64,000 nucleotides of DNA, taken from the IMG/VR virus record IMGVR_UViG_3300028886_000045, one strand, 5' to 3'. Every line of letters begins with the position of its first letter. Positions within the stretch are counted from its first letter, which is position 1. Shown in pieces: positions 1-64,000 of the stretch. This DNA is from a virus. Taxonomy: Duplodnaviria > Caudoviricetes. Position numbers and translations under genes: made by a program. The notes under the pieces were generated by a model. It was not told where the DNA came from. It worked only from the letters and a program-made list of their open reading frames with translations, and made no database searches.

Positions 1-1026
1 TACCATAGCCTGTGAACTTGTGAACTCACGCAATGGGTCATTTACGGAATAACGGCTTACGAGAATGAACTCGTCTGCTGTTTCGTAAGTAACGCCTGCA
101 ACTGGGTTGGTGCTCTCTACCGTGTTAGTCCAAACAAGTGAACCAAGGATAGGGTCACAAACGAAAGTTGCTACGCCCGTCTGCCAAGGTGAGTGATTCT
201 GCCTACGACCATTAATCTCGGTCTTAACCTTGCGTGCTACGCGGTGCAAAGTGATACCCCACTTTGTCTGCAATACTTGCTTTGCCTTATCAAAGTCAAG
301 AATTGGCACGTTGTTTTGAGCGGAACTGATACCCATATCGAAGGCGTACTGACCGCGTACTTGCTGTGACTGATAGAAGCCTTGCAACCAAGTATCGTCT
401 GCGTAAACATCAGTAATGATGTTGTTATCGTCCATAGCCTTGTCGAAAATCTTCTGAATATCGTCAAGTGGGGTAGATGTTGCAAGGTTGTTACGCCAAA
501 CAACTGCCACACCGAACTTGTTCTCGTTCTTGTAGCCGACATCAATACGGACGCCCGTGCCGTTGTTCCTATCTGTGACACCGACACCGCTTGAAAGTTC
601 TGAAAGGAACAAATCCTCCAAACGCTCCCAAATACCCTCGATAACGCGAGGTACATCGGCAAACATTGTCTGCAAGATACGGGTAAGTGGCTGTTGCTGT
701 GCAATGATAGCGTACAAGTCCTTCATTTGCTTTTCGGTCATGTACAACTTCATACCCATCTTAGGTATCTCACCATGTGCGGTTTCGATAGCATCACGGC
801 TCTTCAATGGCAATTCACTATCAAGTGAAACGACATCGGCAGCAACCCTTGTGTATTCAGCAAGAATTGATGACCAACGACCATCCGCGCTATATACTGG
901 TTCGAGCAAATCCTTATACATATAAGGGAGCGATGTCCTACGCTGCTCGTTCAATCGCTCAACTACTGAAAGTACAAGTTGTGGAAAAAACTTATCCACA
1001 TACTCAAAATAAAGTGACTTTCCCAT
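1..1026 (-). CDS. Major capsid protein (3' end outside the window)
   Basis: Not in the ORF track. Hand translation from ATG at 1026 is open to base 1 (342 codons): MGKSLYFEYVDKFFPQLV...RVAADVVSLDSELPLKSRD...GEIPKMGMK..., resembling lambda gpE-like Bacteroidetes phage capsids. It follows the scaffold and decoration genes. Confidence 0.85.
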   Translation of the reverse strand, partial: MGKSLYFEYVDKFFPQLVLSVVERLNEQRRTSLPYMYKDLLEPVYSADGRWSSILAEYTRVAADVVSLDSELPLKSRDAIETAHGEIPKMGMKLYMTEKQMKDLYAIIAQQQPLTRILQTMFADVPRVIEGIWERLEDLFLSELSSGVGVTDRNNGTGVRIDVGYKNENKFGVAVVWRNNLATSTPLDDIQKIFDKAMDDNNIITDVYADDTWLQGFYQSQQVRGQYAFDMGISSAQNNVPILDFDKAKQVLQTKWGITLHRVARKVKTEINGRRQNHSPWQTGVATFVCDPILGSLVWTNTVESTNPVAGVTYETADEFILVSRYSVNDPLREFTSSQAMV

Positions 1027-1030
1027 TTAC

Positions 1031-1417
1031 TTATGCCTCCTCGTCTTTTTGGAAATCAATGTAAGGGCAAGCAGCCTTGAACGCTGTAAGTTTAGCACCT
1101 GTAAGCGCGTAAGGCAGAGCCTCAGAATTTACAACACCCCACGTCATGATAGCGGCTGCGGGACGCTTGCTATCAATCGTGTTATACAATATTCCTGCGT
1201 AGTTGTAGTTCTCTGGAAGAGCACCATACGCATCACCTTCAACAGGCATTGGCTTGTATGTACCATTGTTTACAATGATAACGTGTCCTGCCTTGATTGC
1301 ACCGCTAAAGCCAGTGACATCCAAGGTGCGACCGCCCTCTATGCCCTTAATGTACTTTTTGATAACAACTGAGTTGTCCTCAATCTGTACCTTCTCGACT
1401 GTCAAATTCTGTTTCAT
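1031..1417 (-). CDS. Head decoration protein (gpD-like)
   Basis: 128 aa between scaffold and capsid genes; GGRTLDVTG...IKAGHVII...YAGILY...GVVNSEALPY pattern. Confidence 0.7.
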   Translation of the reverse strand: MKQNLTVEKVQIEDNSVVIKKYIKGIEGGRTLDVTGFSGAIKAGHVIIVNNGTYKPMPVEGDAYGALPENYNYAGILYNTIDSKRPAAAIMTWGVVNSEALPYALTGAKLTAFKAACPYIDFQKDEEA

Positions 1418-1432
1418 ATTAACTTCAATAAA

Positions 1433-2305
1433 TTAGTGTACTAATGCCTTTGCAACACTATCCATATCTTCCTTAGTGGCTTTATCTCCACCCAAGATTT
1501 CGCCTTTGTCAAGTGGAAGAGCACTTGTTTTGATATGACTTGCAACGCCACTTAGGTACTCGACAACAGAACTTTCCTCTGCATCGTCAGCAATAGTGAA
1601 ACCCTCGTCAATACGCCATTGTGGAATACCCAACTCCTTTGCCTTGTTGGTGATAAAGTTCCTATGCGCTTCAAGTTTCTGCTGTTGTGCTTTCTTTTCT
1701 GCGTCTGCCTTGATTTGCTCATAGCCATCAAGTAGCACCTTGTTTTTGTCTTGCAAATCAGAAATCACCTTGTTTGTCGCATCGGTTTGCGCCTTGTGCG
1801 ATTCAAGGATTTCCGAAATACGCTTTTCGTAAGCCTCTGCTTGCGCCTTGCTCCTTGCGTTGGTCTCCTCGATATACTTCTTGAAATAGTCAGGAACTTC
1901 TTGGTTCTTCTTGATTTCTTCCAATCGTTTCTTCTCGGCTTCCTCTTCTTCCGCTTTCTTGCGTGCGGCCTCTTCTTCGGCTTTCTTACGCGCTGCCTCC
2001 TCTTCGGCTTTCTTCTTTGCGTCTGCGTCTTTCTTCTTACGCTCTTCTTCGGCTTTCTTCTGTTCCTCCTCAATTTTCTTCCTTTCGGCTTCTTCGCCTG
2101 CTTTCCTTGCAGTTGAAGCGCGTCTATCATACTCCTTTTGGAGACCCTCTAAGAAAGGCTTTTGACCACCTACTACCGCGTCCAAGTTTTCATCAGTAAC
2201 AAACCCCAAGTTAGCCAAACTTTCAGCGTGTGCCTGTAAAACTTCATCGCCTAACCCAAGCGAACTATACGCTTGTTTTAGTTTTGCATAGATTTTTTCT
2301 TTCAT
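1433..2305 (-). CDS. Capsid scaffolding protein
   Basis: Highly charged coiled coil with KKAEEEAA repeats, directly upstream of decoration and capsid genes. Confidence 0.7.
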   Translation of the reverse strand: MKEKIYAKLKQAYSSLGLGDEVLQAHAESLANLGFVTDENLDAVVGGQKPFLEGLQKEYDRRASTARKAGEEAERKKIEEEQKKAEEERKKKDADAKKKAEEEAARKKAEEEAARKKAEEEEAEKKRLEEIKKNQEVPDYFKKYIEETNARSKAQAEAYEKRISEILESHKAQTDATNKVISDLQDKNKVLLDGYEQIKADAEKKAQQQKLEAHRNFITNKAKELGIPQWRIDEGFTIADDAEESSVVEYLSGVASHIKTSALPLDKGEILGGDKATKEDMDSVAKALVH

Positions 2306-2504
2306 TGATATTTACTTTGTTGCTTAAAATTTTAACATTGCAAAGGTACGCATAAGAAATTATACCAAGAAACTTTTGTAAGGTACAACATTCATTTTAC
2401 ACCAAATGAATAAGAAACTATATAATTAGCCGTTTTTGGGCTTGTTATGCTATTTTCTTTTAATCGGAATGTGCGTTTTTCTGTGCTTTTATGATATTAG
2501 GACA

Positions 2505-2537
2505 TAAAAAAAACGTGCTATCTTCACAGACAACACG
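2505..2537 (-). terminator. Intrinsic terminator (GUGA-loop hairpin plus U-tract)
   Basis: cgtg...tcttcacagac...cacg hairpin preceded by an A-run on the + strand. Confidence 0.6.
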
Positions 2538-2579
2538 AAATAATTACGGTTTTGAAAAAACTCTTGTATATAAATTCTA

Positions 2580-2858
2580 CTAACCCTTCAAAGTGACAAT
2601 GAAATACACGTTGTAACGACTATCAGCACAAACAACCGTCAATTCGTGTATCTTTGCACGATATTTGTATGTAGCCAAATTCAACCCTTTAAGGCTTCTG
2701 TTGATAATCTGCTCGTTAAGGTGCAACTTCTTTCTGTTGCTTATGTATTGGCGTTGCAACTTGCATCCCTTTTCTTCGCACATCTTATGTATTTCACTAA
2801 GACATTCACGAATTGATGCGTCCTTTACAAGTTCTTTGCCTACATACATTTTAGCCAT
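2580..2858 (-). CDS. Hypothetical protein with own promoter and pseudoknot leader
   Basis: 92 aa ORF; ATG 9 nt after the leader element. Confidence 0.75.
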   Translation of the reverse strand: MAKMYVGKELVKDASIRECLSEIHKMCEEKGCKLQRQYISNRKKLHLNEQIINRSLKGLNLATYKYRAKIHELTVVCADSRYNVYFIVTLKG

Positions 2859-2867
2859 ATCGTTTGT

Positions 2868-2893
2868 GGTCTTGTTATTCTCTTGACCGTGAG
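2868..2893 (-). promoter_or_regulatory. Leader pseudoknot copy 1
   Basis: CUC AC GGUC AA GAG AAUAACAA GACC; 9 nt to ATG 2858. Confidence 0.85.
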
Positions 2894-2925
2894 TTCTAAA
2901 TTCTTCTGTTATTTCTTAACTACGA

Positions 2926-2978
2926 TGCAAAGGTACTAAATTATTTTGAACTATGCAAATTTTTTACCAACTTTTTTT
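2926..2978 (-). promoter_or_regulatory. Bacteroidetes sigma-A type promoter (representative of about 25 similar copies)
   Basis: Minus strand AAAAGTTGGTAAAAAATTTGCA (-33 with upstream element) and TACCTTTGCA (-7, TAnnTTTG consensus). Confidence 0.85.
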
Positions 2979-2987
2979 TTGAAAAAA

Positions 2988-3021
2988 ATAAAAAAACGCA
3001 CTATCCATCACGGACGGTGCG
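2988..3021 (-). terminator. Intrinsic terminator after the lysis cassette
   Basis: cgcac...tccatcacgga...gtgcg hairpin with A-run on the + strand. Confidence 0.65.
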
Positions 3022-3052
3022 CAAAACTATTAAAAAAATATGAAGACTTAAA

Positions 3053-3583
3053 TCAAAAATACTTAAATTTAATATATAAAATGACAAATAAAATAACCAA
3101 TGCTAATATTGCGTGCCAATAGGTGAAACCGAAAACGCCCTTTTCCGTGACTTTCTTTTCCTTTACACTTGTAGCCTTTGTAACGGAATCATTCTTTACC
3201 ACGCTTGTATTATTATAATGTGACACGCTATCCGCTTTCTGAACGCTTGTATATCCCACATTCTGTATGTTGTCCGTTCTTCTGCTAACGTGCCTTTCCT
3301 TTATCTTTTCCCTTATTCGCAACGTGTCCCCCTTATCGTTAAGAACAACCTCCACAGTTCGGTCATTGATAACTGAGTCCAATGCTTGCAAATCCCTTTC
3401 CGTTCTTTCCACCTTATCGGTCTTTTCTTCGTGAAAGTCTTTCTTTTCATTTTCCGTTGCTGTTGTTTCTGTCTTTACCTCTGTTTCCGTTACCGACTTT
3501 TCGATTTCGCTATGCGTCTTGCACCCAATCAGCAAAACCGCCACCGATAGAAGAAACACCAAACTTTTCATTACCCTTTTCAT
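3053..3583 (-). CDS. Unimolecular spanin-like lipoprotein
   Basis: N-terminal lipobox (VLLIG/C), hydrophilic middle, C-terminal TM helix (FTYWHAILALVILFVILY); last gene of the lysis cassette; start placed at the second Met. Confidence 0.7.
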   Translation of the reverse strand: MKRVMKSLVFLLSVAVLLIGCKTHSEIEKSVTETEVKTETTATENEKKDFHEEKTDKVERTERDLQALDSVINDRTVEVVLNDKGDTLRIREKIKERHVSRRTDNIQNVGYTSVQKADSVSHYNNTSVVKNDSVTKATSVKEKKVTEKGVFGFTYWHAILALVILFVILYIKFKYF

Positions 3584-3584
3584 A

Positions 3585-4190
3585 CTATGCAACTTTTTTA
3601 AGTTCATCGTAAATATCCCTTCTTTCTTTCAAGCCATTTGTCCCACCATTGATGCGCTTTGTTATTGTTATAATATCGTCTTTGTCTGCGATTTCATTCA
3701 AGCCGTGTGTGTACCAATACCACATTGCCGACCTCACCGCGCCCAATGGCTTTGCAAGCAAATCGGGGTTAGCCACGACATCATAACCGCAATAGTTCCT
3801 ATATAGCGCATAGTTCGTGCGACCCGTTATCTGTATCAATCCCCTACCCCTAAACGTGTAGCCATCCATTGAAGCCTCGCCATTGTTTCCCATTCTGTTT
3901 GCGTACACCCTTGATGCTATCTTTCGTGGCTTGTGCGCATATAGGCTTGCATTCTTCGCGTTGAAATACTTTGGGAATACTACGACCAACCTATTTGCTG
4001 AATAGTTGAGGTTTTCTTCAACCCTTGCAAATCCGCTTGATTCGTGTAGCACTTGTGCCAAAAAGTGATTCATGCGCTTTTCGGTTGTTATACCGAACTC
4101 CTCCGCGAACTTGTTAATGTATGGTAGGTATGTATCTACATACTTCACCGCGCTTGGATATGCCTTAATTATTTTGCTCCTCAGTTCCAT
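3585..4190 (-). CDS. Endolysin, glycoside hydrolase family 19
   Basis: HFLAQVLHESSG..EENLNYS, FRGRGLIQITGRTNY, ITKRINGGTNG motifs. Confidence 0.93.
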   Translation of the reverse strand: MELRSKIIKAYPSAVKYVDTYLPYINKFAEEFGITTEKRMNHFLAQVLHESSGFARVEENLNYSANRLVVVFPKYFNAKNASLYAHKPRKIASRVYANRMGNNGEASMDGYTFRGRGLIQITGRTNYALYRNYCGYDVVANPDLLAKPLGAVRSAMWYWYTHGLNEIADKDDIITITKRINGGTNGLKERRDIYDELKKVA

Positions 4191-4662
4191 GCTTGTCTTC
4201 TTTTTTGTCTTCTGTTGTTAGATACTTGACAACCGCCTTTGCTATCTCATCGGGGTCAGTTCTATGCTTTGTGATTTCCGCAACCAACCGCGCGATTTGG
4301 TGGTACTCGTCCTTATCCTTATCTTCTGCCTTTTCATAGATGCTCTTCAATTCTATCAATCCTAAACCAATAGAGCCTATAAAGGTCATTAGTGGGAATA
4401 TCGGCAATTTATATCCGTACAGAATATCTAAGTAATGAATACCGACAATCTGCATACAATCCACCACGCTTACAGCGATAAGGATATTGTAATACTTTGC
4501 CAATTTCTCTACTGTTCGCCTAAATCCGTAAGATGTTCTTGCTTCACCCCTCTGCTTTGCTTTTCTCACTCCCGACCACAAATCAGCCATAACCGCAAAG
4601 AACACTAAAACGTATTCCATAGCGAAAATCAAACTTACAATCATCAACTGCTCTTTATTCAT
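4165..4662 (-). CDS. Phage holin
   Basis: Three hydrophobic segments and ADLWSGVRKAKQRGEARTSYGFRRTVEK motif; overlaps the endolysin start; likely start MNKEQ at 4662. Confidence 0.8.
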   Translation of the reverse strand: MNKEQLMIVSLIFAMEYVLVFFAVMADLWSGVRKAKQRGEARTSYGFRRTVEKLAKYYNILIAVSVVDCMQIVGIHYLDILYGYKLPIFPLMTFIGSIGLGLIELKSIYEKAEDKDKDEYHQIARLVAEITKHRTDPDEIAKAVVKYLTTEDKKEDKHGTEEQNN

Positions 4663-4938
4663 TTTGTTACATAAATTTTCAATTTGTTTGTTTTCGCTAC
4701 AAAGATAACTCTTTTCCTTCAAGAAATCGTTTGCGCAAGAAACTAATATCGCATTTTGTACGAAATGAAAGAAGGGTGCGTGAAAACAACCACACACCCC
4801 CAATCAATAAACAATTACAACAATCAAGACATTCTAACCTTAAATGTACTAAAGTATCTTTTCAATGCACCGCAAATGATACGCTTTAGAATGAAAGCCT
4901 CCGTCTTGCTACCCTTTGTCGGTACTTCGATTTCAAAC

Positions 4939-5343
4939 CTATACGTTTCCATTTTCCAATGCTTCAATAGTTCCTTTCCTTGGTATCATCCTATACTCCC
5001 ACCTAAACCTTGGCAGATACACCATTACGATATGTTGCATAACGTGTAGGGAACTTATGGGTCTTGTTATCAACAGCCTACCAACCCATAACCTTTTGTC
5101 ACGCCAATACACACCATTTCTGTGCATCTTTCCGTTTTTCAGTTTCTCAAAACCATATCGCCTCAGTTCCATTTCCGTTATACTGAAACTTTTCAACCGC
5201 CTATCATCGCGCCCTATGGTGATTTCTTCCACCGCGCCACGATTCAAGGGTCTTGTTATAGTGTATTCCGTATCTGTCACAGCCGATACCCTATAACGGT
5301 GGTCTTTATATCTGACAATATCGTTATGAAACAATGCTTCCAT
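4939..5343 (-). CDS. Hypothetical protein, distant member of paralog family A
   Basis: ITEMELRRYGF...LHVMQH resembles the family A LT.EIL..NGF...VHELQH pattern. Confidence 0.6.
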   Translation of the reverse strand: MEALFHNDIVRYKDHRYRVSAVTDTEYTITRPLNRGAVEEITIGRDDRRLKSFSITEMELRRYGFEKLKNGKMHRNGVYWRDKRLWVGRLLITRPISSLHVMQHIVMVYLPRFRWEYRMIPRKGTIEALENGNV

Positions 5344-6058
5344 ACTTTCCTACTTGCAATAACCCATAGCGATGAGTTTTTGCTCAATCGCCTTTAGTCT
5401 TTCTTCCCTTTTCCTTTTGCTATTTTCATAGCCTTTGCGCCTTTGCTTTTCCAACTCTGACAAAACCATATATACCTTAATCTATTATTACTTGTCCAAC
5501 CCTTACTTTATAATTGGGATAATTGCCGTAAAAGCGTGCTTCTACCCAAACTATCCCCCACCAATGCAAATCCGTAGTATATCCTACATCTATTAGTAAT
5601 TGAATAATATCCCTATGCCGTGGAAAAACCGCCTTCAGCAACGCGACTTGCTGAAAGTAATCCAATGCGTTCCAACGTAGGCGGTTCAACCTAAACCCCC
5701 TACCCTTTAGTTCTTTTGTCATTACGCCTTATGAATTTGTTGCAAGCCGTTTGTGTGGCATCACCGAAATTCTCGTTTCCGCATCCCTTGAACTTTCTGT
5801 AAAACGCACAATGTCCGCAAATGCTCGTTGTGTATTCCATATTGTTACCCTTTCGGACGCGCAACTTGGTAGGCAATTTAGATTTCATTCCGTACAGCCT
5901 TTTTGATAATCGACTTACATACGACCAAAACAAACCCACCGATAATTACTAACGTGAATTGCTTCAATGTCAATATAGACGCAAACCCCACAAATACCAT
6001 TACTATGACAATAGCGCATAGTATGGAAATGATAATGTTACTCCTATCCATAAGCCTA

Positions 6059-6718
6059 TCAAGAAACGTAATCGGCAAAGTTATCCGCAGCCTTCAAAGC
6101 CTCCGCCCTTGTTTCAATTATCTTTGTACCCCTCATTCTGAATGGCACGACTTCAACAATTCCATTTTTCAATGTATCATTAAAACTCCATGCGTCATCA
6201 TCTTTGTCATATTCTTTTAGCACTTTTATAAGTGCCTTACGGAATGACTTATTATTACAGTACATTACTTTCGTCTTTTCGGTTTCGTGCCCAATATCAA
6301 AAAGCATATCGCCTACACCGAAACCCATGCACGCACGGTGTGAAAAGCCGTAATACTTTAGGGTTTTAGTATTGAAAACGACTTGTGGATGACCTACAAC
6401 CTTACGCCACCCCTCGCCAACCAATATCCAAGGCATATCCTCAATGTGGTAACTGCTTCCGTCTGCTATCACAACCAACTTTTCAAATTGGCTATTCCAA
6501 CCGAATATACCACATAACTTATTCTTTCCGTATTCGGAAAAGCCGTTTACATAACGCTTTCTTACCGAAAAGTACACGTTACCAAACAACTTCCAAGCCT
6601 TGATACACATATCCTTACCGCCTGCACATCCCCTTATGTAATAAGGATAGCCGTTTTCTAACTTGACATAAGCCTCGCCATTAAAGCATTTAATCTTACT
6701 TAAAAGGTCTTTTATCAT
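6059..6718 (-). CDS. Hypothetical phage protein
   Basis: 219 aa ORF in operon context, KYYGFSHRACMGFGVGD motif. Confidence 0.7.
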   Translation of the reverse strand: MIKDLLSKIKCFNGEAYVKLENGYPYYIRGCAGGKDMCIKAWKLFGNVYFSVRKRYVNGFSEYGKNKLCGIFGWNSQFEKLVVIADGSSYHIEDMPWILVGEGWRKVVGHPQVVFNTKTLKYYGFSHRACMGFGVGDMLFDIGHETEKTKVMYCNNKSFRKALIKVLKEYDKDDDAWSFNDTLKNGIVEVVPFRMRGTKIIETRAEALKAADNFADYVS

Positions 6719-6819
6719 TTCCTTTATGCTTTTTTTTATTTATTCTACACTTGTCCGAACATCTGCAAGGGGCGTTCAAATCGCCACCGCAAAATCCGTA
6801 ACCTTCTATATCTTCGTAC

Positions 6820-7086
6820 TTAAACTTTTTGCATTCCCCGCAATACATTGCTAACTTTCAAATACAGACTGCAACAACAGTGGTTTTCCTTGCGATAACC
6901 GCTACAAGGGCAATTTTTCTCCTCGCTTTCGTTATGACATGGGCATTCGCCATTATTGCGTATAAGTCCTTTGATTATACCATTTACGATTTTCTCATTT
7001 GGGTTTAATATCCACCCCTCTTTGACATTAGCCTTGACATAAGCAAGGATAAAGTCTTTGTTTTTCTCTAATTCTTCTTTTGTCAT
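6820..7086 (-). CDS. Ferredoxin-thioredoxin reductase catalytic (beta) subunit-like Fe-S protein
   Basis: LNPNEKIV..II.GL...G.CPC...CPC...HCCCSLY, matching the CPC/CPC/CHC pattern. Confidence 0.8.
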   Translation of the reverse strand: MTKEELEKNKDFILAYVKANVKEGWILNPNEKIVNGIIKGLIRNNGECPCHNESEEKNCPCSGYRKENHCCCSLYLKVSNVLRGMQKV

Positions 7087-7439
7087 TTAACCTTGAAATT
7101 ATCCGCTAATTCTACCAAACCGCATATCCTTAGACTCTGTTGGAATTTATGCACAAACGAAGGGAAAGGCAAACGAAAATTCCCACCATCCGTATATACA
7201 TCCATACCCCTATACAACCATATCTTGATATTGTCTTTGTGGTACAGATAGCACCCTTCATCTATTTTCTTGAAACCATTCAGCAAAAGCAAGGTCTGCG
7301 TAAGAATCATAACACCTATTCCTTCATCGGAATATTTTACATAATCCGACACCGTCCATTGCCTTATGTTGCTATCCACAGCATCATGGAAACTAAACCA
7401 ATCCCCTATCTGCGGTCTTATATTGTTTGTATTATCCAT
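7083..7439 (-). CDS. Paralog family A hypothetical protein
   Basis: PQIGDW...VHKFQQSLRICGL.ELADNFK. Confidence 0.75.
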   Translation of the reverse strand: MDNTNNIRPQIGDWFSFHDAVDSNIRQWTVSDYVKYSDEGIGVMILTQTLLLLNGFKKIDEGCYLYHKDNIKIWLYRGMDVYTDGGNFRLPFPSFVHKFQQSLRICGLVELADNFKVK

Positions 7440-7451
7440 AAGCCAAAAGCA

Positions 7452-7820
7452 CTAAATCATTGGGCTTTTATCTTTTACTTCAAATCTTTCTGCTAATTCC
7501 GACAAACCACAAACCCTCAATGATTGTTGGTATTCATGCACATAATATGGCATTGGCAGAATACTACGAGCCTTACCCTCTATACTTACCACCATTATAT
7601 CATTTGCCACTATTACGCACACGCCATTTTGCGAAAGAACACAATGTCCCCTACCATACGGCTTAAATCCATTGCAAGAAAGCAAATACCTTGACAAAAC
7701 CACGCCCTCAATATTCACGTTGAAATATTTGGCATAGTCTGACACCTCCCATTTCCTTACTTTGGAATCCAACGTATCATAGAACGTGAACCAATCACCG
7801 ATTTGTGGTTTTATTGCCAT
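7452..7820 (-). CDS. Paralog family A hypothetical protein (tandem duplicate)
   Basis: PQIGDW...VHEYQQSLRVCGLSELAERF. Confidence 0.75.
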   Translation of the reverse strand: MAIKPQIGDWFTFYDTLDSKVRKWEVSDYAKYFNVNIEGVVLSRYLLSCNGFKPYGRGHCVLSQNGVCVIVANDIMVVSIEGKARSILPMPYYVHEYQQSLRVCGLSELAERFEVKDKSPMI

Positions 7821-8033
7821 AACTAAATCATTGGAATTTTACCAACATTTTGCTTGAAATAGCCGTATGCCGTAGCAAAAATCTTTAGCACCCTTTCCTT
7901 TGTTTCTTCGTCAAACACGTTAGGGTCTATCGAGGTGAGTCCATCGTCTGAAAACGAAAGACTATATGAATCATTTTCCACATCGTCATTCAGTTGCACC
8001 ATAAGCAACTTTGGATGTGGCACTTTTCTTAAT

Positions 8034-8534
8034 TTATTCTCCATTGCTTTCCGAATTTTCAAATTTAACGATTTCTATGCCCGCCTCCTTCAGCAAATCC
8101 AAACCGCTTGTGTCGTGGTAATCCCTATCATACACCAAACGCACAATACCTGCTTGTACCATCATCTTAGCACAATGAATACAAGGCGCATCCGTGCAGT
8201 ACATTGTAGCACCGTCACTACTATGTGTACTTTTGGCTACCTTTGTAATGGCATTCGCCTCCGCGTGCAAAACCTCATCCTTTGTCTTTAGGATATTCCC
8301 ATTTCTGACCGCCCTATCAAATTCTGCTTGTGACCTTGCACGGATAACCACGCCATCGCTAACGTAATCCTCACACCAATTAGGAAATCCGCTCGGTGTT
8401 CCATTATATCCGTCACTAATGATAGTTCTATCCTTGACCATTAAAGCACCAACCTTGCGCCTTATAGCCTTGGATGATGTTGCCCATATATGCGCCATTT
8501 GCATATACTTGCTGTCCGCTTCTTTCTGCGTCAT
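8034..8534 (-). CDS. dCMP deaminase
   Basis: KVGA...GYNGTPSG, HAEANAI, PCIHCAKM zinc-deaminase motifs. Confidence 0.93.
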   Translation of the reverse strand: MTQKEADSKYMQMAHIWATSSKAIRRKVGALMVKDRTIISDGYNGTPSGFPNWCEDYVSDGVVIRARSQAEFDRAVRNGNILKTKDEVLHAEANAITKVAKSTHSSDGATMYCTDAPCIHCAKMMVQAGIVRLVYDRDYHDTSGLDLLKEAGIEIVKFENSESNGE

Positions 8535-9983
8535 AGAAATTTCTTAAAATATGTTGCAAAGGTACTAATTTTCTACCAACTTTCCAAACTTTACGCCAAC
8601 TTTTTACAAAGTTTTTTAATTTGCAATCTGTATATCGAAAGGCTTGCTAATATCTATCATATCATCGTAGGTATAGCACACCTCGCTTTCCGTCCCACCC
8701 TTTAGGACTTTGGCAATCAAAGGGAATATCTTTATATCCCCCTTGGTACGATATTTGCCCCCATGCACCTTAAACCCCCTATAAAAGCCTACAATGTAAG
8801 TTTTCTCCCCATAACGGTTCAATCCGAACAACTGAACCTTTGCGCCTAACGGAATAGGCAGTTTTTGGGCAAACTTTCCACACATAATTTCATGCACTTT
8901 CCTTATGTGCTTTCGGTGCTCTTCCAACTGCTTTTGCAATTCCGTTTCCGTTTGAAACATTTTCTCGCGCTTTTTAAGGAAATCGGGAAAATTGCCGTAG
9001 AAATCAGTTATTACCATACTTTCGTGTTAAGCATTCTCTGTTTTCTTGACATAATCCCTCATCAAACGCTTCTTTGCGTTCTTCAAGTTCAAAGCCTCAA
9101 TGTAGATACAATCCTTTTCAATCGTAACCTTTTTGTTCTTTGCTACTGTCCCATTGTAATTTATGGTTGCAGTACCTACCACATCGGCAATCTTCCACTC
9201 GCCCGTCTTTACGTTGAACGAATACAATGTGTGACCATTTCGGTGTTTCATACAACCGATTTTCTTGTACTCAGTCTTTTCTTTCTGTGTCACTTCTTGA
9301 CGCACTTTCTTGTCAAAGTGAAAAATCTTATCTAACAGCATATTCTATATATTTTTTAATTAATTTATCGGTGTTATCAAATCGCAAAGGTGATAAAGGA
9401 AATAGACGATATGCCCATCGGGTTCGGAACATACCACGAAACCGCCCTTTTCATCCCTTCTTCTTACTTCGTAACGTCTTCTTTCGTGAAGAATAACGTC
9501 CCCCTTTTTCAGTCGCTTGTATTGATACCTATTCATTTTCTAATTCGTTTATCTCGCCTAACACCCTTTTGGCGTTATGGCTTTTCTTCTTTACGCGCTT
9601 ACTTTGTACTTCCAATTCGCTTTCAACTTTCCTTTCATTGGCGAACTCCTTGCTATCTATGCGCCTAACGCTTTTCACAACCCCCGAAATCCACCTCCGC
9701 ATCGTTCCCCTACTGCAATCATCCAATAAGTTGGTACAGTAAAGATTTGCGTCTTCCAAATCAAAGACAAAGCCTTGGTAGCATACATCATACGCAAAAT
9801 GTGAGGTTTCTATGTGAAGCCTATCACCACGTTTTACACCCCACGTTTCGTTAAAGTCGTTTTCGCGCTTTTCGACATATTGTTTTCTTAGCGTTGCTAA
9901 CTTTATGTTTAGGCGTTGGATTTCAAGTTTAAGGATTTTCTCCTCGCGCCTAAACTCCAAACGCCCTACACCTTTTTTCTTGT

Positions 9984-10460
9984 TTACCTTTTTGCGTTTC
10001 CGCATAACTCCTCAAATCTGTTTTCTATTGCCCTTCGCAATTTACGCGCCTTTGGTACTACACCCCCATTGCAAATTTCGTCATACTGACTTCTTAGGGC
10101 TTCATACATGGCGTTATCTATGCAATCACTATCAAGCGCATTTCGTAAGTCCCTCAGTTCTTTAGTGATTTTCTGTTTTCTTTCGCTTTCTTCTGCGCGA
10201 ATTTCCTTCAGTCGCGCCCTTTCGCTTTGGTACTTATCAATAATGTTTTCCGTTAGCGATTTTTTGTGTGTGTACTTCTGTGAACTTGTTAAATGATAGC
10301 CACCACACGCCTCGCAATAATACGCCCTTTGTGGCGCGTGTCCGTTTTCTTGCATTTCTTCTGCATTGAACTTTAAGAAAGTCATTGCCTTCTTTTCAGT
10401 TTCAAATAGCATTTTTAATCGCCCACAATCACGGCAAAACACACGATTCTTTGGCTTCAT
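9984..10460 (-). CDS. Zn-binding hypothetical protein
   Basis: CRDC and RAYYCEACGGYHLTS motifs. Confidence 0.65.
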   Translation of the reverse strand: MKPKNRVFCRDCGRLKMLFETEKKAMTFLKFNAEEMQENGHAPQRAYYCEACGGYHLTSSQKYTHKKSLTENIIDKYQSERARLKEIRAEESERKQKITKELRDLRNALDSDCIDNAMYEALRSQYDEICNGGVVPKARKLRRAIENRFEELCGNAKR

Positions 10461-10526
10461 ACCCTATTAGTGACAGTTTGTTACGGTTGTCCCTTCCGCT
10501 TGAAATGTTAATATATTAAATGTATT

Positions 10527-10877
10527 TTAGTCTCCATTCTGACTATTGACGAAACTATAAAGTCCATCCAAGTCACGGCTTGCATACTTCTTTTGTAAAG
10601 CCTCGACTATGCCACCAAAGCAATCCTTTAGGCTTTTCATATATTCGCGTCCATTATGATTTGTCCAATTTTCGCGATACCATTTGCCTTGATAGTTTCC
10701 GACCGTGAACGCATCACCGCCAAAAGCATCCACCATATAGTCGGCATAGAACCAATCACAATCCTTGCATTCTCTGATTTTTACAATGTTGAAAATACCG
10801 CGCTTTTTAAGCACCACGCTTACACTATTTGCAAAACTCTTGAATGATTCGTAGTCATTTACGATGATATACCCCAT
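10527..10877 (-). CDS. Hypothetical protein (paralog of 10998-11360)
   Basis: Shared MVDAFGGDA..VG..QGKWY.EN segment; own promoter and leader. Confidence 0.8.
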   Translation of the reverse strand: MGYIIVNDYESFKSFANSVSVVLKKRGIFNIVKIRECKDCDWFYADYMVDAFGGDAFTVGNYQGKWYRENWTNHNGREYMKSLKDCFGGIVEALQKKYASRDLDGLYSFVNSQNGD

Positions 10878-10885
10878 ATCTCGGT

Positions 10886-10911
10886 GGCTTTGTTATTCTC
10901 TTAGCCGTGAG
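10886..10911 (-). promoter_or_regulatory. Leader pseudoknot copy 2
   Basis: CUC AC GGCU AA GAG AAUAACAA AGCC; 8 nt to ATG. Confidence 0.85.
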
Positions 10912-10997
10912 TTCTAATCAGTTCTTTATTTACAATGCAAAGGTACGAAAAAGTTTTGAATTACGCAAATTTTTCACAAACTTTTTACCAACTTTTT

Positions 10998-11360
10998 TTA
11001 GTCTTCATTCTGACTATTGATAAAGTCGCAAAGTTCTTGTGTGTTGCGCACTTTGAATAGTTCTACCAAAGCATCTGAAACGCCATCAAAGCACTCCTCG
11101 AAACTATCCTTAAACTCGCGTTCTGTGCCTTTCGTGAAATTCTCACAATACCATTTGCCTTGCAAGCAACCTACCATATAAGCATCACCGCCAAAGGCAT
11201 CCACCATGAAACTTGCAAGAAACCAATCAAAATCCGCGTAATTGCGTGTCTTTACCATGTTGAAAACACCTTGCTTATTAAGCAACTTGCTAATAAGTGA
11301 TACGCTACACTTGAAATCCTCATAGTTTTCAACAGCCATATTCAAACCATTCAAATCCAT
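10998..11360 (-). CDS. Hypothetical protein (paralog of 10527-10877)
   Basis: Tandem duplicate with its own promoter and leader. Confidence 0.8.
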   Translation of the reverse strand: MDLNGLNMAVENYEDFKCSVSLISKLLNKQGVFNMVKTRNYADFDWFLASFMVDAFGGDAYMVGCLQGKWYCENFTKGTEREFKDSFEECFDGVSDALVELFKVRNTQELCDFINSQNED

Positions 11361-11369
11361 AAACCTTGT

Positions 11370-11395
11370 GACCTTGTTATCCTCTCGGTCGTGAG
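11370..11395 (-). promoter_or_regulatory. Leader pseudoknot copy 3
   Basis: CUC AC GACC GA GAG GAUAACAA GGUC; 9 nt to ATG. Confidence 0.85.
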
Positions 11396-11561
11396 TTCTA
11401 ATTGATTAACTTGTTTTCTTAATTACAATGCAAAGGTACGCATTTTTTTTGAAACTACCAAATATTTTACCAACTTTTTTTCAAAAAAAAATCATTTTTG
11501 TGTGTTTATTGCCAAAACCGCAAAAAAACACCCCCTTATTATAAGGGGATGCTTGAAATAT

Positions 11562-11867
11562 TTACTTTGCGCTCATTATATCCACAAACATCTTTGCAAG
11601 TTGCTTGTTTACTTCGTCAATCACCTCCTTTACGGCTGTGTACTGACCGCCCAATCTTTCAAGTGCCTTTTCAGCCTTTGCAACGTCTTCCAAGTTCTGT
11701 GCGAATAATTGCGCACCGCTTTCTACCAAAAGGTAACGCTTTTTCAGTTGCGCCAACTCCTTTTTAAGATACTTTACGTTAAGCATCTTACCTTCTTCTT
11801 TCATGAGGTTTTCGTAGAATGACTTCTTTTCGTTGTAGTACTCATTCTTGTATTCTCTAATCTTCAT
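11562..11867 (-). CDS. Coiled-coil hypothetical protein
   Basis: 101 aa; ATG 9 nt after the leader. Confidence 0.75.
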   Translation of the reverse strand: MKIREYKNEYYNEKKSFYENLMKEEGKMLNVKYLKKELAQLKKRYLLVESGAQLFAQNLEDVAKAEKALERLGGQYTAVKEVIDEVNKQLAKMFVDIMSAK

Positions 11868-11876
11868 ATCTTCTGT

Positions 11877-11902
11877 GGCTTTGTTATTCTCTTAGCCGTG
11901 AG
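11877..11902 (-). promoter_or_regulatory. Leader pseudoknot copy 4
   Basis: CUC AC GGCU AA GAG AAUAACAA AGCC; 9 nt to ATG. Confidence 0.85.
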
Positions 11903-12039
11903 TTCTAAAAGTTATTGTCGTTTCTTAATTACAATGCAAAGGTACGAAAAATATTTGAAACCACCAAATTTTTTGACAACTTTTTTCAAGAAAAGACACA
12001 AAAAAATCGTAAGGGTTCATTCCCCTACGATTTCTTCAC

Positions 12040-12993
12040 CTACAAACGCTTGAAACTTTCTATTTCTTCGTCTGTCATACCGAAATGCAAACCAAGCATT
12101 TCTATCTTATCATCCAACTCGCCCAACGCTTTCTTTCCAAAGTTTCGCAATTTCAAGAAATCCGTCTTATTATGTCTTACAACATCTTCTATTGTGTTGG
12201 CATCCGCATAATTAAGGCAATTCAGAACCCTAACGGAAAAGTTCATTTCCCTAACCCTTGTTTTCAGTAGTTGCACCTTTTCTATGTCATAGCCACTTAT
12301 AGCATATTCTGCCCTTGCGTTTTCGATTTTGACTTTATCCCCACGCTTTGCCAACTTTACCTTTTCACGCAACTCGTACTCGCAAAGCCTTTTCGCCAAC
12401 TTCTTTTGGTTCAGTTCCAAGGTGTGTATATGTTCCCTTTGTAGGATTGTCTTTCTTTTCAGTTCTTCACAACGCCTTTCCGTTTCTTGCAGTTCGCTAA
12501 TACGCTTTGATGCTTTCCGCAAAGTCTTAGCCAACCGAACCGTCATTAGTTGTCGTGATAGCCTCTGCAAACGCCTTGGGTTGTAGGTCTTTTGTGACGA
12601 AAAGAATTGTATCATCAAATCCATATAGTCATCATCAACCTTTATCCCCATGCCACTTATCACACTCATTAGGTCTTTCATCGCAGTCAGATAATAACCG
12701 CCCTTATCCCCCATAATCGCACGTTGCACCGACTGAATTTGTGCGTGATATTCATGGAGTTTCCGTGTTAGTTCTTCTCTGCTTTCCGCTATTGCATTAT
12801 CAAGTGTCGCAACCTCTTCGACCTTTGGCAGATTATCAAACATGGTTTCTTTGTCTATATACACCATGTTCCCAATCCGCTTTGTCTTGAAATAGCCCTT
12901 TTCTACATAGTTGGAAACCGTTTGGACTGAAACCCCCAATATATCCGCTACTTGCTTACGCCCTATATATGTAGCATTAATTGTTTTTGCCAT
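12040..12993 (-). CDS. HTH (excisionase/MerR-like) - coiled coil - RNA polymerase alpha C-terminal domain fusion
   Basis: N-term RKQVADILGVSVQTVSNYVEKG; C-term LLKTRVREMNFSVRVLNCL...FLKLRNFGKKALGEL...LGLHFGM; likely start MAKT at 12993. Confidence 0.85.
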   Translation of the reverse strand: MAKTINATYIGRKQVADILGVSVQTVSNYVEKGYFKTKRIGNMVYIDKETMFDNLPKVEEVATLDNAIAESREELTRKLHEYHAQIQSVQRAIMGDKGGYYLTAMKDLMSVISGMGIKVDDDYMDLMIQFFSSQKTYNPRRLQRLSRQLMTVRLAKTLRKASKRISELQETERRCEELKRKTILQREHIHTLELNQKKLAKRLCEYELREKVKLAKRGDKVKIENARAEYAISGYDIEKVQLLKTRVREMNFSVRVLNCLNYADANTIEDVVRHNKTDFLKLRNFGKKALGELDDKIEMLGLHFGMTDEEIESFKRL

Positions 12994-13797
12994 TCTTTCG
13001 CTTCTTTTTCCTTGCAAGGCGTTTCCGTTCATTGTAACGCGCACGCTCTTCGCTCGTCATGCTATCGTACCTTTCCTTTGCCTTGCGCTTGATTTCTTCT
13101 TTGTTCCTTTCGTAACGCCTTTTGTTATACGCCTTACGCTCCTCCTCCGACATAGCGGAATATGTAGCGTTTCCGTCATACCCCTTTTCCTTCTGCTTTA
13201 GATACACGGCATGACGATACAACCTTTTTTCCGTTGCTGACTTATTCGCCCTTCTTTCACGCGCCTTTTCCAACAACCTTTCCCTATTGGCTTCGTAGTA
13301 AGCCTTATTTAACTCCTTACGGTTTTTTTTCTGTTTCTGTGTCATTCTTTATCTGATTTTCCAACATCAGACGCAAAGCGGAAATATCGCTTTCCAACTC
13401 CGCGACCCTTTGCCGATTGTAACTTAAACTTGTTTGCTTTCCGCGTATCAAACGCCTTATCGCTTGCACTTTCTGCTTTTGGTCTTGGTTCATTATTCCT
13501 ATACCGAACCTTACACCATTTTCTTTTTCTGTTATCATATCTTAATTCTTAAAAGGTGGAACATCATTAACTATCGGTTTCTGTCGGCAAAATCCGCAAA
13601 GTCCCTTAGATAGTATTCACGCATTTTTTCCCCATGCTTCAACGCTATCCATTTTTTAGCAACCGCTAATGTTTCTTTACGCATATCTGCCAACAGACTC
13701 CTTACGTTGCTTGTGTGCACATAATAATCGCTATCTTTAGCATAGGTGCTTATCTCGTCCAAAGATTCAGCAACCTCTTCGATTCTGTTGTCTATGT

Positions 13798-14115
13798 TCA
13801 TGCCATATCCTTATAAACCATTCTAATCCAACACTTGACGATGACCTCGTTATGCTTGAAAACAGACTCCTTCTCTTGCTTGCTTAGATGGTATTCAACA
13901 AATTTGATTTCCTTAAAATCAATGTTTGTCGCAACCAAGACGAAAGCACCGTCTGAATTGCGGATGTAAAGGTTCGTTTCGCTGTTTGAATTACGGCTAA
14001 TGCAATGCAACTTGAAACATAAGTTTCCGTACTTATAGATGTGTGAAGCACTACCTTCGCGGTCTGAACACTTTACTACGCTGTAAATTGTTTCTACATC
14101 CTTCCAATTCTTCAT
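13798..14115 (-). CDS. Hypothetical protein (start revised to 14115)
   Basis: ATG 9 nt downstream of leader copy 5. Confidence 0.7.
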   Translation of the reverse strand: MKNWKDVETIYSVVKCSDREGSASHIYKYGNLCFKLHCISRNSNSETNLYIRNSDGAFVLVATNIDFKEIKFVEYHLSKQEKESVFKHNEVIVKCWIRMVYKDMA

Positions 14116-14124
14116 ATCTTTTGT

Positions 14125-14150
14125 GGTCTTTATATCCCCTTGACCGTGGG
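14125..14150 (-). promoter_or_regulatory. Leader pseudoknot copy 5
   Basis: CCC AC GGUC AA GGG GAUAUAAA GACC; 9 nt to ATG 14115. Confidence 0.85.
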
Positions 14151-14567
14151 GGTTAATATTCAACTTATTTTCTTAATCACAATGCAAAGGTACAAATATT
14201 TTTTGAATTACGCAAATTTTTTACCAACTTTTTTTTCAAAAAAATGGATTTTTCCTACTTTAGCAAAATTCAAGCGGTGTAAATTGTGCGTTTTTACGGC
14301 TTTTATATACTTTGTCCTACAACTTACCACCTTATTACATAATATGCTTTCATACGGCTTGTTTGTGGGTGCTTTCGGCTTATCTTACTCTTACACAATA
14401 AGGTCTTTGCTATATACCAAATACAAACGATTTAGGGGAAATCCCCCCTTAATTTCCCCTAATTTCCCATAATGTTCCTATACGCACCGCCTTGGCACAA
14501 AAAAATAGGGTGGCGTTTCACAACGCTACCCCATCCGTAAACCTAATGATTAACTAATATATTACTA

Positions 14568-15452
14568 CTAAAACTCAAACTCGTTCTCCAAGAACTCGAC
14601 CATAAGGCGGTTCATTGGTAGGACTTGTGGCATATCCAAAGTCTTCACTTTGTAAAGTTCGGTAGCCGAATCGTACAAGTCCCAAACCGAAAGCCTTTGT
14701 GCGCTTTCGTATCGCTTCAACAAGTCTTCTGTGTAAAGCGAAATCTGCGCTTGGTTAAGCGGATAATCGGGCGCACCCACAAAGTGTTTGCTATCATGCT
14801 TTACCCTTACGGCTGTAAGCATACCGATAAGCCTTAGTGTCTCGTCCGCTGTGACACTTATCTCCTTCATGCGTTCTATACGCTTGCGGTCTGTTTCGAC
14901 AATGTGACGCGCGTCAATCAGCCACGACTTAACCGTGTCTATCAGACTTGGTACGGATATTTTCTCGTTACCGTAGGTGCTCGCGTACTTATCCTTTGCA
15001 AGCATACATTGGTTGTGGCAGATTATTACGTTAGTGCCAAAACCGACTTGGATGCCCCTTTGATGGTATGCAACCGCCAAATTGGTTGTGTGCTCTTGTG
15101 TATCGAAATCCTTGATGCGGATATTCGCAAACACGCGCCTTAGTGTGTGCGCTTCAACGGCACGCTCGCCATACTGCTCCTCAAAGCGTGGGCAAAGTGT
15201 AACCCCCGGCGTTCTGCCATCTTTGTTCTGTGCCGCGAACAAATCCCATATCTCGGTTTCATAGCCGACCTCCTTTGACATTGCGCTTAAATCGTCAAGG
15301 AGTTGAAAATGGTATATACCAAAGTTAGGTAAGCCCGTATTGCCATCAATCTCCTTATAGGTCTTGCGCAACTGCTCCATAGTGATGTCTTGTACCTTAA
15401 CATCCTTGAAATCCAAAAACTGAGTACCGTTTGTAACTGAAAGATTTTCCAT
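14568..15452 (-). CDS. DUF932-like protein
   Basis: 294 aa; IQVGFGTNVIICHNQC and SVWDLYDSATE resemble the DUF932 pattern (from memory). Confidence 0.55.
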   Translation of the reverse strand: MENLSVTNGTQFLDFKDVKVQDITMEQLRKTYKEIDGNTGLPNFGIYHFQLLDDLSAMSKEVGYETEIWDLFAAQNKDGRTPGVTLCPRFEEQYGERAVEAHTLRRVFANIRIKDFDTQEHTTNLAVAYHQRGIQVGFGTNVIICHNQCMLAKDKYASTYGNEKISVPSLIDTVKSWLIDARHIVETDRKRIERMKEISVTADETLRLIGMLTAVRVKHDSKHFVGAPDYPLNQAQISLYTEDLLKRYESAQRLSVWDLYDSATELYKVKTLDMPQVLPMNRLMVEFLENEFEF

Positions 15453-15617
15453 ATCTAAAAAAGTTTAAGAAGTTAAAAAGTGGGGATGACTTACACCCCT
15501 ATCCCCTTGGGTGTTGAAATCGGTTTTGTTCTGATTTCTGATGCAAAGGTACAACAAATGTTTGACACTTGCAAATTTTTTACCAACTTTTTTTGTAATT
15601 TTCTTGAAATATCACAT

Positions 15618-15641
15618 TTTTGTAATGTGTAGTTTGCAAAA
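15618..15641. promoter_or_regulatory. 24-bp palindromic upstream site
   Basis: ttttgtaat gtgtag tttgcaaaa, 48 bp from the -33 box. Confidence 0.6.
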
Positions 15642-15710
15642 AGTTGGTATAATAACGCCTTACACCTTATTATAAATATATAAGGGGATGCTTTATGCAC
15701 CCCCCTATAT

Positions 15711-15944
15711 TCAAAGGACATACTTAAAAACGAGCCAATGTATAAGGTAGCCGACAATACATCCAAGGGTATCAAAACCCAAATCTACCCAACACCAATG
15801 ACCATAACCGTGCTTATCGTCATATTCCTTTGTTACGCTTGCACCTATCGCAATAGCCACGCCATGCGTACCAAGCAATAAAGATAGCAAAAAGCATACA
15901 CCAAAATGCTTAATGCTGTTTTTGTCAATGTGTTTTATCTGCAT
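15711..15944 (-). CDS. Small membrane protein
   Basis: DK...KHF + hydrophobic helices + KEYDD...WCWVDL. Confidence 0.65.
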   Translation of the reverse strand: MQIKHIDKNSIKHFGVCFLLSLLLGTHGVAIAIGASVTKEYDDKHGYGHWCWVDLGFDTLGCIVGYLIHWLVFKYVL

Positions 15945-15959
15945 AATAATAAAATTTAA

Positions 15960-16448
15960 TTAAAGTTTGAAATAATTTCGTATATCATATACCTTATCCT
16001 TATCTTTCAGTTTGTCAAGGGCGAGGTGATAAATGAAATCAAACATTCGTTCCCTATCCATTTCCACACCGCTTGCACTTAACATATTCATAATAGTATC
16101 ACTTGAATCTGAGGAAATCATACACATAGTGACAAATAAGGCGTTTTTGTTGTAACACGGCTCTTCGCATAACTGATAGCCGAATTTCCCAATCATTCCC
16201 TCCCATACCGTGCGCGTCCACGATGGTTTGGGCATCATTTCCGATACTATCCTATCCGCTTCACTATCCGTTAGGTAGTTGTGCCACTTCACGGATTGTA
16301 GCATATCGAGATATTCCCTTGCTTGTTGTGGGTAGTTGTCAATGAATTTGTGCATCATGCTTTTCGTGACTTTCCCCAAAACGTGCATTTTTTCTTCGTC
16401 TTCTGAATGTATGATATAATCGTACAAATTCTTAAATTCTTCCTTCAT
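15960..16448 (-). CDS. Conserved hypothetical phage protein
   Basis: W.NYLT..EA..IV..M.P and LALDKLKDKD motifs; third gene of a 3-gene cassette. Confidence 0.75.
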   Translation of the reverse strand: MKEEFKNLYDYIIHSEDEEKMHVLGKVTKSMMHKFIDNYPQQAREYLDMLQSVKWHNYLTDSEADRIVSEMMPKPSWTRTVWEGMIGKFGYQLCEEPCYNKNALFVTMCMISSDSSDTIMNMLSASGVEMDRERMFDFIYHLALDKLKDKDKVYDIRNYFKL

Positions 16449-16459
16449 GCCGTTTCCCC

Positions 16460-16999
16460 CTACTTGCTAAGTTTCTTTAATATCTCGTTCAATAACTTGT
16501 GCGTTTCCGCGCTTCCGTCCTCTAACTTCTTTATGCGGTTTTCCCATTCTTGTTTTTCCGCATATTCCGTATCAAGGAGGCTTATCAATGTCTTGCAGTC
16601 ATCTACTTTCTTCTGATTTCGTGGGACTTCTGTTTCCACGCTTTTCAAGTAGTCTTCTGCTTTCTTCAACGTGGCACGCAATTCGCGCACAATAGGCTCT
16701 TTGTCTGTTGCTACCAACGTAACCGCGCCCGTCTTTTCCGTTGGAAACATATAAGCCGTTATATCCACCGCGTCCGTGTAATTCTTTCCGTCAATGCAGT
16801 ATGTGACATCCACAACCGTCCTTGATGCTTGCACGCTTGGCGTTAGTGGGAACGTGTTCTGCTGTTGTTGCTGAACCTCTACCCTTTGTTGTCCTACCGT
16901 GACTACTGAACCCTCGGAATATAGGATTTCGTCACTTTTCTTTATTAGGGCATATATAGGACTGCCCACGGTCATATCCCTAAACAATACGTTGCTCAT
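16460..16999 (-). CDS. Hypothetical protein with C-terminal coiled coil
   Basis: 179 aa, middle gene of the cassette. Confidence 0.75.
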   Translation of the reverse strand: MSNVLFRDMTVGSPIYALIKKSDEILYSEGSVVTVGQQRVEVQQQQQNTFPLTPSVQASRTVVDVTYCIDGKNYTDAVDITAYMFPTEKTGAVTLVATDKEPIVRELRATLKKAEDYLKSVETEVPRNQKKVDDCKTLISLLDTEYAEKQEWENRIKKLEDGSAETHKLLNEILKKLSK

Positions 17000-17089
17000 A
17001 GTTTATACCCCCTATCTTCTTATACTTTCCAAGGTGGTAGTTTTTACACTACCCCCTCGGATTGCATTATATACAGATATTACACACGT

Positions 17090-17893
17090 TTACTGACCAC
17101 CTGTTTGCGCGGTTGTCTTTGCGACACCACCATAGGCACTAAAGAATGATTGCAGTTGGTACTTTAGATTCTGTACCTCTTGCGCTATCGGTGCTATCGC
17201 TGCCGATGTTCCTTGCTGTGTCCTTATCAAGTCGAGTTCTGTCTGTAAGCGTTGCTTATCCGCTACCACATCTTGATAGCGTGAATTTTCCCACGCTTGA
17301 CGGAAACTTGCCACCTCTGCGCGAACCAAACCACTTTCAGCCCTCATGACTGTTGACAAATCGTTTGTCTGATTGATGGTTTCTATGCGCCCTTGATAAC
17401 CTTGTTCAAGAATCTGCTTTTGGGTCGCACAACAACAGTCCTTGAGTTGCTGTATAAGGTTGAGGTTTCCAAGGTTGATTGCATTTGTAACCCCTGCGAA
17501 TCCCATGCCGTTTTGCGCACCAAGTTGGTTGATGCTATTGGTGATATTCGCAATAGCGGCAGACAAAGCGTTATAATTCACGTTGAGGCTCTGTGACAAC
17601 TGACTGATTGCAAACGTATTGCCTTGAATTGCTTCACGCGCCCACTCGTTGTTATTGTTATCGTTAATCTGCGCTTGCAGACTATTCAACTTGTTTTGGG
17701 TTTCTATGTCAAGTGCTGCCGTACCGACACCGCCTCTGTTAGCATAGTTCCCAAATGCACCGCCACCGAACAAAGCCAGCATAACCAAATACATCCAAGG
17801 ATTATTGTTAGCCATAGCCATAGCAGTAGCCGAATCCATACCTCCGCCATTTCCGATAATTGGCAGAATGTTGATACCTTCCTTTTCGTTCAT
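17090..17893 (-). CDS. Gly-rich TM + long N/Q-rich coiled-coil protein with CCC motif
   Basis: NNPWMYLVMLALFGGG, LKDCCCATQ, heptad repeats. Confidence 0.8.
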   Translation of the reverse strand: MNEKEGINILPIIGNGGGMDSATAMAMANNNPWMYLVMLALFGGGAFGNYANRGGVGTAALDIETQNKLNSLQAQINDNNNNEWAREAIQGNTFAISQLSQSLNVNYNALSAAIANITNSINQLGAQNGMGFAGVTNAINLGNLNLIQQLKDCCCATQKQILEQGYQGRIETINQTNDLSTVMRAESGLVRAEVASFRQAWENSRYQDVVADKQRLQTELDLIRTQQGTSAAIAPIAQEVQNLKYQLQSFFSAYGGVAKTTAQTGGQ

Positions 17894-18011
17894 TTTTTTC
17901 GATTTTTACAAGTTACACAATTAAATTAATTACCACTTCGATTAGCCAATCTTACGTTTTCCTATATAGTATTTTATCAAGGTCTGTGTTTTTCCGATAC
18001 TTTGATTATGT

Positions 18012-18263
18012 TTATTCCTTTTTGAAAATCTCAGTCTCATTAAATTCTAAAGGCTTTATATCCTTCTGTCTATCCAACATCTTCTCGAAGCATTGCAACA
18101 TTGCGCTTGGATTATCTACCGCATTCGGTATTTCCGCGTCCCCCATTACATAAGCCTCTATCTTTTTTGCGTTAGTCACCAAAGATTTTGTGTTTTTGGA
18201 ATACCCTTTTGCCATCATAACAGCAAAGGCTCGTAACGCTACTTTGTTTGTAATTGCTATCAT
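18012..18263 (-). CDS. Hypothetical protein
   Basis: 83 aa downstream of a -7 box at about 18329. Confidence 0.65.
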   Translation of the reverse strand: MIAITNKVALRAFAVMMAKGYSKNTKSLVTNAKKIEAYVMGDAEIPNAVDNPSAMLQCFEKMLDRQKDIKPLEFNETEIFKKE

Positions 18264-18489
18264 AATAAATTTATTAAAGGTTATATACTCGCATTTTCAC
18301 GCATATGCGTGTTTGTGTTTTTCTATGTTGCAAAGATAACAATACTTTTCCTAACCGCAACATTCCTAATGCTAACTTGTTTCATCTTGTTTTAAGTGAA
18401 TCTTTATCTTACGAAAGCAAAGAAATAGGGCGCAAAACTGAAACTATATCAGCCCTACGCCCTTTCGTGTCTTTATGATAATAGATTAT

Positions 18490-19641
18490 TTAGCCTTCTA
18501 TCGGTATCAATTCCATTTCTTCCAACTTAAAAGGCTTTGTTGGCACGAAATTTTCAGATACCCAAACGAAATCCTTATAAGAACTAAAGTAATTTCTTAC
18601 AAAGGTCTTCTTTCGTTCTTCGTTTTCATCTTTCGCGCCATTGGTAGGATTGTAGATAAACTCTGCCCACGGATATTCCTTTGACAATTCCTCATCCGCA
18701 TCACCCAAAACCAAGAAACGATACCTAAAAGTACAATTCTTTTTCCAAGCATCCAAACGCTTTCTAAGACTATCGCCATTTGAATACTTTGAAGAATAGA
18801 GCGTTGCAACCAAAGCCTCGTTACGCACCGCCCTTATATACTCTTCTTTTCTGTCTGCCATATCGGGATTAATCGTGAAGAAGAAATCCAAATGCGTATC
18901 TATTCGCGTCTGACAACCCCTTGTTTCCTTCTTCCACAGATACTCCTCCAATGACCTTGTAATATAGTGCTTGATATATATGTGGCTGTATGTAGGCAAA
19001 AACGACTGAAACGCAAAATCCGTGTTGCACCATTTACATTGATGCGTGGCGCGGTGTTGGCTGTAAAAATACCCTTGCTTGTAGGTGTGCATATTGTAGC
19101 AAGCCTTAATCAAAGCCGTAGGCATATCCAACACAATACCTTTCATCTTTTCGGTATATGTTCCCACCACGCCCTTGTCACCATAGTTAGGCTTGTGGAC
19201 ATATCCGTTTGCACCATAACACTCCCATTGCATAGAAAAGGCTTCGTAGTCTTTGAACAAATCCAAAACCCCATCCAATGTTTCCCCATCTTGCAAAGCC
19301 AAAAACTCGTCATTGTCTATAATGAAACACCAATCAATTTCCTTGTGGTATTTCTTGATATAATCCAATCCGACATTAAAATACAAATGTTGCGGATTGC
19401 ACCCCCTTGTAGTCTTTAGGTGTAAAGCCATCTTAAAGGATTCTTCGTTTAGGAACTCCCTCGCGTTTACCAATTCCACCTTATCACCGAATTTGTCGGT
19501 TATATCCTTGTGGCTTTCGCTGTCATAGTCTTCAATAATGCAAATGTAATCAATACCAAAATCCAAATGGTACTTTATCCATTCTTCCAAATATTCGCGC
19601 TCATCCTTAATGGCTGTCAAAATACATGATTTATAACCCAT
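18490..19641 (-). CDS. Glycosyltransferase (GT2-like / GT92-like)
   Basis: IKDEREYLEEWIKYHL..G, WCFIIDNDEF (DxD), IKHYITRSLEEY. Confidence 0.85.
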   Translation of the reverse strand: MGYKSCILTAIKDEREYLEEWIKYHLDFGIDYICIIEDYDSESHKDITDKFGDKVELVNAREFLNEESFKMALHLKTTRGCNPQHLYFNVGLDYIKKYHKEIDWCFIIDNDEFLALQDGETLDGVLDLFKDYEAFSMQWECYGANGYVHKPNYGDKGVVGTYTEKMKGIVLDMPTALIKACYNMHTYKQGYFYSQHRATHQCKWCNTDFAFQSFLPTYSHIYIKHYITRSLEEYLWKKETRGCQTRIDTHLDFFFTINPDMADRKEEYIRAVRNEALVATLYSSKYSNGDSLRKRLDAWKKNCTFRYRFLVLGDADEELSKEYPWAEFIYNPTNGAKDENEERKKTFVRNYFSSYKDFVWVSENFVPTKPFKLEEMELIPIEG

Positions 19642-19751
19642 TTCTTCAATTTTTTTAAGTGTTTTAATGAAAGTCCGTCAAATTATAGAAACTTGACGAA
19701 CTTTCGGTTTAAGAAAAAATCACCCCCTCCTTGTTAAATGTTACCTACTTC

Positions 19752-19919
19752 TTAACTTCCGTGTATTACGGTCGCTGGTGTGTAGTGTACGTTGGAAACC
19801 TCAAAGTTCCCATTGCCATCATCACTACCAACTATTGAAACATTTGGTGTTACGAACTCCTCGCCCGAAGCAAATTCTTCGTAATCGTACTCAGACTCAA
19901 AAATTTTCAAATACTTCAT
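19752..19919 (-). CDS. Small protein (55 aa), below the ORF-track cut-off
   Basis: Hand translation MKYLKIFESEYDYEEF...PNVS...; follows the fibre gene. Confidence 0.6.
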   Translation of the reverse strand: MKYLKIFESEYDYEEFASGEEFVTPNVSIVGSDDGNGNFEVSNVHYTPATVIHGS

Positions 19920-19954
19920 TTTCTTCTTGCTTTTAATATTAAACTATCTTTTTC

Positions 19955-21508
19955 TTAACTCAATCTACTGTTTATGTCATTTATAGCAGTAGCAGAAACC
20001 TTTTCGTTATCTTCCACCGTCTTCTGAACATCGCCCAAAGCCGTTGCAGTTACCAACTCATTGTTTTCTATGTTCTTTTGAACATCGCCCAAAGCCGTAG
20101 CAGTTACCAATTCGTTATTCTCGATTTCCTTTCTGACATTGCCAAAGGCTGTTGCGACCACCTTTTCGCTATCTTCAATTTCCTTACGCATATTACCGAA
20201 AGCAGTAGCCACTACTAACTCGTTATTCTCAATATCCTTTCCGATATTACCTATTGCCGTAGCAGTTACCAACTCGTCTTCTTCAATATCCTTACGGATG
20301 TTACCCAAAGCCGTTGCAACTACCAACTCATTGCTTTCGATTTCCTTACGCATATTGCCGAATGCAGTTGCTACAACCAACTCGTTTCTTTCGATTTCTT
20401 TTCGTAGGTTGTTGATAGCCGTAGCAGTAACGATTTCATTTTGCTCCATGTTGTTCCTAAGTGTTGCCACCGTCTGAGCCAATTCATTGATAATCGTTGC
20501 CAAATGCTTTACGTTCTGACTACTTACGTTTGTACCATCATAGCCACCCAAACCTAAAATGTAGGCATAGCCTTCAGTTGTGACCTCAACAGCATTCTTT
20601 CTGTTATTTTCGGTTGTACCTATACCAACAGAAAACAAGGTCTTGTTTTGAACGGAAACATTGTACTTACCACAGGCGTGCTCTGCATTATTCGTAGTAT
20701 ATGTGTACAAACCTTCAGCGTGCGAATACTGACCTGACGCATGAGTTCGGAAACCTTCTGTATGGGAACAATTACCATAAGCACAAAGACTAACGTAAAC
20801 CGTACCGCCCACTTCTAAACTTTCATCTATGCCTTCACTAAGTAACAGCCTATAATCACCCTCGTTTTCTTGGAAAACACATTGTAATACTTCAACAACG
20901 GTGTTATCGGTCTTGTAAACAAGACTTCGCGCAAGTATTGGGCTGTTCACATAAATTACTGTCCCCCCCTCTGTATAAGCGCGTGTTGCTTGGATTTCAT
21001 ATTCCAAATTTCCACCTTCTGCGTGCGAATTTGTTCCATAACTCACCGTGCCTTGCCCCTCTGTATGTGAAATTTCTCCATATGCTATCGTACCGCCACC
21101 TTCTGCGTGGCTTTGTTCGCCATATGCTGTATTTCCCACACCCTCCACATGGGTACAATCGCCTAATGCTAAATTCCTTTGACCTTGTGCCAACGAATTT
21201 AACCCCGATGCTGTATTTGTCGCATTTCTACCCTTTGCAAAGAAAGCGAATCCGTTGTTTTCACTAACTTCTATCGGTTTGTTTCCCAATTCGTTGTATT
21301 CCGTAATCCCATAAAGGTGACCGTGCGTCCAAATCTGCCCCGTGCTCTTAATGAATACGACTTGTTGGTAAAGCACATCAGGCGTACCATTCGTGACTTC
21401 ACCGCTAAGTCCCAAAGTGTACGAGGTATTGCTGTCATTGGCAGACATTTTCTTGTTTGCCAACGTAGCAATATCCGCAACGTGTATCTTCTTTTTTATT
21501 CTTGACAT
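19955..21508 (-). CDS. Fibre/adhesin with YadA-head-like SHAEG repeats and C-terminal 18-aa coiled-coil repeats
   Basis: 14-aa A.G..SH[AT]EG repeats, LFSVGIG...RKNAVEV neck, about 9 NELVVATA.GN.RK.IE repeats. Confidence 0.8.
   Translation of the reverse strand: MSRIKKKIHVADIATLANKKMSANDSNTSYTLGLSGEVTNGTPDVLYQQVVFIKSTGQIWTHGHLYGITEYNELGNKPIEVSENNGFAFFAKGRNATNTASGLNSLAQGQRNLALGDCTHVEGVGNTAYGEQSHAEGGGTIAYGEISHTEGQGTVSYGTNSHAEGGNLEYEIQATRAYTEGGTVIYVNSPILARSLVYKTDNTVVEVLQCVFQENEGDYRLLLSEGIDESLEVGGTVYVSLCAYGNCSHTEGFRTHASGQYSHAEGLYTYTTNNAEHACGKYNVSVQNKTLFSVGIGTTENNRKNAVEVTTEGYAYILGLGGYDGTNVSSQNVKHLATIINELAQTVATLRNNMEQNEIVTATAINNLRKEIERNELVVATAFGNMRKEIESNELVVATALGNIRKDIEEDELVTATAIGNIGKDIENNELVVATAFGNMRKEIEDSEKVVATAFGNVRKEIENNELVTATALGDVQKNIENNELVTATALGDVQKTVEDNEKVSATAINDINSRLS
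19975..20450 (-). repeat. 54-bp coding tandem repeat (about 9 degenerate units)
   Basis: Repeated gcagttaccaactc / ccaaagccgt units encoding the 18-aa repeat. Confidence 0.85.
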
Positions 21509-21620
21509 AATTTACCTTGTGATTTTATTTCGGCAAAGATAAGCAAAATTTCCTACTTTGTTCTCGTTTCACAATTCCTTTTTGCTCATTTTGCCCATAA
21601 TGAACTTTATTGATTATTCC

Positions 21621-23045
21621 TTACCATTCCACCCAATCCTCTATATCCGTTATCCTATCTTCGTGCTCCTTTAGTGCCATTGCAACCACCTTTTCGGTTG
21701 TTTCAAGTTCTGCCCTAATATCTGCCCCCAAATCGGAAATCTTCGTTGAGAAATAGTTATAGACATCTGACGCAATAGCGAGACCACTTGTAGGATAGTC
21801 GTTTTCTTGGTCTGCCATTGTTGCGGTGGTTACGGTAACGTAAATTTCGGGGAAATCATAACTGCCGTTTATCGCTACTTCAACATACATCGGTTCGTCT
21901 TCGTCATGCGTATCGTAACTATCTACATATAAAGAATTACCCCCTAACAAGAACGAATCCTCCCTATATATATGTTCCCCCTCTACTTCTTCGTACTCAC
22001 CCGTTTCTTCATTATAGACTTCTTCATATGTTGCGCCTTCGTCTATAACAATCGGATTCATTACAAGTTGGGTGGCTACATCATTTCGCAAGTCACCATC
22101 GTAATTGTAATCAATCGTAACATCAGCGAATACAAGTTGCTGAAGGGAACTTTCTGCCTTACCCTTTGCGACATCAATATAAGCCTTTACACCCTCGACC
22201 GTAGCGATACCATTGTTAGCAACCACTTGTGCGCCACTTGCAAACGTGCCGTACACCACGGTTACGCTTTCATTCCTTATCAAGCCGTTTGTTTGGCTGA
22301 GTGTCGTGGTTACATATCCGCTTGCATCCGTAGCAACCGCGTTTGCATTGTTTGATGCAAGGTCAAGTGCGTTTACCTTATCGTCTGCATAACTTTGCGC
22401 GTCTGCCTTTGCCTTTGCGACTGAGCCGTTTGTGTTGGCATCGGCTACAAGTGTAGCAATTTGCGTCTGCATTTTCGCTGCACCCGTAACATCGCTTTTA
22501 ATCCAATCAGCAACCTCTTTTAGCGTATCAAAATCTGCATCGGCATTTGCAACAACCCTTGCAACCGCCTCCACAATTCCGTCCTCAATAGCCTTGTAAA
22601 GACCCGTAGCCGAAACCGCGTTTGAAGGCTCGCCTTGCCCTGCCGTGTTCGCCTTTGCCTTTTGTCCAATCTCCGTCTTTATATCATTGATACTTTTCTG
22701 CACCTTACCAAAGGCGGTTTTTATATCGTCTGACGCGGAAATTGGCGCGTTCTCTTGTGCCACACTATAACCACTTAGGATTTGGCTTGCAACATCAAAG
22801 TTGATTTTCCAAGTTTCCAACGCGCTAATTCGTGACGCATCGGCACTTGAAAGACCATAAGCCTTCCCCCTATTGTATATTTCATTCGTGGCTTCGCGGA
22901 ATATAATGGTCTTGTACCATTTGCCGTTAGCCGTGCTTGCTTGTGTAACGATATACGCCCACTTCTCGGCTTCTGTGGCATAAGCCGTACCGTCCAACGT
23001 ACCACCGCTATTTGAAGCATAAATAAACTTTCTGTAATTTGCCAT
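21621..23045 (-). CDS. Putative fibre/structural protein
   Basis: Ala-rich; DFDTLKEVADWI and ISASDDIKTAFGKVQ fibre-type motifs; terminal motifs shared with 19955-21508. Confidence 0.7.
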   Translation of the reverse strand: MANYRKFIYASNSGGTLDGTAYATEAEKWAYIVTQASTANGKWYKTIIFREATNEIYNRGKAYGLSSADASRISALETWKINFDVASQILSGYSVAQENAPISASDDIKTAFGKVQKSINDIKTEIGQKAKANTAGQGEPSNAVSATGLYKAIEDGIVEAVARVVANADADFDTLKEVADWIKSDVTGAAKMQTQIATLVADANTNGSVAKAKADAQSYADDKVNALDLASNNANAVATDASGYVTTTLSQTNGLIRNESVTVVYGTFASGAQVVANNGIATVEGVKAYIDVAKGKAESSLQQLVFADVTIDYNYDGDLRNDVATQLVMNPIVIDEGATYEEVYNEETGEYEEVEGEHIYREDSFLLGGNSLYVDSYDTHDEDEPMYVEVAINGSYDFPEIYVTVTTATMADQENDYPTSGLAIASDVYNYFSTKISDLGADIRAELETTEKVVAMALKEHEDRITDIEDWVEW

Positions 23046-23174
23046 ATGACTTATTTTTGCTTAAACAATAAATTACTTCTGATTTGCAAAGTTAAGCCAT
23101 ATTACGCACTTACACAAATAAATACATACGGATTACTTCACTTTGTTTCTAATGATAACTTAGGAATATACGCA

Positions 23175-23210
23175 TAAAAAAAACACCCATATCTTCACAG
23201 ACGGAGGTGT
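23175..23210 (-). terminator. Intrinsic terminator downstream of the tRNA cluster
   Basis: acacc...tcttcacagac...ggtgt hairpin with A-run. Confidence 0.6.
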
Positions 23211-23264
23211 ATGTTAAACCTGTTAAACTAATTATAATGCTGAAATATTCTTGCTCTGATATTG

Positions 23265-23335
23265 TTGTCCCAAAAGGACTCGAACCTTTTCAAACAGAAC
23301 CAAAACCTGTTGTGCTACCATTACACCATAGGACA
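23265..23335 (-). tRNA. tRNA-Gln(TTG)
   Basis: TGTCCTA/TGGGACA acceptor, ACAGG-TTTTGGT-TCTGT anticodon arm, GGTTCGAGTCC T arm; no encoded CCA. Confidence 0.92.
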
Positions 23336-23340
23336 TTATT

Positions 23341-23455
23341 TTTCACAAAGGTTAGCGCACCCAAAGGCTTGGGGAAAACCGCCTTGGTGGGATTGGGTGG
23401 GATAGCGCAAGGCAGAGACAAACCATTGCCGAAGGTAGCGCATAACCTTGTGAAA
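23341..23455. ncRNA. Candidate structured RNA between tRNAs
   Basis: Long closing helix tttcacaaaggttagcgc / gcgcataaccttgtgaaa enclosing two hairpins. Confidence 0.5.
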
Positions 23456-23631
23456 TTGGGGATGCCTCCACTATTAGGTTTCGGCTTTTTGGCTGTAATT
23501 CGCACCCCCTTTCCGTGCGAAGGTTTTATAGTCTTTTACCTTGACCAACTCGCGATTTTTAAGTCTTATCTGACCTTGAACACCGCCAACCATCCGAAGG
23601 GAAATCCGAAAGATAATCGGCTATCGTGTTG

Positions 23632-23712
23632 TACCCAAAAAGGGACTCGAACCCTTACGCTTTTCAGCATCGGTGTTTGAGACCGACTCGGCTACCATTA
23701 CGACATTTGGGT
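23632..23712 (-). tRNA. tRNA-Leu(CAA)
   Basis: ACCCAAA/TTTGGGT acceptor, TCGGT-CTCAAAC-ACCGA, long variable arm, GGTTCGAGTCC. Confidence 0.9.
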
Positions 23713-23719
23713 ATATTAT

Positions 23720-23806
23720 AAAGGGGGTGAAGGCTTACAAGGCTATACACAGACTATCGCACGTTGTCTGTCGTATAATGGGACTACCTTTGCTCCATCC
23801 CCTTTG
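23720..23806. ncRNA. Candidate rod-shaped RNA with central bubble
   Basis: aaagggggtgaag/ctccatccccttt outer stem and tatacacagac/gtctgtcgtata inner stem. Confidence 0.45.
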
Positions 23807-23915
23807 TGTATGTGATAAGAAGGGCGATGTACGATACCCCTCGAACCACTTTTGTAAGATAGGAGGGGGTCGTTTGAATACCCCCTACAAACCTTTATCG
23901 TGAAAACCGCATTTC

Positions 23916-24230
23916 TTAGAAACAGCGGTTTATCTTGTTTCTTACTTCTTTGCCGTAGTTCTTTTCAACGAAATCCTCTAAATCGTATATTAACTTTAGG
24001 CGTATTGACATCAACTCTGTTGTAATGCTACCAAGGTAAAGATGGATAGACTCGATGCCTTCAAGTGCCTTCTGCCATTCAGCAAGCATCCACTTTTCCT
24101 CTTCTGTTTCTGCATTCTTCTTGAAGAAAGACACCAATGTAACGACTGCCAAAGTAATGTTGTTGTCCTCTTTTAGGTCGTTAGCCTTCTTGACTGCCTT
24201 ATTGAATGAACTTAAAACCAAATTCTTCAT
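23916..24230 (-). CDS. Hypothetical protein
   Basis: 104 aa; ATG 9 nt after the leader. Confidence 0.75.
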   Translation of the reverse strand: MKNLVLSSFNKAVKKANDLKEDNNITLAVVTLVSFFKKNAETEEEKWMLAEWQKALEGIESIHLYLGSITTELMSIRLKLIYDLEDFVEKNYGKEVRNKINRCF

Positions 24231-24239
24231 AATTCTTGT

Positions 24240-24265
24240 GACCTTGTTATTCTCTCGGTCGTGAG
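24240..24265 (-). promoter_or_regulatory. Leader pseudoknot copy 6
   Basis: CUC AC GACC GA GAG AAUAACAA GGUC. Confidence 0.85.
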
Positions 24266-24371
24266 TTTTAGATTCGTTGTTTCTTTCTTATTACAATGCA
24301 AAGGTACAACAATTATTTGATATATGCAAATTTTTTACCAACTTTTTTCAATATTTTTTCATTTTTCTTGA

Positions 24372-24395
24372 TTTTGCCATCCCTACATGGCAAAA
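24372..24395. promoter_or_regulatory. 24-bp palindromic upstream site
   Basis: ttttgccat ccctac atggcaaaa (perfect arms), 47 bp from the -33 box. Confidence 0.75.
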
Positions 24396-24959
24396 ATGCT
24401 ACATATATATCACTTTGTTGTACTTCTGTGCACACTTCGCTTGTACGTTATTGCAATGCTGAAACGTATTATATAAGGTGTAACTATCATGTGTAGCCTC
24501 AACGAATGCACAAACCTCCCTTAAAGAATGCGTCTGAAACACCGTTTTGAATATGCTTTGCACTTGATACAAGTTACCAATGTGTCTTAACTTCAACCCC
24601 TTTTTCCTAAGTAGGGAATATAATCTTTCCTTATCCATTCTTCTTTTTCTTTCGTTGTTCTATATCGTTTTCAAAGACGCGAACAAAATCCCCATAAGGA
24701 TGATTTGTGTTTCCTGTCCAATAACGCCTCCAAGTGCGTTGATATGCCTTGCGTAACTTTTCATCCGTAGCGTGTTGGTAACAATGCTCACAGACACAGA
24801 AACACCCCTCGTACCTATCCAACTGCACCGTATGGTTTTCTGCGTATTTCCAAGGCAATCCACAGATTTCGCAATAACTCCACGATGGGTTTAGTATTCT
24901 AAGCACCAAGGGAACACCCCAAATCCTTTTTAGCCTTTCTTTGCTTATTTTCATTCGAT

Positions 24960-25355
24960 TTAATCTTTACAATGTCCTAACACTTCCACCTTAATATCCC
25001 AATTCTCCGTGTTTAGTTTTGGTACATCACAGAAAAAATAAGTCTGCTTTCCCCTTGTACCATCCTTCTTCATCTTCCACATATACGGATAGAAATTTTC
25101 ATCTTGGATTTCTATTCTTTCGTATATACCGATTACTTCCTCTTTTATGTCCTTTGAGATATGATGCGTGATAAATCTTACTATGTCACCTTTCCTTATA
25201 CCCAACTCCTTTTCAATCAAGGGGAATGTTATCTCCTTTAGGAATGCTTTCGCTTCCCTTTCTGCTTTTCGCGCTTCTTTTTCAAGTTCACGCGCCCTTT
25301 CGTGCCATTTGCGATAAGCATTATAGCCTTTATAGTTTTCTATATCCAACTTCAT
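24960..25355 (-). CDS. Paralog family C hypothetical protein
   Basis: LGIRKGDIV...KMKKDG...KVEVLGH. Confidence 0.75.
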   Translation of the reverse strand: MKLDIENYKGYNAYRKWHERARELEKEARKAEREAKAFLKEITFPLIEKELGIRKGDIVRFITHHISKDIKEEVIGIYERIEIQDENFYPYMWKMKKDGTRGKQTYFFCDVPKLNTENWDIKVEVLGHCKD

Positions 25356-25357
25356 TT

Positions 25358-25432
25358 CCTACTTGCTTTTAATATTCGTGTTCAGTTTTACCCCCAACAC
25401 TTCCACCTTGAAATCATCTGCATTAAGATACA
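25358..25432 (-). pseudogene. Orphan 3' fragment of a family C paralog
   Basis: Reads LYLNADDFKVEVLGVKLNTNIKSK* with no start; compare PFLNSDDFKVEVLGH in 25873-26310. Confidence 0.65.
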
Positions 25433-25452
25433 ACTAAAGGGGATAACCCCCT

Positions 25453-25863
25453 TTAGTCTTCTATGTGTCCTAAGATTTCCACCTCATAGTCGTAATCCAT
25501 TTGGTTGTATGGATTGATGCAAGGCGTTTTCCACATTGACTCGTATATCTTACCCTTACTACCGTCTTTCTTCAACTTGAAAAGGCGTGGGTAAATAGTG
25601 CCGTATTCGATTTCCATCTTATCATAAACGCCTTCGACTTGATTAATTAGACTATTCTTGCTTTTGCCGTTCTTTGAAGAAATGCGGATAATATCACCCT
25701 TCTTGATACCTAACACGCTTTCCAACTTTGGGAAAAGCACATTTTCATAGAGGCTATTTTTCTCCTCGTTAAGCCTTTTAATCTTTTCCTTGTGGGCTTC
25801 GATTACCTCTATACACTCGTTGATTCGCTCGTATTCAGCGTATTCTTTATAAGGTATTTTCAT
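25453..25863 (-). CDS. Paralog family C hypothetical protein
   Basis: LGIKKGDII...KLKKDG...EVEILGH. Confidence 0.75.
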   Translation of the reverse strand: MKIPYKEYAEYERINECIEVIEAHKEKIKRLNEEKNSLYENVLFPKLESVLGIKKGDIIRISSKNGKSKNSLINQVEGVYDKMEIEYGTIYPRLFKLKKDGSKGKIYESMWKTPCINPYNQMDYDYEVEILGHIED

Positions 25864-25872
25864 AACTTGTAT

Positions 25873-26310
25873 TTATTTAGAATTATAATGTTTATCAAAT
25901 TCTTTCATATGTCCTAACACTTCCACTTTGAAATCGTCAGAATTAAGAAATGGCAAATGCCATTGTGCAAAACTTTTTTTCAGTACCTCGCCCTTGTTTC
26001 CTATCGGATGGACGGTAGGGCAATACACCTTATAGAATCTATCATAGAAAACAGAAATGAACACGCCTTTTTTTTCTATCATTTGCCCATCTCTTCTAAC
26101 AAAAGAAAATTTCACTATATCACCTACTTTTAGGTTTAGTTTCGTTTCGATTTCATCTGCTATCACCTCGGCTTTGATTCTTTCTGCTTCTATTAGCCTT
26201 TCTTCTGCCTTTCTTCGCATTTCCATCGCTTGCTCTTGCAGTCTTTCGGCTTCTTTTTCCGTGTCACAAAGTGTTTTGTAACCCTTCAATTCTTGCACAT
26301 TTATCTTCAT
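25873..26310 (-). CDS. Paralog family C hypothetical protein
   Basis: LNLKVGDIV...KVEVLGH. Confidence 0.75.
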   Translation of the reverse strand: MKINVQELKGYKTLCDTEKEAERLQEQAMEMRRKAEERLIEAERIKAEVIADEIETKLNLKVGDIVKFSFVRRDGQMIEKKGVFISVFYDRFYKVYCPTVHPIGNKGEVLKKSFAQWHLPFLNSDDFKVEVLGHMKEFDKHYNSK

Positions 26311-26705
26311 AGTGTTTACGTTTTTGTCAATTACACTAAACTACACTTAAAAGGTTTGTTCTATGTGGGGATTTTACTCCCCACGCATTGTTTCAAAGAA
26401 CTTTTCAAATTCTTCTATATCGTAATGCTTTACGCACCTTAAAGTCCCCCTATCCAACTCGTCCATCATTTCAGACAATTCAAAAGAAGAAACCTCGATT
26501 TCCTTTAGCCTTACTTCGTTTGTTACATCCCATGAACCATCGAAATAAAAGATTGACTTTGCACTCTTTTCGCTTGTAGCAAGGTATTCTAAGGCAAATC
26601 TGCGCCTATGTACTGCCTCCTTTCTAAGTCTGTCATATACCGTGACCCAACTCTTCAAGTAAACCGCCCATACCTTGAATTTCTTTTCCTTTACCATAAT
26701 ACTAT

Positions 26706-26731
26706 GACCTTTTTATTCACTTGGTCGTGTG
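26706..26731 (-). promoter_or_regulatory. Leader pseudoknot copy 7
   Basis: CAC AC GACC AA GUG AAUAAAAA GGUC; 8 nt to ATG 26697. Confidence 0.85.
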
Positions 26732-26811
26732 TTCTAAAGTTTGTTTATTCTCTTAATTACAATGCAAAGGTACGAATATTTCTTGAAACTACCAAATATT
26801 TTAACACTTTT

Positions 26812-27633
26812 TTAGAATAAACTTAATTGTGTGTACTTTGGAGTTTTCTTCTCCTTTGGTACAGAAGGCTTCTTTGCTTCTGCCTTTGACTTGCTTTCTG
26901 CCTTTTCCTTTTCTGCAATCGCCTTTTTCTGATTCCAAATACGACAAGTCAGAAACGTATTAGGCTCGCCACATTTGCGTATGCTTGGAACATTCGTAGG
27001 GAATGGGTACATTGTTTCGTTTATGATATAGCCTAATCGCATATCGTTTGGCTCTATAAGCGTATCATGGCACACCACCTCGCCAAACCATCCATGCACG
27101 GCTATATTGATTGCAGTCATTTTGCAACACATAGCATCCAAGTCCTCACCTACAATATAGGGTTTCCGTTCTGTGAACTTCGCCACCCTTGACGCACCTG
27201 CCAACAGACACCGTCCGCTACCACACGCACAATCATTTATTGTTACACGCTCACCGAACTTTGTACGCACACCCTTATCCTTTACGCTTTCTGCGTCAAT
27301 CGTCATTTCTGCCATCATTTCACAGATATTGCTTGGCGTGAAGAACTGTCCCTTTCCGTCACCGCTTGTTATAAGCGACATATACAAGTCCCCCCACAAA
27401 TCGCACCAATCATGGCTTTTTATTTCTTCTGATAGTTCGGTAAAGTACTCCGCCATCATTTCGTGGAACTTTGCGTTATCTTCTTTCGTGTACTGCCATC
27501 CATCTATCTTTCCCCCCATTGGGTCGAAGAAACCGATTATGTACGAAAGTAAGTCATCAAGCACGGTGAGTTTGCTTCTGCCCTTGCTATGTGCGAAATT
27601 GTCTATTAGAATTTTAAGTTTTTGCTGTGCCAT
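26812..27633 (-). CDS. N-6 DNA methylase-like SAM-binding protein
   Basis: GQFFTP and INDCACGSG motifs, GEDLD, AINIAVHG; no NPP(Y/F) motif seen; start MAQQK at 27633. Confidence 0.8.
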   Translation of the reverse strand: MAQQKLKILIDNFAHSKGRSKLTVLDDLLSYIIGFFDPMGGKIDGWQYTKEDNAKFHEMMAEYFTELSEEIKSHDWCDLWGDLYMSLITSGDGKGQFFTPSNICEMMAEMTIDAESVKDKGVRTKFGERVTINDCACGSGRCLLAGASRVAKFTERKPYIVGEDLDAMCCKMTAINIAVHGWFGEVVCHDTLIEPNDMRLGYIINETMYPFPTNVPSIRKCGEPNTFLTCRIWNQKKAIAEKEKAESKSKAEAKKPSVPKEKKTPKYTQLSLF

Positions 27634-27857
27634 TTTATATTTGTTGTCTGTTGTTTTCAAAACTATCACAACTACCCCATAAATCCGTAGGGGTGTTGCT
27701 TTTCGCACACAAACCTATGGATTTTACACGATGTTGGCAGTTATAACATATATCCGCTTTCATGTATTTACATTTCGTGGAATCCATGCTTTTGTAGCAT
27801 CTTTCACACGATATGTTTTTCACTATGCCGTAATGTCTGCAAAATATCATTCAGTTT

Positions 27858-28454
27858 TCATTTTAACAACGATGTTTCAACTTGGTACTCTGCCAACTTC
27901 TTCTTCATTCCCCATATACGCATACCAAGCAAACGTAGGATTTTCAATTCTTCTTCTGTGCTTACCTTGTAGTCGTTCATCTTCTGTGCAACTACATTCA
28001 TACAACACACCCCCACGCGCTTAGTAATCATCTTTGTTTCTTCTGTGCTTGCATATATGATAAGTCCGCATCTGTGTGGGTTGTTGTCTGTGTACCCCTC
28101 GACCTCCGAATGCGAATACATAACATGGGAACGACAATCATATCTGCCTTTATACAGAAAGTTAAACACACGCTCGCCTATCGAATAAGGCACGGCATAG
28201 TACAAATATCCTAACTTTGGGTCATTATGCGTGTGTGCTTTCTTAAAGTCTGCCAAAAAGTCCGACCAAGAGCGTTTTATCTCAACCTCAATAAGCCGTT
28301 TCGCCTTTGTCAGTACGAGCAAATCGGCTTCGTGATTCAAGAAACCCCAATTACAATTTGGTACGACTATGTTTCTGCCAATATAGTAAGGCGAATCGTT
28401 GTACCCCGTTATGATAGTTTCTATTTGTGCAAGCGTTAATGCAGTTTCCTTCAT
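27858..28454 (-). CDS. PD-(D/E)xK nuclease-like (MmcB-like) protein
   Basis: EADLLVL...IEVEIKRSWSDFLADFKK...LYYAVP. Confidence 0.7.
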   Translation of the reverse strand: MKETALTLAQIETIITGYNDSPYYIGRNIVVPNCNWGFLNHEADLLVLTKAKRLIEVEIKRSWSDFLADFKKAHTHNDPKLGYLYYAVPYSIGERVFNFLYKGRYDCRSHVMYSHSEVEGYTDNNPHRCGLIIYASTEETKMITKRVGVCCMNVVAQKMNDYKVSTEEELKILRLLGMRIWGMKKKLAEYQVETSLLK

Positions 28455-28864
28455 CTTTCCTCTGTTTTGAAATTGTCTGCCAAATCATTCAATCTGCACA
28501 ATCTCAAAGCGTGTTGCAGTTCGTGAACGTATCTGATAGTTAAATGATATATGCAACATTGTAATGTGTAACCCTCAGAGGTAAACACACCGCCATTTTC
28601 CAACTTGAAATCATAATGATGTGGCTTATCGTCTATCCTATGATAAAGAAAACCATTACGCAATTCAAACCCATTCCTTTCAAGGATTTCGAGGGTTAGT
28701 GTGATAGGCTCAACATCATCAACGGCAATATTCTTTTCGCTACAATAGCCATCGGGTTCGTTGTTAATGACATTTCTATCGCCATCAATCTCGAATACCC
28801 CAACTATCTCATTGGTTCGCTTTAAGCGTACATAATCCCCTATTTGTAATTCTGAACATTTCAT
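28451..28864 (-). CDS. Paralog family A hypothetical protein
   Basis: ELQIGDYV...PITLTLEILERNGF...YVHELQHALRLC.L.DLADNFK. Confidence 0.8.
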   Translation of the reverse strand: MKCSELQIGDYVRLKRTNEIVGVFEIDGDRNVINNEPDGYCSEKNIAVDDVEPITLTLEILERNGFELRNGFLYHRIDDKPHHYDFKLENGGVFTSEGYTLQCCIYHLTIRYVHELQHALRLCRLNDLADNFKTEER

Positions 28865-29559
28865 ATTAAATTTCTTTTTTTAGATTTATGGTGAATATCC
28901 CAAATAGCCCTTTGCTATCAGCAACCATTTTCAGCAATCTACCCCAAACATCATTAGGGAATATATCTTTTCTGTGCTCATAAAGATATATCATTTCTTT
29001 TTTGCCTATCTTGCTTTTTAGCCTAACATTCTTTCTGCCTTTTTTTATTTGGCTAAAATATTTGTTTGCTATTCTTTTTTTCATGATTCTGCCCTTTATG
29101 TTTTGTTATCTGTTGCACTTTCAGCCTTGCCCCATATCCATATCTTACGAAACAGACATAGGGAAAAAGGCTAAATATCACGCTTCGAGTTTTTCACCCA
29201 TTAGCAACTCCCAACAATCCTTGAAGCCATCAATATAGCATTGTGCCATAGCACGCGCCATTGATTCAGCCTTTGGCGTAACATTCTTAATGCCCCCTTG
29301 TAGGATATTTGCGACACGCGCCCTTGCAGTTTCTTTGTCTAACATAGCCACTAAGTTTATAACATACCCTCCAAGTCATCCCATGCTATTGAGCGACCTT
29401 TCCTTATGCGTGTTTCCACATACTTCCTTACCTTTCTTGGTAGTGTTGCTAACTCATCACCGTTGGTTATCACTTTTCCCTCACCATCAGTCTTGTAAGG
29501 CTGTTTCTTCCACGCTTCCATTTGCTTTGTAAAATTATCCATAATTTCCCTATTTGGGT

Positions 29560-30003
29560 TTATTTGACAACTTCCACCTTAACCCTACGCATCCAAGCCT
29601 CGACCTCTTCCCTATCGAAATAGATAAATTTGCCCATTGGCTTGTAGTGCGGTATTCGTCTTTCGTAAGTAAGTTTATAAAGATACGCCTTACTCATACC
29701 CAATAGCAAAGCCGTTTCATCCAAGGTAATCATTTTCTTGCTATAAATCACCTTTAGACGCTCTGCCTCGGACACATTAGCGGTATCTTCACTTTCCCCT
29801 TGTAAGATTTCCTTTTTGCGGTTTTCCGTGTCTTGGTCTTTATCCACAAACTCGGACATATCCACACACTCCTTTTCGTTTCCGCAAATGTGAATCCCAC
29901 TCGTATTTTTTACACAGAATGCACAATTAAGGCAAACGCTTCTTGGCACTACAATTTCTTTCATATTCTTATCTTTAATCATTCTCGGAATAATCCGATA
30001 CAT
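29560..30003 (-). CDS. Excisionase-type HTH DNA-binding protein
   Basis: ITLDETALLLGMSKAYLYKLT...IPHYKP.GK..YFDREEVEAW. Confidence 0.85.
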   Translation of the reverse strand: MYRIIPRMIKDKNMKEIVVPRSVCLNCAFCVKNTSGIHICGNEKECVDMSEFVDKDQDTENRKKEILQGESEDTANVSEAERLKVIYSKKMITLDETALLLGMSKAYLYKLTYERRIPHYKPMGKFIYFDREEVEAWMRRVKVEVVK

Positions 30004-30514
30004 TTAGCACAAAATCCTTGACATCCATATAGTCTATGCCAAAGTTCTCGGCTGTTTTCTTATCACTATCGGAAAACTGCCCTTCCAAACCGCTTGCATC
30101 GCCTATCATAAGCATTTTCTTCTTTAGGTCTGACACCTTTTCATTGAAGAAATACTCACGGCTGAAACTTTCCAACATTCCCACATTGGGTTTTCTGTCC
30201 ATGTTGCTTTTGTCATTCGACTTGCAATATTTGAACGTACACTCGCATCCGCAATATTCAGCAAGCGCACGGCATACATAAGCCATTTTACCCTTGACAA
30301 AGTTTTCCTCATTGACAAAACCCTTTTCAATTCCACCTTGGTTTGTCACTATACATACTATCTGTGGTTGCAATTTCTTAATCGCATCCCACACATACAA
30401 CTTTAGCGACATATCCCAAATACCCCTTGGAAATGGTGAGGTGACACTATTGTTTGTGTCTATCAACGTACCATCCAAATCGGCAAAAATGATTTTCTTA
30501 CTACACTTTTCCAT
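29975..30514 (-). CDS. HAD-IIIA phosphatase (polynucleotide 3'-phosphatase-like)
   Basis: DLDGT, VTNQGG, RKPNVGM, MIGDASG..GQFSDSD motifs. Confidence 0.9.
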   Translation of the reverse strand: MEKCSKKIIFADLDGTLIDTNNSVTSPFPRGIWDMSLKLYVWDAIKKLQPQIVCIVTNQGGIEKGFVNEENFVKGKMAYVCRALAEYCGCECTFKYCKSNDKSNMDRKPNVGMLESFSREYFFNEKVSDLKKKMLMIGDASGLEGQFSDSDKKTAENFGIDYMDVKDFVLNVSDYSEND

Positions 30515-31262
30515 TGTTTTTATTTATTTTCAAGCCTTACTTTCGATAATATTGCCTTATAAGCCATGCACACAAATAACCACATACATTATGATTTGTG
30601 TCATTAATCTCACACCTTTCCACCGCCTTTATTGCAACATGGAGCATTTCGTCTATCACGGTTTCGTATTTATCGTGACCCTCACGGATAAAGACCAACT
30701 CCGCGCCACTATCAAGCGCATAAGTCACACTATTGCAATCTGCGTTCTTAATATCCGCAACAATCGCGTTTCTTTCGTCTTCTGTTATACACACTTTGTT
30801 GTTCTGATAGAACTCGGCAAAGTCCTTTTCTTCTGCACCAATAAGTATATAGACATCAGAAAGAAATATGTCAATCGGTATAATTTTTATCTGCATACGC
30901 TAACTATCCTCATAATTATCTAAATCACCCAATCCCTTTTTAAGTCTTTCGTGAAACTCCGCTTCACCATCATCAGCCTCCAAAAGATAATCTATTCTTT
31001 CGGCATAGACATAAGCCTTTTTAAGCATTTCCACACCTTTCCGCATTTCTTCAATCGTTTCCTTTGAATAACCATACTCGTTAGGTGGCGTATGCTTGTG
31101 CGCCTTTACATAAGCCTTATAATCGTCTCCGTACCAATCCGATGATAAAACCTCACTTACTTCTTCTTCGTTCAGTTCTTCACCGTCTATGTATCGGTTT
31201 ATCTTTTCAACGATATAAGGTATTCGCCTTTGGCTATAATCAAAACAACCCCCACTCATAGT

Positions 31263-31589
31263 TTATGCGATTCTTTCCCCTATACTGATAACAAAATATC
31301 TTTCCCCTACTTCCGCGCCCCAATAAGGACTTCCGTAACCCAACTTTATACCTTTACATTTATACTGCATGGTACGCTTGGTATAGCCATAGACAAACGT
31401 AACAGTGTCAAAATTCTTGATATAATCATCCATTTTGATACTGCTATCCTTTCGTTTATCGGCTTCATACCTTGCATAGTCAATAAGCCTTTTTATCCAA
31501 TATTCTTTTATCACGCGGTATTCTTCGTTTTTGATACGACACTCAATCATTTCGTACCACCGCTTTTTTAAGTTCAGTCTTAAATCCAT
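31263..31589 (-). CDS. ASCH/PUA-like protein
   Basis: LKKRWYEMI...K.EEYR.IK.YW..RL...F..GY...WGAE. Confidence 0.75.
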   Translation of the reverse strand: MDLRLNLKKRWYEMIECRIKNEEYRVIKEYWIKRLIDYARYEADKRKDSSIKMDDYIKNFDTVTFVYGYTKRTMQYKCKGIKLGYGSPYWGAEVGERYFVISIGERIA

Positions 31590-31696
31590 ATTTTTTGATG
31601 TTTATATGGTTGCAAAGTTAGTAAAAAAATTGCAGATTACCAACTTTTCTACTAACTTTTTTGGTATTATTTTACTTTTTTATACTTTCAGCCCCT

Positions 31697-32119
31697 TTAA
31701 TAAGGCAATTCCCTACGTTTGGGTATCTCATACATACCCTTTGGCGCAACCAAAGCGACTCCTTGACCTATCAAGTCGTTATAGTCAATATAATGCGCAT
31801 TGCACCATTGTATCAACTTGTAGCATTTCCAATCCCTCAACTTATCGCGTATATCCATTTTCAAGTCTTCGTACTCCTCGCTTTCCTCTTGTGTCATATC
31901 CGACAAAGGACGCAAATACGGCTTGACATTCGCGATTTCTTCTACCATAAACCCTTCTATACCATCTACATACAAAGACGATTCCAAGCCTTTGTAGTGA
32001 ACAGCGATAAGTTTACGTTGTATCGTTGTGCCATCGTATTGTTCAATCGACACCATGACACCATACGGCAATCGGCTACTTAGTTCCTTTGCCAACATTT
32101 CCCTATCTTCTGTCACCAT
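31697..32119 (-). CDS. Paralog family B hypothetical protein
   Basis: SRLPYGV...KPYLRPLSDMT...DYNDLIGQG.A. Confidence 0.8.
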   Translation of the reverse strand: MVTEDREMLAKELSSRLPYGVMVSIEQYDGTTIQRKLIAVHYKGLESSLYVDGIEGFMVEEIANVKPYLRPLSDMTQEESEEYEDLKMDIRDKLRDWKCYKLIQWCNAHYIDYNDLIGQGVALVAPKGMYEIPKRRELPY

Positions 32120-32398
32120 AGCCTTACAAGATTTTTCTTATTGTCTTTGAAGCCTTGCGGATTTCTTCTACATGACTATCCAAGTAACCATAAAAGTCCT
32201 TAATGTCACCGCCAAAGATTTCACCTATGCGCTTGCTTACGCTTTCAGAAAACGCCCAATTATCACCCTTTAGGTCTTCGTTATAGATAACAACCATATT
32301 AACGCTTTGGCGTTGCGTCAATATAATGGTAGCGTAAGCCGTTAGTTTGCTTTCGGCTTCAACCTCCCACTTATTACTCATTATGCCGTATTCTACAA

Positions 32399-32902
32399 TC
32401 ATACAATTTCTGTTTTGTCAAACTTATACAAATCTTTCGGAGCGACATAAGCCAACCCCTTTTCAATCAAACCGCGATAATCAAACATCCTTGCATTAAG
32501 CCAATCCCACATTTCTCCACTCAGACACATATTTGCATCAATCATAATGTCAAACTCCTCGTCATGCCCCTTCGCGTTTTTATATGCTAAGATTACCCTA
32601 ATGCTGTTTTCCTTCAAGGAACGTACAACCCTACTGACTATCACACCATACCCTCCTTGCACACAGCAAAACTCGCTTATTTCCCTATCCGTCATACTTG
32701 ACAAAGGGCGCAAATAAGCCTTGTGCATTTGTAACGTGTGTTGAGCGAATCCCCCCTTATCACTTTCTGAAATGATAGAATCCCCCAATACGCCTATTGC
32801 AACCTCCGCTTTCTCGTTAGGCTTAAAACTGAATTTCAAGCCGTAGGGTATTCGCGCGGAGTAATCCACGTTAATTAAATGAATTTCTTCTTTCGTAAGC
32901 AT
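32399..32902 (-). CDS. Paralog family B hypothetical protein
   Basis: ARIPYGL...AYLRPLSSMT...FDYRGLIEKGLA; start placed at MLTKEE. Confidence 0.75.
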   Translation of the reverse strand: MLTKEEIHLINVDYSARIPYGLKFSFKPNEKAEVAIGVLGDSIISESDKGGFAQHTLQMHKAYLRPLSSMTDREISEFCCVQGGYGVIVSRVVRSLKENSIRVILAYKNAKGHDEEFDIMIDANMCLSGEMWDWLNARMFDYRGLIEKGLAYVAPKDLYKFDKTEIV

Positions 32903-32909
32903 ATTATCT

Positions 32910-33320
32910 TTACTTTTCGATTTTATACATATCTTTTGGCGCAACGAAAGCCAAACCCTTTCCAATCAGTCCGCGCCAATCAAAATGATGCGCGTTAAAC
33001 CATTCTGTTACCACACTAAGGGTTTCGTATGGCACAAACATACTATAAAAGCAAATCTCATCCTTATCAAACCACTCAAGACTTTCGCAGTTGTTCAACG
33101 AAAGCAATTCGCCTTTTTCGGCTTCTGTCGCATCCGATAAGGGACGCAGATATGGCTTGCAGTATGCCCAATCCATTGCCATTTTATAGTACATCCGAAT
33201 CAAGTCATCATTGCCTATCGTCAATTCACACGTTCTACCAATATCATCACACACCTTAACCCCATAAGGCAAACGTGCGCAAAGGTCTGTCACCAAAAGT
33301 TTTCTTTCTTCTTCTGTCAT
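32910..33320 (-). CDS. Paralog family B hypothetical protein
   Basis: DLCARLPYGVKV...KPYLRPLSD...HHFDWRGLIGKGLA. Confidence 0.8.
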   Translation of the reverse strand: MTEEERKLLVTDLCARLPYGVKVCDDIGRTCELTIGNDDLIRMYYKMAMDWAYCKPYLRPLSDATEAEKGELLSLNNCESLEWFDKDEICFYSMFVPYETLSVVTEWFNAHHFDWRGLIGKGLAFVAPKDMYKIEK

Positions 33321-33328
33321 TCTTTCAG

Positions 33329-33691
33329 TTATTCAAAGTTATACATCCCCTTTGGTGCTTTCAAGGCTTCACCCTTTGCAATCAAACCGCGAAAATCGAA
33401 ATGGTGCTTATAGTACCAATCGGTTTCATACCCCTCGACTTCCAAAACAAGTTTTGATAACTCGCACTCTTCTTTGTCCGTCATATCCGACATAGGACGC
33501 AAATATGGCTTGATTTCCTTGATATTGTAGGTATCAGCCTTCTTTGTGACTTCTGTCTTTTGGTAGTCGAATTGCAGAAAGAACTCGTCACCAATTACAC
33601 CCTTCAGTATTGCAGTATGTTCTTTGTTACCACACGCGCAAACCTTCACACCATAAGGCAAACGTGCGCAAAGGTCTAACATCTTTTCCAT
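33329..33691 (-). CDS. Paralog family B hypothetical protein
   Basis: DLCARLPYGVKV...KPYLRPMSDMT...HHFDFRGLIAKG. Confidence 0.8.
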   Translation of the reverse strand: MEKMLDLCARLPYGVKVCACGNKEHTAILKGVIGDEFFLQFDYQKTEVTKKADTYNIKEIKPYLRPMSDMTDKEECELSKLVLEVEGYETDWYYKHHFDFRGLIAKGEALKAPKGMYNFE

Positions 33692-34311
33692 ATCCTTACC
33701 CTTTGTTAGCGATGTTTATAAAGTTGTTATCCACAGCCACCCACATACGACACCATTTGAAAATCGAAAGATTACCCTTTGAATCCAAAGCCAAACGCAA
33801 ACTTTCATTTCTTACGTTTGTGTGTACCCAAATGTGGCATAACTTACCATCTGTCATTTTAGACACTATATCCGCTTTCACAGAAAAGTCTATCCCCTTT
33901 TCCTTTTTGCAGACTTCTATCATTCTTTCCACAGCCTCATCAAAATTTGGCGCGATTACATAGTCTATCTTTTTCATATCCTTTCGCTTTTAAGGGTTAA
34001 ACAAGGTCAAAGCGACCAACCTTAACTTTGTAGTGGTCTATAACAGCCGTAACCGACATCATAGCATCATGCGTTCTCCAAGCCAAATCATTGAAAGAAT
34101 TTGTCAAAGCCCTATACTTGTCTTCCAAGTCGTGATAAAACTCTACAACTTCGTTGCGAACTCTGCAAAGGTTCTCACCATTCTTGCCTTCCAAGCCTAA
34201 GTACCTTGCTATCATAGCAATTTCTTCGTCACTTGTAAAACGCTCGTTCATTGGTTCGTAACCCTTTAGGAAAATTTTCTGTTCTCTTGAAAGTCCTACC
34301 ATAATTATTGT

Positions 34312-34337
34312 GGTCTTGTTATCCCCTTGACCTTGGG
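34312..34337 (-). promoter_or_regulatory. Leader pseudoknot copy 8
   Basis: CCC AA GGUC AA GGG GAUAACAA GACC; 9 nt to ATG 34302. Confidence 0.8.
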
Positions 34338-34445
34338 TTTTAATATTTAACTTTGTTTCTTAATTACATTGCAAAGGTAGTAATAAATTTTGAATTATGC
34401 AAATTTTTTACCAACTTTTTTTGTATATAGTGCATCTTTTTTTAC

Positions 34446-34469
34446 TTTTGTCATGTAGGGATGGCAAAA
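34446..34469. promoter_or_regulatory. 24-bp palindromic upstream site
   Basis: ttttgtcat gtaggg atggcaaaa, 48 bp from the -33 box. Confidence 0.75.
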
Positions 34470-35074
34470 CGCTATAATCCCCCTACGTTCCTATGTGCCG
34501 ACACAAAAACGCACAAACGAAAACAACCCACCACGAAACGTAGTAGGTTGCATTCTATCTTATGGCATTTATACTAACTTATCTTTGCCCACACATCACC
34601 GCTACCAATCAGATAACGCTTGATGTTCTGTAACTGCTGAACGCTGAATATCAAAGGTTCTTTGCCCTCATCCACGCGCTTGTAGTCGTTTTCCATTTCC
34701 CATAGTGGTGACAGACTACCAAAAAGCCTTCTTGCTTTCACAATAGGTATTGCAACACACAATTTCAGTTTAAGATACTTGCTTGTTAAAAGTATCATCG
34801 TAAGTTCATTCTCCATATCCTTGCAGTCTTAAAGGTATTACTTAGCCATATACACGCTTTTGGGTATTGGCTTCCAAGCGAATGCGCTATGAAAACCGCA
34901 ATCGTTAAGTTTCTTACCCTCATGGTTCTCGATATTCTTAACATACCTTCTCCAAGTGTTTTCTACGAACTTGTACATCTGTGGATGGCGTTGCCAAGAA
35001 TTTGAGTTGATAAGCCACTCTTGTATTCTGTTTCTTTGTTCTGTAAGTCTCTTGATGCACTTCATAAAAATTGT

Positions 35075-35100
35075 GGTCTTGTTATGCCCTCGACCGTGGG
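35075..35100 (-). promoter_or_regulatory. Leader pseudoknot copy 9
   Basis: CCC AC GGUC GA GGG CAUAACAA GACC; 9 nt to ATG 35065. Confidence 0.85.
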
Positions 35101-35395
35101 TAAAAATTAAACTTGTTTCTTAATTACAATGCAAAGGTACTAATAATTTTTGAAACCGCCAAATTTTTCACCAACTTTTTTTGTATAAAGCCGAAATTTT
35201 AACACTCTGCAAAGAAAAGTAGGTACGGATAATCCGTTTCCCTTATAAGAAAGGTAGGCAAACACGACAAAAACTTTATACTTTGTGATATTGCAAGAAA
35301 ATAACTTTATGAAATTCTAAAAAGACGCGATTTTATAAAGTTTTTGGGTCTGTTTCTCTGAAATACCGCAAAAGAATAAAGTTTCCCAATATCGT

Positions 35396-35512
35396 AAAAC
35401 GTAGGATTTCGCGTCAAACCTACGCCCCACCGTAGGATGCAAGCGCACCACGCGCAACCAAACATAAGCGTTTTCGTAAAACGTAGGATTTCACTCCGCA
35501 AAACGTAGGATA
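35396..35512. repeat. Dispersed AAAACGTAGGAT repeats
   Basis: Full copies at 35396, 35478, 35500 and a partial at 35431. Confidence 0.75.
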
Positions 35513-35635
35513 TATTCTCCTAATCAAAGAAACTTTGTATGGCTTCTTTATTGCGTCAATTTTCAAATTGACTTAACATATACATTAATACATAAATTAA
35601 TATTCTTATTATTATTATATATAATATATATGTGG

Positions 35636-35745
35636 AGTACCAATTTTTAAGTTTTTAAGTACCAATTTTTAAGTTTTTAAGTACCATTTTTTTAGTCTTT
35701 AAGTACCAATTTTTAAGTTTTTAAGTACCAATTTTTAAGTACCTA
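35636..35745. repeat. 22-bp iteron-like tandem repeat; putative replication origin
   Basis: AGTACCAATTTTTAAGTTTTTA, gtacc at 35637, 35659, 35681, 35703, 35725, 35739; next to a nearly pure AT tract (about 35575-35630). Confidence 0.8.
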
Positions 35746-35748
35746 ATT

Positions 35749-36426
35749 TTAAGCATTTGCACATTTTAGTTTCGTATGCCCATTTTTCACAAACTGCGAG
35801 TATTCTCTATCTGCCTTTGTTTCTATATACTGAAAATCCCCTTCCATCCAAAAAGTCGTATTTTCAAGCCTTGTGACATACTTCTTTCCTTCACGTTCTC
35901 TTACGACAAACTTGTTTTTTGTAAGTTCGTTAATATATCGTTTGACATTTCGCTTATCTATACCACTATAAAAAGCCAACTGCTCAACGGTTGAATAGTC
36001 TGCATTGTTATGATTCAAGCAATAAGGCACATACCAAGACAGAAAGATTAATTTACCCCCATGCAGTCCGCTTTTAATTTGCAAAGGAACGAACCCCCCT
36101 TTATAAAAATCTTCTGTCACATAAATCTTATCACCCTTGATATATCCATTTCTTTCCAAGGACTTTTTGGCTTCTATAAGACTGGGTTCTGTTATATTTA
36201 GGCTTTCCATCACCTTTGCATTTGTGATACGCATCATTTCCCTATTAGGGTTAGTACCCAAATCATCATTCTTCAAAATCTGTAAACCATTGTTATTACA
36301 ACGAGAATCAAAACCAACCTCGTTATAATACACCTTTGAAGCAAAGAAACAATACACCAACTTTGCTACTTCTGTTAAGCAATTAAACTCCTTGCTTAAA
36401 ATCTTTCTGTATAAAACCGCTTGCAT
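35749..36426 (-). CDS. Putative replication initiator (tandem winged HTH)
   Basis: LTEVAKLVY, two HTH-like segments (ITEPSLIEAKKSLERNGYI; GIDKRNVKRYINELTKNKFV); abuts the iterons. Confidence 0.6.
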   Translation of the reverse strand: MQAVLYRKILSKEFNCLTEVAKLVYCFFASKVYYNEVGFDSRCNNNGLQILKNDDLGTNPNREMMRITNAKVMESLNITEPSLIEAKKSLERNGYIKGDKIYVTEDFYKGGFVPLQIKSGLHGGKLIFLSWYVPYCLNHNNADYSTVEQLAFYSGIDKRNVKRYINELTKNKFVVREREGKKYVTRLENTTFWMEGDFQYIETKADREYSQFVKNGHTKLKCANA

Positions 36427-36744
36427 ATTCTATATATAAATCTATTTTTCTATTCTATTTTTTCAGAGAGGAGAAACGTGCGCCCCTTTCTGTGTTTTGC
36501 AACAAACATCTACGAATAGAATGTTTTACACATCAAGAAAGCACACGTCTATAAATAGATTTTATATAGAAAATGCCTTTTTATTATCCGTAAATGTTTG
36601 TTGCGGTGCAAAGATACAAAACATTTCGGATATATGCAAATGTTTTACCAACTTTTTTGTGAAGAGAAAGGACGCGCACACCATAGGCATACGCGCCCCT
36701 ATCATCACAACTTTGCTAAGAATCAAAAGAATATGAAAACATTG

Positions 36745-36816
36745 TGACTACGCTCAGAATCGAACTGAGATTTACTCTTTAGGAGAGAGTCGTTCTATCC
36801 ATTGAACTACACAGCC
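36745..36816 (-). tRNA. tRNA-Arg(CCT)
   Basis: GGCTGTG/CGTAGTC acceptor, ACTCT-CTCCTAA-AGAGT, CTCAG-TTCGATT-CTGAG. Confidence 0.92.
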
Positions 36817-37476
36817 GTTTGTAAGGTGCTTTGGTCAAACCTACAACTCGGATTTATTTACCTACTGACCGCCACACCTTACTATTTGAACACAAAATAG
36901 AATGTTACAAGAAATCCATGTGAATACTGTGGTGTTCGTAAACCTTTCGGTAGATTTCCACCAATGCGTCATAGTAAGACTTGTGCTCCGACTGATAATC
37001 GCCAAGCGTTGATTTAATCTTTACTTTGATACCATCCTTGAATGGCTTACCGCCCTCTGAAAAGTACACCTTGTAAGCAAGGTCTCCCTCGGCTTTGTTG
37101 GGGTAATCCTTATCCACTTCAATGACGATATACGCACTTTCCTTTTTGTCAATACATTGCAAGAACAACTCCAAAAGGTTCTTCTTTGCTTCTGTATCAA
37201 GGATGTTTATTTTCTTTCCATCCATACATCTTAATCGTTATTTGATTTGTTAGTGCAAAGGTACGCATTTTTCTTGAACTATGCAAATTTTCTACCAACT
37301 TTTTACCATTGTTTTATTGCTTTTCTTTTGCTTTTGTTTGCTTGTTATGTTCCTTTGCCGATTTTGCTAACCCTACTTTGCAATCTGATACATAAAAAAG
37401 GTGACACACGCCCATCACGGGTTATGCCACCTTAACCAAAATATGAATATAGTTACTAAAACATGATATAAGAGAG

Positions 37477-38289
37477 TCACTTTTCTACAAAGTCACAGAT
37501 ACCTTGCACATACCCCTCAGTCATTTCTACAAAGTTCACGCCCTTGCACTTGCTTAACTTGTATATGAGTATAGGGTTATGTATTACCGCGATTATCTGC
37601 AACCCTTTCTTGTGCTTACGCAAAATGTTATAGATTGACTGAATGTTTTCAAAGTCAAGGTTACGGTCGGGTTCATCCAATAGTGCCGTAAACTCGAAAT
37701 CCGCATCAGTCACTTCTATACGATTTTCCTTATAGTACCCCAAAAGGTTCTTAATCCTTTCTTTCCACGTTGTGTTAGCATCATTTCTCATTTCTGCCAA
37801 CTTTTCAATAGGGAACTTATGGCTTTTCTTCTCGTTAAACAACTCACCAAGCATGAAATCCACGGCATTAATCATTTTCTCGCCCGTTGACGAAGCCGAT
37901 AAATCCATACTTAGCACAACATTCTCTATATTGTCAGATACGTTGCTGTCCTTCAGTTCGCTTTCGCACATCAAACGATACACCTTACCCAAATAATCAG
38001 CCTTAACCTTAACGCCATCAAGTAGGGTGTTGTTTTCTGTTAGCGATATAGGGAAAAAGTGAATCATGTCTAAAGCCTTTCTCGGTGCTTTCGAGCCTAT
38101 GCTATCACGGCAAAGACAAAAGTCATAAATACTTTTCAGTAGCGTTGTCTTTCCGCATCCATTCTTTCCGACTATCACGTTTACGCCCTTTTTGAACGTG
38201 TAAACCTTACCATTTGCCAATGCTTCCAAGTTTCGCATATAGCCGTAAGGTGTTTGCGTGTTGTCCTTTATTTCTACACTTGTAATCAT
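37477..38289 (-). CDS. ABC/AAA-type ATPase
   Basis: Walker A GKNGCGKTT, signature-like SSTGE, Walker B LLDEPD, H-loop IHNP. Confidence 0.88.
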   Translation of the reverse strand: MITSVEIKDNTQTPYGYMRNLEALANGKVYTFKKGVNVIVGKNGCGKTTLLKSIYDFCLCRDSIGSKAPRKALDMIHFFPISLTENNTLLDGVKVKADYLGKVYRLMCESELKDSNVSDNIENVVLSMDLSASSTGEKMINAVDFMLGELFNEKKSHKFPIEKLAEMRNDANTTWKERIKNLLGYYKENRIEVTDADFEFTALLDEPDRNLDFENIQSIYNILRKHKKGLQIIAVIHNPILIYKLSKCKGVNFVEMTEGYVQGICDFVEK

Positions 38290-38629
38290 TTGCCCTTAAA
38301 GTTAAATCCTTTCTGAAAAGCATCACAGAAAACCCCTACAACAGACTGAAAATCCAAGTCTTCACCCTCATTCAGTCCGTACATTTCGCGCAAATAGGTT
38401 ACTGCCTTTTCTTTCAATTTGTCTTGTGGTATTTTCCGATATGTGGAAACCACCTCCCAATCCATGTCCCCATCCTTTGGCTCACCCATGCAGTTATAGG
38501 GAAATGGTATAATATCGTATGGTCGCAATATTTCGTATTCGCCATTTGAGCCTTCCACGAATACACCCATCTGACCATTCTTGAAAAGCAACTTATCACC
38601 CATTTGGGCGTTTATCAATACGTTTCTAT

Positions 38630-39388
38630 TCATTTGAGCCTATCATACATTTTTTCAAGCAACTTTAAGAAACTCTCGTTTACCTTATTGTTATAAAGGT
38701 TTCCATTAAGCGTTTCAACGTGGTTTTGGCTTAGGCTACACTTATTGCACTTTGCCTTTGACTCCTTACCCTTTGGGGTAATTGCAACACCAACATAATC
38801 CCATCCAAAATCCCCCAAAATTGTGCCAAAGGTTTCACCAAACGCGCCATCTGTTAAATGATAGTGCCTTTTCTTTGTTACCTTTATCGTTCTTTTCGTA
38901 CCCAATTCGTAGCCACTAATGATGTCACCCACTTGTATGTCATCAATAGAATCAAGGTACTTTTCGCATATTTCCCTTATCTTTAGCCTACCCATAAATC
39001 TCATCGCATACAACTCCGATACGGATTCTTGCAAGTCAAAGGGAACTTCTCCTATATTCGGTTCTACTTCACTCGACAACATACGCCCATGCTCTAATAT
39101 TTCAACGGTGGGATTTGAAATGCACAGCGATTCTGTTGTATTGCCGACACAAACGTAATAGCCGACAACCTTTTGACTGCCAACAGCCATATAACAGCCT
39201 TCTATCTGCTTGACTTCATTGTACCACCTAAACACACACAGATAATCCTTCTTTTCGTCTGCAATCGCCTTAATCAAGTTTCGCGCGACTGATTCACGCA
39301 ATTCTTTAGCGCGTAACTCTAACTTGGTCTTTACGCCCTTTTCAAAAGTCACCTCCGCTATTGCATATTTTCTTTTTTCTACTTCCAT
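38630..39388 (-). CDS. Hypothetical protein
   Basis: 252 aa in operon context. Confidence 0.7.
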   Translation of the reverse strand: MEVEKRKYAIAEVTFEKGVKTKLELRAKELRESVARNLIKAIADEKKDYLCVFRWYNEVKQIEGCYMAVGSQKVVGYYVCVGNTTESLCISNPTVEILEHGRMLSSEVEPNIGEVPFDLQESVSELYAMRFMGRLKIREICEKYLDSIDDIQVGDIISGYELGTKRTIKVTKKRHYHLTDGAFGETFGTILGDFGWDYVGVAITPKGKESKAKCNKCSLSQNHVETLNGNLYNNKVNESFLKLLEKMYDRLK

Positions 39389-39703
39389 ATTTTGATTTGC
39401 TTGTTATTAGTTTGTTTATGTGCCACTTGGTTTTATCGACCTACATATTGAATTTGACCTCCAAGGTAACAAGTTTTTCTATGCCGTTACGCTTACAAGT
39501 CTTTTCTAAAGCCTTTGTCATAGACACAACCTCATCCCATGTCCTTATATGCAATTCAACGCGAAACATATCTTTCTCGCTACTGATAGGCGCAATCTTA
39601 CCTTTATACTCAGTACGATTGTTGATATACTTGCATATCACTTCGATAGCGTTATCTCTATCCTTTGCCTTTGTGTAGTACGTTATGTATAACATATTGC
39701 CGT

Positions 39704-39729
39704 GGCTTTGTTATCCTCTCAGCCGTGAG
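39704..39729 (-). promoter_or_regulatory. Leader pseudoknot copy 10
   Basis: CUC AC GGCU GA GAG GAUAACAA AGCC; 8 nt to ATG 39695. Confidence 0.85.
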
Positions 39730-40251
39730 TTCTAATGTTTGTTTCTTAATTACGATGCAAAGGTACAAAAAAAATCTGATATATGCAAATTTTTTACCAA
39801 CTTTTTTTCAAATTTTATCGTAGTACCTCCCCACCACTTCACCGCTCAGACTAAAGAACTGTCCTTCTTTATATCCCTCAAATCTTAAATCTTTCATACT
39901 TAAAGGGATATAGATAAAACCCCTTTTCTCAACCTTGAATTTCTTAAAATCGGGATAATCGCCTAAGTGTGCCTTTCCAAAGTCATTTGCCTCTTCGATA
40001 GTTGCAAATGTCTTTAATGACATATCACAAACGCGATTATATGCGTTATAGAATGCTACATAATACGGATAGATGGGGGTGTTTGCCATTTTGACAACCG
40101 CTTCACTCCATTCTTTTGCAAAGTCTTTCATTATTACTCCTTTCTTTCTACTTTCTTAATTACAATACAAAGATACTATAAAATTCTGATATATGCAAAC
40201 TTTTTACTAACTTTTTTCAACCCCACTTATAGGAACGTACATATTTCCCCT

Positions 40252-40275
40252 TTCTGCCATCCATAGATAGCAAAA
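40252..40275. promoter_or_regulatory. 24-bp palindromic upstream site
   Basis: ttctgccat ccatag atagcaaaa, 58 bp from the -33 box. Confidence 0.6.
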
Positions 40276-40340
40276 AGGTGCTTATCATACCGACAAACAC
40301 CTTTTCTAAATAAACCTAAACAATTAATTTAATGAGTATG

Positions 40341-40643
40341 TTAAATCTTTCCGACTGCATGACCGAAAGCAAGTGCAAAGGTAGGATAGAAACCGTTGTC
40401 ATATCCATTTTCAACCTTGAAAGTTGCGAAAAACTTCAAGTTGTTGCTTGGATAGGTAGAAACCGAACCCATGCAAACATCATTCTTATCAAAGAAGATG
40501 TAGCGGTTTTCTTCTTTCTTGATTTTCAAACCCATTTTTTGCGCTTCTGCTACTGCATAACGCTTGTTAATAGCGCATACTGACCCTTCCTTTGAGAAAT
40601 CAGCGTTAAAGCAATTTTCGTGTACTGAATAAGCCTTTACCAT
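40341..40643 (-). CDS. Hypothetical protein (start revised to 40643)
   Basis: ATG 9 nt after leader copy 11. Confidence 0.7.
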   Translation of the reverse strand: MVKAYSVHENCFNADFSKEGSVCAINKRYAVAEAQKMGLKIKKEENRYIFFDKNDVCMGSVSTYPSNNLKFFATFKVENGYDNGFYPTFALAFGHAVGKI

Positions 40644-40652
40644 ATCTTTTGT

Positions 40653-40678
40653 GACCTTGTTATCCACTTGGTCGTGTG
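40653..40678 (-). promoter_or_regulatory. Leader pseudoknot copy 11 (intercistronic, no promoter)
   Basis: CAC AC GACC AA GUG GAUAACAA GGUC; 7 nt after the upstream stop. Confidence 0.85.
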
Positions 40679-41027
40679 GTCTAAATTAAAGTTTTTTTGA
40701 ACATTCGAGGGCGTGTTCAATCATTTTCTCTACCCTTCTGCTTACACCGAAAGATTTCTCCTTCAGATAAACACCGATGATGTTGTCCCTTTCGGTTTCT
40801 GACCAAAAGCCTTGACAAAACCAACCACCAAGGAGTTTCTCATCATGGACTTCGCCACCCCCACGATGACCATTAAAACGCCTTATCTGCTTATGCTGAC
40901 AATCAATCTCAGCAATAGCCTCATCTAATGTCAAACCTTCTGCGATTACATAGTCTTTAAGCATTTCACCATTCTCGCAAAGAAATTCTACTACTGAATA
41001 ATTATTGCCGATATTCATATCTTTTAT

Positions 41028-41053
41028 GGTCTTTTTATCCCCTTGACCGTGGG
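41028..41053 (-). promoter_or_regulatory. Leader pseudoknot copy 12 (intercistronic, no promoter)
   Basis: CCC AC GGUC AA GGG GAUAAAAA GACC; 9 nt to ATG 41018. Confidence 0.85.
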
Positions 41054-41059
41054 TTCTAA

Positions 41060-41335
41060 TTAGATTTCTTCATCGCTGAAAGCCTCAGTCATACAAGTTA
41101 ATTTGTATTCAAAGCCATTACCCTTGATAATCACCTCATGGCAACCGCTCATGTCGTACTTATCAGTATCAACGATTTCTACCTCTTCGTCTAAAAGTGA
41201 AACTAACTTTTCAACAGAGATACCCCAAAAATCCCAAAAACCACTCATTTGTGTTTCTTCGATTATCTCGTTTTCTTCACTTACACCACACAACCAAGAA
41301 AGGTAGTTTCTGAAAGTGCTCTTGATTGATTTCAT
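41060..41335 (-). CDS. Acidic hypothetical protein (duplicate of 50350-50625)
   Basis: MKSIKST.RNYLSW...GFWDFWGISVEKLVSLL. Confidence 0.8.
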   Translation of the reverse strand: MKSIKSTFRNYLSWLCGVSEENEIIEETQMSGFWDFWGISVEKLVSLLDEEVEIVDTDKYDMSGCHEVIIKGNGFEYKLTCMTEAFSDEEI

Positions 41336-41344
41336 ATTCTTTGT

Positions 41345-41370
41345 GACCTTGTTATTCTCTCGGTCGTGAG
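41345..41370 (-). promoter_or_regulatory. Leader pseudoknot copy 13
   Basis: CUC AC GACC GA GAG AAUAACAA GGUC. Confidence 0.85.
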
Positions 41371-41534
41371 TTCTAAATTAACTTTGTTTCTTAATTACAA
41401 TGCAAAGGTACTGCTTTTTCTTGAAATATGCAAATTTTTCACCAACTTTTTTCTGCTTTTGTTGAAATTTTAACATTTCACCCCCATAAATAGCAAAAAA
41501 GATGCCCACAAACCTTGTGAGCACCTTATATATA

Positions 41535-41990
41535 TTACAGACTTCTTTTTATGTTGTCGTAATAGTCTTTAAGTCCTATGTTTTGGTTTTCTACCTTTGC
41601 CATTTTCTTATAAGGTAGGTTAGCGGTCTGTAAACATATCCCTACTGCCCCAAAATCGAAAGTGACTTTCACTTGCTTTTTCGTGAAGCCAACGACACAG
41701 CCGATTCTTAGCAACTGCTCGTAATACACCGCTACTTTGTCACCGACTTTCAGTTTTGCGTTTGAAAGGTCTGTGCCTTCTATCGGTTCTGTGATTGATT
41801 GGTTTTCCGTCTTTGCCATACGCCACGGATAAAGCAATGCGGAATCCGTGCCGAAATCCACTATTACCATTTTCTTGGTAAAGGATTTCACCCTACCCAT
41901 TTTTAACGCAAAGCGATTTTTTGTCACGACTACATCACCAACCTTTAACTCCGTGCTTGCAAGGTCTGTGAACTTAACTGAATTTTCCAT
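41535..41990 (-). CDS. Protein with two internal SH3/KOW-like repeats
   Basis: TDL....LKVGD.V...G.V..FTKK.V.V.F...MAK.ENQ occurs twice. Confidence 0.7.
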   Translation of the reverse strand: MENSVKFTDLASTELKVGDVVVTKNRFALKMGRVKSFTKKMVIVDFGTDSALLYPWRMAKTENQSITEPIEGTDLSNAKLKVGDKVAVYYEQLLRIGCVVGFTKKQVKVTFDFGAVGICLQTANLPYKKMAKVENQNIGLKDYYDNIKRSL

Positions 41991-42713
41991 ATTTTACATT
42001 TTTTGTTAATACTGAAACTTTACAACCGACTGCCCATCCTCTTTGCAAATTATATAGGAATGTCCTTCGATATTGCAGTTACTATGATTGATAAGGTTCG
42101 TTATCACGCTCTTTAACACCCCCAACTCGTATCTACCCCCAAACCTTATATTTAGGTAACGTACACTCTCCGCTAACGTAGGCAATGCGTTTTCCTTTAG
42201 GGAACGCCCCACGATTTCGGCTATGTGTGAAAAGAATGTTGGCGAGTTCGGATTAATCAAATACATTTCGTTTTCCTTTATCGGCAATCCGCTCACCTTG
42301 TGAATGATTTTCAAATCATTATAGCCACCGCTTAAATGTGTGTTTACCAATATCCGACAATCAGCACGGTAAACATTACGGCAATCCGTGACAAATACCA
42401 CCTCTTTGTCTTTTAGCCAATCAACACTAACGATTTCCCAATTTCCCATACCTTTCCCTTTTCTTTAGATTAAAGCCTTGATGTGCTTTTTCCTTATACC
42501 TTTACTCTTTGCATAGTTGTAAATGTCTGCCAAACTTCCACTCGCGTATTCGTGACCGCCCAATGGCGTTTCTAAATGATATACAAGTTTCGGCTTATTC
42601 CCATTATACCCACCAAGGTAATGCTTTGTAATGTAATTTGTATTATCTTTCATTCTGTAACTACTAAAAGAAAGCGATGCCGTAAAGCACCGCCCCCCCA
42701 AACCTAATCAGAT

Positions 42714-42965
42714 TTAATTGTATCTTAAAATGGCTTCTCCTTCTGCCTTGCGAGGACGAACATACAACTTCTGAACAGCAACTTTTGCCATACCTAAATT
42801 ATACTCATAATTCATATCCTTTAAGTGTTCTAACCATTGGATGCCGTACTTCTTCTTATCGCTTTCCCTACGCTTTTCAAACCAAGCGTTAGCCTCTGCC
42901 TCAGACTTGAAAGACTTGTAACTGCTTGACATTCTGTAAGTGTTGAAAATAACGATTTTATACAT
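42714..42965 (-). CDS. Hypothetical protein (start revised to 42965)
   Basis: ATG 9 nt after leader copy 14. Confidence 0.7.
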   Translation of the reverse strand: MYKIVIFNTYRMSSSYKSFKSEAEANAWFEKRRESDKKKYGIQWLEHLKDMNYEYNLGMAKVAVQKLYVRPRKAEGEAILRYN

Positions 42966-42974
42966 AATCTTTGT

Positions 42975-43000
42975 GACCTTGTTATCCTCTCGGTCGTGAG
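42975..43000 (-). promoter_or_regulatory. Leader pseudoknot copy 14
   Basis: CUC AC GACC GA GAG GAUAACAA GGUC. Confidence 0.85.
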
Positions 43001-43108
43001 TTCTAATTTTTATTATTTCTTTCTTTTTACAATGCAAAGGTACGACTTTTTCTTGAATTATGCAAATTTTTTACCAACTTTTTTCAGCCAAATACCAACT
43101 TTTTTCAC

Positions 43109-43132
43109 TTTTGTAATGTAGGGATGACAAAA
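43109..43132. promoter_or_regulatory. 24-bp palindromic upstream site
   Basis: ttttgtaat gtaggg atgacaaaa, 48 bp from the -33 box. Confidence 0.7.
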
Positions 43133-43564
43133 CACAACACCCCCACTACGTTCCTATACCCCACAGACGCAAAAAGGACGGTCTGCACCGCCCTCCTTGG
43201 TTCTGAAATCAATCTTAATGCCTAAAAGAAAAAGTACCTTATATTTCCAATTTTTCCATAGTGGTGACAATCTTTTTTTCTGCATCGTAGATAACGACAT
43301 TCATTTTGGCATAGTTTACCAAAGTATCAAAGTTGTCATTCCACATAACTCCTACCCTTCCGATTTTGTGTCCCTCGTGGCGTGTTTCGCAATCAATAAG
43401 GTAACACATCCATTTCTTGAATACTTCCAAATCTTCGTCACAAACCCTATACGAATCTGCAAGCGATATAATGACTAAGTGGTTAGGGTATTTCTGCTTT
43501 AGGGTCTTGTAAACCTTTATTGTGCCCTCCTTGAAAGTCTTATTTAGATGTACCATAATATTGC

Positions 43565-43590
43565 AACCTTTTTTTGCCCTTGGTCGTGGG
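43565..43590 (-). promoter_or_regulatory. Leader pseudoknot copy 15 (no adjacent promoter)
   Basis: CCC AC GACC AA GGG CAAAAAAA GGUU (one G-U); 8 nt to ATG 43556. Confidence 0.75.
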
Positions 43591-44012
43591 TTCTATCTGT
43601 TTAACTTCGTTTTCTGAAAAGTGGGATGGGTGTTACCCCACCCCTTGTTTCCCCTTTCGTAATCAAAAAAACTTATGAAATAAAACATGATACTCACTTG
43701 TAAAAATACACGTTGGCGATTTTCTTTACTAACTTGTACCTATACCCACAGCCTAAAGTGAGTTCGTACACGTTACGCGCCACGGCTTCATCCATATTGT
43801 CAATATCTGTCATGTCATAGACAATAAGATGTTTGGTCATATCTGCTTTCGGCTTCTTTCCGTCTTGCAAGATTATCACCACCGCCACATTTTCGCTTTC
43901 TGAACTTGTGACATCTTCGATATTCGCAAACTGACAATATATAACGCTACCTTGCATAAGAAAATGACTTTACCGTGGTGTCGAGGGCTTAAAGTGAATG
44001 ATTAAGTGACTA

Positions 44013-44327
44013 TTACAAACCCTTCTTGTAAGGCTCGTTTCTAACGTAGATGTCACGCTCTACTGAAAGTCCGAATGAGCCTTTGATAGACTGCAACTCT
44101 GATAGGGTGAAATAACCCATTTCGCTACCCATCTCGTTCTCAACCATACCGAAGAAAGTCCAATCACCGTTCTCCATTTTCTCAGCCTCGAAAACGTACC
44201 AAGTCCAACTTGACCAAGGGGTGAAGAACTTAACAATCACCTTCTTGTCCTTCTGTCCGTCTGTTGAATAAAGAGGTGCTTTCAACAAATCCTTCTCAAC
44301 CTGCTTTGTAACTAACTTCTGCTTCAT
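44013..44327 (-). CDS. DUF2958-like protein
   Basis: VKFFTPWSSWTWY..E...FFGMV....EMGYFTLSEL..I.G..GL.VERD. Confidence 0.8.
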   Translation of the reverse strand: MKQKLVTKQVEKDLLKAPLYSTDGQKDKKVIVKFFTPWSSWTWYVFEAEKMENGDWTFFGMVENEMGSEMGYFTLSELQSIKGSFGLSVERDIYVRNEPYKKGL

Positions 44328-44336
44328 ATTCTTTGT

Positions 44337-44362
44337 GACCTTGTTATTCTCTTGGTCGTGAG
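44337..44362 (-). promoter_or_regulatory. Leader pseudoknot copy 16
   Basis: CUC AC GACC AA GAG AAUAACAA GGUC. Confidence 0.85.
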
Positions 44363-44501
44363 TTCTAAATTGTTTGTTTCTTAATTATTACACTGCAAAG
44401 GTACTACTTTTTTCTGATATTTGCAAGTTTTTTGCCAACTTTTTTCAATATTTTTTTGTATTTTCTTGGTTTTTTCTTGGTATAGTTGGTAAACATACCA
44501 A

Positions 44502-44525
44502 TTTTGCCATCCCCACATGGCAAAA
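44502..44525. promoter_or_regulatory. 24-bp palindromic upstream site
   Basis: ttttgccat ccccac atggcaaaa (perfect arms), 80 bp from the -33 box. Confidence 0.75.
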
Positions 44526-44903
44526 ACGGCACTTTTGGGGTGTTTTTCTGTCTGCCTTATTTGTATATATATAAGGTGTAAAATCGGCACAAAAAAGAAA
44601 CACGCCCCCATTAAAGAAGGCGTGCGGTCTTGTTTATTAGGTGCTCTGTTTCTTTCGTTGCTTCTGCAATACATTTGCAAGCAATATCCGCAAGGTCTTT
44701 TATCATTTGTTCCTTGCTTTCTTCTGACTCTTTAGAATACTTTTCAAATTCGGTCATTATCTGACCTTGTGCAACCCCATCCAAGAAAACCACATATTCC
44801 TTTGCGTTATCCTTTCGTGGCTGTCGCACCCAATCCTTGAACGCCTTTATGTAGTCTTTGGGCGTTTTTATCTCAATCGTGAATTTTATCATTGCTTTTC
44901 GGT

Positions 44904-45329
44904 TTAATATGCTATCGCGTAATGGTCTTTCGGTTTACGCTTGATTTCCAAGCCGTGCAACTGCATAATTCGCTTTCGTGCGCTTTGTATGCTATTAAGG
45001 CTTATATCAAAATGCTTTGCGATTTCTTCCATAGACGCGCCACCGCTATACATAGCCTTGAATATCTGCGCGTTTGCAAGATTCCATTTGCAACCTTGAC
45101 CCGATTTCTTCTTCAACGAATACTTTTTTACATAGTATATAACCGTTGAGATATGACAACCTAACTTTCGCGCAATTTCCGCTTGTGTCATATCCTCAAT
45201 GTGCGCCTTGATAAACTCTTTATTCTTATCTGTCAATCGCACGTTATCCTTTTTCTTATTCTTCATCTTCATAATATTTTCTATTTCCTTTCTATTTGAA
45301 TTTCCCAATCCAAAGTTTTCCCCCAACAT
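44904..45329 (-). CDS. Double HTH DNA-binding protein
   Basis: MTQAEIARKLGCHISTV and SMEEIAKHFDISLNSI. Confidence 0.75.
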   Translation of the reverse strand: MLGENFGLGNSNRKEIENIMKMKNKKKDNVRLTDKNKEFIKAHIEDMTQAEIARKLGCHISTVIYYVKKYSLKKKSGQGCKWNLANAQIFKAMYSGGASMEEIAKHFDISLNSIQSARKRIMQLHGLEIKRKPKDHYAIAY

Positions 45330-45816
45330 CCCATTTTAGGAACGTCTTCTTTTCTTTTTCTTGCCCATTGTCTTCATGCCGTAGTTCTTGGGCGTGCTAT
45401 CTACAAACAAATATGGATGAACCCTAACCAAATCCCACGGCACACGATGTAATTCAAACGTAATAGGTTCGCGGTTTCCAAGCATAGCCATACCTTACCC
45501 CTTTCTTTTCTTACGCTTCACATAGTCATTGCAAGCAATATCGTTTGGTCGTATGTGGCGATTTGCCTTGCAACCATCGAATTTCTTACAAGACTTGCAC
45601 TTACGCTTTTCTTCGCGACTTTGTTGTGGTTTTGGTTTTTCCACAAAAGAGGGTACAACCGAAGGCTCGCTAACACTTAGTGAAGCGAATAAACTCCCTG
45701 CCGCCCTTATGACATCCTTTAATCCTAACTTTCCCATTTCCTTAAACTTTTATTTGCCCTTATTTTTTGCAAATATACGAAATATTTCCGTAATATGCAA
45801 ACTTATTACCAACTTT

Positions 45817-46386
45817 TTAGATATTATCGAGGTCAAACCTAAATCTGTCCGCGCTAAATCCCCATCCGCATTGCCTTAGTGCATTCTGCAACTCATGGAC
45901 ATAACAGACATTAAACAATACATAGTTATTATCGTTGTGGTCTGTGAACACCTCGACATGAAAGGTATCTTCGTAACTGTCCTCGCTTATATGAAACAAT
46001 ACGTCCCTACCATCGAAAACGGGCGCAAAGAAATAACCACATACCGCAGTTGCACATTGCTCAAACTGATTTATTCTTAGCATTTCAGTTTTCAGCGCAA
46101 TAGGCTTCAAGTCACCCAAATGCACCTTATAGGAACATTTTTGTATTGGGTTATATACTTGCGCATATCTATCGTTATCGTCATCCGTCTTTGTAGGATA
46201 ACCATATTTCTTGTTACTTCTGTTGTAATCGCTTGTGCCCACGCTTTCGATTTTGACATAACTACCCTCGCGTGCGTCCATTACCCAATTACCAACAGAC
46301 AACTCTCTCGCCTTTACATAACTAATCTTTTCCACGTTCTTTCCGTTTAATATTCTACTTTTCCGAAAACTTCTTACATTGCGCAA
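45817..46386 (-). CDS. Paralog family A hypothetical protein
   Basis: ELSVGNWV...YVHELQNALRQCG...ADRF; start uncertain. Confidence 0.7.
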   Translation of the reverse strand: MRNVRSFRKSRILNGKNVEKISYVKARELSVGNWVMDAREGSYVKIESVGTSDYNRSNKKYGYPTKTDDDNDRYAQVYNPIQKCSYKVHLGDLKPIALKTEMLRINQFEQCATAVCGYFFAPVFDGRDVLFHISEDSYEDTFHVEVFTDHNDNNYVLFNVCYVHELQNALRQCGWGFSADRFRFDLDNI

Positions 46387-47490
46387 ACGTGTTTATATCC
46401 AACACCGTTGCACCGACAAACACGTTACGCCTACAACCATAGACACCCTTAATCTGTGATTCTTGCAAGTGCCTACAATCAAAGCAACGGCTTTCCCCTT
46501 TGCCTTTTTCCATACGCTAATTTTTCTTGATTTTCTTCTTTAGCGTACCGATTTCATTTTGCAGTTTCTTTAACTGCATTTCCTTTTCCGCTAACTCCCT
46601 TTCGTCTTGATGATAACGCCTTACTTCTTCGCCTATCAAACGATATAGACGCAAAGCCTTTTGTGGAGTATCTTCCATCACCTCCCTTTCTGTGCACAAA
46701 CCATTCGAGTTATTATAACAAATGGTCAAATCCTTTGGCAAAGTTGAAAGATACTTGATTGCATCGGCTACTGACACCCCTACAATCTCATCCATATCCA
46801 AGTCTTTGCTTACCGTTACTTTCCGTGTCAAAAAAGGATAAGCATCATTTTCAAGTGAGCGGTCAAATATCTCTTCAAAATTAGGCTCATCCGAAAAATA
46901 TTGCTCTTTCAGATACTTCCTAACTGCTTCTATGCCTTCTATTTCTACTTTCTTTGCCATATCCTAATCGAATTTGTCTAAACATTTCTTGCAGTCGATT
47001 TTGTGCTCGAAAGGCTTGTTTCCGTAAAACACATATTCGTGTCCGTCATACACCTCGGTATGGAAACCGCGCAAACCATCGTATGCAACGTAAGCGATAC
47101 CAAGCATTAACACACTTAGCACGACTGCCAACAATATCTTTTCTTGCTTCATATTCATTTCAAGTCCCTACAATATACCATTAACTCGTCCAACCCAAAA
47201 AACGCAAACAATCTAACCAAATCATTCTTGTTTTCTATTGGGCATTTTACCGACCGATACTCATCCATCCTATAAGATGAGCCAACGTGCGACTCTACAA
47301 AGACTTTATCCATATACTGAATAAAGTAAAAGTAATGCCCACAATAAGGCTTTCCAAGCATTGTCTTTTCCCCCTTGCGTGACCTTTCAATATACCAAAA
47401 GTCGTATAATCTGCATAAAGACTTTACCTTTTCTATCCAAAGGTGTTGCTCTGCCTCTTGTTTTATTCTTTCATTATCCATAATGGATAT

Positions 47491-47516
47491 GACTTTTTTA
47501 TCCTCTTAGTCGTGAG
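47491..47516 (-). promoter_or_regulatory. Leader pseudoknot copy 17
   Basis: CUC AC GACU AA GAG GAUAAAAA AGUC; 9 nt to ATG 47481. Confidence 0.85.
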
Positions 47517-47624
47517 TTCTGATTATTATTTGTCATTTCTTTTTACAATGCAAAGGTACAAATAAATTTTGTATTTTGCAAGTTTTTTGCCAACTTTATT
47601 TGTAATTTGTTGGTATTTCTTTAA

Positions 47625-47648
47625 TTTTATAATGTGTAGATAGCAAAA
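47625..47648. promoter_or_regulatory. 24-bp palindromic upstream site
   Basis: ttttataat gtgtag atagcaaaa, 48 bp from the -33 box. Confidence 0.6.
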
Positions 47649-49198
47649 CAGCACTCTTGGGATAACAAAAAACCACGCCCCACATAAAGGCATGGTCTTT
47701 GTTCCGCTTACCCCCTACAATTCGCCAATACTTGCCTCTTCTTCATGATAAAGCATTTTGGCATAATCAAGGAAACGCTTTTTGTTTTCCTCATTCTCCG
47801 CTTCTTTCGCCCAATCAGAAATTATATGCCAATCAGTATAAGGCACTTCCGACATTGCCTTCAAGCGTTCTTTGTCCGTTTTTAGATTCTTGTAGTTCAT
47901 AACTGATTTTACGTTTATTGTTATAGTGTGGATGGTTGTTTTACAATACCCTTTTCCTTTAGCCTTTCTTCCATCACAAAAGGGTCTGTCTCGCTTGCTT
48001 GTGCGCATAGCATGGTAAACAACAAATCCGCTTGACCGCTACTTAATACTAACTTTTTCATTTTATCCCCCTTTCTTAATCGAAAATCGTTTTGAAAACC
48101 TTTATCCCTTTCATATACCCATTTTCACAGACATTCTCTTGTTTCTGCTTCAAAACTACTTCCATAGCGTGTTTATACCCTGCTAAATACGCGCGTTCAA
48201 TCCATTCCAACGATATAAAGTCGTTTTCATTCAGTCCAAACGCACGCTTTCCGTAGTTACGCCCACGCTTCTTTATTTCTTTTGCATTGCTTTTGAGCAT
48301 ATCTCATCCCCCCTCCATAGGTTACAAAATTCATCTGTGTCCGTGCGTATGATTTTACAATCATGGCGCAAAGCACACGTTTTGCATCTGTATGCCACGT
48401 TAGGCGTTGTGTCCATGTATTTCTTCTTAAACCAATCAGAAACGTGTGTTGTAACCTTATCACCATTTGCATAATCGGTTATTGTCACAACCCTACAAAC
48501 AAGGTCTGTACCAAGTGTGAACTCGGTCGTACAACCCTCCTTTGCAACCCCACTTGAAGGTCTTATATCCAACCTATGATAATATACGGCTCTCATAAAG
48601 TCGTTCTTTTTTACTTCTGTCATATTTCTAAAGTATTACAAGTTAAAAACTAAGGTTTCTTAAACTTCGTGGCAAATCCCTTTTGCGTATATCCAAGCCT
48701 AAAATTTCAGCGAATTTTGACTTTCCGACATCCTTTAGGTTCTTTCTGCCTACCTTATCATGCACATTGATAATACGCAAATAACCACTACCGTTCTTGT
48801 AGGTCTTTTTATTGCCAAAGACACCAACCCAACAATAACCCTTTTGACGAAAAGCGAATTTCAAACACAAATCGTTATAACGACTGCTATCATTTTGAAC
48901 ACCTTCATGTCCCTTTGACATTATCGCACAACACAAATCCCAACCCTCTTGAATTGTGTGTACCCTCGTCCTATATCCCCTAAGTCCTTTTATCATTTTT
49001 CCAACACCTTGATGTCCATTTCTATTGCAATAGGCTTTTTATCATCCCATTGCGGATTTATCCCCTTTGGCAGAAACTCCCCTTGCAGTTCTGTAAAGTC
49101 GTTTTCTACCGAAAACCAACCAATCGCCATCTTTTTAGGGCGTTTGTGGTAAAGATAGACACCGCCACCTTTGTCCCTTGCTATGTATGCTTTTACCT

Positions 49199-49624
49199 TC
49201 ATACTTCTTTTATTTTTAGGTTGTTTAATAACTTGTTGAATCCCAAAAGCCTTATTGCATTCTGAAACTCATGCACATAACTCATTTGCATTACCAAAGA
49301 CTTGCTTTCCGCTATGATAGACAACGTAAACAAGTAATGGTCGTTGTTCTTATCCTTTCCGTATCTGACCGTTATCGCAGACTGATTACTGTCTTCATAG
49401 TACACATATATGTTTTCACATACTGCAATAAAGCCGTTATCCAAAAGGTGTTTCGGCTTCAAAGGTATTGGCATAGCCAAATACAAAGGTATGCGTGAAC
49501 ACATCAAATGCACATCCTTATGGTTCGCGTAAAGTACCTCGTAAGGCTTTACTTTGCCCCTTTCTTCATACCCTACCATGTTTCCATAAGCAAGTTCTGT
49601 GTGCTTTAACTTTCTTATATTCAT
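49199..49624 (-). CDS. Paralog family A hypothetical protein
   Basis: PIPLKPKHLLDNGF...YVHEFQNAIRLLG. Confidence 0.75.
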   Translation of the reverse strand: MNIRKLKHTELAYGNMVGYEERGKVKPYEVLYANHKDVHLMCSRIPLYLAMPIPLKPKHLLDNGFIAVCENIYVYYEDSNQSAITVRYGKDKNNDHYLFTLSIIAESKSLVMQMSYVHEFQNAIRLLGFNKLLNNLKIKEV

Positions 49625-50131
49625 GCTTTACCCTCCTTTATGATTTTGTAAAACTTTTTACGATTGCAACCGCGCCTAACGGCTTCATCCAAAAGTCTTA
49701 ACGCGATTTCTTCACTTTCGACTTCGATAAACTTCAAAGTTTCAGTATTGACATGATACTTCAACTCCCCTTCTTGACATAGTGGGACACATTTAGGATG
49801 TTGGAAATTTTCGCGTCCTATCCCCCACACAGAATAGCCGTGAGGCACTTCTTTTACTTCTTTGTAAGTGCGCGTATTATAACGACTTGTATTTATGATA
49901 GTTCTCATTCTTTCCATAACGCCTACTTTTCATTACAAGAAACATACTTATCATAACGCTTTTGCATAAGTTGATTTGAACTATTGCAAAGCACACTTGC
50001 ATCATCGCAGACTTTTTCTTTTATCAGTCTTTCCGCGATTTGGTACGCTTGCAGTTCGGTTTTATTCACAGCGTATATGACTTTCTTCTTTTTGCTAAGA
50101 ACTGCATATATTCTTGATTTGTCCGTTTTAC

Positions 50132-50308
50132 TCATTTGTTTAGTTTATTTTCTTCATCTTCTATCATCTTTGCAACCTCTTCACAAAGACTATCTATCTT
50201 TTTACGCAATTCTGCCAAATCGCTATGTGCCACCGTTTTGGCACTTGCTACACAAAGACTTGTATAAATCTTTCCAAGCATCATTGCCTTGTGTTCTTGT
50301 CTTGTCAT
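50132..50308 (-). CDS. 58-aa protein missed by the ORF track
   Basis: MTRQEHKAMMLGKIY...ENKLNK*; predicted by leader copy 18; stop overlaps the next ATG (ATGA). Confidence 0.75.
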   Translation of the reverse strand: MTRQEHKAMMLGKIYTSLCVASAKTVAHSDLAELRKKIDSLCEEVAKMIEDEENKLNK

Positions 50309-50317
50309 AACTTCTGT

Positions 50318-50343
50318 GGTCTTTATATCCCCTTGACCGTGGG
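50318..50343 (-). promoter_or_regulatory. Leader pseudoknot copy 18 (intercistronic, no promoter)
   Basis: CCC AC GGUC AA GGG GAUAUAAA GACC. Confidence 0.85.
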
Positions 50344-50349
50344 TTCTAA

Positions 50350-50625
50350 TTAGATTTCTTCATTACTGAAAGCCTCAACCATTTCTGATAAAACGAACTC
50401 GAAGCCGTTACCCTTGATGATAACCTCATGGCTACCGTCCATATCGTAATTATCAGTAATAACGATTTCAACCTCTTCATTCAAAAGTGAAACCAACTTT
50501 TCTACTGAGATACCCCAAAAATCCCAAAAACCGTACATTTGGATTTCTTCAACTATCTCGTTGTCGCTTTCTACGCCACAATACCAAGAAAGGTAGTTTC
50601 TTAAAGTGCTCTTGATTGATTTCAT
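50350..50625 (-). CDS. Acidic hypothetical protein (duplicate of 41060-41335)
   Basis: Same length (91 aa), colinear and highly similar. Confidence 0.8.
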   Translation of the reverse strand: MKSIKSTLRNYLSWYCGVESDNEIVEEIQMYGFWDFWGISVEKLVSLLNEEVEIVITDNYDMDGSHEVIIKGNGFEFVLSEMVEAFSNEEI

Positions 50626-50634
50626 ATTCTTTGT

Positions 50635-50660
50635 GACCTTGTTATTCTCTCGGTCGTGAG
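50635..50660 (-). promoter_or_regulatory. Leader pseudoknot copy 19
   Basis: CUC AC GACC GA GAG AAUAACAA GGUC. Confidence 0.85.
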
Positions 50661-50772
50661 TTTTATTTGTTTAATACCTTTGTTTCTTAATCACAATGCA
50701 AAGGTACGAATATTTTTTGAACTTTGCAAATTTTTTGCCAACTTTTTTCATAAAAATACCAACTTTTACCAA

Positions 50773-50796
50773 TTTTGTAATGTGTAGATAGCAAAA
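50773..50796. promoter_or_regulatory. 24-bp palindromic upstream site
   Basis: ttttgtaat gtgtag atagcaaaa, 48 bp from the -33 box. Confidence 0.7.
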
Positions 50797-52179
50797 TAAA
50801 GGGATAATGCAAAAGCACCACCCCTTTTAATGTTTTTCTTCTCCCATCAACACTATCCTCTTATTAAAGTTATCCAACCAATAGTTTACAACAGAATACC
50901 CACCCATACACCCATTCCTATTAAACAAGCGCACCTCTAATGGATATTGCGGATGGCTTTCACACAACTCCTTCAGCCGTTTTGTGTAGAAATCGCTTTC
51001 GTTCCTTTCTTTCGGCTTTATGTATTCTGCAATAGAAGCGTAAACGAATATCACGTCTTCATATATTTTGAATCTGTCACACCTACCGAATGCCAACCAA
51101 CTTATATAAAGGGTCAAAGGGCGCGTTACCACCCCCATAAAGGAACATACGCACATTAAGGGAAACCCCACAATGTAGTACAATGACAACAGAAATCTTC
51201 TTAATACGTTCATGCCTACTTTATTCTGAAACTTGATTTTGAAAAGCCTACGGAATCACGCATATCATAATACGCACTAACCTCCCTTTTGCGATTTGCA
51301 AAAAGTCTATTATCCCTAAACCAAGGGTCTTGCCACGTTTTAGAACTATGGCTAAAATCGCACAGACAATACAAACCGCTACGCCTTGACCCTTTGTTAG
51401 CGTATGGCTTTCTGTGTTCTTTTCCGCTTTCTATCGCCTTGAATAACATTTTGAATCCCCCCAAAGTCTAATGCACAACTATCCCCTATTATCCGCACAT
51501 CTTTCCGCTTCCAATTTTTCATATCGTCTTTGTGCGTCCTTCATCGCGGAATCATACCCACACCTATATCCTATAAGTATGCCTACGAGAACGGCAATCA
51601 TACCGCTCATAACACCCAAAATTAAATATGCTACTGCCATTTTACCAACCTCCTAATTGTTTTATGAATTTATCTACCTTTTCGCACAATGCAACCTCGC
51701 ATTGACTGAATGGACATACTACCTTACAGAAAGCCTCTTGCGCTTTCCATTTATCTATCTTTTCTTGGTCTTGCGCACCTTTCTTGTAGGCTTCCAACAC
51801 AGACGAAACCCCATAGTCTTGTGAACTGTCTGCAAGTGCCACGTTGTACTTTTCGCTTTCTGCCCTATCCTTGATAGGAACATTCATATCCTTTCTTGTT
51901 ATCTTATCCATATCAACGCCTCTAATTTTTCCTTGAACGCCCTATAACTTGCGCACGTCCCCCTTTCCGCACATTCGGCAATTCTATCAATTATTGGGCA
52001 TTCAGCCAAACAATGCGCTTTAAGTGCCTTTTCCATTGCGTCCTTTGCACACTTTTCGTACCCTTGCACATAGGCTTCACGTTTCTTTATCTGCAAATCC
52101 ATCAAAGTGGTGTTTATATCCACTTCTGCATCTGCACCGATAATAGGGTATTTTTCCCTCGCATTCTGTTTTGCTAACT

Positions 52180-52608
52180 TTAGCATACACTATCGTATTT
52201 CGTACCTATCACTTCCAACGAATCGGTACAATGTTGGTATTCTGAAATATTAAACGCACCGCCTTTGAACTGAACCTCCAAATCTTCGTAATTTTCCTCC
52301 CATTCCGTTCCACACAAAGGTTTTTTCTGACCCATTGAAATCCTTACAATATCCCCTTCAAAGATTTTTCTTTTGTTCTTATCGCACAACCCTGTGAACT
52401 GCCCCACCGTGTCTGAATCTACGAGGTGTATCAAGTCAAACCCCTCGCCATTGGCTGTATATCCGCTAACGTGTATCATATCACCGCCCATCTTATTCTT
52501 AACAAGGCTACCATACACGAAAGTACCGCTCGGAACATCATAGCCACCATCCCATCGCTTTAGACTATCAAATATCGTCTTTCCGCGAAATTCTATCGTT
52601 CTATTCAT
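52180..52608 (-). CDS. YopX family protein
   Basis: IEFRGK...VYGSL...TVGQFTGLCDKN.RKIFEGDIV...LEVIG. Confidence 0.85.
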   Translation of the reverse strand: MNRTIEFRGKTIFDSLKRWDGGYDVPSGTFVYGSLVKNKMGGDMIHVSGYTANGEGFDLIHLVDSDTVGQFTGLCDKNKRKIFEGDIVRISMGQKKPLCGTEWEENYEDLEVQFKGGAFNISEYQHCTDSLEVIGTKYDSVC

Positions 52609-54264
52609 TTTCTTCTTCTTCTGCATCTTCAAACCAATCCAACAAAGTACCCGCGTCTTCGTTTCCGTCTTCGCGGTGCATTTGCTTGATAGTTTCAACA
52701 TCTACTTCGTCAAATTCAATCGAGGGCATATATTTGAATGAAGGTATGTATATCTTACCACAATCATATTCACCCACCGACATCCCATCTGTTGCACTTG
52801 CTATTGCTTCTAATAGCCTTTCACAAAGCAAACGGATATTTTTCTGTTTGTCTGACTGCTTTTCCATATCTACATTAAATAACTAAGGCGTTCTATCGTT
52901 TCCGAATCCACCCAATCATTAAATTTCCTACAACTTGTTTGGTGTAACCCCGTAGCCAAACGACCACAACAGCAAAACATACCACATTCATTAGAAAGTT
53001 CGTCAAACACATCTTTGCGTGTCTTGACAAACTCACCCAAATGTTCGCGCTTTAGGACTTCCAACTTTTCCGCTTTCTTCATGTCCATTCTGTGTCAATT
53101 TCAAACTCGGCTACACTATCTATGTAGTCATTTTCACTTCTCGTATAGCCCAAAAATTCACCATTTGCGAAATCCGCGTTTGTGAATGTAGGGGTCTTTC
53201 CGAAATTGTGATATTCGGCAAAACCTTCATCTTCGTGTAATATTTCCAATATCACATCACTTGTTTTTCTGTGTCTGTAATAATTGTAGTTATATACGGA
53301 TTTTGAAGGTATATGCTCGAAATCACGACTTACTATCTTATAGTGTGCCATACACTAACGCTGATGTGACGCGCACCACTCGTTTGCTTGTGTTACAGAC
53401 TTGAAACGCTTATCAATCACCTTTCCGTCTGCTTCCACGCGGAAATCACCCTTTCCCATCTTTACAATAGTAAGGTTATCGTACACCTCACCCTTTGGCT
53501 TGAAAACCGTTGGTGTTACAACTGCCTTTGGCTTCTCTATTGTAGGCAATACAACCGCCTTTGTAGCATTCTTTACATTTGTAGCAACTGACTTGCAGAA
53601 ATCCAAAGCCTCAGCGAGTGCCTTGTCTGCCTTACGCATTTTCTTGTTATTCATATTCTTATCTTTTGTTTTGTTTATTAAATATTGCTTCTATCTTATC
53701 GGCAACCTCTTGCGCTTCTTCTTTTGTACGAAAGTAATTACCTTTTTCATATCGTTTCGTATCAGAAATTCTGTATATGTCAAAATCGTAGTTTATGAAT
53801 ACATAATCATATACCCATACGAACCAATACAAACCGCCCTTTACGGCTCTCCATCTTTTTTCCATATACTTTTGTTTTTGTAAAGAAATCGCAAAGCGTG
53901 GCTCAAAGGTGCTTGGTTTTCACCCCAAACCGCTATGTAGGACTTCAAACCTCGTTTCCCCTTGCGATTTCTGTATTTTCTTTAATCGTTGAATACCAAT
54001 GTTGGCTTTAGTTCTTTGTATGTAAGATGTACCTTACGGCTTGAATACTTTCGGATAACCTTACCAACCACCTCGCCATTCAGCAAAATCTTGGTGTCCT
54101 TAATCCTATATCCTAACTTTAGAACATCGTAAACCTCACAAGGCATTACATTCTTGCTTGCATAGTTGGATTCAAAGCCGTTGAATCTGTTTACCTTATC
54201 TATGCCTTCGCATACATATTGCATTAACGCTTGCTTTACCTTGTTATCTACCATATTTATATAT

Positions 54265-54290
54265 GACCTTGTTATTCTCTCGGTCGTGAG
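54265..54290 (-). promoter_or_regulatory. Leader pseudoknot copy 20
   Basis: CUC AC GACC GA GAG AAUAACAA GGUC; 10 nt to ATG 54254. Confidence 0.85.
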
Positions 54291-54397
54291 TTCTAAAATT
54301 TGTCTTTGTTTTTAATTACAATGCAAAGATACTACATTTTTCTGATATTTGCAAATTTTTTGCCAACTTTTTTCGATAAATTACCAACTTTTACCAA

Positions 54398-54421
54398 TTT
54401 TGTAATCCCAACATGGCAATT
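54398..54421. promoter_or_regulatory. 24-bp palindromic upstream site
   Basis: ttttgtaat cccaac atggcaatt, 48 bp from the -33 box. Confidence 0.6.
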
Positions 54422-54426
54422 ACGCA

Positions 54427-54550
54427 TAAAAAAACGATGTAATCTTCACAGACTACACCGCTTTCCTTTAATTATATACCACGCTTTTCTCCGCTGAGAA
54501 AAGTAAATTAAAGAACCTATGATTAATTACTATTATATAACTACCTTTTC
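54427..54550 (-). ncRNA. Candidate small RNA (promoter to terminator, no ORF)
   Basis: Consensus promoter at about 54556-54608, GUGA-loop terminator at 54427-54461, internal hairpin cttttctc/gagaaaag. Confidence 0.6.
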
Positions 54551-54611
54551 TTGGTTGCAAAGGTACTGCTTTTTTCTGACACATACAAACTTTCTGCCAA
54601 CTTTTTTTTGA

Positions 54612-54787
54612 TAAAAAAAATTAGGCACTATCCTCTCGGATAATACCTAATCAATTCGACTCCAAATTACGTCTGAAAAAAGAAATATCTTATATTAACT
54701 AAAAACAGTATCTTTCAAAAAGTAAGGGGTATTTATCACAAATACCCCAAACCGCCTAAAATCCTAAATCATGAGTAAAATTCAAAT
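54612..54787 (-). ncRNA. Candidate small RNA(s) (promoter plus two terminator-like hairpins, no ORF)
   Basis: Promoter at about 54793-54845; hairpins at about 54726-54748 and 54620-54651, each followed by U-rich sequence. Confidence 0.6.
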
Positions 54788-55319
54788 CCCATTGCAAAGA
54801 TACAAACATTTTTTGTATTATGCAAATTTTCTGACAACTTTTTTTCAAAGCGTTTCCAACCGCTTGCAAAAAAAACGATAATCTCTACACGCCCCTTCCG
54901 CGCATACCCTCCCTACCTTTTTTCCGCAACGTGTCAAACAGAATGCATCCTTTGCCCTAAATATCATTTCCTCTATACAATCGCTGAATGTAGGTATGCG
55001 GTTGTTCCTTTCGGTAAACTTTGTGACATACGAGATTTCCCTTTCGGCTTGCTCATCCGTCAAGGCATCACACGCTTTCAGTCGGTTGGCTTCCATTTCT
55101 TCACCACGGAACTTATAGCCATCCTCGTACCCCTTGCGATAAATCTTTTCCTCGCTGTCCTTTCTTTTCAATTCTTCCATATTCTTTCAGATTAAAAATA
55201 TGCGCAACCGCAAAGTGTCACGCATACTAAAATAACATAAAATGACAAAATAGAATAACTTTGGTACAAAGGTACGTTTTTTTTCTGATTTATGCAAATT
55301 TTCTACCAACTTTTTGACA

Positions 55320-55426
55320 CAAAAAAAAAGATGTACATTCTCACGAATATACATCCCTATCGCCTAAATTAATTTTTTAGTGTCATCAAAAAAATTCTAA
55401 AACCTAAATATAAAATTATCTCTATG
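55320..55426 (-). ncRNA. Candidate small RNA (promoter to terminator, no ORF)
   Basis: Promoter at about 55432-55480; terminator gatgtacattc tcac gaatatacatc with A9 on the + strand. Confidence 0.6.
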
Positions 55427-55507
55427 TCACTTGCAAAGGTACGCTTTTTTATCCTACTATGCAAATTTTTTACCAACTTTCTTTTGTCTGCTACCAACTT
55501 TTACGGA

Positions 55508-55531
55508 TTTTGCTATCTACACATTACAAAA
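55508..55531. promoter_or_regulatory. 24-bp palindromic upstream site
   Basis: ttttgctat ctacac attacaaaa, 48 bp from the -33 box. Confidence 0.7.
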
Positions 55532-56558
55532 AAAGGTATCTACGCTCACGCGCAAATACCTCCCATTCAATAATTAATGTAACTGTGTAAATCAAAAAAT
55601 CAAAACAAAAGTATTATTCGGTATCATATATCCGCTCCCCTAACTTGGTTATTGCCATTTTAGCCACGGAATTATATTTGTCAAACAAACTTAGCGAATC
55701 CACACTACCATTTACAACCCATTCGCCTACGGAGATTAACAACGCCACGCACGCCACAATCACCTTAACCTCTAAATATACCATATATGCGATACAATAG
55801 TAAAGCACAAACAATATTCTTCTTATTATGCCGTTTATTCTTTTCATTCTTCTTATCCTTTCTGTACATCGCAACTATCCCTATCCTTGTAATAGCCACA
55901 CGCCTTATCTGTCACCTTTATAGTCTTAAATCCGCTATTGCTTCTTTTGCTTGGTAGCAACTCGCAACATTGCACGACCTTTGGACTGAACTCATTCAAT
56001 GCGAACCTTGCACGATACAAGCAAGTGCGACAATATTTCTGCTCCCCATTCTTCTGCTGTGGAACATCATCGAACAAAGACAACTCCTTACACATACACT
56101 ACACCCCCTTTTCTTCTTTTAAGGCTTTTGCGACTTCACCACCACGGAAACGCGATTTGTTCTCGCTTATCCATTCGCAGAACTTTTCACTCATATCTGA
56201 CGCGCCCTTTTCGTAAGCCTCCTTTATCATACTATAAATAGTGTCGGAACGATATGGTAACGCCTTCATCATATCGTCTGCATACTTTGTTGCCATTTCA
56301 CTTATTCGTGCCATACTTCTTTGCCCTTTTTATCCCTTTTCGCTTACGTTCTTTTCCATAACCGCTAAAATTCAACCGTAACTTTCACTTTCTTTATTTC
56401 TACCTTTTCCCCCTCGCTTACCATTCTGGCTATACGCATAGCCAAACTTCTAAACTTAAAGAACTTTGCGTATTCCAAATCTTCTGAGAATGCAAAATGT
56501 GGTGTATAAAACATTCCATCAGAACGCTCTATAATCCACCGCGTCAATTCCTTTTTTG

Positions 56559-57017
56559 TCATTTTCCTAACTCTGATAAAGTTTTTGTTACATTGCTTTC
56601 CGTTGAAATCGCGAGACCCTTATCAATCAATCGCATAAAGTCAAAATGCTTTCGCAAAAGCCAATCCAATCCACCCATTATATGCGATATGTCACCGATT
56701 GCATCCCACGGCTCATTATCTTCAAGCACATCAATTCGCCACCCTAACGCTTCAAACTCTCTTCTTTCCGCAAGGGTCATAGAAGACATAGGTCTTAAAA
56801 ATGGTCTGATATGTTCAACACCTACTTGATGGCAAAAGCCGAAAGAAAAAGAATTTGCCCTACCACTTCCGCATTCACCATTTATAAAGAAACGAGTAAG
56901 TTTTGCAGTAGTACCACGACCGACCATGACAGTAAGGTCATACGTTGAAGCCATTGTAAGGAAACGCAAAAGCAAATTCTTTTCTTCTTCTGTTATGTTC
57001 AATCTCTTTATTTTCAT
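56559..57017 (-). CDS. Paralog family B hypothetical protein
   Basis: RPFLRPMSSMT...KHFDFMRLIDKGLA. Confidence 0.75.
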   Translation of the reverse strand: MKIKRLNITEEEKNLLLRFLTMASTYDLTVMVGRGTTAKLTRFFINGECGSGRANSFSFGFCHQVGVEHIRPFLRPMSSMTLAERREFEALGWRIDVLEDNEPWDAIGDISHIMGGLDWLLRKHFDFMRLIDKGLAISTESNVTKTLSELGK

Positions 57018-57448
57018 TCTACCTTGAAATTATCTGCCACTTCATCCTCACCGCACAACCTCAAAGCGTGTTGCAGTTCGTGAACGTAGGTTATTTCTAC
57101 ACCGCCCAACACCAAGAAAGGCGCACAGAATCCAAATATCTTTAGTTTATGGTTACATTCCCTAAACCAATCATACGTTGTCCCATCGAACAAATATCCG
57201 TTTGCGACCAATATTTCAAATGTAAGCCTTATCGGAATACAAGTATTAAAAGGTCTTGACGCAATCCCCTTTGTTCGTGGTAACGTAACCTCCACCGTAA
57301 TATCGTTAGGATTCTCGTAAGGGTCAAACACGCTTATTGATGTTACCCTCGCTGGGTACAAATCCTTTTCTTTTGGGTTGTCATTTGGGAATGAATACAC
57401 ATTTACCCAATCCCCCAACATTAACGACTTTATTTCTTGCATTTCCAT
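57014..57448 (-). CDS. Paralog family A hypothetical protein
   Basis: LMLGDWV...YVHELQHALRLCG..EVADNFK. Confidence 0.75.
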   Translation of the reverse strand: MEMQEIKSLMLGDWVNVYSFPNDNPKEKDLYPARVTSISVFDPYENPNDITVEVTLPRTKGIASRPFNTCIPIRLTFEILVANGYLFDGTTYDWFRECNHKLKIFGFCAPFLVLGGVEITYVHELQHALRLCGEDEVADNFKVE

Positions 57449-58967
57449 TTCCGCTATCTGTTATAGTTCGTATGCTTATGCAACCCCATAGACTTTACCT
57501 TGCTTTGAATACGTTTCTGCAAATGGCTTTCACCCTCTATCGTAAGTGACCCACCTAATTGCTTTTCCACGAAACCCATTATCTCCCTATTTGTAAACCC
57601 CCTTGCATTGGGATTACATCTTACAAAGTTCATGGTTTCCACTACAACCTTTTCAAATTCATCTCTTGACATATTGTTTCTGTATTATTTTAGGTATCTG
57701 TTATTCTTTTATTTCGGACATTGAAAAATTTAACGACCACAACTTGCAATTAGGGTCAAAGTAGCCATGCTTATAGCATACTATTTCACCGATTTGTCTA
57801 TGCACCGCGAAAAAGTAATCATTGTCATAGACATAACCGCTAAGAGTGCGTACCGCTAAAAGCCTACGAATGTTTTCCTTCTTGTTTTCCAAGAAAGTTT
57901 TCAAGTCGTGTGGGTACTTGTATTTCTTACTTTCTGAAACTTTCATACATTCTTTTTCTTTGTCTTTCAAACATTTCTTTATGATACTTTTCTGCCATTT
58001 CCGCGCGATGTTCAACCGACCAACTGAGCGCATAATCAAATCCCGCCAAATACGCGCGTTCTATCTGCTCCATGACTGCATCATCGTCTTTCAGTTTGAA
58101 CACGCGCTTTCCGTATATACGCCCACGCTTCTTTATTTCCTTTCGATTATACGTTTTCATTTTCATTCTTTAGGGAAATTCTAATATCCAAATTCTTATA
58201 CAAAAGTTCTTCGTTTATAAGGTTGTAAGCGACCTTTTGCCTTATTTCACTTTGCATAATCTTTTGCAGACTACTTGAATATGTGCCGTGAATGATTTCA
58301 CCCACTTGTCTCTTGACCTCCTCGGCAATCATATCCCTTATCATTTCCTTGGAAACTCCCACATCATTAATGATAAAGTTCTTAACCGCCTTAAAGTTGG
58401 TCTTTCCGTCAATCAGCAACACAACCTCAATCGGTTCTTCATTATCCCACTTTGGGGTAATGTTAGGTGACAAATGGAACTGCTCGACATTATCAAGCCT
58501 TATCATGCACCTATTGGCATCATCATAAGTCCAAATGCCGTTTTCCTTATCCTTGTATGGTTTGTTTAGTGACAACCAAACCGAACCATCCTTATCTTCG
58601 CAAAGCCATGCTTTCATAATTTAACCTCCTTTAATTAATTTATCTTTCTACTATTGCCCTTCTCTTGACTTCATTGTTTGGGTTCTTTAAGTATGTTTAT
58701 GAATTTTCTGAGACGAGGGCAGATATTACCCTTGCAACGATATTTCCGCTTTTGGCAATCCAAAGCAAAGCACTCATATACTTCTTTTGTGCCATCATGC
58801 TTTTTCAGCACAGAATTATTCGGACACGACCACCGATAAGCCTCAATAGCCCTTTCTATATCCTCTTTTGTCATAGCACATACTTTTGTTTTTATTGTTA
58901 CATTCTTAATTACGTTGCAAAAGTACAAAAATTATTTGAATTATGCAAATTTTTTACCAACTTTTTT

Positions 58968-59228
58968 CTATTTGTCGGTAATTTTTAACAAAGGAGGGTC
59001 ATTTGGTCTTTTGTTCCAATTATAGATAGCAATACCCTCCAACCATTCAAGCGTATAACCATGCTTGTTTATTATGGCATCCGTCCTTTGCACCCTACAC
59101 CTCGGACACTTCACGACTATCTTCTGCGACTTGGTGTATTCGTTCCCTATCCTATGCCATTGGGGAGTCGCACCACAGAAAGGACACGGCTTTAACCTTT
59201 CGTCTGTTGAATCATAATTTTGTACCAT
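58968..59228 (-). CDS. Lar-family (restriction alleviation-like) Zn-finger protein
   Basis: LKPCPFCG...VKCPRC...AIYNWNKR. Confidence 0.75.
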   Translation of the reverse strand: MVQNYDSTDERLKPCPFCGATPQWHRIGNEYTKSQKIVVKCPRCRVQRTDAIINKHGYTLEWLEGIAIYNWNKRPNDPPLLKITDK

Positions 59229-59269
59229 ATCTTTTAATCTTGTAAATCGCGTAATGTGTAACTAATGCG

Positions 59270-60612
59270 CCACAGTATATTAAAATTTGAACAAACTTAT
59301 CTGTTCGTTATTAACTTCTTGCTTCAACCTACCACTACTTTTTAGGTGGTAAAACCACGTTCATCCATAGTCGGATAGTCCGCAAGCGTAAATTTGGGTG
59401 TACTGCACCCTATTATTCTTAAACCCTCGTCAAGTATATTCAATGCTGCATTGTAGTCCCTTTCAACCACTTCACCACATTGGGAACAAACCCATCGTCT
59501 GTCATTTAATGTGAGGCTTTTGTTGATGTAGCCACAATTATGACACGTTTTACTTGATGGGTAAAACCTATCAACAAACACTATCTTTCGGTTATACCAC
59601 CGTGCCTTGTATTCAAGCATCCTACGAAACTCGCCAAAATTCATTTCACAGATACTTTCAGCAAGGTTGTGGTTTTTAACCATTCCTTTCACGTTCAAGT
59701 CTTCCATACATATGACTTGGTTTTCGTCAATGAGTGAATTACTTACTGCGTGGAGATAGTATTGCTTCCTATCGTTTATCTTCTTATATGTTTTTGCAAG
59801 CCTTATCCTTGCCTTGTTTCTGTTGTTACTTCCTTTTCGTTTCCTTGCCAACTGACATTGTAGCCTCTTAATCTTCTTTGTCTCAGGCTTCTTAAAATGA
59901 AGATTTTTGAATACTTCTCCGTCACTTGTTATCACAAAGTCCTTAATACCTAAATCTATGCCAACGGCAGACTTTGTTTCTTTTACCTTATGCGTCAAAT
60001 CACCGTCAACCAATATTGACAAATAATATTCGCCACATGGTAGTCTTGTTAATGTTGCTTGCTTTATATTGTCGTGATGTTTCTGCAAATACTGAGCATA
60101 TTTCTCATTACATCTGAACTTGACATTTCTTATATTAGCAAGTGAAAGATGATATGTTGTATAGTCGTTACGTTTGGATATTGCACCAAGTTCAAATCTG
60201 CAACTTTGCTTGTTGTCGTGCTTTGACTTGAATTTAGGAAATCCATTATGCTTTTCAAAGAAATTATTGTATGCTGACAACATATCTTTCACGGCTTGTT
60301 TGAGAACCTTTGTATTCTGTTCTCTAAGCCAAATGAAATTATCATCCTTCAATAGTTCGTGATGTACAAACAGCCCAAGCGTAGAAAGGTTTTCCGATTT
60401 ACCGTCATTCTTGTATGATTCAATCTTTCTGTTAAGGCATTGGTTATAGACAACACGGTAGCAACCAAGCAACTTGCTTATCATTGTTGCTTGCTCCTTG
60501 TTTGGATATAATCGTATCTTTACCGCCCTTAACATTGCTTTTGACTTTTATTTCCCTTATTTTACTAAAATGTTCAATTTTGTTCAAATATTTATTTTGC
60601 TATTAAGTACAC
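59270..60612 (-). mobile_element. Non-autonomous IS607-like element carrying only tnpB
   Basis: GG at both junctions, TTTGAACAAA motif inverted near the two ends, and removal restores an in-frame ORF; no tnpA inside. Confidence 0.75.
59342..60535 (-). CDS. tnpB: RNA-guided endonuclease TnpB
   Basis: N-term KIRLYPNKEQ HTH, RuvC GIDLG / MEDL / RDYNAA, Zn finger CHNC...CSQC. Confidence 0.95.
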   Translation of the reverse strand: MLRAVKIRLYPNKEQATMISKLLGCYRVVYNQCLNRKIESYKNDGKSENLSTLGLFVHHELLKDDNFIWLREQNTKVLKQAVKDMLSAYNNFFEKHNGFPKFKSKHDNKQSCRFELGAISKRNDYTTYHLSLANIRNVKFRCNEKYAQYLQKHHDNIKQATLTRLPCGEYYLSILVDGDLTHKVKETKSAVGIDLGIKDFVITSDGEVFKNLHFKKPETKKIKRLQCQLARKRKGSNNRNKARIRLAKTYKKINDRKQYYLHAVSNSLIDENQVICMEDLNVKGMVKNHNLAESICEMNFGEFRRMLEYKARWYNRKIVFVDRFYPSSKTCHNCGYINKSLTLNDRRWVCSQCGEVVERDYNAALNILDEGLRIIGCSTPKFTLADYPTMDERGFTT

Positions 60613-60771
60613 CCTTATTTGCCGATTCACTTTGTCTATTACCCACATATAATCATTATCAAACAGAAAGAATCTCCGTAAATAATACTTATCCTCTTTC
60701 AGTAATTTTAGAATGTTCTCTTTTTTATTCTTTAGGAATAATTCTTTATTCGGTTCAAATCTGTATTCCAT
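60613..60771 (-). pseudogene. 5' part of a 64-aa gene interrupted by the TnpB element (3' part at 59234-59269)
   Basis: MEYRFEPNKE...VNRQIR joins in frame to RISYTLRDLQD*. Confidence 0.65.
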
Positions 60772-60805
60772 ATAAACCTCCCTACAAAACTTTGCAACAC
60801 AAAAA

Positions 60806-61246
60806 TCAAATCTTTGCTTTTTTTGGGGGTAATGGTGGTAACATTCTCCAATGTGTCACTTCGTATTTTTCCTCAACGGAAAAGCCTGCTATATTCCACT
60901 CTCCCCTTGCAAAATCATAAAACGCCCTTTGTTGGTTGCAACCATTTGTAACCAACACATGAACGCTGAAATCTTTACATTTGGGGTCTTCATCCCTCGG
61001 TGGCAATCCGTCCGAAATCTCATGCCACCCATTTTCATCCATTATGGCAATACTTTCCTTTAATGCACGGATATACGCATCTTTGTACCCTTTTTCGTAT
61101 TCAAGTTCACATACGCGCTTTATTATTTCCTTACATTCTTGCACGTTTTTCTTGATTACGTCTTCCACCTGTTTCTTAAACTCCGTTGGTATCATATCTA
61201 TTTCTGTTTTATCCGATACTTGTATGTGGTGTTTTCCCAATCCCAA
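60806..61246 (-). CDS. DUF551-like protein
   Basis: WHEISDGLP...VLV...VTHWRMLPPLP. Confidence 0.75.
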   Translation of the reverse strand: MGLGKHHIQVSDKTEIDMIPTEFKKQVEDVIKKNVQECKEIIKRVCELEYEKGYKDAYIRALKESIAIMDENGWHEISDGLPPRDEDPKCKDFSVHVLVTNGCNQQRAFYDFARGEWNIAGFSVEEKYEVTHWRMLPPLPPKKAKI

Positions 61247-61887
61247 TTTGGCTCATCCACACCCACATACCTCATCGTACTAAAATTTACAAGTTCTTCT
61301 ATTTCCGCGCCATTGACATACGCTTGCATTACCTCAATGACTTTCCGCGTTTCGTTCTTTGTCATTTCTTGCTTTCCTCATACCATTACAAACGCCAAGG
61401 ATTACAGCCAAAGCGAACATAAGAGCACCGCCCCAACCAAAGACAAATAACAATATCCCCAAAACCAAGGCGAAACACACACTTAACTTTAACATAGCAC
61501 ACTAATTTATTTTTACGATTTCCCTTCGTGTCTTTTCGCGTTCAAACTTCCAACAAACCATTTCGTAAAGCGCATCAAAAAGGCATTCCGTTGAAGACGT
61601 TACTTTCTTTTTTCCATCCCAACAATTCATATAAGATACCTCATGATAGTCACAATGACTTTCCACGGAAACATAGTCCTCATCGCGTTTGTCTGTTGTC
61701 GGTAGCAACGCCATTAATGCAGATTCACTCCAACAAGGGATTGCGCCTTTTTCCAAAACCTTTCCATCCCACACCCAAGGAATGTTATTGTCAAAGACGG
61801 TGTATCGCATATCTGCCGTACTGACATCTACCCCTAATCTGATAAGGTTTTCACTTTGTTGTTCTGTTGTGTATCTTCTTTTCATAA

Positions 61888-62346
61888 CTATTCCGTTTTG
61901 AAATTATCTGCCAATTCATCCCATCCGTTCAAACGCAAAGCGTGTTTCAGTTCGTAAACACTTTCTATATCGCAGTTGTGCATATAGTTGCAACCGTCCC
62001 TATGCTTACACCTTTTTTCAATATCTGTTACTATCCTTGACCCTTTGCCTACAAAGAAAGTCAAACGTACACACCCATCACGCCTTCCGTCTTTGTCACA
62101 GAAATAGCACTCATACTGTTCGCATATTTCCGTAGTCACCGAAACCTTGAAACCATTTAACAAAAGGATTTTTGGGGAAATCGGTATTGTCTTTTCCGCG
62201 CAACTTTGCTCCTTTGCGCCACGGATATACATTTGTACTGCAATATCCATTACATAAGGGGGTATATGGTCATTCGGAATGCCCACCGCGCTACATTCAT
62301 TCACCACACTTGTATATTCTGCTATCGCCTTTTTCTCAATGTTCAT
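61888..62346 (-). CDS. Paralog family A hypothetical protein
   Basis: IPISPKILLLNGF...VYELKHALRLNGWDELADNFK. Confidence 0.75.
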   Translation of the reverse strand: MNIEKKAIAEYTSVVNECSAVGIPNDHIPPYVMDIAVQMYIRGAKEQSCAEKTIPISPKILLLNGFKVSVTTEICEQYECYFCDKDGRRDGCVRLTFFVGKGSRIVTDIEKRCKHRDGCNYMHNCDIESVYELKHALRLNGWDELADNFKTE

Positions 62347-64000
62347 ACTTTCTAACCTTTTAATTGTTTTACAAAATCATCAAGCCTTAAACTTCCATTG
62401 CCTTTGTTTCCTTTAGGGGGATTTCCGTGTGTGAAACTGCTTATCCCATCCGTATCTATCTTTATACGCCTCCTCATATTGCAATAACTGAATATGCCTA
62501 TCCTTTGGAATTGTCACGCTTTCTTCATCACGAACAAAATAATCCACTCGGTTCTTCTCCCCTATCAATTTACAAAGAAAGTTGTTACCGCACTCTTTAT
62601 ACAAAGAACAATTTCCGCAAGTGCCACTCTGCTTATTGTCCCTTATCAGCCTATGCCGTACCCCATCTATTTCTATTACTACATTTTGCATAATGAAAGT
62701 TCTTCTTTAATTAATGCCCACCTTATTTGCGCCCTCCAACTCATATCTATGTCCTTTGTGCTCAGAATCCTATCCCTTAACGGCTTTAGCAAATCTATTT
62801 CCGTTATTAGAAATCCGTTTGCAAACATATCAATCGTTTGGCTATCCCAAACCTCGGCTTTCGCGAACACTTCAACCGCTTCTTTGTATTTCCCATTATT
62901 GAGAAACTTACACATTTCAACCTTACTTTCCCATTCCATAGTTTTGTGTGTTTACATTGTTCTCGTTAATATACTTTTCCGCGTTCTTTTCCGCGATTTT
63001 CCTTGCTTTCTCACATTCTGCCTTTGTACCATAGAAGGGAGGTATGAATGGAAGAGTAGGAATCCAAACCATCCAACGATTCACTTGCAAAGGATGTGGC
63101 TTGATAATAGTGTACTTATAAAACCTACCCATTCCAATGTGTCGTTATGTAATTCTTTCTCCTTTCCATTTCGTTAAAATGGACTTCACATCTGTTTGTC
63201 CTTTCGTATTCTTCTAAAAGTTCAAACACCCTATCTAACGCCTTGTTTGAGGGTAGGTCATGGTGGTTATTCTGCTTTTGAAACTCAATCATTGCTTCGT
63301 TTCTGCCCTTTAACAAACCCATTCTATACCCTTCAATATACAAATCCCTTTTTGCCATACTACTATTTCAAAAATCCCACAAACACGCCATACCACATAG
63401 CACGGTCTTCTGATTCATCCAACGTGATACGACCGCTTTCATGCAAATAGTCAATAAACTCGTCAAAGGCATTTTTTGCCTTTTCCATGTCAATCTGCTT
63501 TTGGTCTATCGCGCCTTGGTAATATCCCTCGGCAAATCTTTCGCATTCAGTAGCACTAACGCCTTTCTGTCCGTACTCCTTCCGCTTTTCCGTTGTCCTT
63601 AACTTGATACTTTCCATACGCTATTTCTTTTCTGTTTTATGCTTACATTTCAGAACGCCCATTTTTGCCATGCATCTTAGGCATATTGAAATTTCCATTT
63701 GTGGGTCTAACATCTGCCCATAGTAACGGCAATAGTTCATTTCTTTTCGTTGGATAATGTCATTCTTGTCGCACTCCAATCAATTCCGTCATAACCGATT
63801 GTACCGCCACACAACTCCATCGTATCGTTATCCGTTGTTATCACAACCGCTTTTCTGACATACTTACGGTTACAGCCACACAACAGACTTGCACACAATA
63901 ATAAAAATACTACCTTTTTCATTTGCTTTCAAATTTATTTCCTACAATTTCGATTTCCACCCTTTGCCCATCTATGGTTGCATTCATAAAATCCCCTATA

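Follow-up and report, generated by a model that had tools for sequence, protein, structure and literature searches.

The SAS/ESAS elements of the Cluster K mycobacteriophages are 13-bp linear sequences with a Shine-Dalgarno (SD) core that lie 3-7 bp from the start codon and have no covarying fold (PMC3203893). In phage T4, gene 32 is autoregulated through an operator in its 5' leader that occurs once, 67 nt upstream of the gene, and folds as a small H-type pseudoknot with coaxial stacking, followed by an A/U-rich stretch; the sites of T4 RegA are unstructured and AU-rich (PMC3014915). The PeSLs of T4-type phages join a terminator hairpin to an early promoter (PMC2839356, PMC4122927), and S1-binding pseudoknots, ACA enhancers and the tisB standby pseudoknot have been described in E. 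coli and Salmonella, by in vitro selection or for single genes (PMC3879156, PMC7708055).

The element described here is a 26-nt H-type pseudoknot, of which there are 28 canonical copies and 1 variant in the whole 178,667-bp genome of an uncultured phage with a Bacteroidota-type host. A loose pattern in which only the non-covarying positions are fixed retrieves from the whole genome the 28 true copies and one obvious chance match; the coding strand carries every copy and the opposite strand none. The geometry is S1a(3)-2-S2a(4)-2-S1b(3)-8-S2b(4), in which stem 1 has 3 bp, stem 2 has 4 bp and loop 3 is A-rich and 8 nt long. The initial annotation had reported 20 copies within the window, by which we mean the whole 64,000-nucleotide stretch that was analysed, and their coordinates (each from a start s to s+25 on the minus strand), stems and spacings all proved exact. 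Among these 20, stem 1 occurs as CUC/GAG, CCC/GGG and CAC/GUG, stem 2 as GGUC/GACC, GGCU/AGCC, GACC/GGUC, GACU/AGUC and GACC/GGUU, and the ATG lies 9 nt from the knot in 15 copies, 8 nt in 4 and 10 nt in 1. Each is given below with stem 1, stem 2, the distance to the ATG and the downstream gene.

2868..2893, minus strand, pseudoknot: CUC/GAG, GGUC/GACC; 9 nt; gene 2580-2858
10886..10911, minus strand, pseudoknot: CUC/GAG, GGCU/AGCC; 8 nt; gene 10527-10877
11370..11395, minus strand, pseudoknot: CUC/GAG, GACC/GGUC; 9 nt; gene 10998-11360
11877..11902, minus strand, pseudoknot: CUC/GAG, GGCU/AGCC; 9 nt; gene 11562-11867
14125..14150, minus strand, pseudoknot: CCC/GGG, GGUC/GACC; 9 nt; gene 13798-14115
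24240..24265, minus strand, pseudoknot: CUC/GAG, GACC/GGUC; 9 nt; gene 23916-24230
26706..26731, minus strand, pseudoknot: CAC/GUG, GACC/GGUC; 8 nt; gene 26374-26697
34312..34337, minus strand, pseudoknot: CCC/GGG, GGUC/GACC; 9 nt; gene 33997-34302
35075..35100, minus strand, pseudoknot: CCC/GGG, GGUC/GACC; 9 nt; gene 34838-35065
39704..39729, minus strand, pseudoknot: CUC/GAG, GGCU/AGCC; 8 nt; gene 39441-39695
40653..40678, minus strand, pseudoknot of array cistron 3, without its own promoter: CAC/GUG, GACC/GGUC; 9 nt; gene 40341-40643
41028..41053, minus strand, pseudoknot of array cistron 2, without its own promoter: CCC/GGG, GGUC/GACC; 9 nt; gene 40686-41018
41345..41370, minus strand, pseudoknot: CUC/GAG, GACC/GGUC; 9 nt; gene 41060-41335
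42975..43000, minus strand, pseudoknot: CUC/GAG, GACC/GGUC; 9 nt; gene 42714-42965
43565..43590, minus strand, pseudoknot without its own promoter: CCC/GGG, GACC/GGUU (G-U wobble); 8 nt; gene 43239-43556
44337..44362, minus strand, pseudoknot: CUC/GAG, GACC/GGUC; 9 nt; gene 44013-44327
47491..47516, minus strand, pseudoknot: CUC/GAG, GACU/AGUC; 9 nt; gene 47155-47481
50318..50343, minus strand, pseudoknot of a second cistron, without its own promoter: CCC/GGG, GGUC/GACC; 9 nt; gene 50132-50308
50635..50660, minus strand, pseudoknot: CUC/GAG, GACC/GGUC; 9 nt; gene 50350-50625, a paralogue of 41060-41335
54265..54290, minus strand, pseudoknot: CUC/GAG, GACC/GGUC; 10 nt; gene 53982-54254

Both stems are paired throughout the 28-copy alignment (196 of 196 cells, with all seven pairs canonical in all 28 copies), and double, compensatory changes occupy 36 cells and affect four of the seven pairs, one in stem 1 and three in stem 2. 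None of 500 shuffles matched the observed pairing or covariation, and sliding the partner by 1-3 columns lowers pairing to 16-45% on the 28-copy alignment and to 16-50% with relatives included. An all-against-all mutual-information scan places columns 8-19, 13-31 and 14-30 at the top and 15-29 seventh, which makes each of the four proposed pairs that vary prominent. When the descriptor specifies structure only and leaves the sequence free, 10 matches are obtained from the rest of the genome (129 kb beyond the window) and 32 from close relatives (118 kb), against 0-1 in shuffled sequence. There are two interleaved helices, each with covariation, as is characteristic of an H-type pseudoknot; the earlier claim of such a covarying fold is borne out by the full pairing, the double changes, the shuffles and the mutual-information scan. 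The pseudoknot fold is under selection, and the alignments make it very probable that the element is a real RNA pseudoknot.

By comparison with small knots of solved structure, loop lengths of 2, 2 and 8 nt are sterically plausible. Nested-fold energies of about -2 and -3 kcal/mol make the stems only marginally stable singly, which suggests that the knot may need a partner for folding. Six loop bases are invariant in the alignment (A10, A17, A22, A24, A27 and A28); the loop 1 C is not constant, 3 copies having A and 2 having T at this position. The motif ACA or ACAA is present both in loop 3 and at the beginning of the spacer between knot and start codon, which is constant in length and variable in sequence. 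The geometry, originally described as invariant, is so in the 28 canonical copies but not in the variant copy, with its 4-bp S1, 1-nt junction and 6-nt loop 3, or in one relative's orthologue, in which loop 3 is 6 nt long. Both stems are retained in the variants whose loops differ in length.

Four stretches of about 21-27 kb among related metagenome contigs carry 24 further copies that are 100% paired (154 of 154 cells in the relatives' alignment); tape-measure identity with these relatives is 73-75% where measured. Stem 1 covaries among them though it lies outside the covariance model (UA 11, CG 10, AU 1), stem identity has changed at six of nine orthologous sites, each time with full compensation, and one relative copy serves a GTG start with unchanged spacing. 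Searches of IMG/VR, JGI metagenomes and GTDB genomes returned no real copy, and neither the relatives whose tape measure is 40-55% identical nor 63 helicase relatives have the pseudoknot. It is confined to a narrow clade, comprising this phage and a few close relatives.

Most copies stand in a common promoter and leader context, for which examples and the 16 box starts in the window are as follows.

41401..41410, minus strand, -7 promoter box (TAnnTTTG plus CA), example; found upstream of 23 of the 29 knot copies
Minus strand, -7 box starts 1-8 of 16: 2926, 10936, 11429, 11935, 14183, 24297, 26763, 34370
Minus strand, -7 box starts 9-16 of 16: 35130, 39756, 41401, 43033, 44394, 47549, 50697, 54322
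41384..41400, minus strand, conserved box at about +1, of GTAATTAAGAAAC type, example; between promoter and pseudoknot
41371..41376, minus strand, UUAGAA hexamer, semi-conserved, example; directly 5' of the knot and exact in 17 of the 28 copies

The -7 box plus CA has 71 matches, about 40 of them with TTTG at -33 and a GTTGG block further upstream. By sequence these have TAnnTTTG at -7 and TTTG at -33, the Bacteroidota primary-sigma arrangement (consensus as cited in PMC7366714). This promoter type, an SD-like core in only 38 of 269 other genes, and tape-measure homologues named Prevotella or Bacteroidaceae agree with the Bacteroidota host that had been proposed. The genome has 31 predicted promoters with the +1 box, 23 of which are followed by a pseudoknot and 8 by A-rich, unstructured leaders without one. 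The knot occurs behind this class only, the host-type -33/-7 promoter with conserved +1 box, and never downstream of a second class that serves the capsid, tail-fibre and giant-protein genes; the suggestion that it marks a regulon is upheld by this restriction to one class and absence behind the structural-gene class. Going by promoter type only, the knot-bearing genes are probably early. Six copies lack a promoter, and at least four of these (genome positions 3662, 64000, 73290 and 73665) lie directly 5' of later cistrons in tandem arrays, in which the knot is repeated before each cistron. The roughly 29 downstream genes are unrelated, encode 58-203 aa and are mostly orphans, with Pfam matches among the 29 proteins to MutS_I (two proteins) and to DUF2958, DUF3081 and DUF520 (one each), and no others. 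Every copy lies 8-10 nt from its ATG, as the initial annotation had it, and the promoter-to-knot distance ranges over 26-38 nt; the position of the knot is set by the start codon, not by the promoter.

From this placement the knot is likely to act on translation initiation or on mRNA use of the downstream cistron, and it probably controls the ribosome start in hosts where the customary ribosome-binding signal is not used. As to mode, we tentatively prefer recognition by the 30S subunit as an element of translation initiation, with the operator of a phage repressor a close second. In the preferred reading the initiating 30S subunit would read the folded knot, whose stacked 7-bp helix, ending 8-10 nt before the AUG, would take the usual place of the SD-antiSD duplex and dock on the platform or bS1 side of the Bacteroidia ribosome, for which SD pairing is unavailable. 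Single-stranded contacts would come from the A-rich loop 3 and from the spacer with its ACA, and docking would position the AUG for efficient initiation, cistron by cistron, on accessory and probably early messages transcribed by the host RNAP. An SD-like core at -16 to -5 is found in 0 of 29 knot leaders. Unpaired leader positions carry A at -6 in 22 of 29, at -3 in 16 of 29 and at -14 and -15 in 27 of 29, and A at such positions is a positive determinant in this type of host (PMC6847099, PMC7366714); ACA motifs enhance translation and are found in the loops of S1-selected pseudoknots (PMC3879156).

Several observations count against docking, among them the marginal stability of each stem by itself. 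Structure near the start lowers translation in Bacteroidia (PMC6847099), the 3' strand of stem 2 occupies the place of the usual A-rich -10 to -13 tract, and a decayed copy that has lost S2 still lies upstream of a 107-aa gene. The capsid operon and tail genes, for which the highest expression is expected, have A-rich unstructured leaders without the knot; with the eight knotless leaders above, this means that good translation does not in general depend on the knot. A clade-specific protein partner would account no less well for the invariant loop bases and the narrow clade.

Such a partner is central to the alternative that we rank second, and consider somewhat unlikely, in which a translational repressor or timer, encoded or induced by the phage, uses the knot as its operator to control about 29 accessory genes: bound to the folded knot beside the AUG, this clade-specific protein would shut off or delay translation. 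The regulon-like distribution behind one promoter class, never the second, and the unrelated small orphan genes as targets would suit this; the invariant loop bases suggest sequence-specific recognition, and marginal intrinsic stability suits stabilisation by a binding partner. Absence of the knot at 40-55% tape-measure identity and in the 63 helicase relatives is what co-evolution with a phage protein would predict, and precedents exist in T4 RegA, which acts on about 30 early mRNAs, and gp32, which acts via its leader pseudoknot (PMC3014915). A repressor site, however, needs neither the strict 8-10-nt spacing nor the retained A-3, A-6 and A-14/-15 determinants. Among phage RNA-binding regulators sought in the genome, no S1, KH, CSD, ProQ or S21 domain was recognised, which is weak evidence as a novel fold is possible, and RegA (PF01818) had no match here or in the control genomes.

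A role in mRNA processing or stability is improbable; the knot would then be a signal for RNase P-, RNase E/G- or RegB-like cleavage or protection that cuts polycistronic transcripts into cistrons or sets message half-life. Knots do lie at cistron boundaries of tandem arrays, small structured gene-boundary elements are common in phage early regions, and the stem-2 3' strand followed by ACA or ACC may faintly resemble a tRNA acceptor end; yet it is the downstream AUG that sets the position of the knot, rather than the stop codon upstream or the 5' end of the transcript, the knot's distance of about 26-38 nt downstream of the -7 box is not fixed, and neither a tRNA-like or processing-signal match in Rfam nor an ARAGORN hit was obtained at the element.

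We give very little weight to a riboswitch-like aptamer of preQ1-I topology, in which a small molecule would gate translation of the gene set: its H-type topology, A-rich loop 3, 26-nt size near that of the smallest known aptamers, invariant loop bases, marginal intrinsic stability and place immediately before the start codon are offset by the variable loop 1 C, the 29 copies per genome before unrelated orphan genes with no metabolic theme, and the failure of RF00522 and other riboswitch models to match 96-nt queries at E<=10. Equally doubtful is a knot without RNA function of its own, as part of a mobile promoter-leader cassette (spread by recombination or gene conversion, PeSL-like) or as a DNA-level protein site, for although the homologue of gene 40686-41018 has moved with its knot (in the early array here, beside tail genes in a relative), duplicated cassette pairs are present in the genome and a limited set of stem variants recurs, the pairing of 348 of 348 cells over nine stem combinations, the G-U intermediates and the loop-length variants that keep both stems go beyond gene conversion alone, interleaved inverted repeats with several half-site sequences should not make one dimeric protein's site, and every copy is on the coding strand.

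The initial annotation had recognised no named family, and the Rfam check supports this: with Rfam 15, only three tRNAs reach the gathering score over the window, and at E<=10 a 4.9-kb query and two 96-nt queries on the RNA strand give nothing at the element. Like preQ1-I (RF00522), the knot is H-type and very small, with a short stem 2 and an A-rich loop 3 directly before the start codon; unlike it, stem 1 has 3 bp rather than 5 and the element is multi-copy. Membership is rejected, as no Rfam query matched the RF00522 covariance model and the downstream genes include none for queuosine or preQ1 transport or synthesis. Luteovirid frameshift knots such as that of BWYV are compact H-type pseudoknots inside coding sequence, downstream of a slippery site, with an AACAA-type loop that sits in the stem-1 minor groove. 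The present knot shares their size of about 26-28 nt, 2-nt loop 1 and AACAA-type loop, but is intergenic, upstream of a start codon and shorter in stem 1. As with PeSLs, conserved regulatory cassettes flank small orphan genes in variable regions and are shuffled as modules; the element is not a PeSL, since its structure is a pseudoknot that lacks a U-tract, precedes an A-rich spacer and lies between promoter and start codon. Control at the initiation regions of many early messages phage-wide would be analogous to T4 RegA and gene 32 (PMC3014915), and an autoregulatory operator of the gene 32 type is ruled out by 29 copies, 9 nt upstream of unrelated genes. The S1-binding and tisB pseudoknots offer a further analogy, in that pseudoknots and ACA loops may aid ribosome binding without reliance on SD; the tisB standby knot lies far upstream of the RBS (PMC7708055), and that described here is 8-10 nt from the start. 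Like SAS/ESAS, the present knots are short, uniformly oriented repeats that stand a few nt before many unrelated non-structural gene starts and are conserved across a phage cluster, with a proposed role in translation initiation (PMC3203893); unlike SAS/ESAS, they are unrelated in sequence, their leaders have no SD core (0/29), and it is a covarying fold that stands 8-10 nt from the start.

The window corresponds, on the reverse strand, to positions 50343-114342 of one virus record of 178,667 bp, which is rated 96% complete and carries nearly all of its genes on one strand. The initial annotation described twenty small H-type pseudoknots on the minus strand of the window, and its 26-nt unit reads back exactly at every one of the twenty coordinates. 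Strands of 3 and 4 nt interleave in it, loop 1 and the junction are 2 nt each, loop 3 is A-rich and 8 nt long, and the spacing to the ATG is 9 nt in fifteen copies, 8 nt in four and 10 nt in one. A whole-genome pattern search in which only the non-covarying positions were fixed, and which thus provides a census without selection bias, identifies 28 true copies, all on the coding strand, together with one obvious chance match; the seven pairs are canonical in 28/28. The covariance model proposed in the initial annotation, built here on stem 2 only, scores these copies at 46-71 bits and the next best match at 15 bits. This 15-bit match (L001:4302-4327, at position 4302 of the genome) is a genuine variant: it has no promoter, stem 1 is 4 bp long, stem 2 is intact, the junction measures 1 nt and loop 3 measures 6 nt, and an ATG lies 8 nt away. 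A second weak match (L006:4094-4137, at genome position ~154,094) has the usual promoter and the conserved box that lies between promoter and knot, and has kept stem 1 and lost stem 2; it is a decayed copy at the head of a 107-aa gene, and a natural loss-of-structure variant.

The knot is an RNA pseudoknot under selection, tied to the start codon of each cistron in one promoter class. In the 28-copy alignment all 196 of 196 cells (one pair in one copy) are paired; the middle pair of stem 1 is U-A in 19 copies, C-G in six and A-U in three, and three pairs of stem 2 alternate (G-C/A-U, C-G/U-A and C-G/U-A/U-G). The observed pairing or covariation score was reached by none of 500 shuffles, and sliding the partners by 1-3 columns as a control brought pairing down to 16-45%. 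Among all pairs of columns compared for mutual information, 8-19, 13-31 and 14-30 rank first to third and 15-29 ranks seventh. The two stems assort independently, as nine different combinations of stem 1 and stem 2 occur, and the changes in stem 2 are transitions only, with G-U intermediates, which is the path expected of an RNA helix. Because the copies are paralogues and orthologues that possibly exchange by recombination, the cell counts overstate the number of independent events; the nine stem combinations, the G-U intermediates and the loop-length variants argue for repeated selection despite this.

Single-stem nearest-neighbour energies average ~-2 and ~-3 kcal/mol, so that the knot is marginal by itself, like the smallest aptamers, and its folding may need Mg2+, tertiary contacts by the invariant adenines, or a partner. 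No recurring competing nested fold was found in the 104-nt context. Several other structures were considered and rejected. The columns flanking stem 1 and stem 2 are unpaired, and neither stem can be extended; a third helix between UUA of an upstream hexamer and UAA of loop 3 is broken in variant copies and has no mutual information. Pairing of the stem-1 GAGG with the anti-SD is dismissed, as this segment lies ~21-24 nt from the AUG and covaries with the 5' strand of stem 1. A coding-sequence explanation fails, since the variation tracks base pairs and not codons, and stop triplets occur in the hexamer and in loop 3.

A promoter of Bacteroidota type, the consensus for which is as cited in PMC7366714, precedes 23 of the copies; its elements are a TAnnTTTG box with CA after it, a TTTG that lies ~20 nt upstream of the box, and another conserved block, GTTGG. 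There are ~40 Bacteroidota-type promoters in the genome, of which 31 have a GTAATTAAGAAAC-type box at ~+1, and the knot is present at 23 of these 31. The GTAATTAAGAAAC-type box, for example at window 41384-41400 (-), recurs at 30 further promoters, is found without the knot at eight, and has a palindromic core, TAATTA; possible roles are that of an operator across the start site or that of an RNA signal at the 5' terminus. A second class of promoters, with 11 sites, has the same -7 box, lacks the -33 TTTG element and shares an upstream motif of cattNtgtNNNaaGTGAA type at ~-55 to -38. Promoters of this class head the capsid operon, a tail-fibre region and the gene for a 2534-aa protein, and box and knot are never found there. 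They include:

window 2347-2356 (genome 111995), minus strand: second-class promoter of the capsid operon
window 23085-23094 (genome 91249), minus strand: second-class promoter

The second class may represent activator-dependent middle or late promoters, and the first, judging by its sequence elements, would be early and served by the host RNAP only. We note that a 334-aa protein encoded at window 12040-13044 (-) combines an HTH_17 domain with a C-terminal domain resembling the one in the alpha subunit of RNA polymerase, and that one or two genes of this kind are present in the relatives. The protein is a candidate transcription factor of the phage, and its target might be one or the other promoter class, or the GTTGG block.

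It is the start codon that the knot tracks, and not the promoter: the distance from -7 box to knot varies from 26 to 38 nt, that from knot to ATG is a steady 8-10 nt, and a promoter is lacking in six copies, of which at least four lie directly before the second or third cistron of tandem arrays. The varying promoter distance and the six promoterless copies also led us to reject a put-like antiterminator.

The 29 proteins encoded downstream of the knot are 58-203 aa long and include only three paralogous pairs. Family matches are few: three proteins match a PHROG family of unknown function, and Pfam matches are to MutS_I (two proteins), DUF2958, DUF3081 and DUF520 (one each). The two small MutS_I proteins carry MutS domain I only (best E 6.3e-14), as do equivalent 95-97-aa genes on two related contigs (L135:20097-20384 and L137:20079-20372); a mismatch-binding domain that stands alone is unusual in a phage. 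One small gene has moved together with its knot. It lies in an early array, with no promoter of its own, at window 40686-41053 (-), and its homologue (50% identity), at a different genomic position in a relative (L135:18724-19106), has its own promoter beside tail genes, which suggests that leader-plus-gene units shuffle in the manner of cassettes.

Elsewhere in the genome, a TnpB/IS605 OrfB-type gene lies at window 59342-60535 (-), with HTH_OrfB_IS605, OrfB_IS605 and Cas12f1-like TNB domains. A 219-aa protein (window 6059-6718, -) has a match to the type I Thoeris inhibitor Tad6 (E 1.8e-13) and is likely an anti-defence protein. A 517-aa protein (window 19955-21508, -), which has YadA-head-type repeats in its relatives and is highly variable among related phages (36-89% identity), is likely a receptor-binding fibre. 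The phage also encodes three tRNAs, of which that for Gln is similar to tRNAs of crAss-like and Lak phages:

window 23264-23335, minus strand: tRNA-Gln (UUG)
window 23631-23712, minus strand: tRNA-Leu (CAA)
window 36744-36816, minus strand: tRNA-Arg (CCU)

The distribution of the knot was followed through relatives of the 2290-aa tape-measure protein. Homologues in ENA and Logan assemblies share 98, 93, 75 and 73% identity with it, and more distant ones are named Prevotella or Bacteroidaceae. The related contigs in ENA include ERZ27297816 k141_15623, ERZ28633731 scaffold_50, ERZ28613779 scaffold_25 and ERZ28633420 scaffold_50. The knot is present in the 75% and 73% relatives and in two contigs reached via a tail-fibre-like protein; parts of ~20-27 kb of each related contig were covered, and the covariance model finds 24 copies in four loci (97 kb), with six more in a fifth (L147). 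All precede start codons, one of them GTG. The 24 copies are 100% paired, and stem 1, which is not part of the model, has U-A in 11, C-G in ten and A-U in one. At six of nine sites orthologous to this genome stem 1 and/or stem 2 has changed, each change being fully compensated, and at one of the nine loop 3 is 6 nt. A structure-only descriptor gives 10 matches in 129 kb (the rest of this genome) and 32 in 118 kb of close relatives; in two distant sets it gives 1 in 101 kb and 3 in 988 kb, the level of shuffled sequence. The covariance model has no match in four tape-measure relatives, where 18-52% of the query aligns at 37-56% identity, nor in the 63 IMG/VR loci that represent helicase relatives (41-58% identity). 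A relaxed scan for any small knot 7-12 nt before an ATG shows no clear enrichment in helicase or tape-measure relatives; one recurring site is common to three near-identical helicase loci, and the others are at shuffle level. Pattern scans of IMG/VR (two patterns), JGI metagenomes and GTDB species genomes return only single chance matches, with stems unpaired or the start codon missing, and no relative of the tape-measure protein was found in IMG/VR. The knot is restricted to one clade.

How start codons are chosen in Bacteroidia without SD pairing is only partly understood. Initiation-region rules have been described for Bacteroidota (PMC6847099, PMC7366714), and the known factors in Bacteroidia are leaders rich in A and free of structure, and adenines at -3 and -6 (PMC6847099). 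In the remaining genes of the phage, positions -11 to -14 are rich in A (0.46-0.61 A), and only 38 of 269 genes have an SD-like core, which fits expectation for a Bacteroidota host. Where a leader has the knot, ~-13 to -10 is taken up by the 3' strand of stem 2, and all other preferred positions are kept (A-6 in 22/29, A-3 in 16/29, A at -14 and -15 in 27/29); U is found at -1 in 28/29. Loop 3 and the beginning of the spacer contain ACA or ACAA, and ACA-type motifs enhance SD-independent initiation and are present in loops of S1-selected pseudoknots (PMC3879156).

The knot probably acts on translation initiation. We slightly prefer, as a possibility short of an even chance, that the 30S subunit reads it as a docking or positioning helix at the position of the SD duplex, because its strict spacing survives changes of loop length and spacer sequence, and because it is used cistron by cistron with the positive determinants retained. 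The anti-SD of Bacteroidia 30S subunits is sequestered; a pre-formed, stacked 7-bp helix would dock on the platform of these subunits and set the AUG in the P site, giving phage early messages privileged initiation one cistron at a time. More tentatively, the knot might then be a self-contained surrogate for the SD/anti-SD duplex, and a new mode of bacterial start-site selection.

Nearly as likely as 30S docking is that the knot is the operator of a phage repressor. Its loop bases are invariant, its distribution is regulon-like and clade-restricted, its stability is marginal, and the genes for which the highest expression would be expected do not have it. S21, RegA, S1, ProQ, CSD and KH_1 are absent from the genome, the RegA control being uninformative, and a missing recognisable RNA-binding regulator domain is weak evidence either way. 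A processing or stability signal is unlikely. We give little credence to a riboswitch; Rfam 15 yields no match to the RNA strand of the element at E<=10, 96-nt queries included, and only three tRNAs in the window at gathering score, so the knot is neither preQ1-I nor another catalogued motif. Pure hitch-hiking on a cassette, or a DNA site, is equally remote, and we infer that two interleaved inverted repeats, with several alternative half-site sequences, cannot serve a single dimeric protein as its site on DNA.

Whether as a docking helix or as a regulator's operator, the phage keeps a tiny, strongly selected structured element at the SD-duplex position on ~29 genes, a compact, mutable and portable handle with which translation in gut and rumen Bacteroidota can be studied and engineered. 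It marks a co-regulated, probably early, gene set of an uncultured phage and adds a clean new family to the RNA catalogues. Its 26-nt size and natural variants (nine stem combinations, loop-length variants and one decayed copy) ease compensatory mutation.

There are precedents for parts of this arrangement. T4 RegA exerts regulon-wide translational control over ~30 mRNAs, and T4 gene 32 has a leader pseudoknot operator (PMC3014915); PeSL cassettes show that regulatory units flanking small orphan genes can be mobile (PMC2839356, PMC4122927). The nearest published element in function is the Start-Associated Sequence of Cluster K mycobacteriophages (PMC3203893), which is a linear, SD-containing repeat, whereas the element described here is a fold.

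Follow-up and report, generated by a model that had tools for sequence, protein, structure and literature searches.

The promoter-terminator array and its surroundings

The window, by which we mean the whole stretch of 64,000 nucleotides that was analysed, corresponds to bases 50343-114342, read on the reverse strand, of a virus record that is 178,667 bp long and has an estimated completeness of 96%. Nearly all genes lie on its minus strand, including every gene close to the locus described here, and the contigs of its relatives come from gut metagenomes of cattle and other ruminants. Within ~1.2 kb (54318-55562), five standard promoters of ~60 nt and six terminator-like hairpins follow one another, all on the minus strand, against a genome-wide density of about one per 4 kb for promoters and for terminator-like hairpins alike. 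The array region has a GC content of 33% compared with 40% for the genome, the proteins flanking it are ORFans and, as an earlier note on this DNA had stated, it contains only one ORF, ORF111 (55180-54845). The features, in minus-strand order, are:

55533-55562, minus strand: T0 terminator, 13-bp stem with GUGA loop and U-tract, which ends the upstream ~3.4-kb early operon; compensatory changes in the distant relative L010
55482-55532, minus strand: untranscribed spacer ahead of P1; contains another AAGTTGG box, in phase, and a 25-nt element; inter-lineage conservation z 7.9
55428-55481, minus strand: P1 promoter, with AAGTTGG box, -33 TTTG and -7 TACCTTTG
55320-55427, minus strand: U1, ORF-less unit of ~108 nt; terminator T1 with stem 55356-55329, GUGA loop and U9
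55261-55315, minus strand: P2 promoter, repeat plus promoter pattern
55181-55260, minus strand: ORF111 leader, U-rich, with the terminator-like hairpin hp2 (55226-55199) followed by U5, 18 nt before the ATG; conserved in L010
54845-55180, minus strand: ORF111, 111 aa, the sole real ORF inside the array; member of a wide family
54789-54844, minus strand: P3 promoter, repeat plus promoter pattern
54611-54788, minus strand: U2, ORF-less unit of ~178 nt; terminator T3b at 54652-54619, GAGA loop and U8
54691-54748, minus strand: U2 core common to the distant lineage, with an internal GUGA hairpin (54748-54726) and a mostly unpaired stretch; candidate seed
54552-54610, minus strand: P4 promoter, repeat plus promoter pattern
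54427-54551, minus strand: U3, ORF-less unit of ~125 nt; terminator T4 at 54461-54434, GUGA loop and U7
54372-54433, minus strand: untranscribed spacer ahead of P5; contains additional AAGTTGG-like boxes with a phasing of 10 and 21 nt; inter-lineage z 4.5
54318-54371, minus strand: P5 promoter, which starts the downstream ~3.5-kb operon
54255-54317, minus strand: canonical leader of ORF90 (54254-53982), A-rich with a pseudoknot, in contrast to the units

Promoters, leaders and upstream boxes

Five copies of a 60-nt direct repeat are found between 54314 and 55483. In minus-strand orientation, they all carry an AAGTTGG box, a TTTG at -33 and a TAnnTTTG at -7, the last two separated by 20 nt, an arrangement that corresponds to the Bacteroidota sigma-A consensus. 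The TTTG-N(20)-TAnnTTTG cores lie on the minus strand at 55465-55434, 55298-55267, 54826-54795 and 54589-54558; the four consensus promoters placed by the earlier note at about 54556, 54793, 55265 and 55432 are thus all real, minus-strand and of Bacteroidota type, and a fifth core was found nearby at 54355-54324 on the same strand, slightly beyond the range given before. The Bacteroidota promoter pattern matches the window 29 times where 3.5 matches are expected, 27 of the 29 being on the minus strand, and the upstream AAGTTGG element matches 31 times against 1.7 expected. A sigma-70 scan, in contrast, remained at chance (22 matches, 18.2 expected), from which we conclude that the promoters are real but of the Bacteroidota class, a promoter type that points to a Bacteroidota host, probably Prevotella or some other member of the Bacteroidales. 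The whole genome holds ~45 good promoter copies, and the element precedes ~40 phage genes.

Downstream of the -7 box, most promoters of this phage have a conserved A-rich leader that starts CATTGTAATTAA, with the ATG ~62 nt from the predicted start. Such canonical leaders (for example at 54255-54317, 50660-50730 and 41370-41434, minus strand) contain a hairpin whose loop pairs with an upstream triplet in a covarying pseudoknot that ends ~9 nt before the ATG; the covariation comprises CUC/GAG, CCC/GGG and CAC/GUG, with stems GACC/GGUC or GGCU/AGCC. P1, P3 and P4 are without a canonical A-rich leader.

The spacers at 55482-55532 and 54372-54433 are probably regulator-binding sites, judging from their alignment between lineages, in which they are better conserved than the unit bodies. 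Their extra AAGTTGG-like boxes, upstream of P1 and P5, are phased at ~10 and 21 nt. Comparable upstream boxes are also found at ordinary gene promoters. A 25-nt element at 50773-50797, within the locus ~50745-50800, recurs inverted and 100% identical at 55507-55531. Elsewhere in the window, a 334-aa ORF (12040-13044, minus strand) encodes an HTH_17 domain at its N-terminus (E 3e-7) together with the C-terminal domain of RNA polymerase alpha (E 1.8e-15), and its product is a candidate reader of the AAGTTGG box upstream of the ~45 phage promoters.

Terminator-like hairpins

A scan of the whole genome for hairpins followed by T-tracts returned 43 terminator-like sites on the array strand, six of which (55562-55533, 55356-55329, 55226-55199, 54752-54722, 54652-54619 and 54461-54434) fall within 1.13 kb, compared with ~0.3 expected. 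The earlier note had described five or six GNRA-type hairpins with U-tracts; the count stands at six terminator-like hairpins, while GNRA tetraloops are confined to four of them (GUGA three times, GAGA once). GNRA loops are frequent among the terminators of this phage overall (~11/43). The distance from promoter to strong hairpin plus U-tract is 61-117 nt, with P1, P3 and P4 meeting a strong terminator after 98, 66 (or ~170) and 117 nt, respectively, and the gaps to the following promoters are short (15 nt from T1 to P2, 14 nt from T3b to P4). Genome-wide, a terminator is followed by a promoter within 110 nt at 16 of the 43 sites, and the organisation of the phage genome by terminator-promoter cassettes resembles that by promoter-early stem-loop (PeSL) cassettes. 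A further putative terminator within the 3′ end of ORF111 (~54905-54868) was rejected, as its T-run encodes a conserved YRFFCK motif.

ORF111

The protein encoded by ORF111 has no Pfam or PHROG match. Its central domain (~residues 15-85) has 341 homologues at E<=0.001 in a library of 1.8 billion proteins, often as the C-terminal part of longer proteins, and is, by these matches, a widespread phage domain. Remote homologues of ORF111 stand in gap-free gene rows with no array, and the array is therefore not a companion of this gene. The hairpin hp2 in its leader may act as an attenuator or as a 5′ stabiliser of the ORF111 mRNA.

The ORF-less units

No ORF begins past the predicted transcription start in U1, U2 or U3, and the micro-ORFs that touch the units have just 5-7 codons or start upstream of the transcription start, none of them being conserved. 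The earlier note had proposed three U-rich non-coding units of 65-175 nt. They are indeed ORF-less, with lengths of ~108, ~178 and ~125 nt (~66 nt for the U2 RNA if the internal hairpin terminates), but U-richness is clear only for U2 and the bodies are better termed "not A-rich": their T-A skew ranges from -0.09 to +0.26, against -0.41 +/- 0.17 in 38 mRNA leaders. The predicted folds are well below those of shuffled sequences (MFE z of -2.3 for U1, -5.8 for U2 and -4.6 for U3).

The three bodies are unique and mutually unrelated rather than paralogous. Searches for coding remnants or paralogues, by tblastx and blastn against the genome and its relatives, gave self or orthologous matches only, and decayed genes were rejected as the origin of the units on this ground. 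The sole other ORF-less promoter-terminator unit of the genome (G000:C1:8961-9240, outside the window) is a tRNA gene with a CAU anticodon, driven directly by a standard promoter and followed by two terminators; this phage thus does employ the promoter-terminator design for a real RNA gene. A TTTAGG motif enriched in the array (four copies, P<0.001) is absent in L010 and for this reason was not treated as functional.

Conservation in close and distant relatives

The relatives, obtained through a large protein database, fall into lineage A, the close variants L014, L015 and L017-L022 with 92-99% DNA identity, and lineage B, the single distant relative L010 (a 187.9-kb contig, to which L011-L013 are identical), so that the cross-lineage comparison is one of two lineages, that of the window and that of L010. 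Three other sequences (L009, L023 and L024) are unrelated. The ORF111 homologue in L010 is 56% identical and the flanking genes are 46-70% identical at the DNA level. The order of elements in L010 matches that of the window throughout: T0, P1-U1-T1, P2-hairpin-ORF, P3-U2-T, P4-U3-T and P5-canonical leader, ahead of the ORF90 homologue. The comparison with a related phage that the earlier note had called for shows the units kept ORF-less in L010, with no ORFs at the unit positions; small overlapping ORFs in these slots are not conserved. The terminator stems stay paired between window and L010 through compensatory changes, and none of the five recombination-prone 60-nt direct promoter repeats has been lost in either lineage.

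The transcribed bodies are weakly conserved between lineages, less so than the untranscribed spacers upstream of P1 and P5 (z 7.9 and 4.5). A core of ~58 nt in U2 is common to both (local alignment P=0.012), with an unpaired probability of 0.60 in the window and 0.46 in L010 against 0.33 for the whole window U2 RNA. For U1 there is no significant similarity to L010 (P=0.23), nor is there any for U3 (P=0.94), the body of which measures 90 nt in the window and 26 nt in L010.

Among close strains, the window and L015 differ at 55 of 1017 third codon positions (5.4%) and at four of the 301 positions of U2 plus U3 (1.3%), a difference that is significant against all third positions (Fisher P=0.0013) and against the two flanking ORFs (P=0.0012). 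Compared with the less diverged downstream genes alone, it is not significant (P=0.16), and the strain-level constraint on U2 and U3 may consequently reflect mosaic history. U1 is a hotspot between close strains, with 13 of 108 positions differing, which is above synonymous sites; indels and substitutions cluster around a T-run in its mid-body (55378-55395), and the promoter and upstream spacer are 100% identical.

Further relatives were sought among viral contigs with the three flanking proteins, the ORF111 alignment and two terminator patterns, and among metagenome contigs with the ORF111 alignment and one terminator pattern; neither search returned any. A phage database yielded only a 74-nt promoter-like match.

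Searches for known RNAs and for pairing partners

At Rfam 15 gathering thresholds the window contains three tRNAs, all outside the array, and the array itself has no match; with the threshold relaxed to E<=10 the best match in the array region reached 24 bits with E>0.6, and ARAGORN found no tRNA there. Duplex energies of U1-U3 with 319 phage start regions and 49 promoter-proximal leaders equalled those of shuffled controls, leaving the idea that the RNAs act against start codons of the phage unsupported beyond base composition. Against leaders inside the array, no pair beat shuffles in both lineages, a 12-bp match of U2 to the P5 leader was within chance, and pairing of the P4 CI kind inside the array was found in no case in both lineages. 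The antisense role suggested in the earlier note is accordingly not borne out for phage start regions, leaders or in-array leaders.

Comparison with known systems

PeSL cassettes have been described in T4-type phages (Arbiol et al. 2010, PMC2839356; Comeau et al. 2014, PMC4122927). As in those cassettes, small ORFans of a large lytic-type phage are separated by a repeated module in which a terminator stem-loop and an AT-rich stretch precede a strong early promoter of the host type. In contrast to PeSLs, which flank protein-coding ORFans, the array cassettes enclose non-coding bodies of 60-180 nt that are kept in two lineages; PeSL-like cassettes elsewhere in this genome do flank genes, whereas those of U1-U3 do not. 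Furthermore, the array promoter is of the Bacteroidota type rather than sigma-70 and the stem-loops are not sequence-conserved repeats. PeSLs belong to T4-type phages, which the present phage resembles in cassette design. They mediate homologous recombination and give rise to indels and mini-circles, and recombination between two PeSLs removes the ORFan and leaves one chimeric cassette (PMC2839356); at the array, the two lineages compared have the same layout. Since such a deletion leaves a single cassette and not a unique body of 60-180 nt, an origin of the units as empty cassettes, the alternative raised in the earlier note, is disfavoured; the lack of coding remnants weakens it further, although two of the three bodies still show no detectable cross-lineage conservation.

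Among host RNAs, the closest parallel is with the FopS and GibS sRNAs of Bacteroides thetaiotaomicron (Ruttiger et al. 2025, PMC11697453; Rfam RF04319 and RF04182), which occur in multiple copies and of which a FopS-like sequence has been reported in a phage (PMC11697453). The units share with them a canonical Bacteroidota sigma-A promoter, an unpaired region, a Rho-independent terminator and the absence of an ORF. FopS and GibS pair with the translation-initiation regions of their targets and bind RbpB; the units showed no excess of pairing with start regions of the phage. They differ in being unrelated to each other and in having no common 5′ seed. The Rfam models comprise a conserved R1 seed and a terminator; the FopS model (RF04319) gave no array match at E<=10, and the best GibS score (RF04182) was 19.7 bits with E=7, against a gathering score of 115.

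Short ORF-less phage transcripts made from a promoter and a nearby intrinsic terminator include the lambda pR'-tR' 6S RNA, oop RNA, P22 sar, P1 c4 and P4 CI, which either have a neighbouring or overlapping target in the phage or mark a late operon that depends on Q. The array units resemble lambda pR'-tR' in their succession of promoter and terminator around a short ORF-less RNA, but the operon downstream of the array has its own promoter, P5, with a canonical leader. Unlike P4 CI, P1 c4 and P22 sar, the array RNAs showed no complementarity to neighbouring leaders, no pair lying below shuffles in both lineages.

Transcriptomics of large virulent phages has also revealed small non-coding RNAs, reportedly by dRNA-seq in phiKZ (PMC8244752) and by ONT-cappable-seq in Pseudomonas phages (PMC10914365), most of them without an assigned function. 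These RNAs were found experimentally, whereas the array units are predicted, belong to a Bacteroidota phage and are built as standardised cassettes arranged in tandem.

Interpretation of the array

The layout of the array is kept unit for unit in L010, where the flanking genes share only 46-70% identity and the terminator stems have changed in a compensatory way, which argues that the phage maintains the units. That three units with unique bodies persist in two lineages despite five direct repeats, with their terminators kept by compensation, favours stand-alone RNA genes. We put at about even the chance that U1, U2 and U3 are stand-alone short non-coding transcription units, candidate small-RNA genes of the phage carried in PeSL-like cassettes. 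The earlier proposal that the phage maintains strong promoters for small RNAs gains from the layout in L010, from the compensatory stems and from the tRNA precedent; the U1 and U3 bodies show no significant cross-lineage conservation.

If so, the units, which sit between two early operons and consist of a standard early-type promoter and strong intrinsic terminators, would be transcribed by the host Bacteroidota sigma-A RNA polymerase, starting a few nt downstream of each TAnnTTTG box. The polymerase would stop at the next GNRA-capped hairpin and U-tract, releasing non-coding RNAs of ~108, 178 and 125 nt. From this arrangement we infer transcription and discrete RNA ends, and any target or effect is likewise put forward conditionally. 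Of the three, U2 is the strongest candidate for a functioning regulatory RNA and the likeliest to have a sequence-dependent role. Its RNA would comprise a variable 5′ region, the internal GUGA hairpin, a mostly unpaired stretch of ~25 nt common to both lineages (possibly the seed) and the terminator, and its likeliest action would be base-pairing with host mRNAs near their start codons, in the manner of the host FopS and GibS sRNAs.

The main rival reading, a serious one although less likely in our view, is that the bodies are functionless spacers in regulatory cassettes, the modules serving to insulate early operons or to act as PeSL-like recombination linkers and the RNAs being by-products. 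Terminator-promoter cassettes do occur genome-wide (16 of 43 terminators), the conserved parts of the array are its promoters, terminators and untranscribed spacers, the U1 and U3 bodies are unconserved between lineages, U3 being 64 nt shorter in L010, and the strain-level constraint is not robust to regional mosaicism. However, one terminator suffices to insulate an operon, and three promoters firing into terminators would add nothing, yet both lineages retain all of them; PeSL recombination should, moreover, collapse tandem repeats to one cassette (PMC2839356), and U2 retains a significant core. It is improbable, in our view, that the array is a conditional termination device in which transcription from the promoters runs into terminators early in infection, until a phage factor permits read-through to ORF111 and the downstream operon, as lambda Q does. 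This would account for the terminator-like hairpin, hp2 included, that each of P1-P4 meets before any coding sequence, and a promoter followed by a short, terminated ORF-less RNA is the textbook signature of lambda pR'-tR'. Read-through is not needed, however, because P5, a standard promoter with its own leader, precedes the downstream operon. The search for RNA-RNA pairing within the array found none, no gene for an antiterminator was identified, and a nut- or put-like site would keep its sequence between lineages, which the promoter-proximal RNA does not.

Still less probable, we believe, is a mainly DNA-level element, either a binding hub for a phage transcription factor or a transcription-activated origin, at which the promoters would act by binding or unwinding and not through RNA. 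The best-conserved non-coding stretches are indeed untranscribed and contain phased AAGTTGG boxes and the recurring 25-nt element, the phage HTH plus alpha-CTD protein could bind such sites, and the array is AT-rich (33% GC vs 40%). Against this, similar upstream boxes are found at ordinary gene promoters, and strong terminators with compensatory evolution point to selection on RNA 3′ ends. GC skew was uninformative, with no inflection at the array, and lends no support to a replication origin there.

Returning to stand-alone RNA genes, a broader and unlikely extension is that large phages of Bacteroidota carry exchangeable series of early small-RNA genes, the RNAs of which reprogramme the cell by base-pairing with host mRNAs or by binding to an RNA-binding protein of the host. 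A standard promoter and a standard GNRA-capped terminator would then enclose a fast-evolving body, and the turnover of bodies as hosts change would explain why the architecture is conserved and the sequence diverged.

Neither small RNAs encoded by phages nor PeSL cassettes are new; in the literature that we searched, we found no Bacteroidota phage in which standardised ORF-less cassettes are arranged in tandem. Should the units prove to be expressed and active, no small regulatory RNAs of a Bacteroidota phage would have been described before them. They would then show that PeSL-like cassettes can carry RNA genes besides ORFans, and would offer a way into the question of how phages of the rumen and gut seize control of hosts in which Hfq and ProQ are absent. 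Should they be inert, they would be a clear case of promoter-terminator cassettes maintained with no cargo. In either case, the compact promoters and terminators could serve as parts for Bacteroides and Prevotella genetics. A separate feature of the same early region is a TnpB-like ORF (window 59342-60535, minus strand) with OrfB_IS605, Cas12f1-like TNB and HTH domains, inserted ~4 kb upstream of the array.
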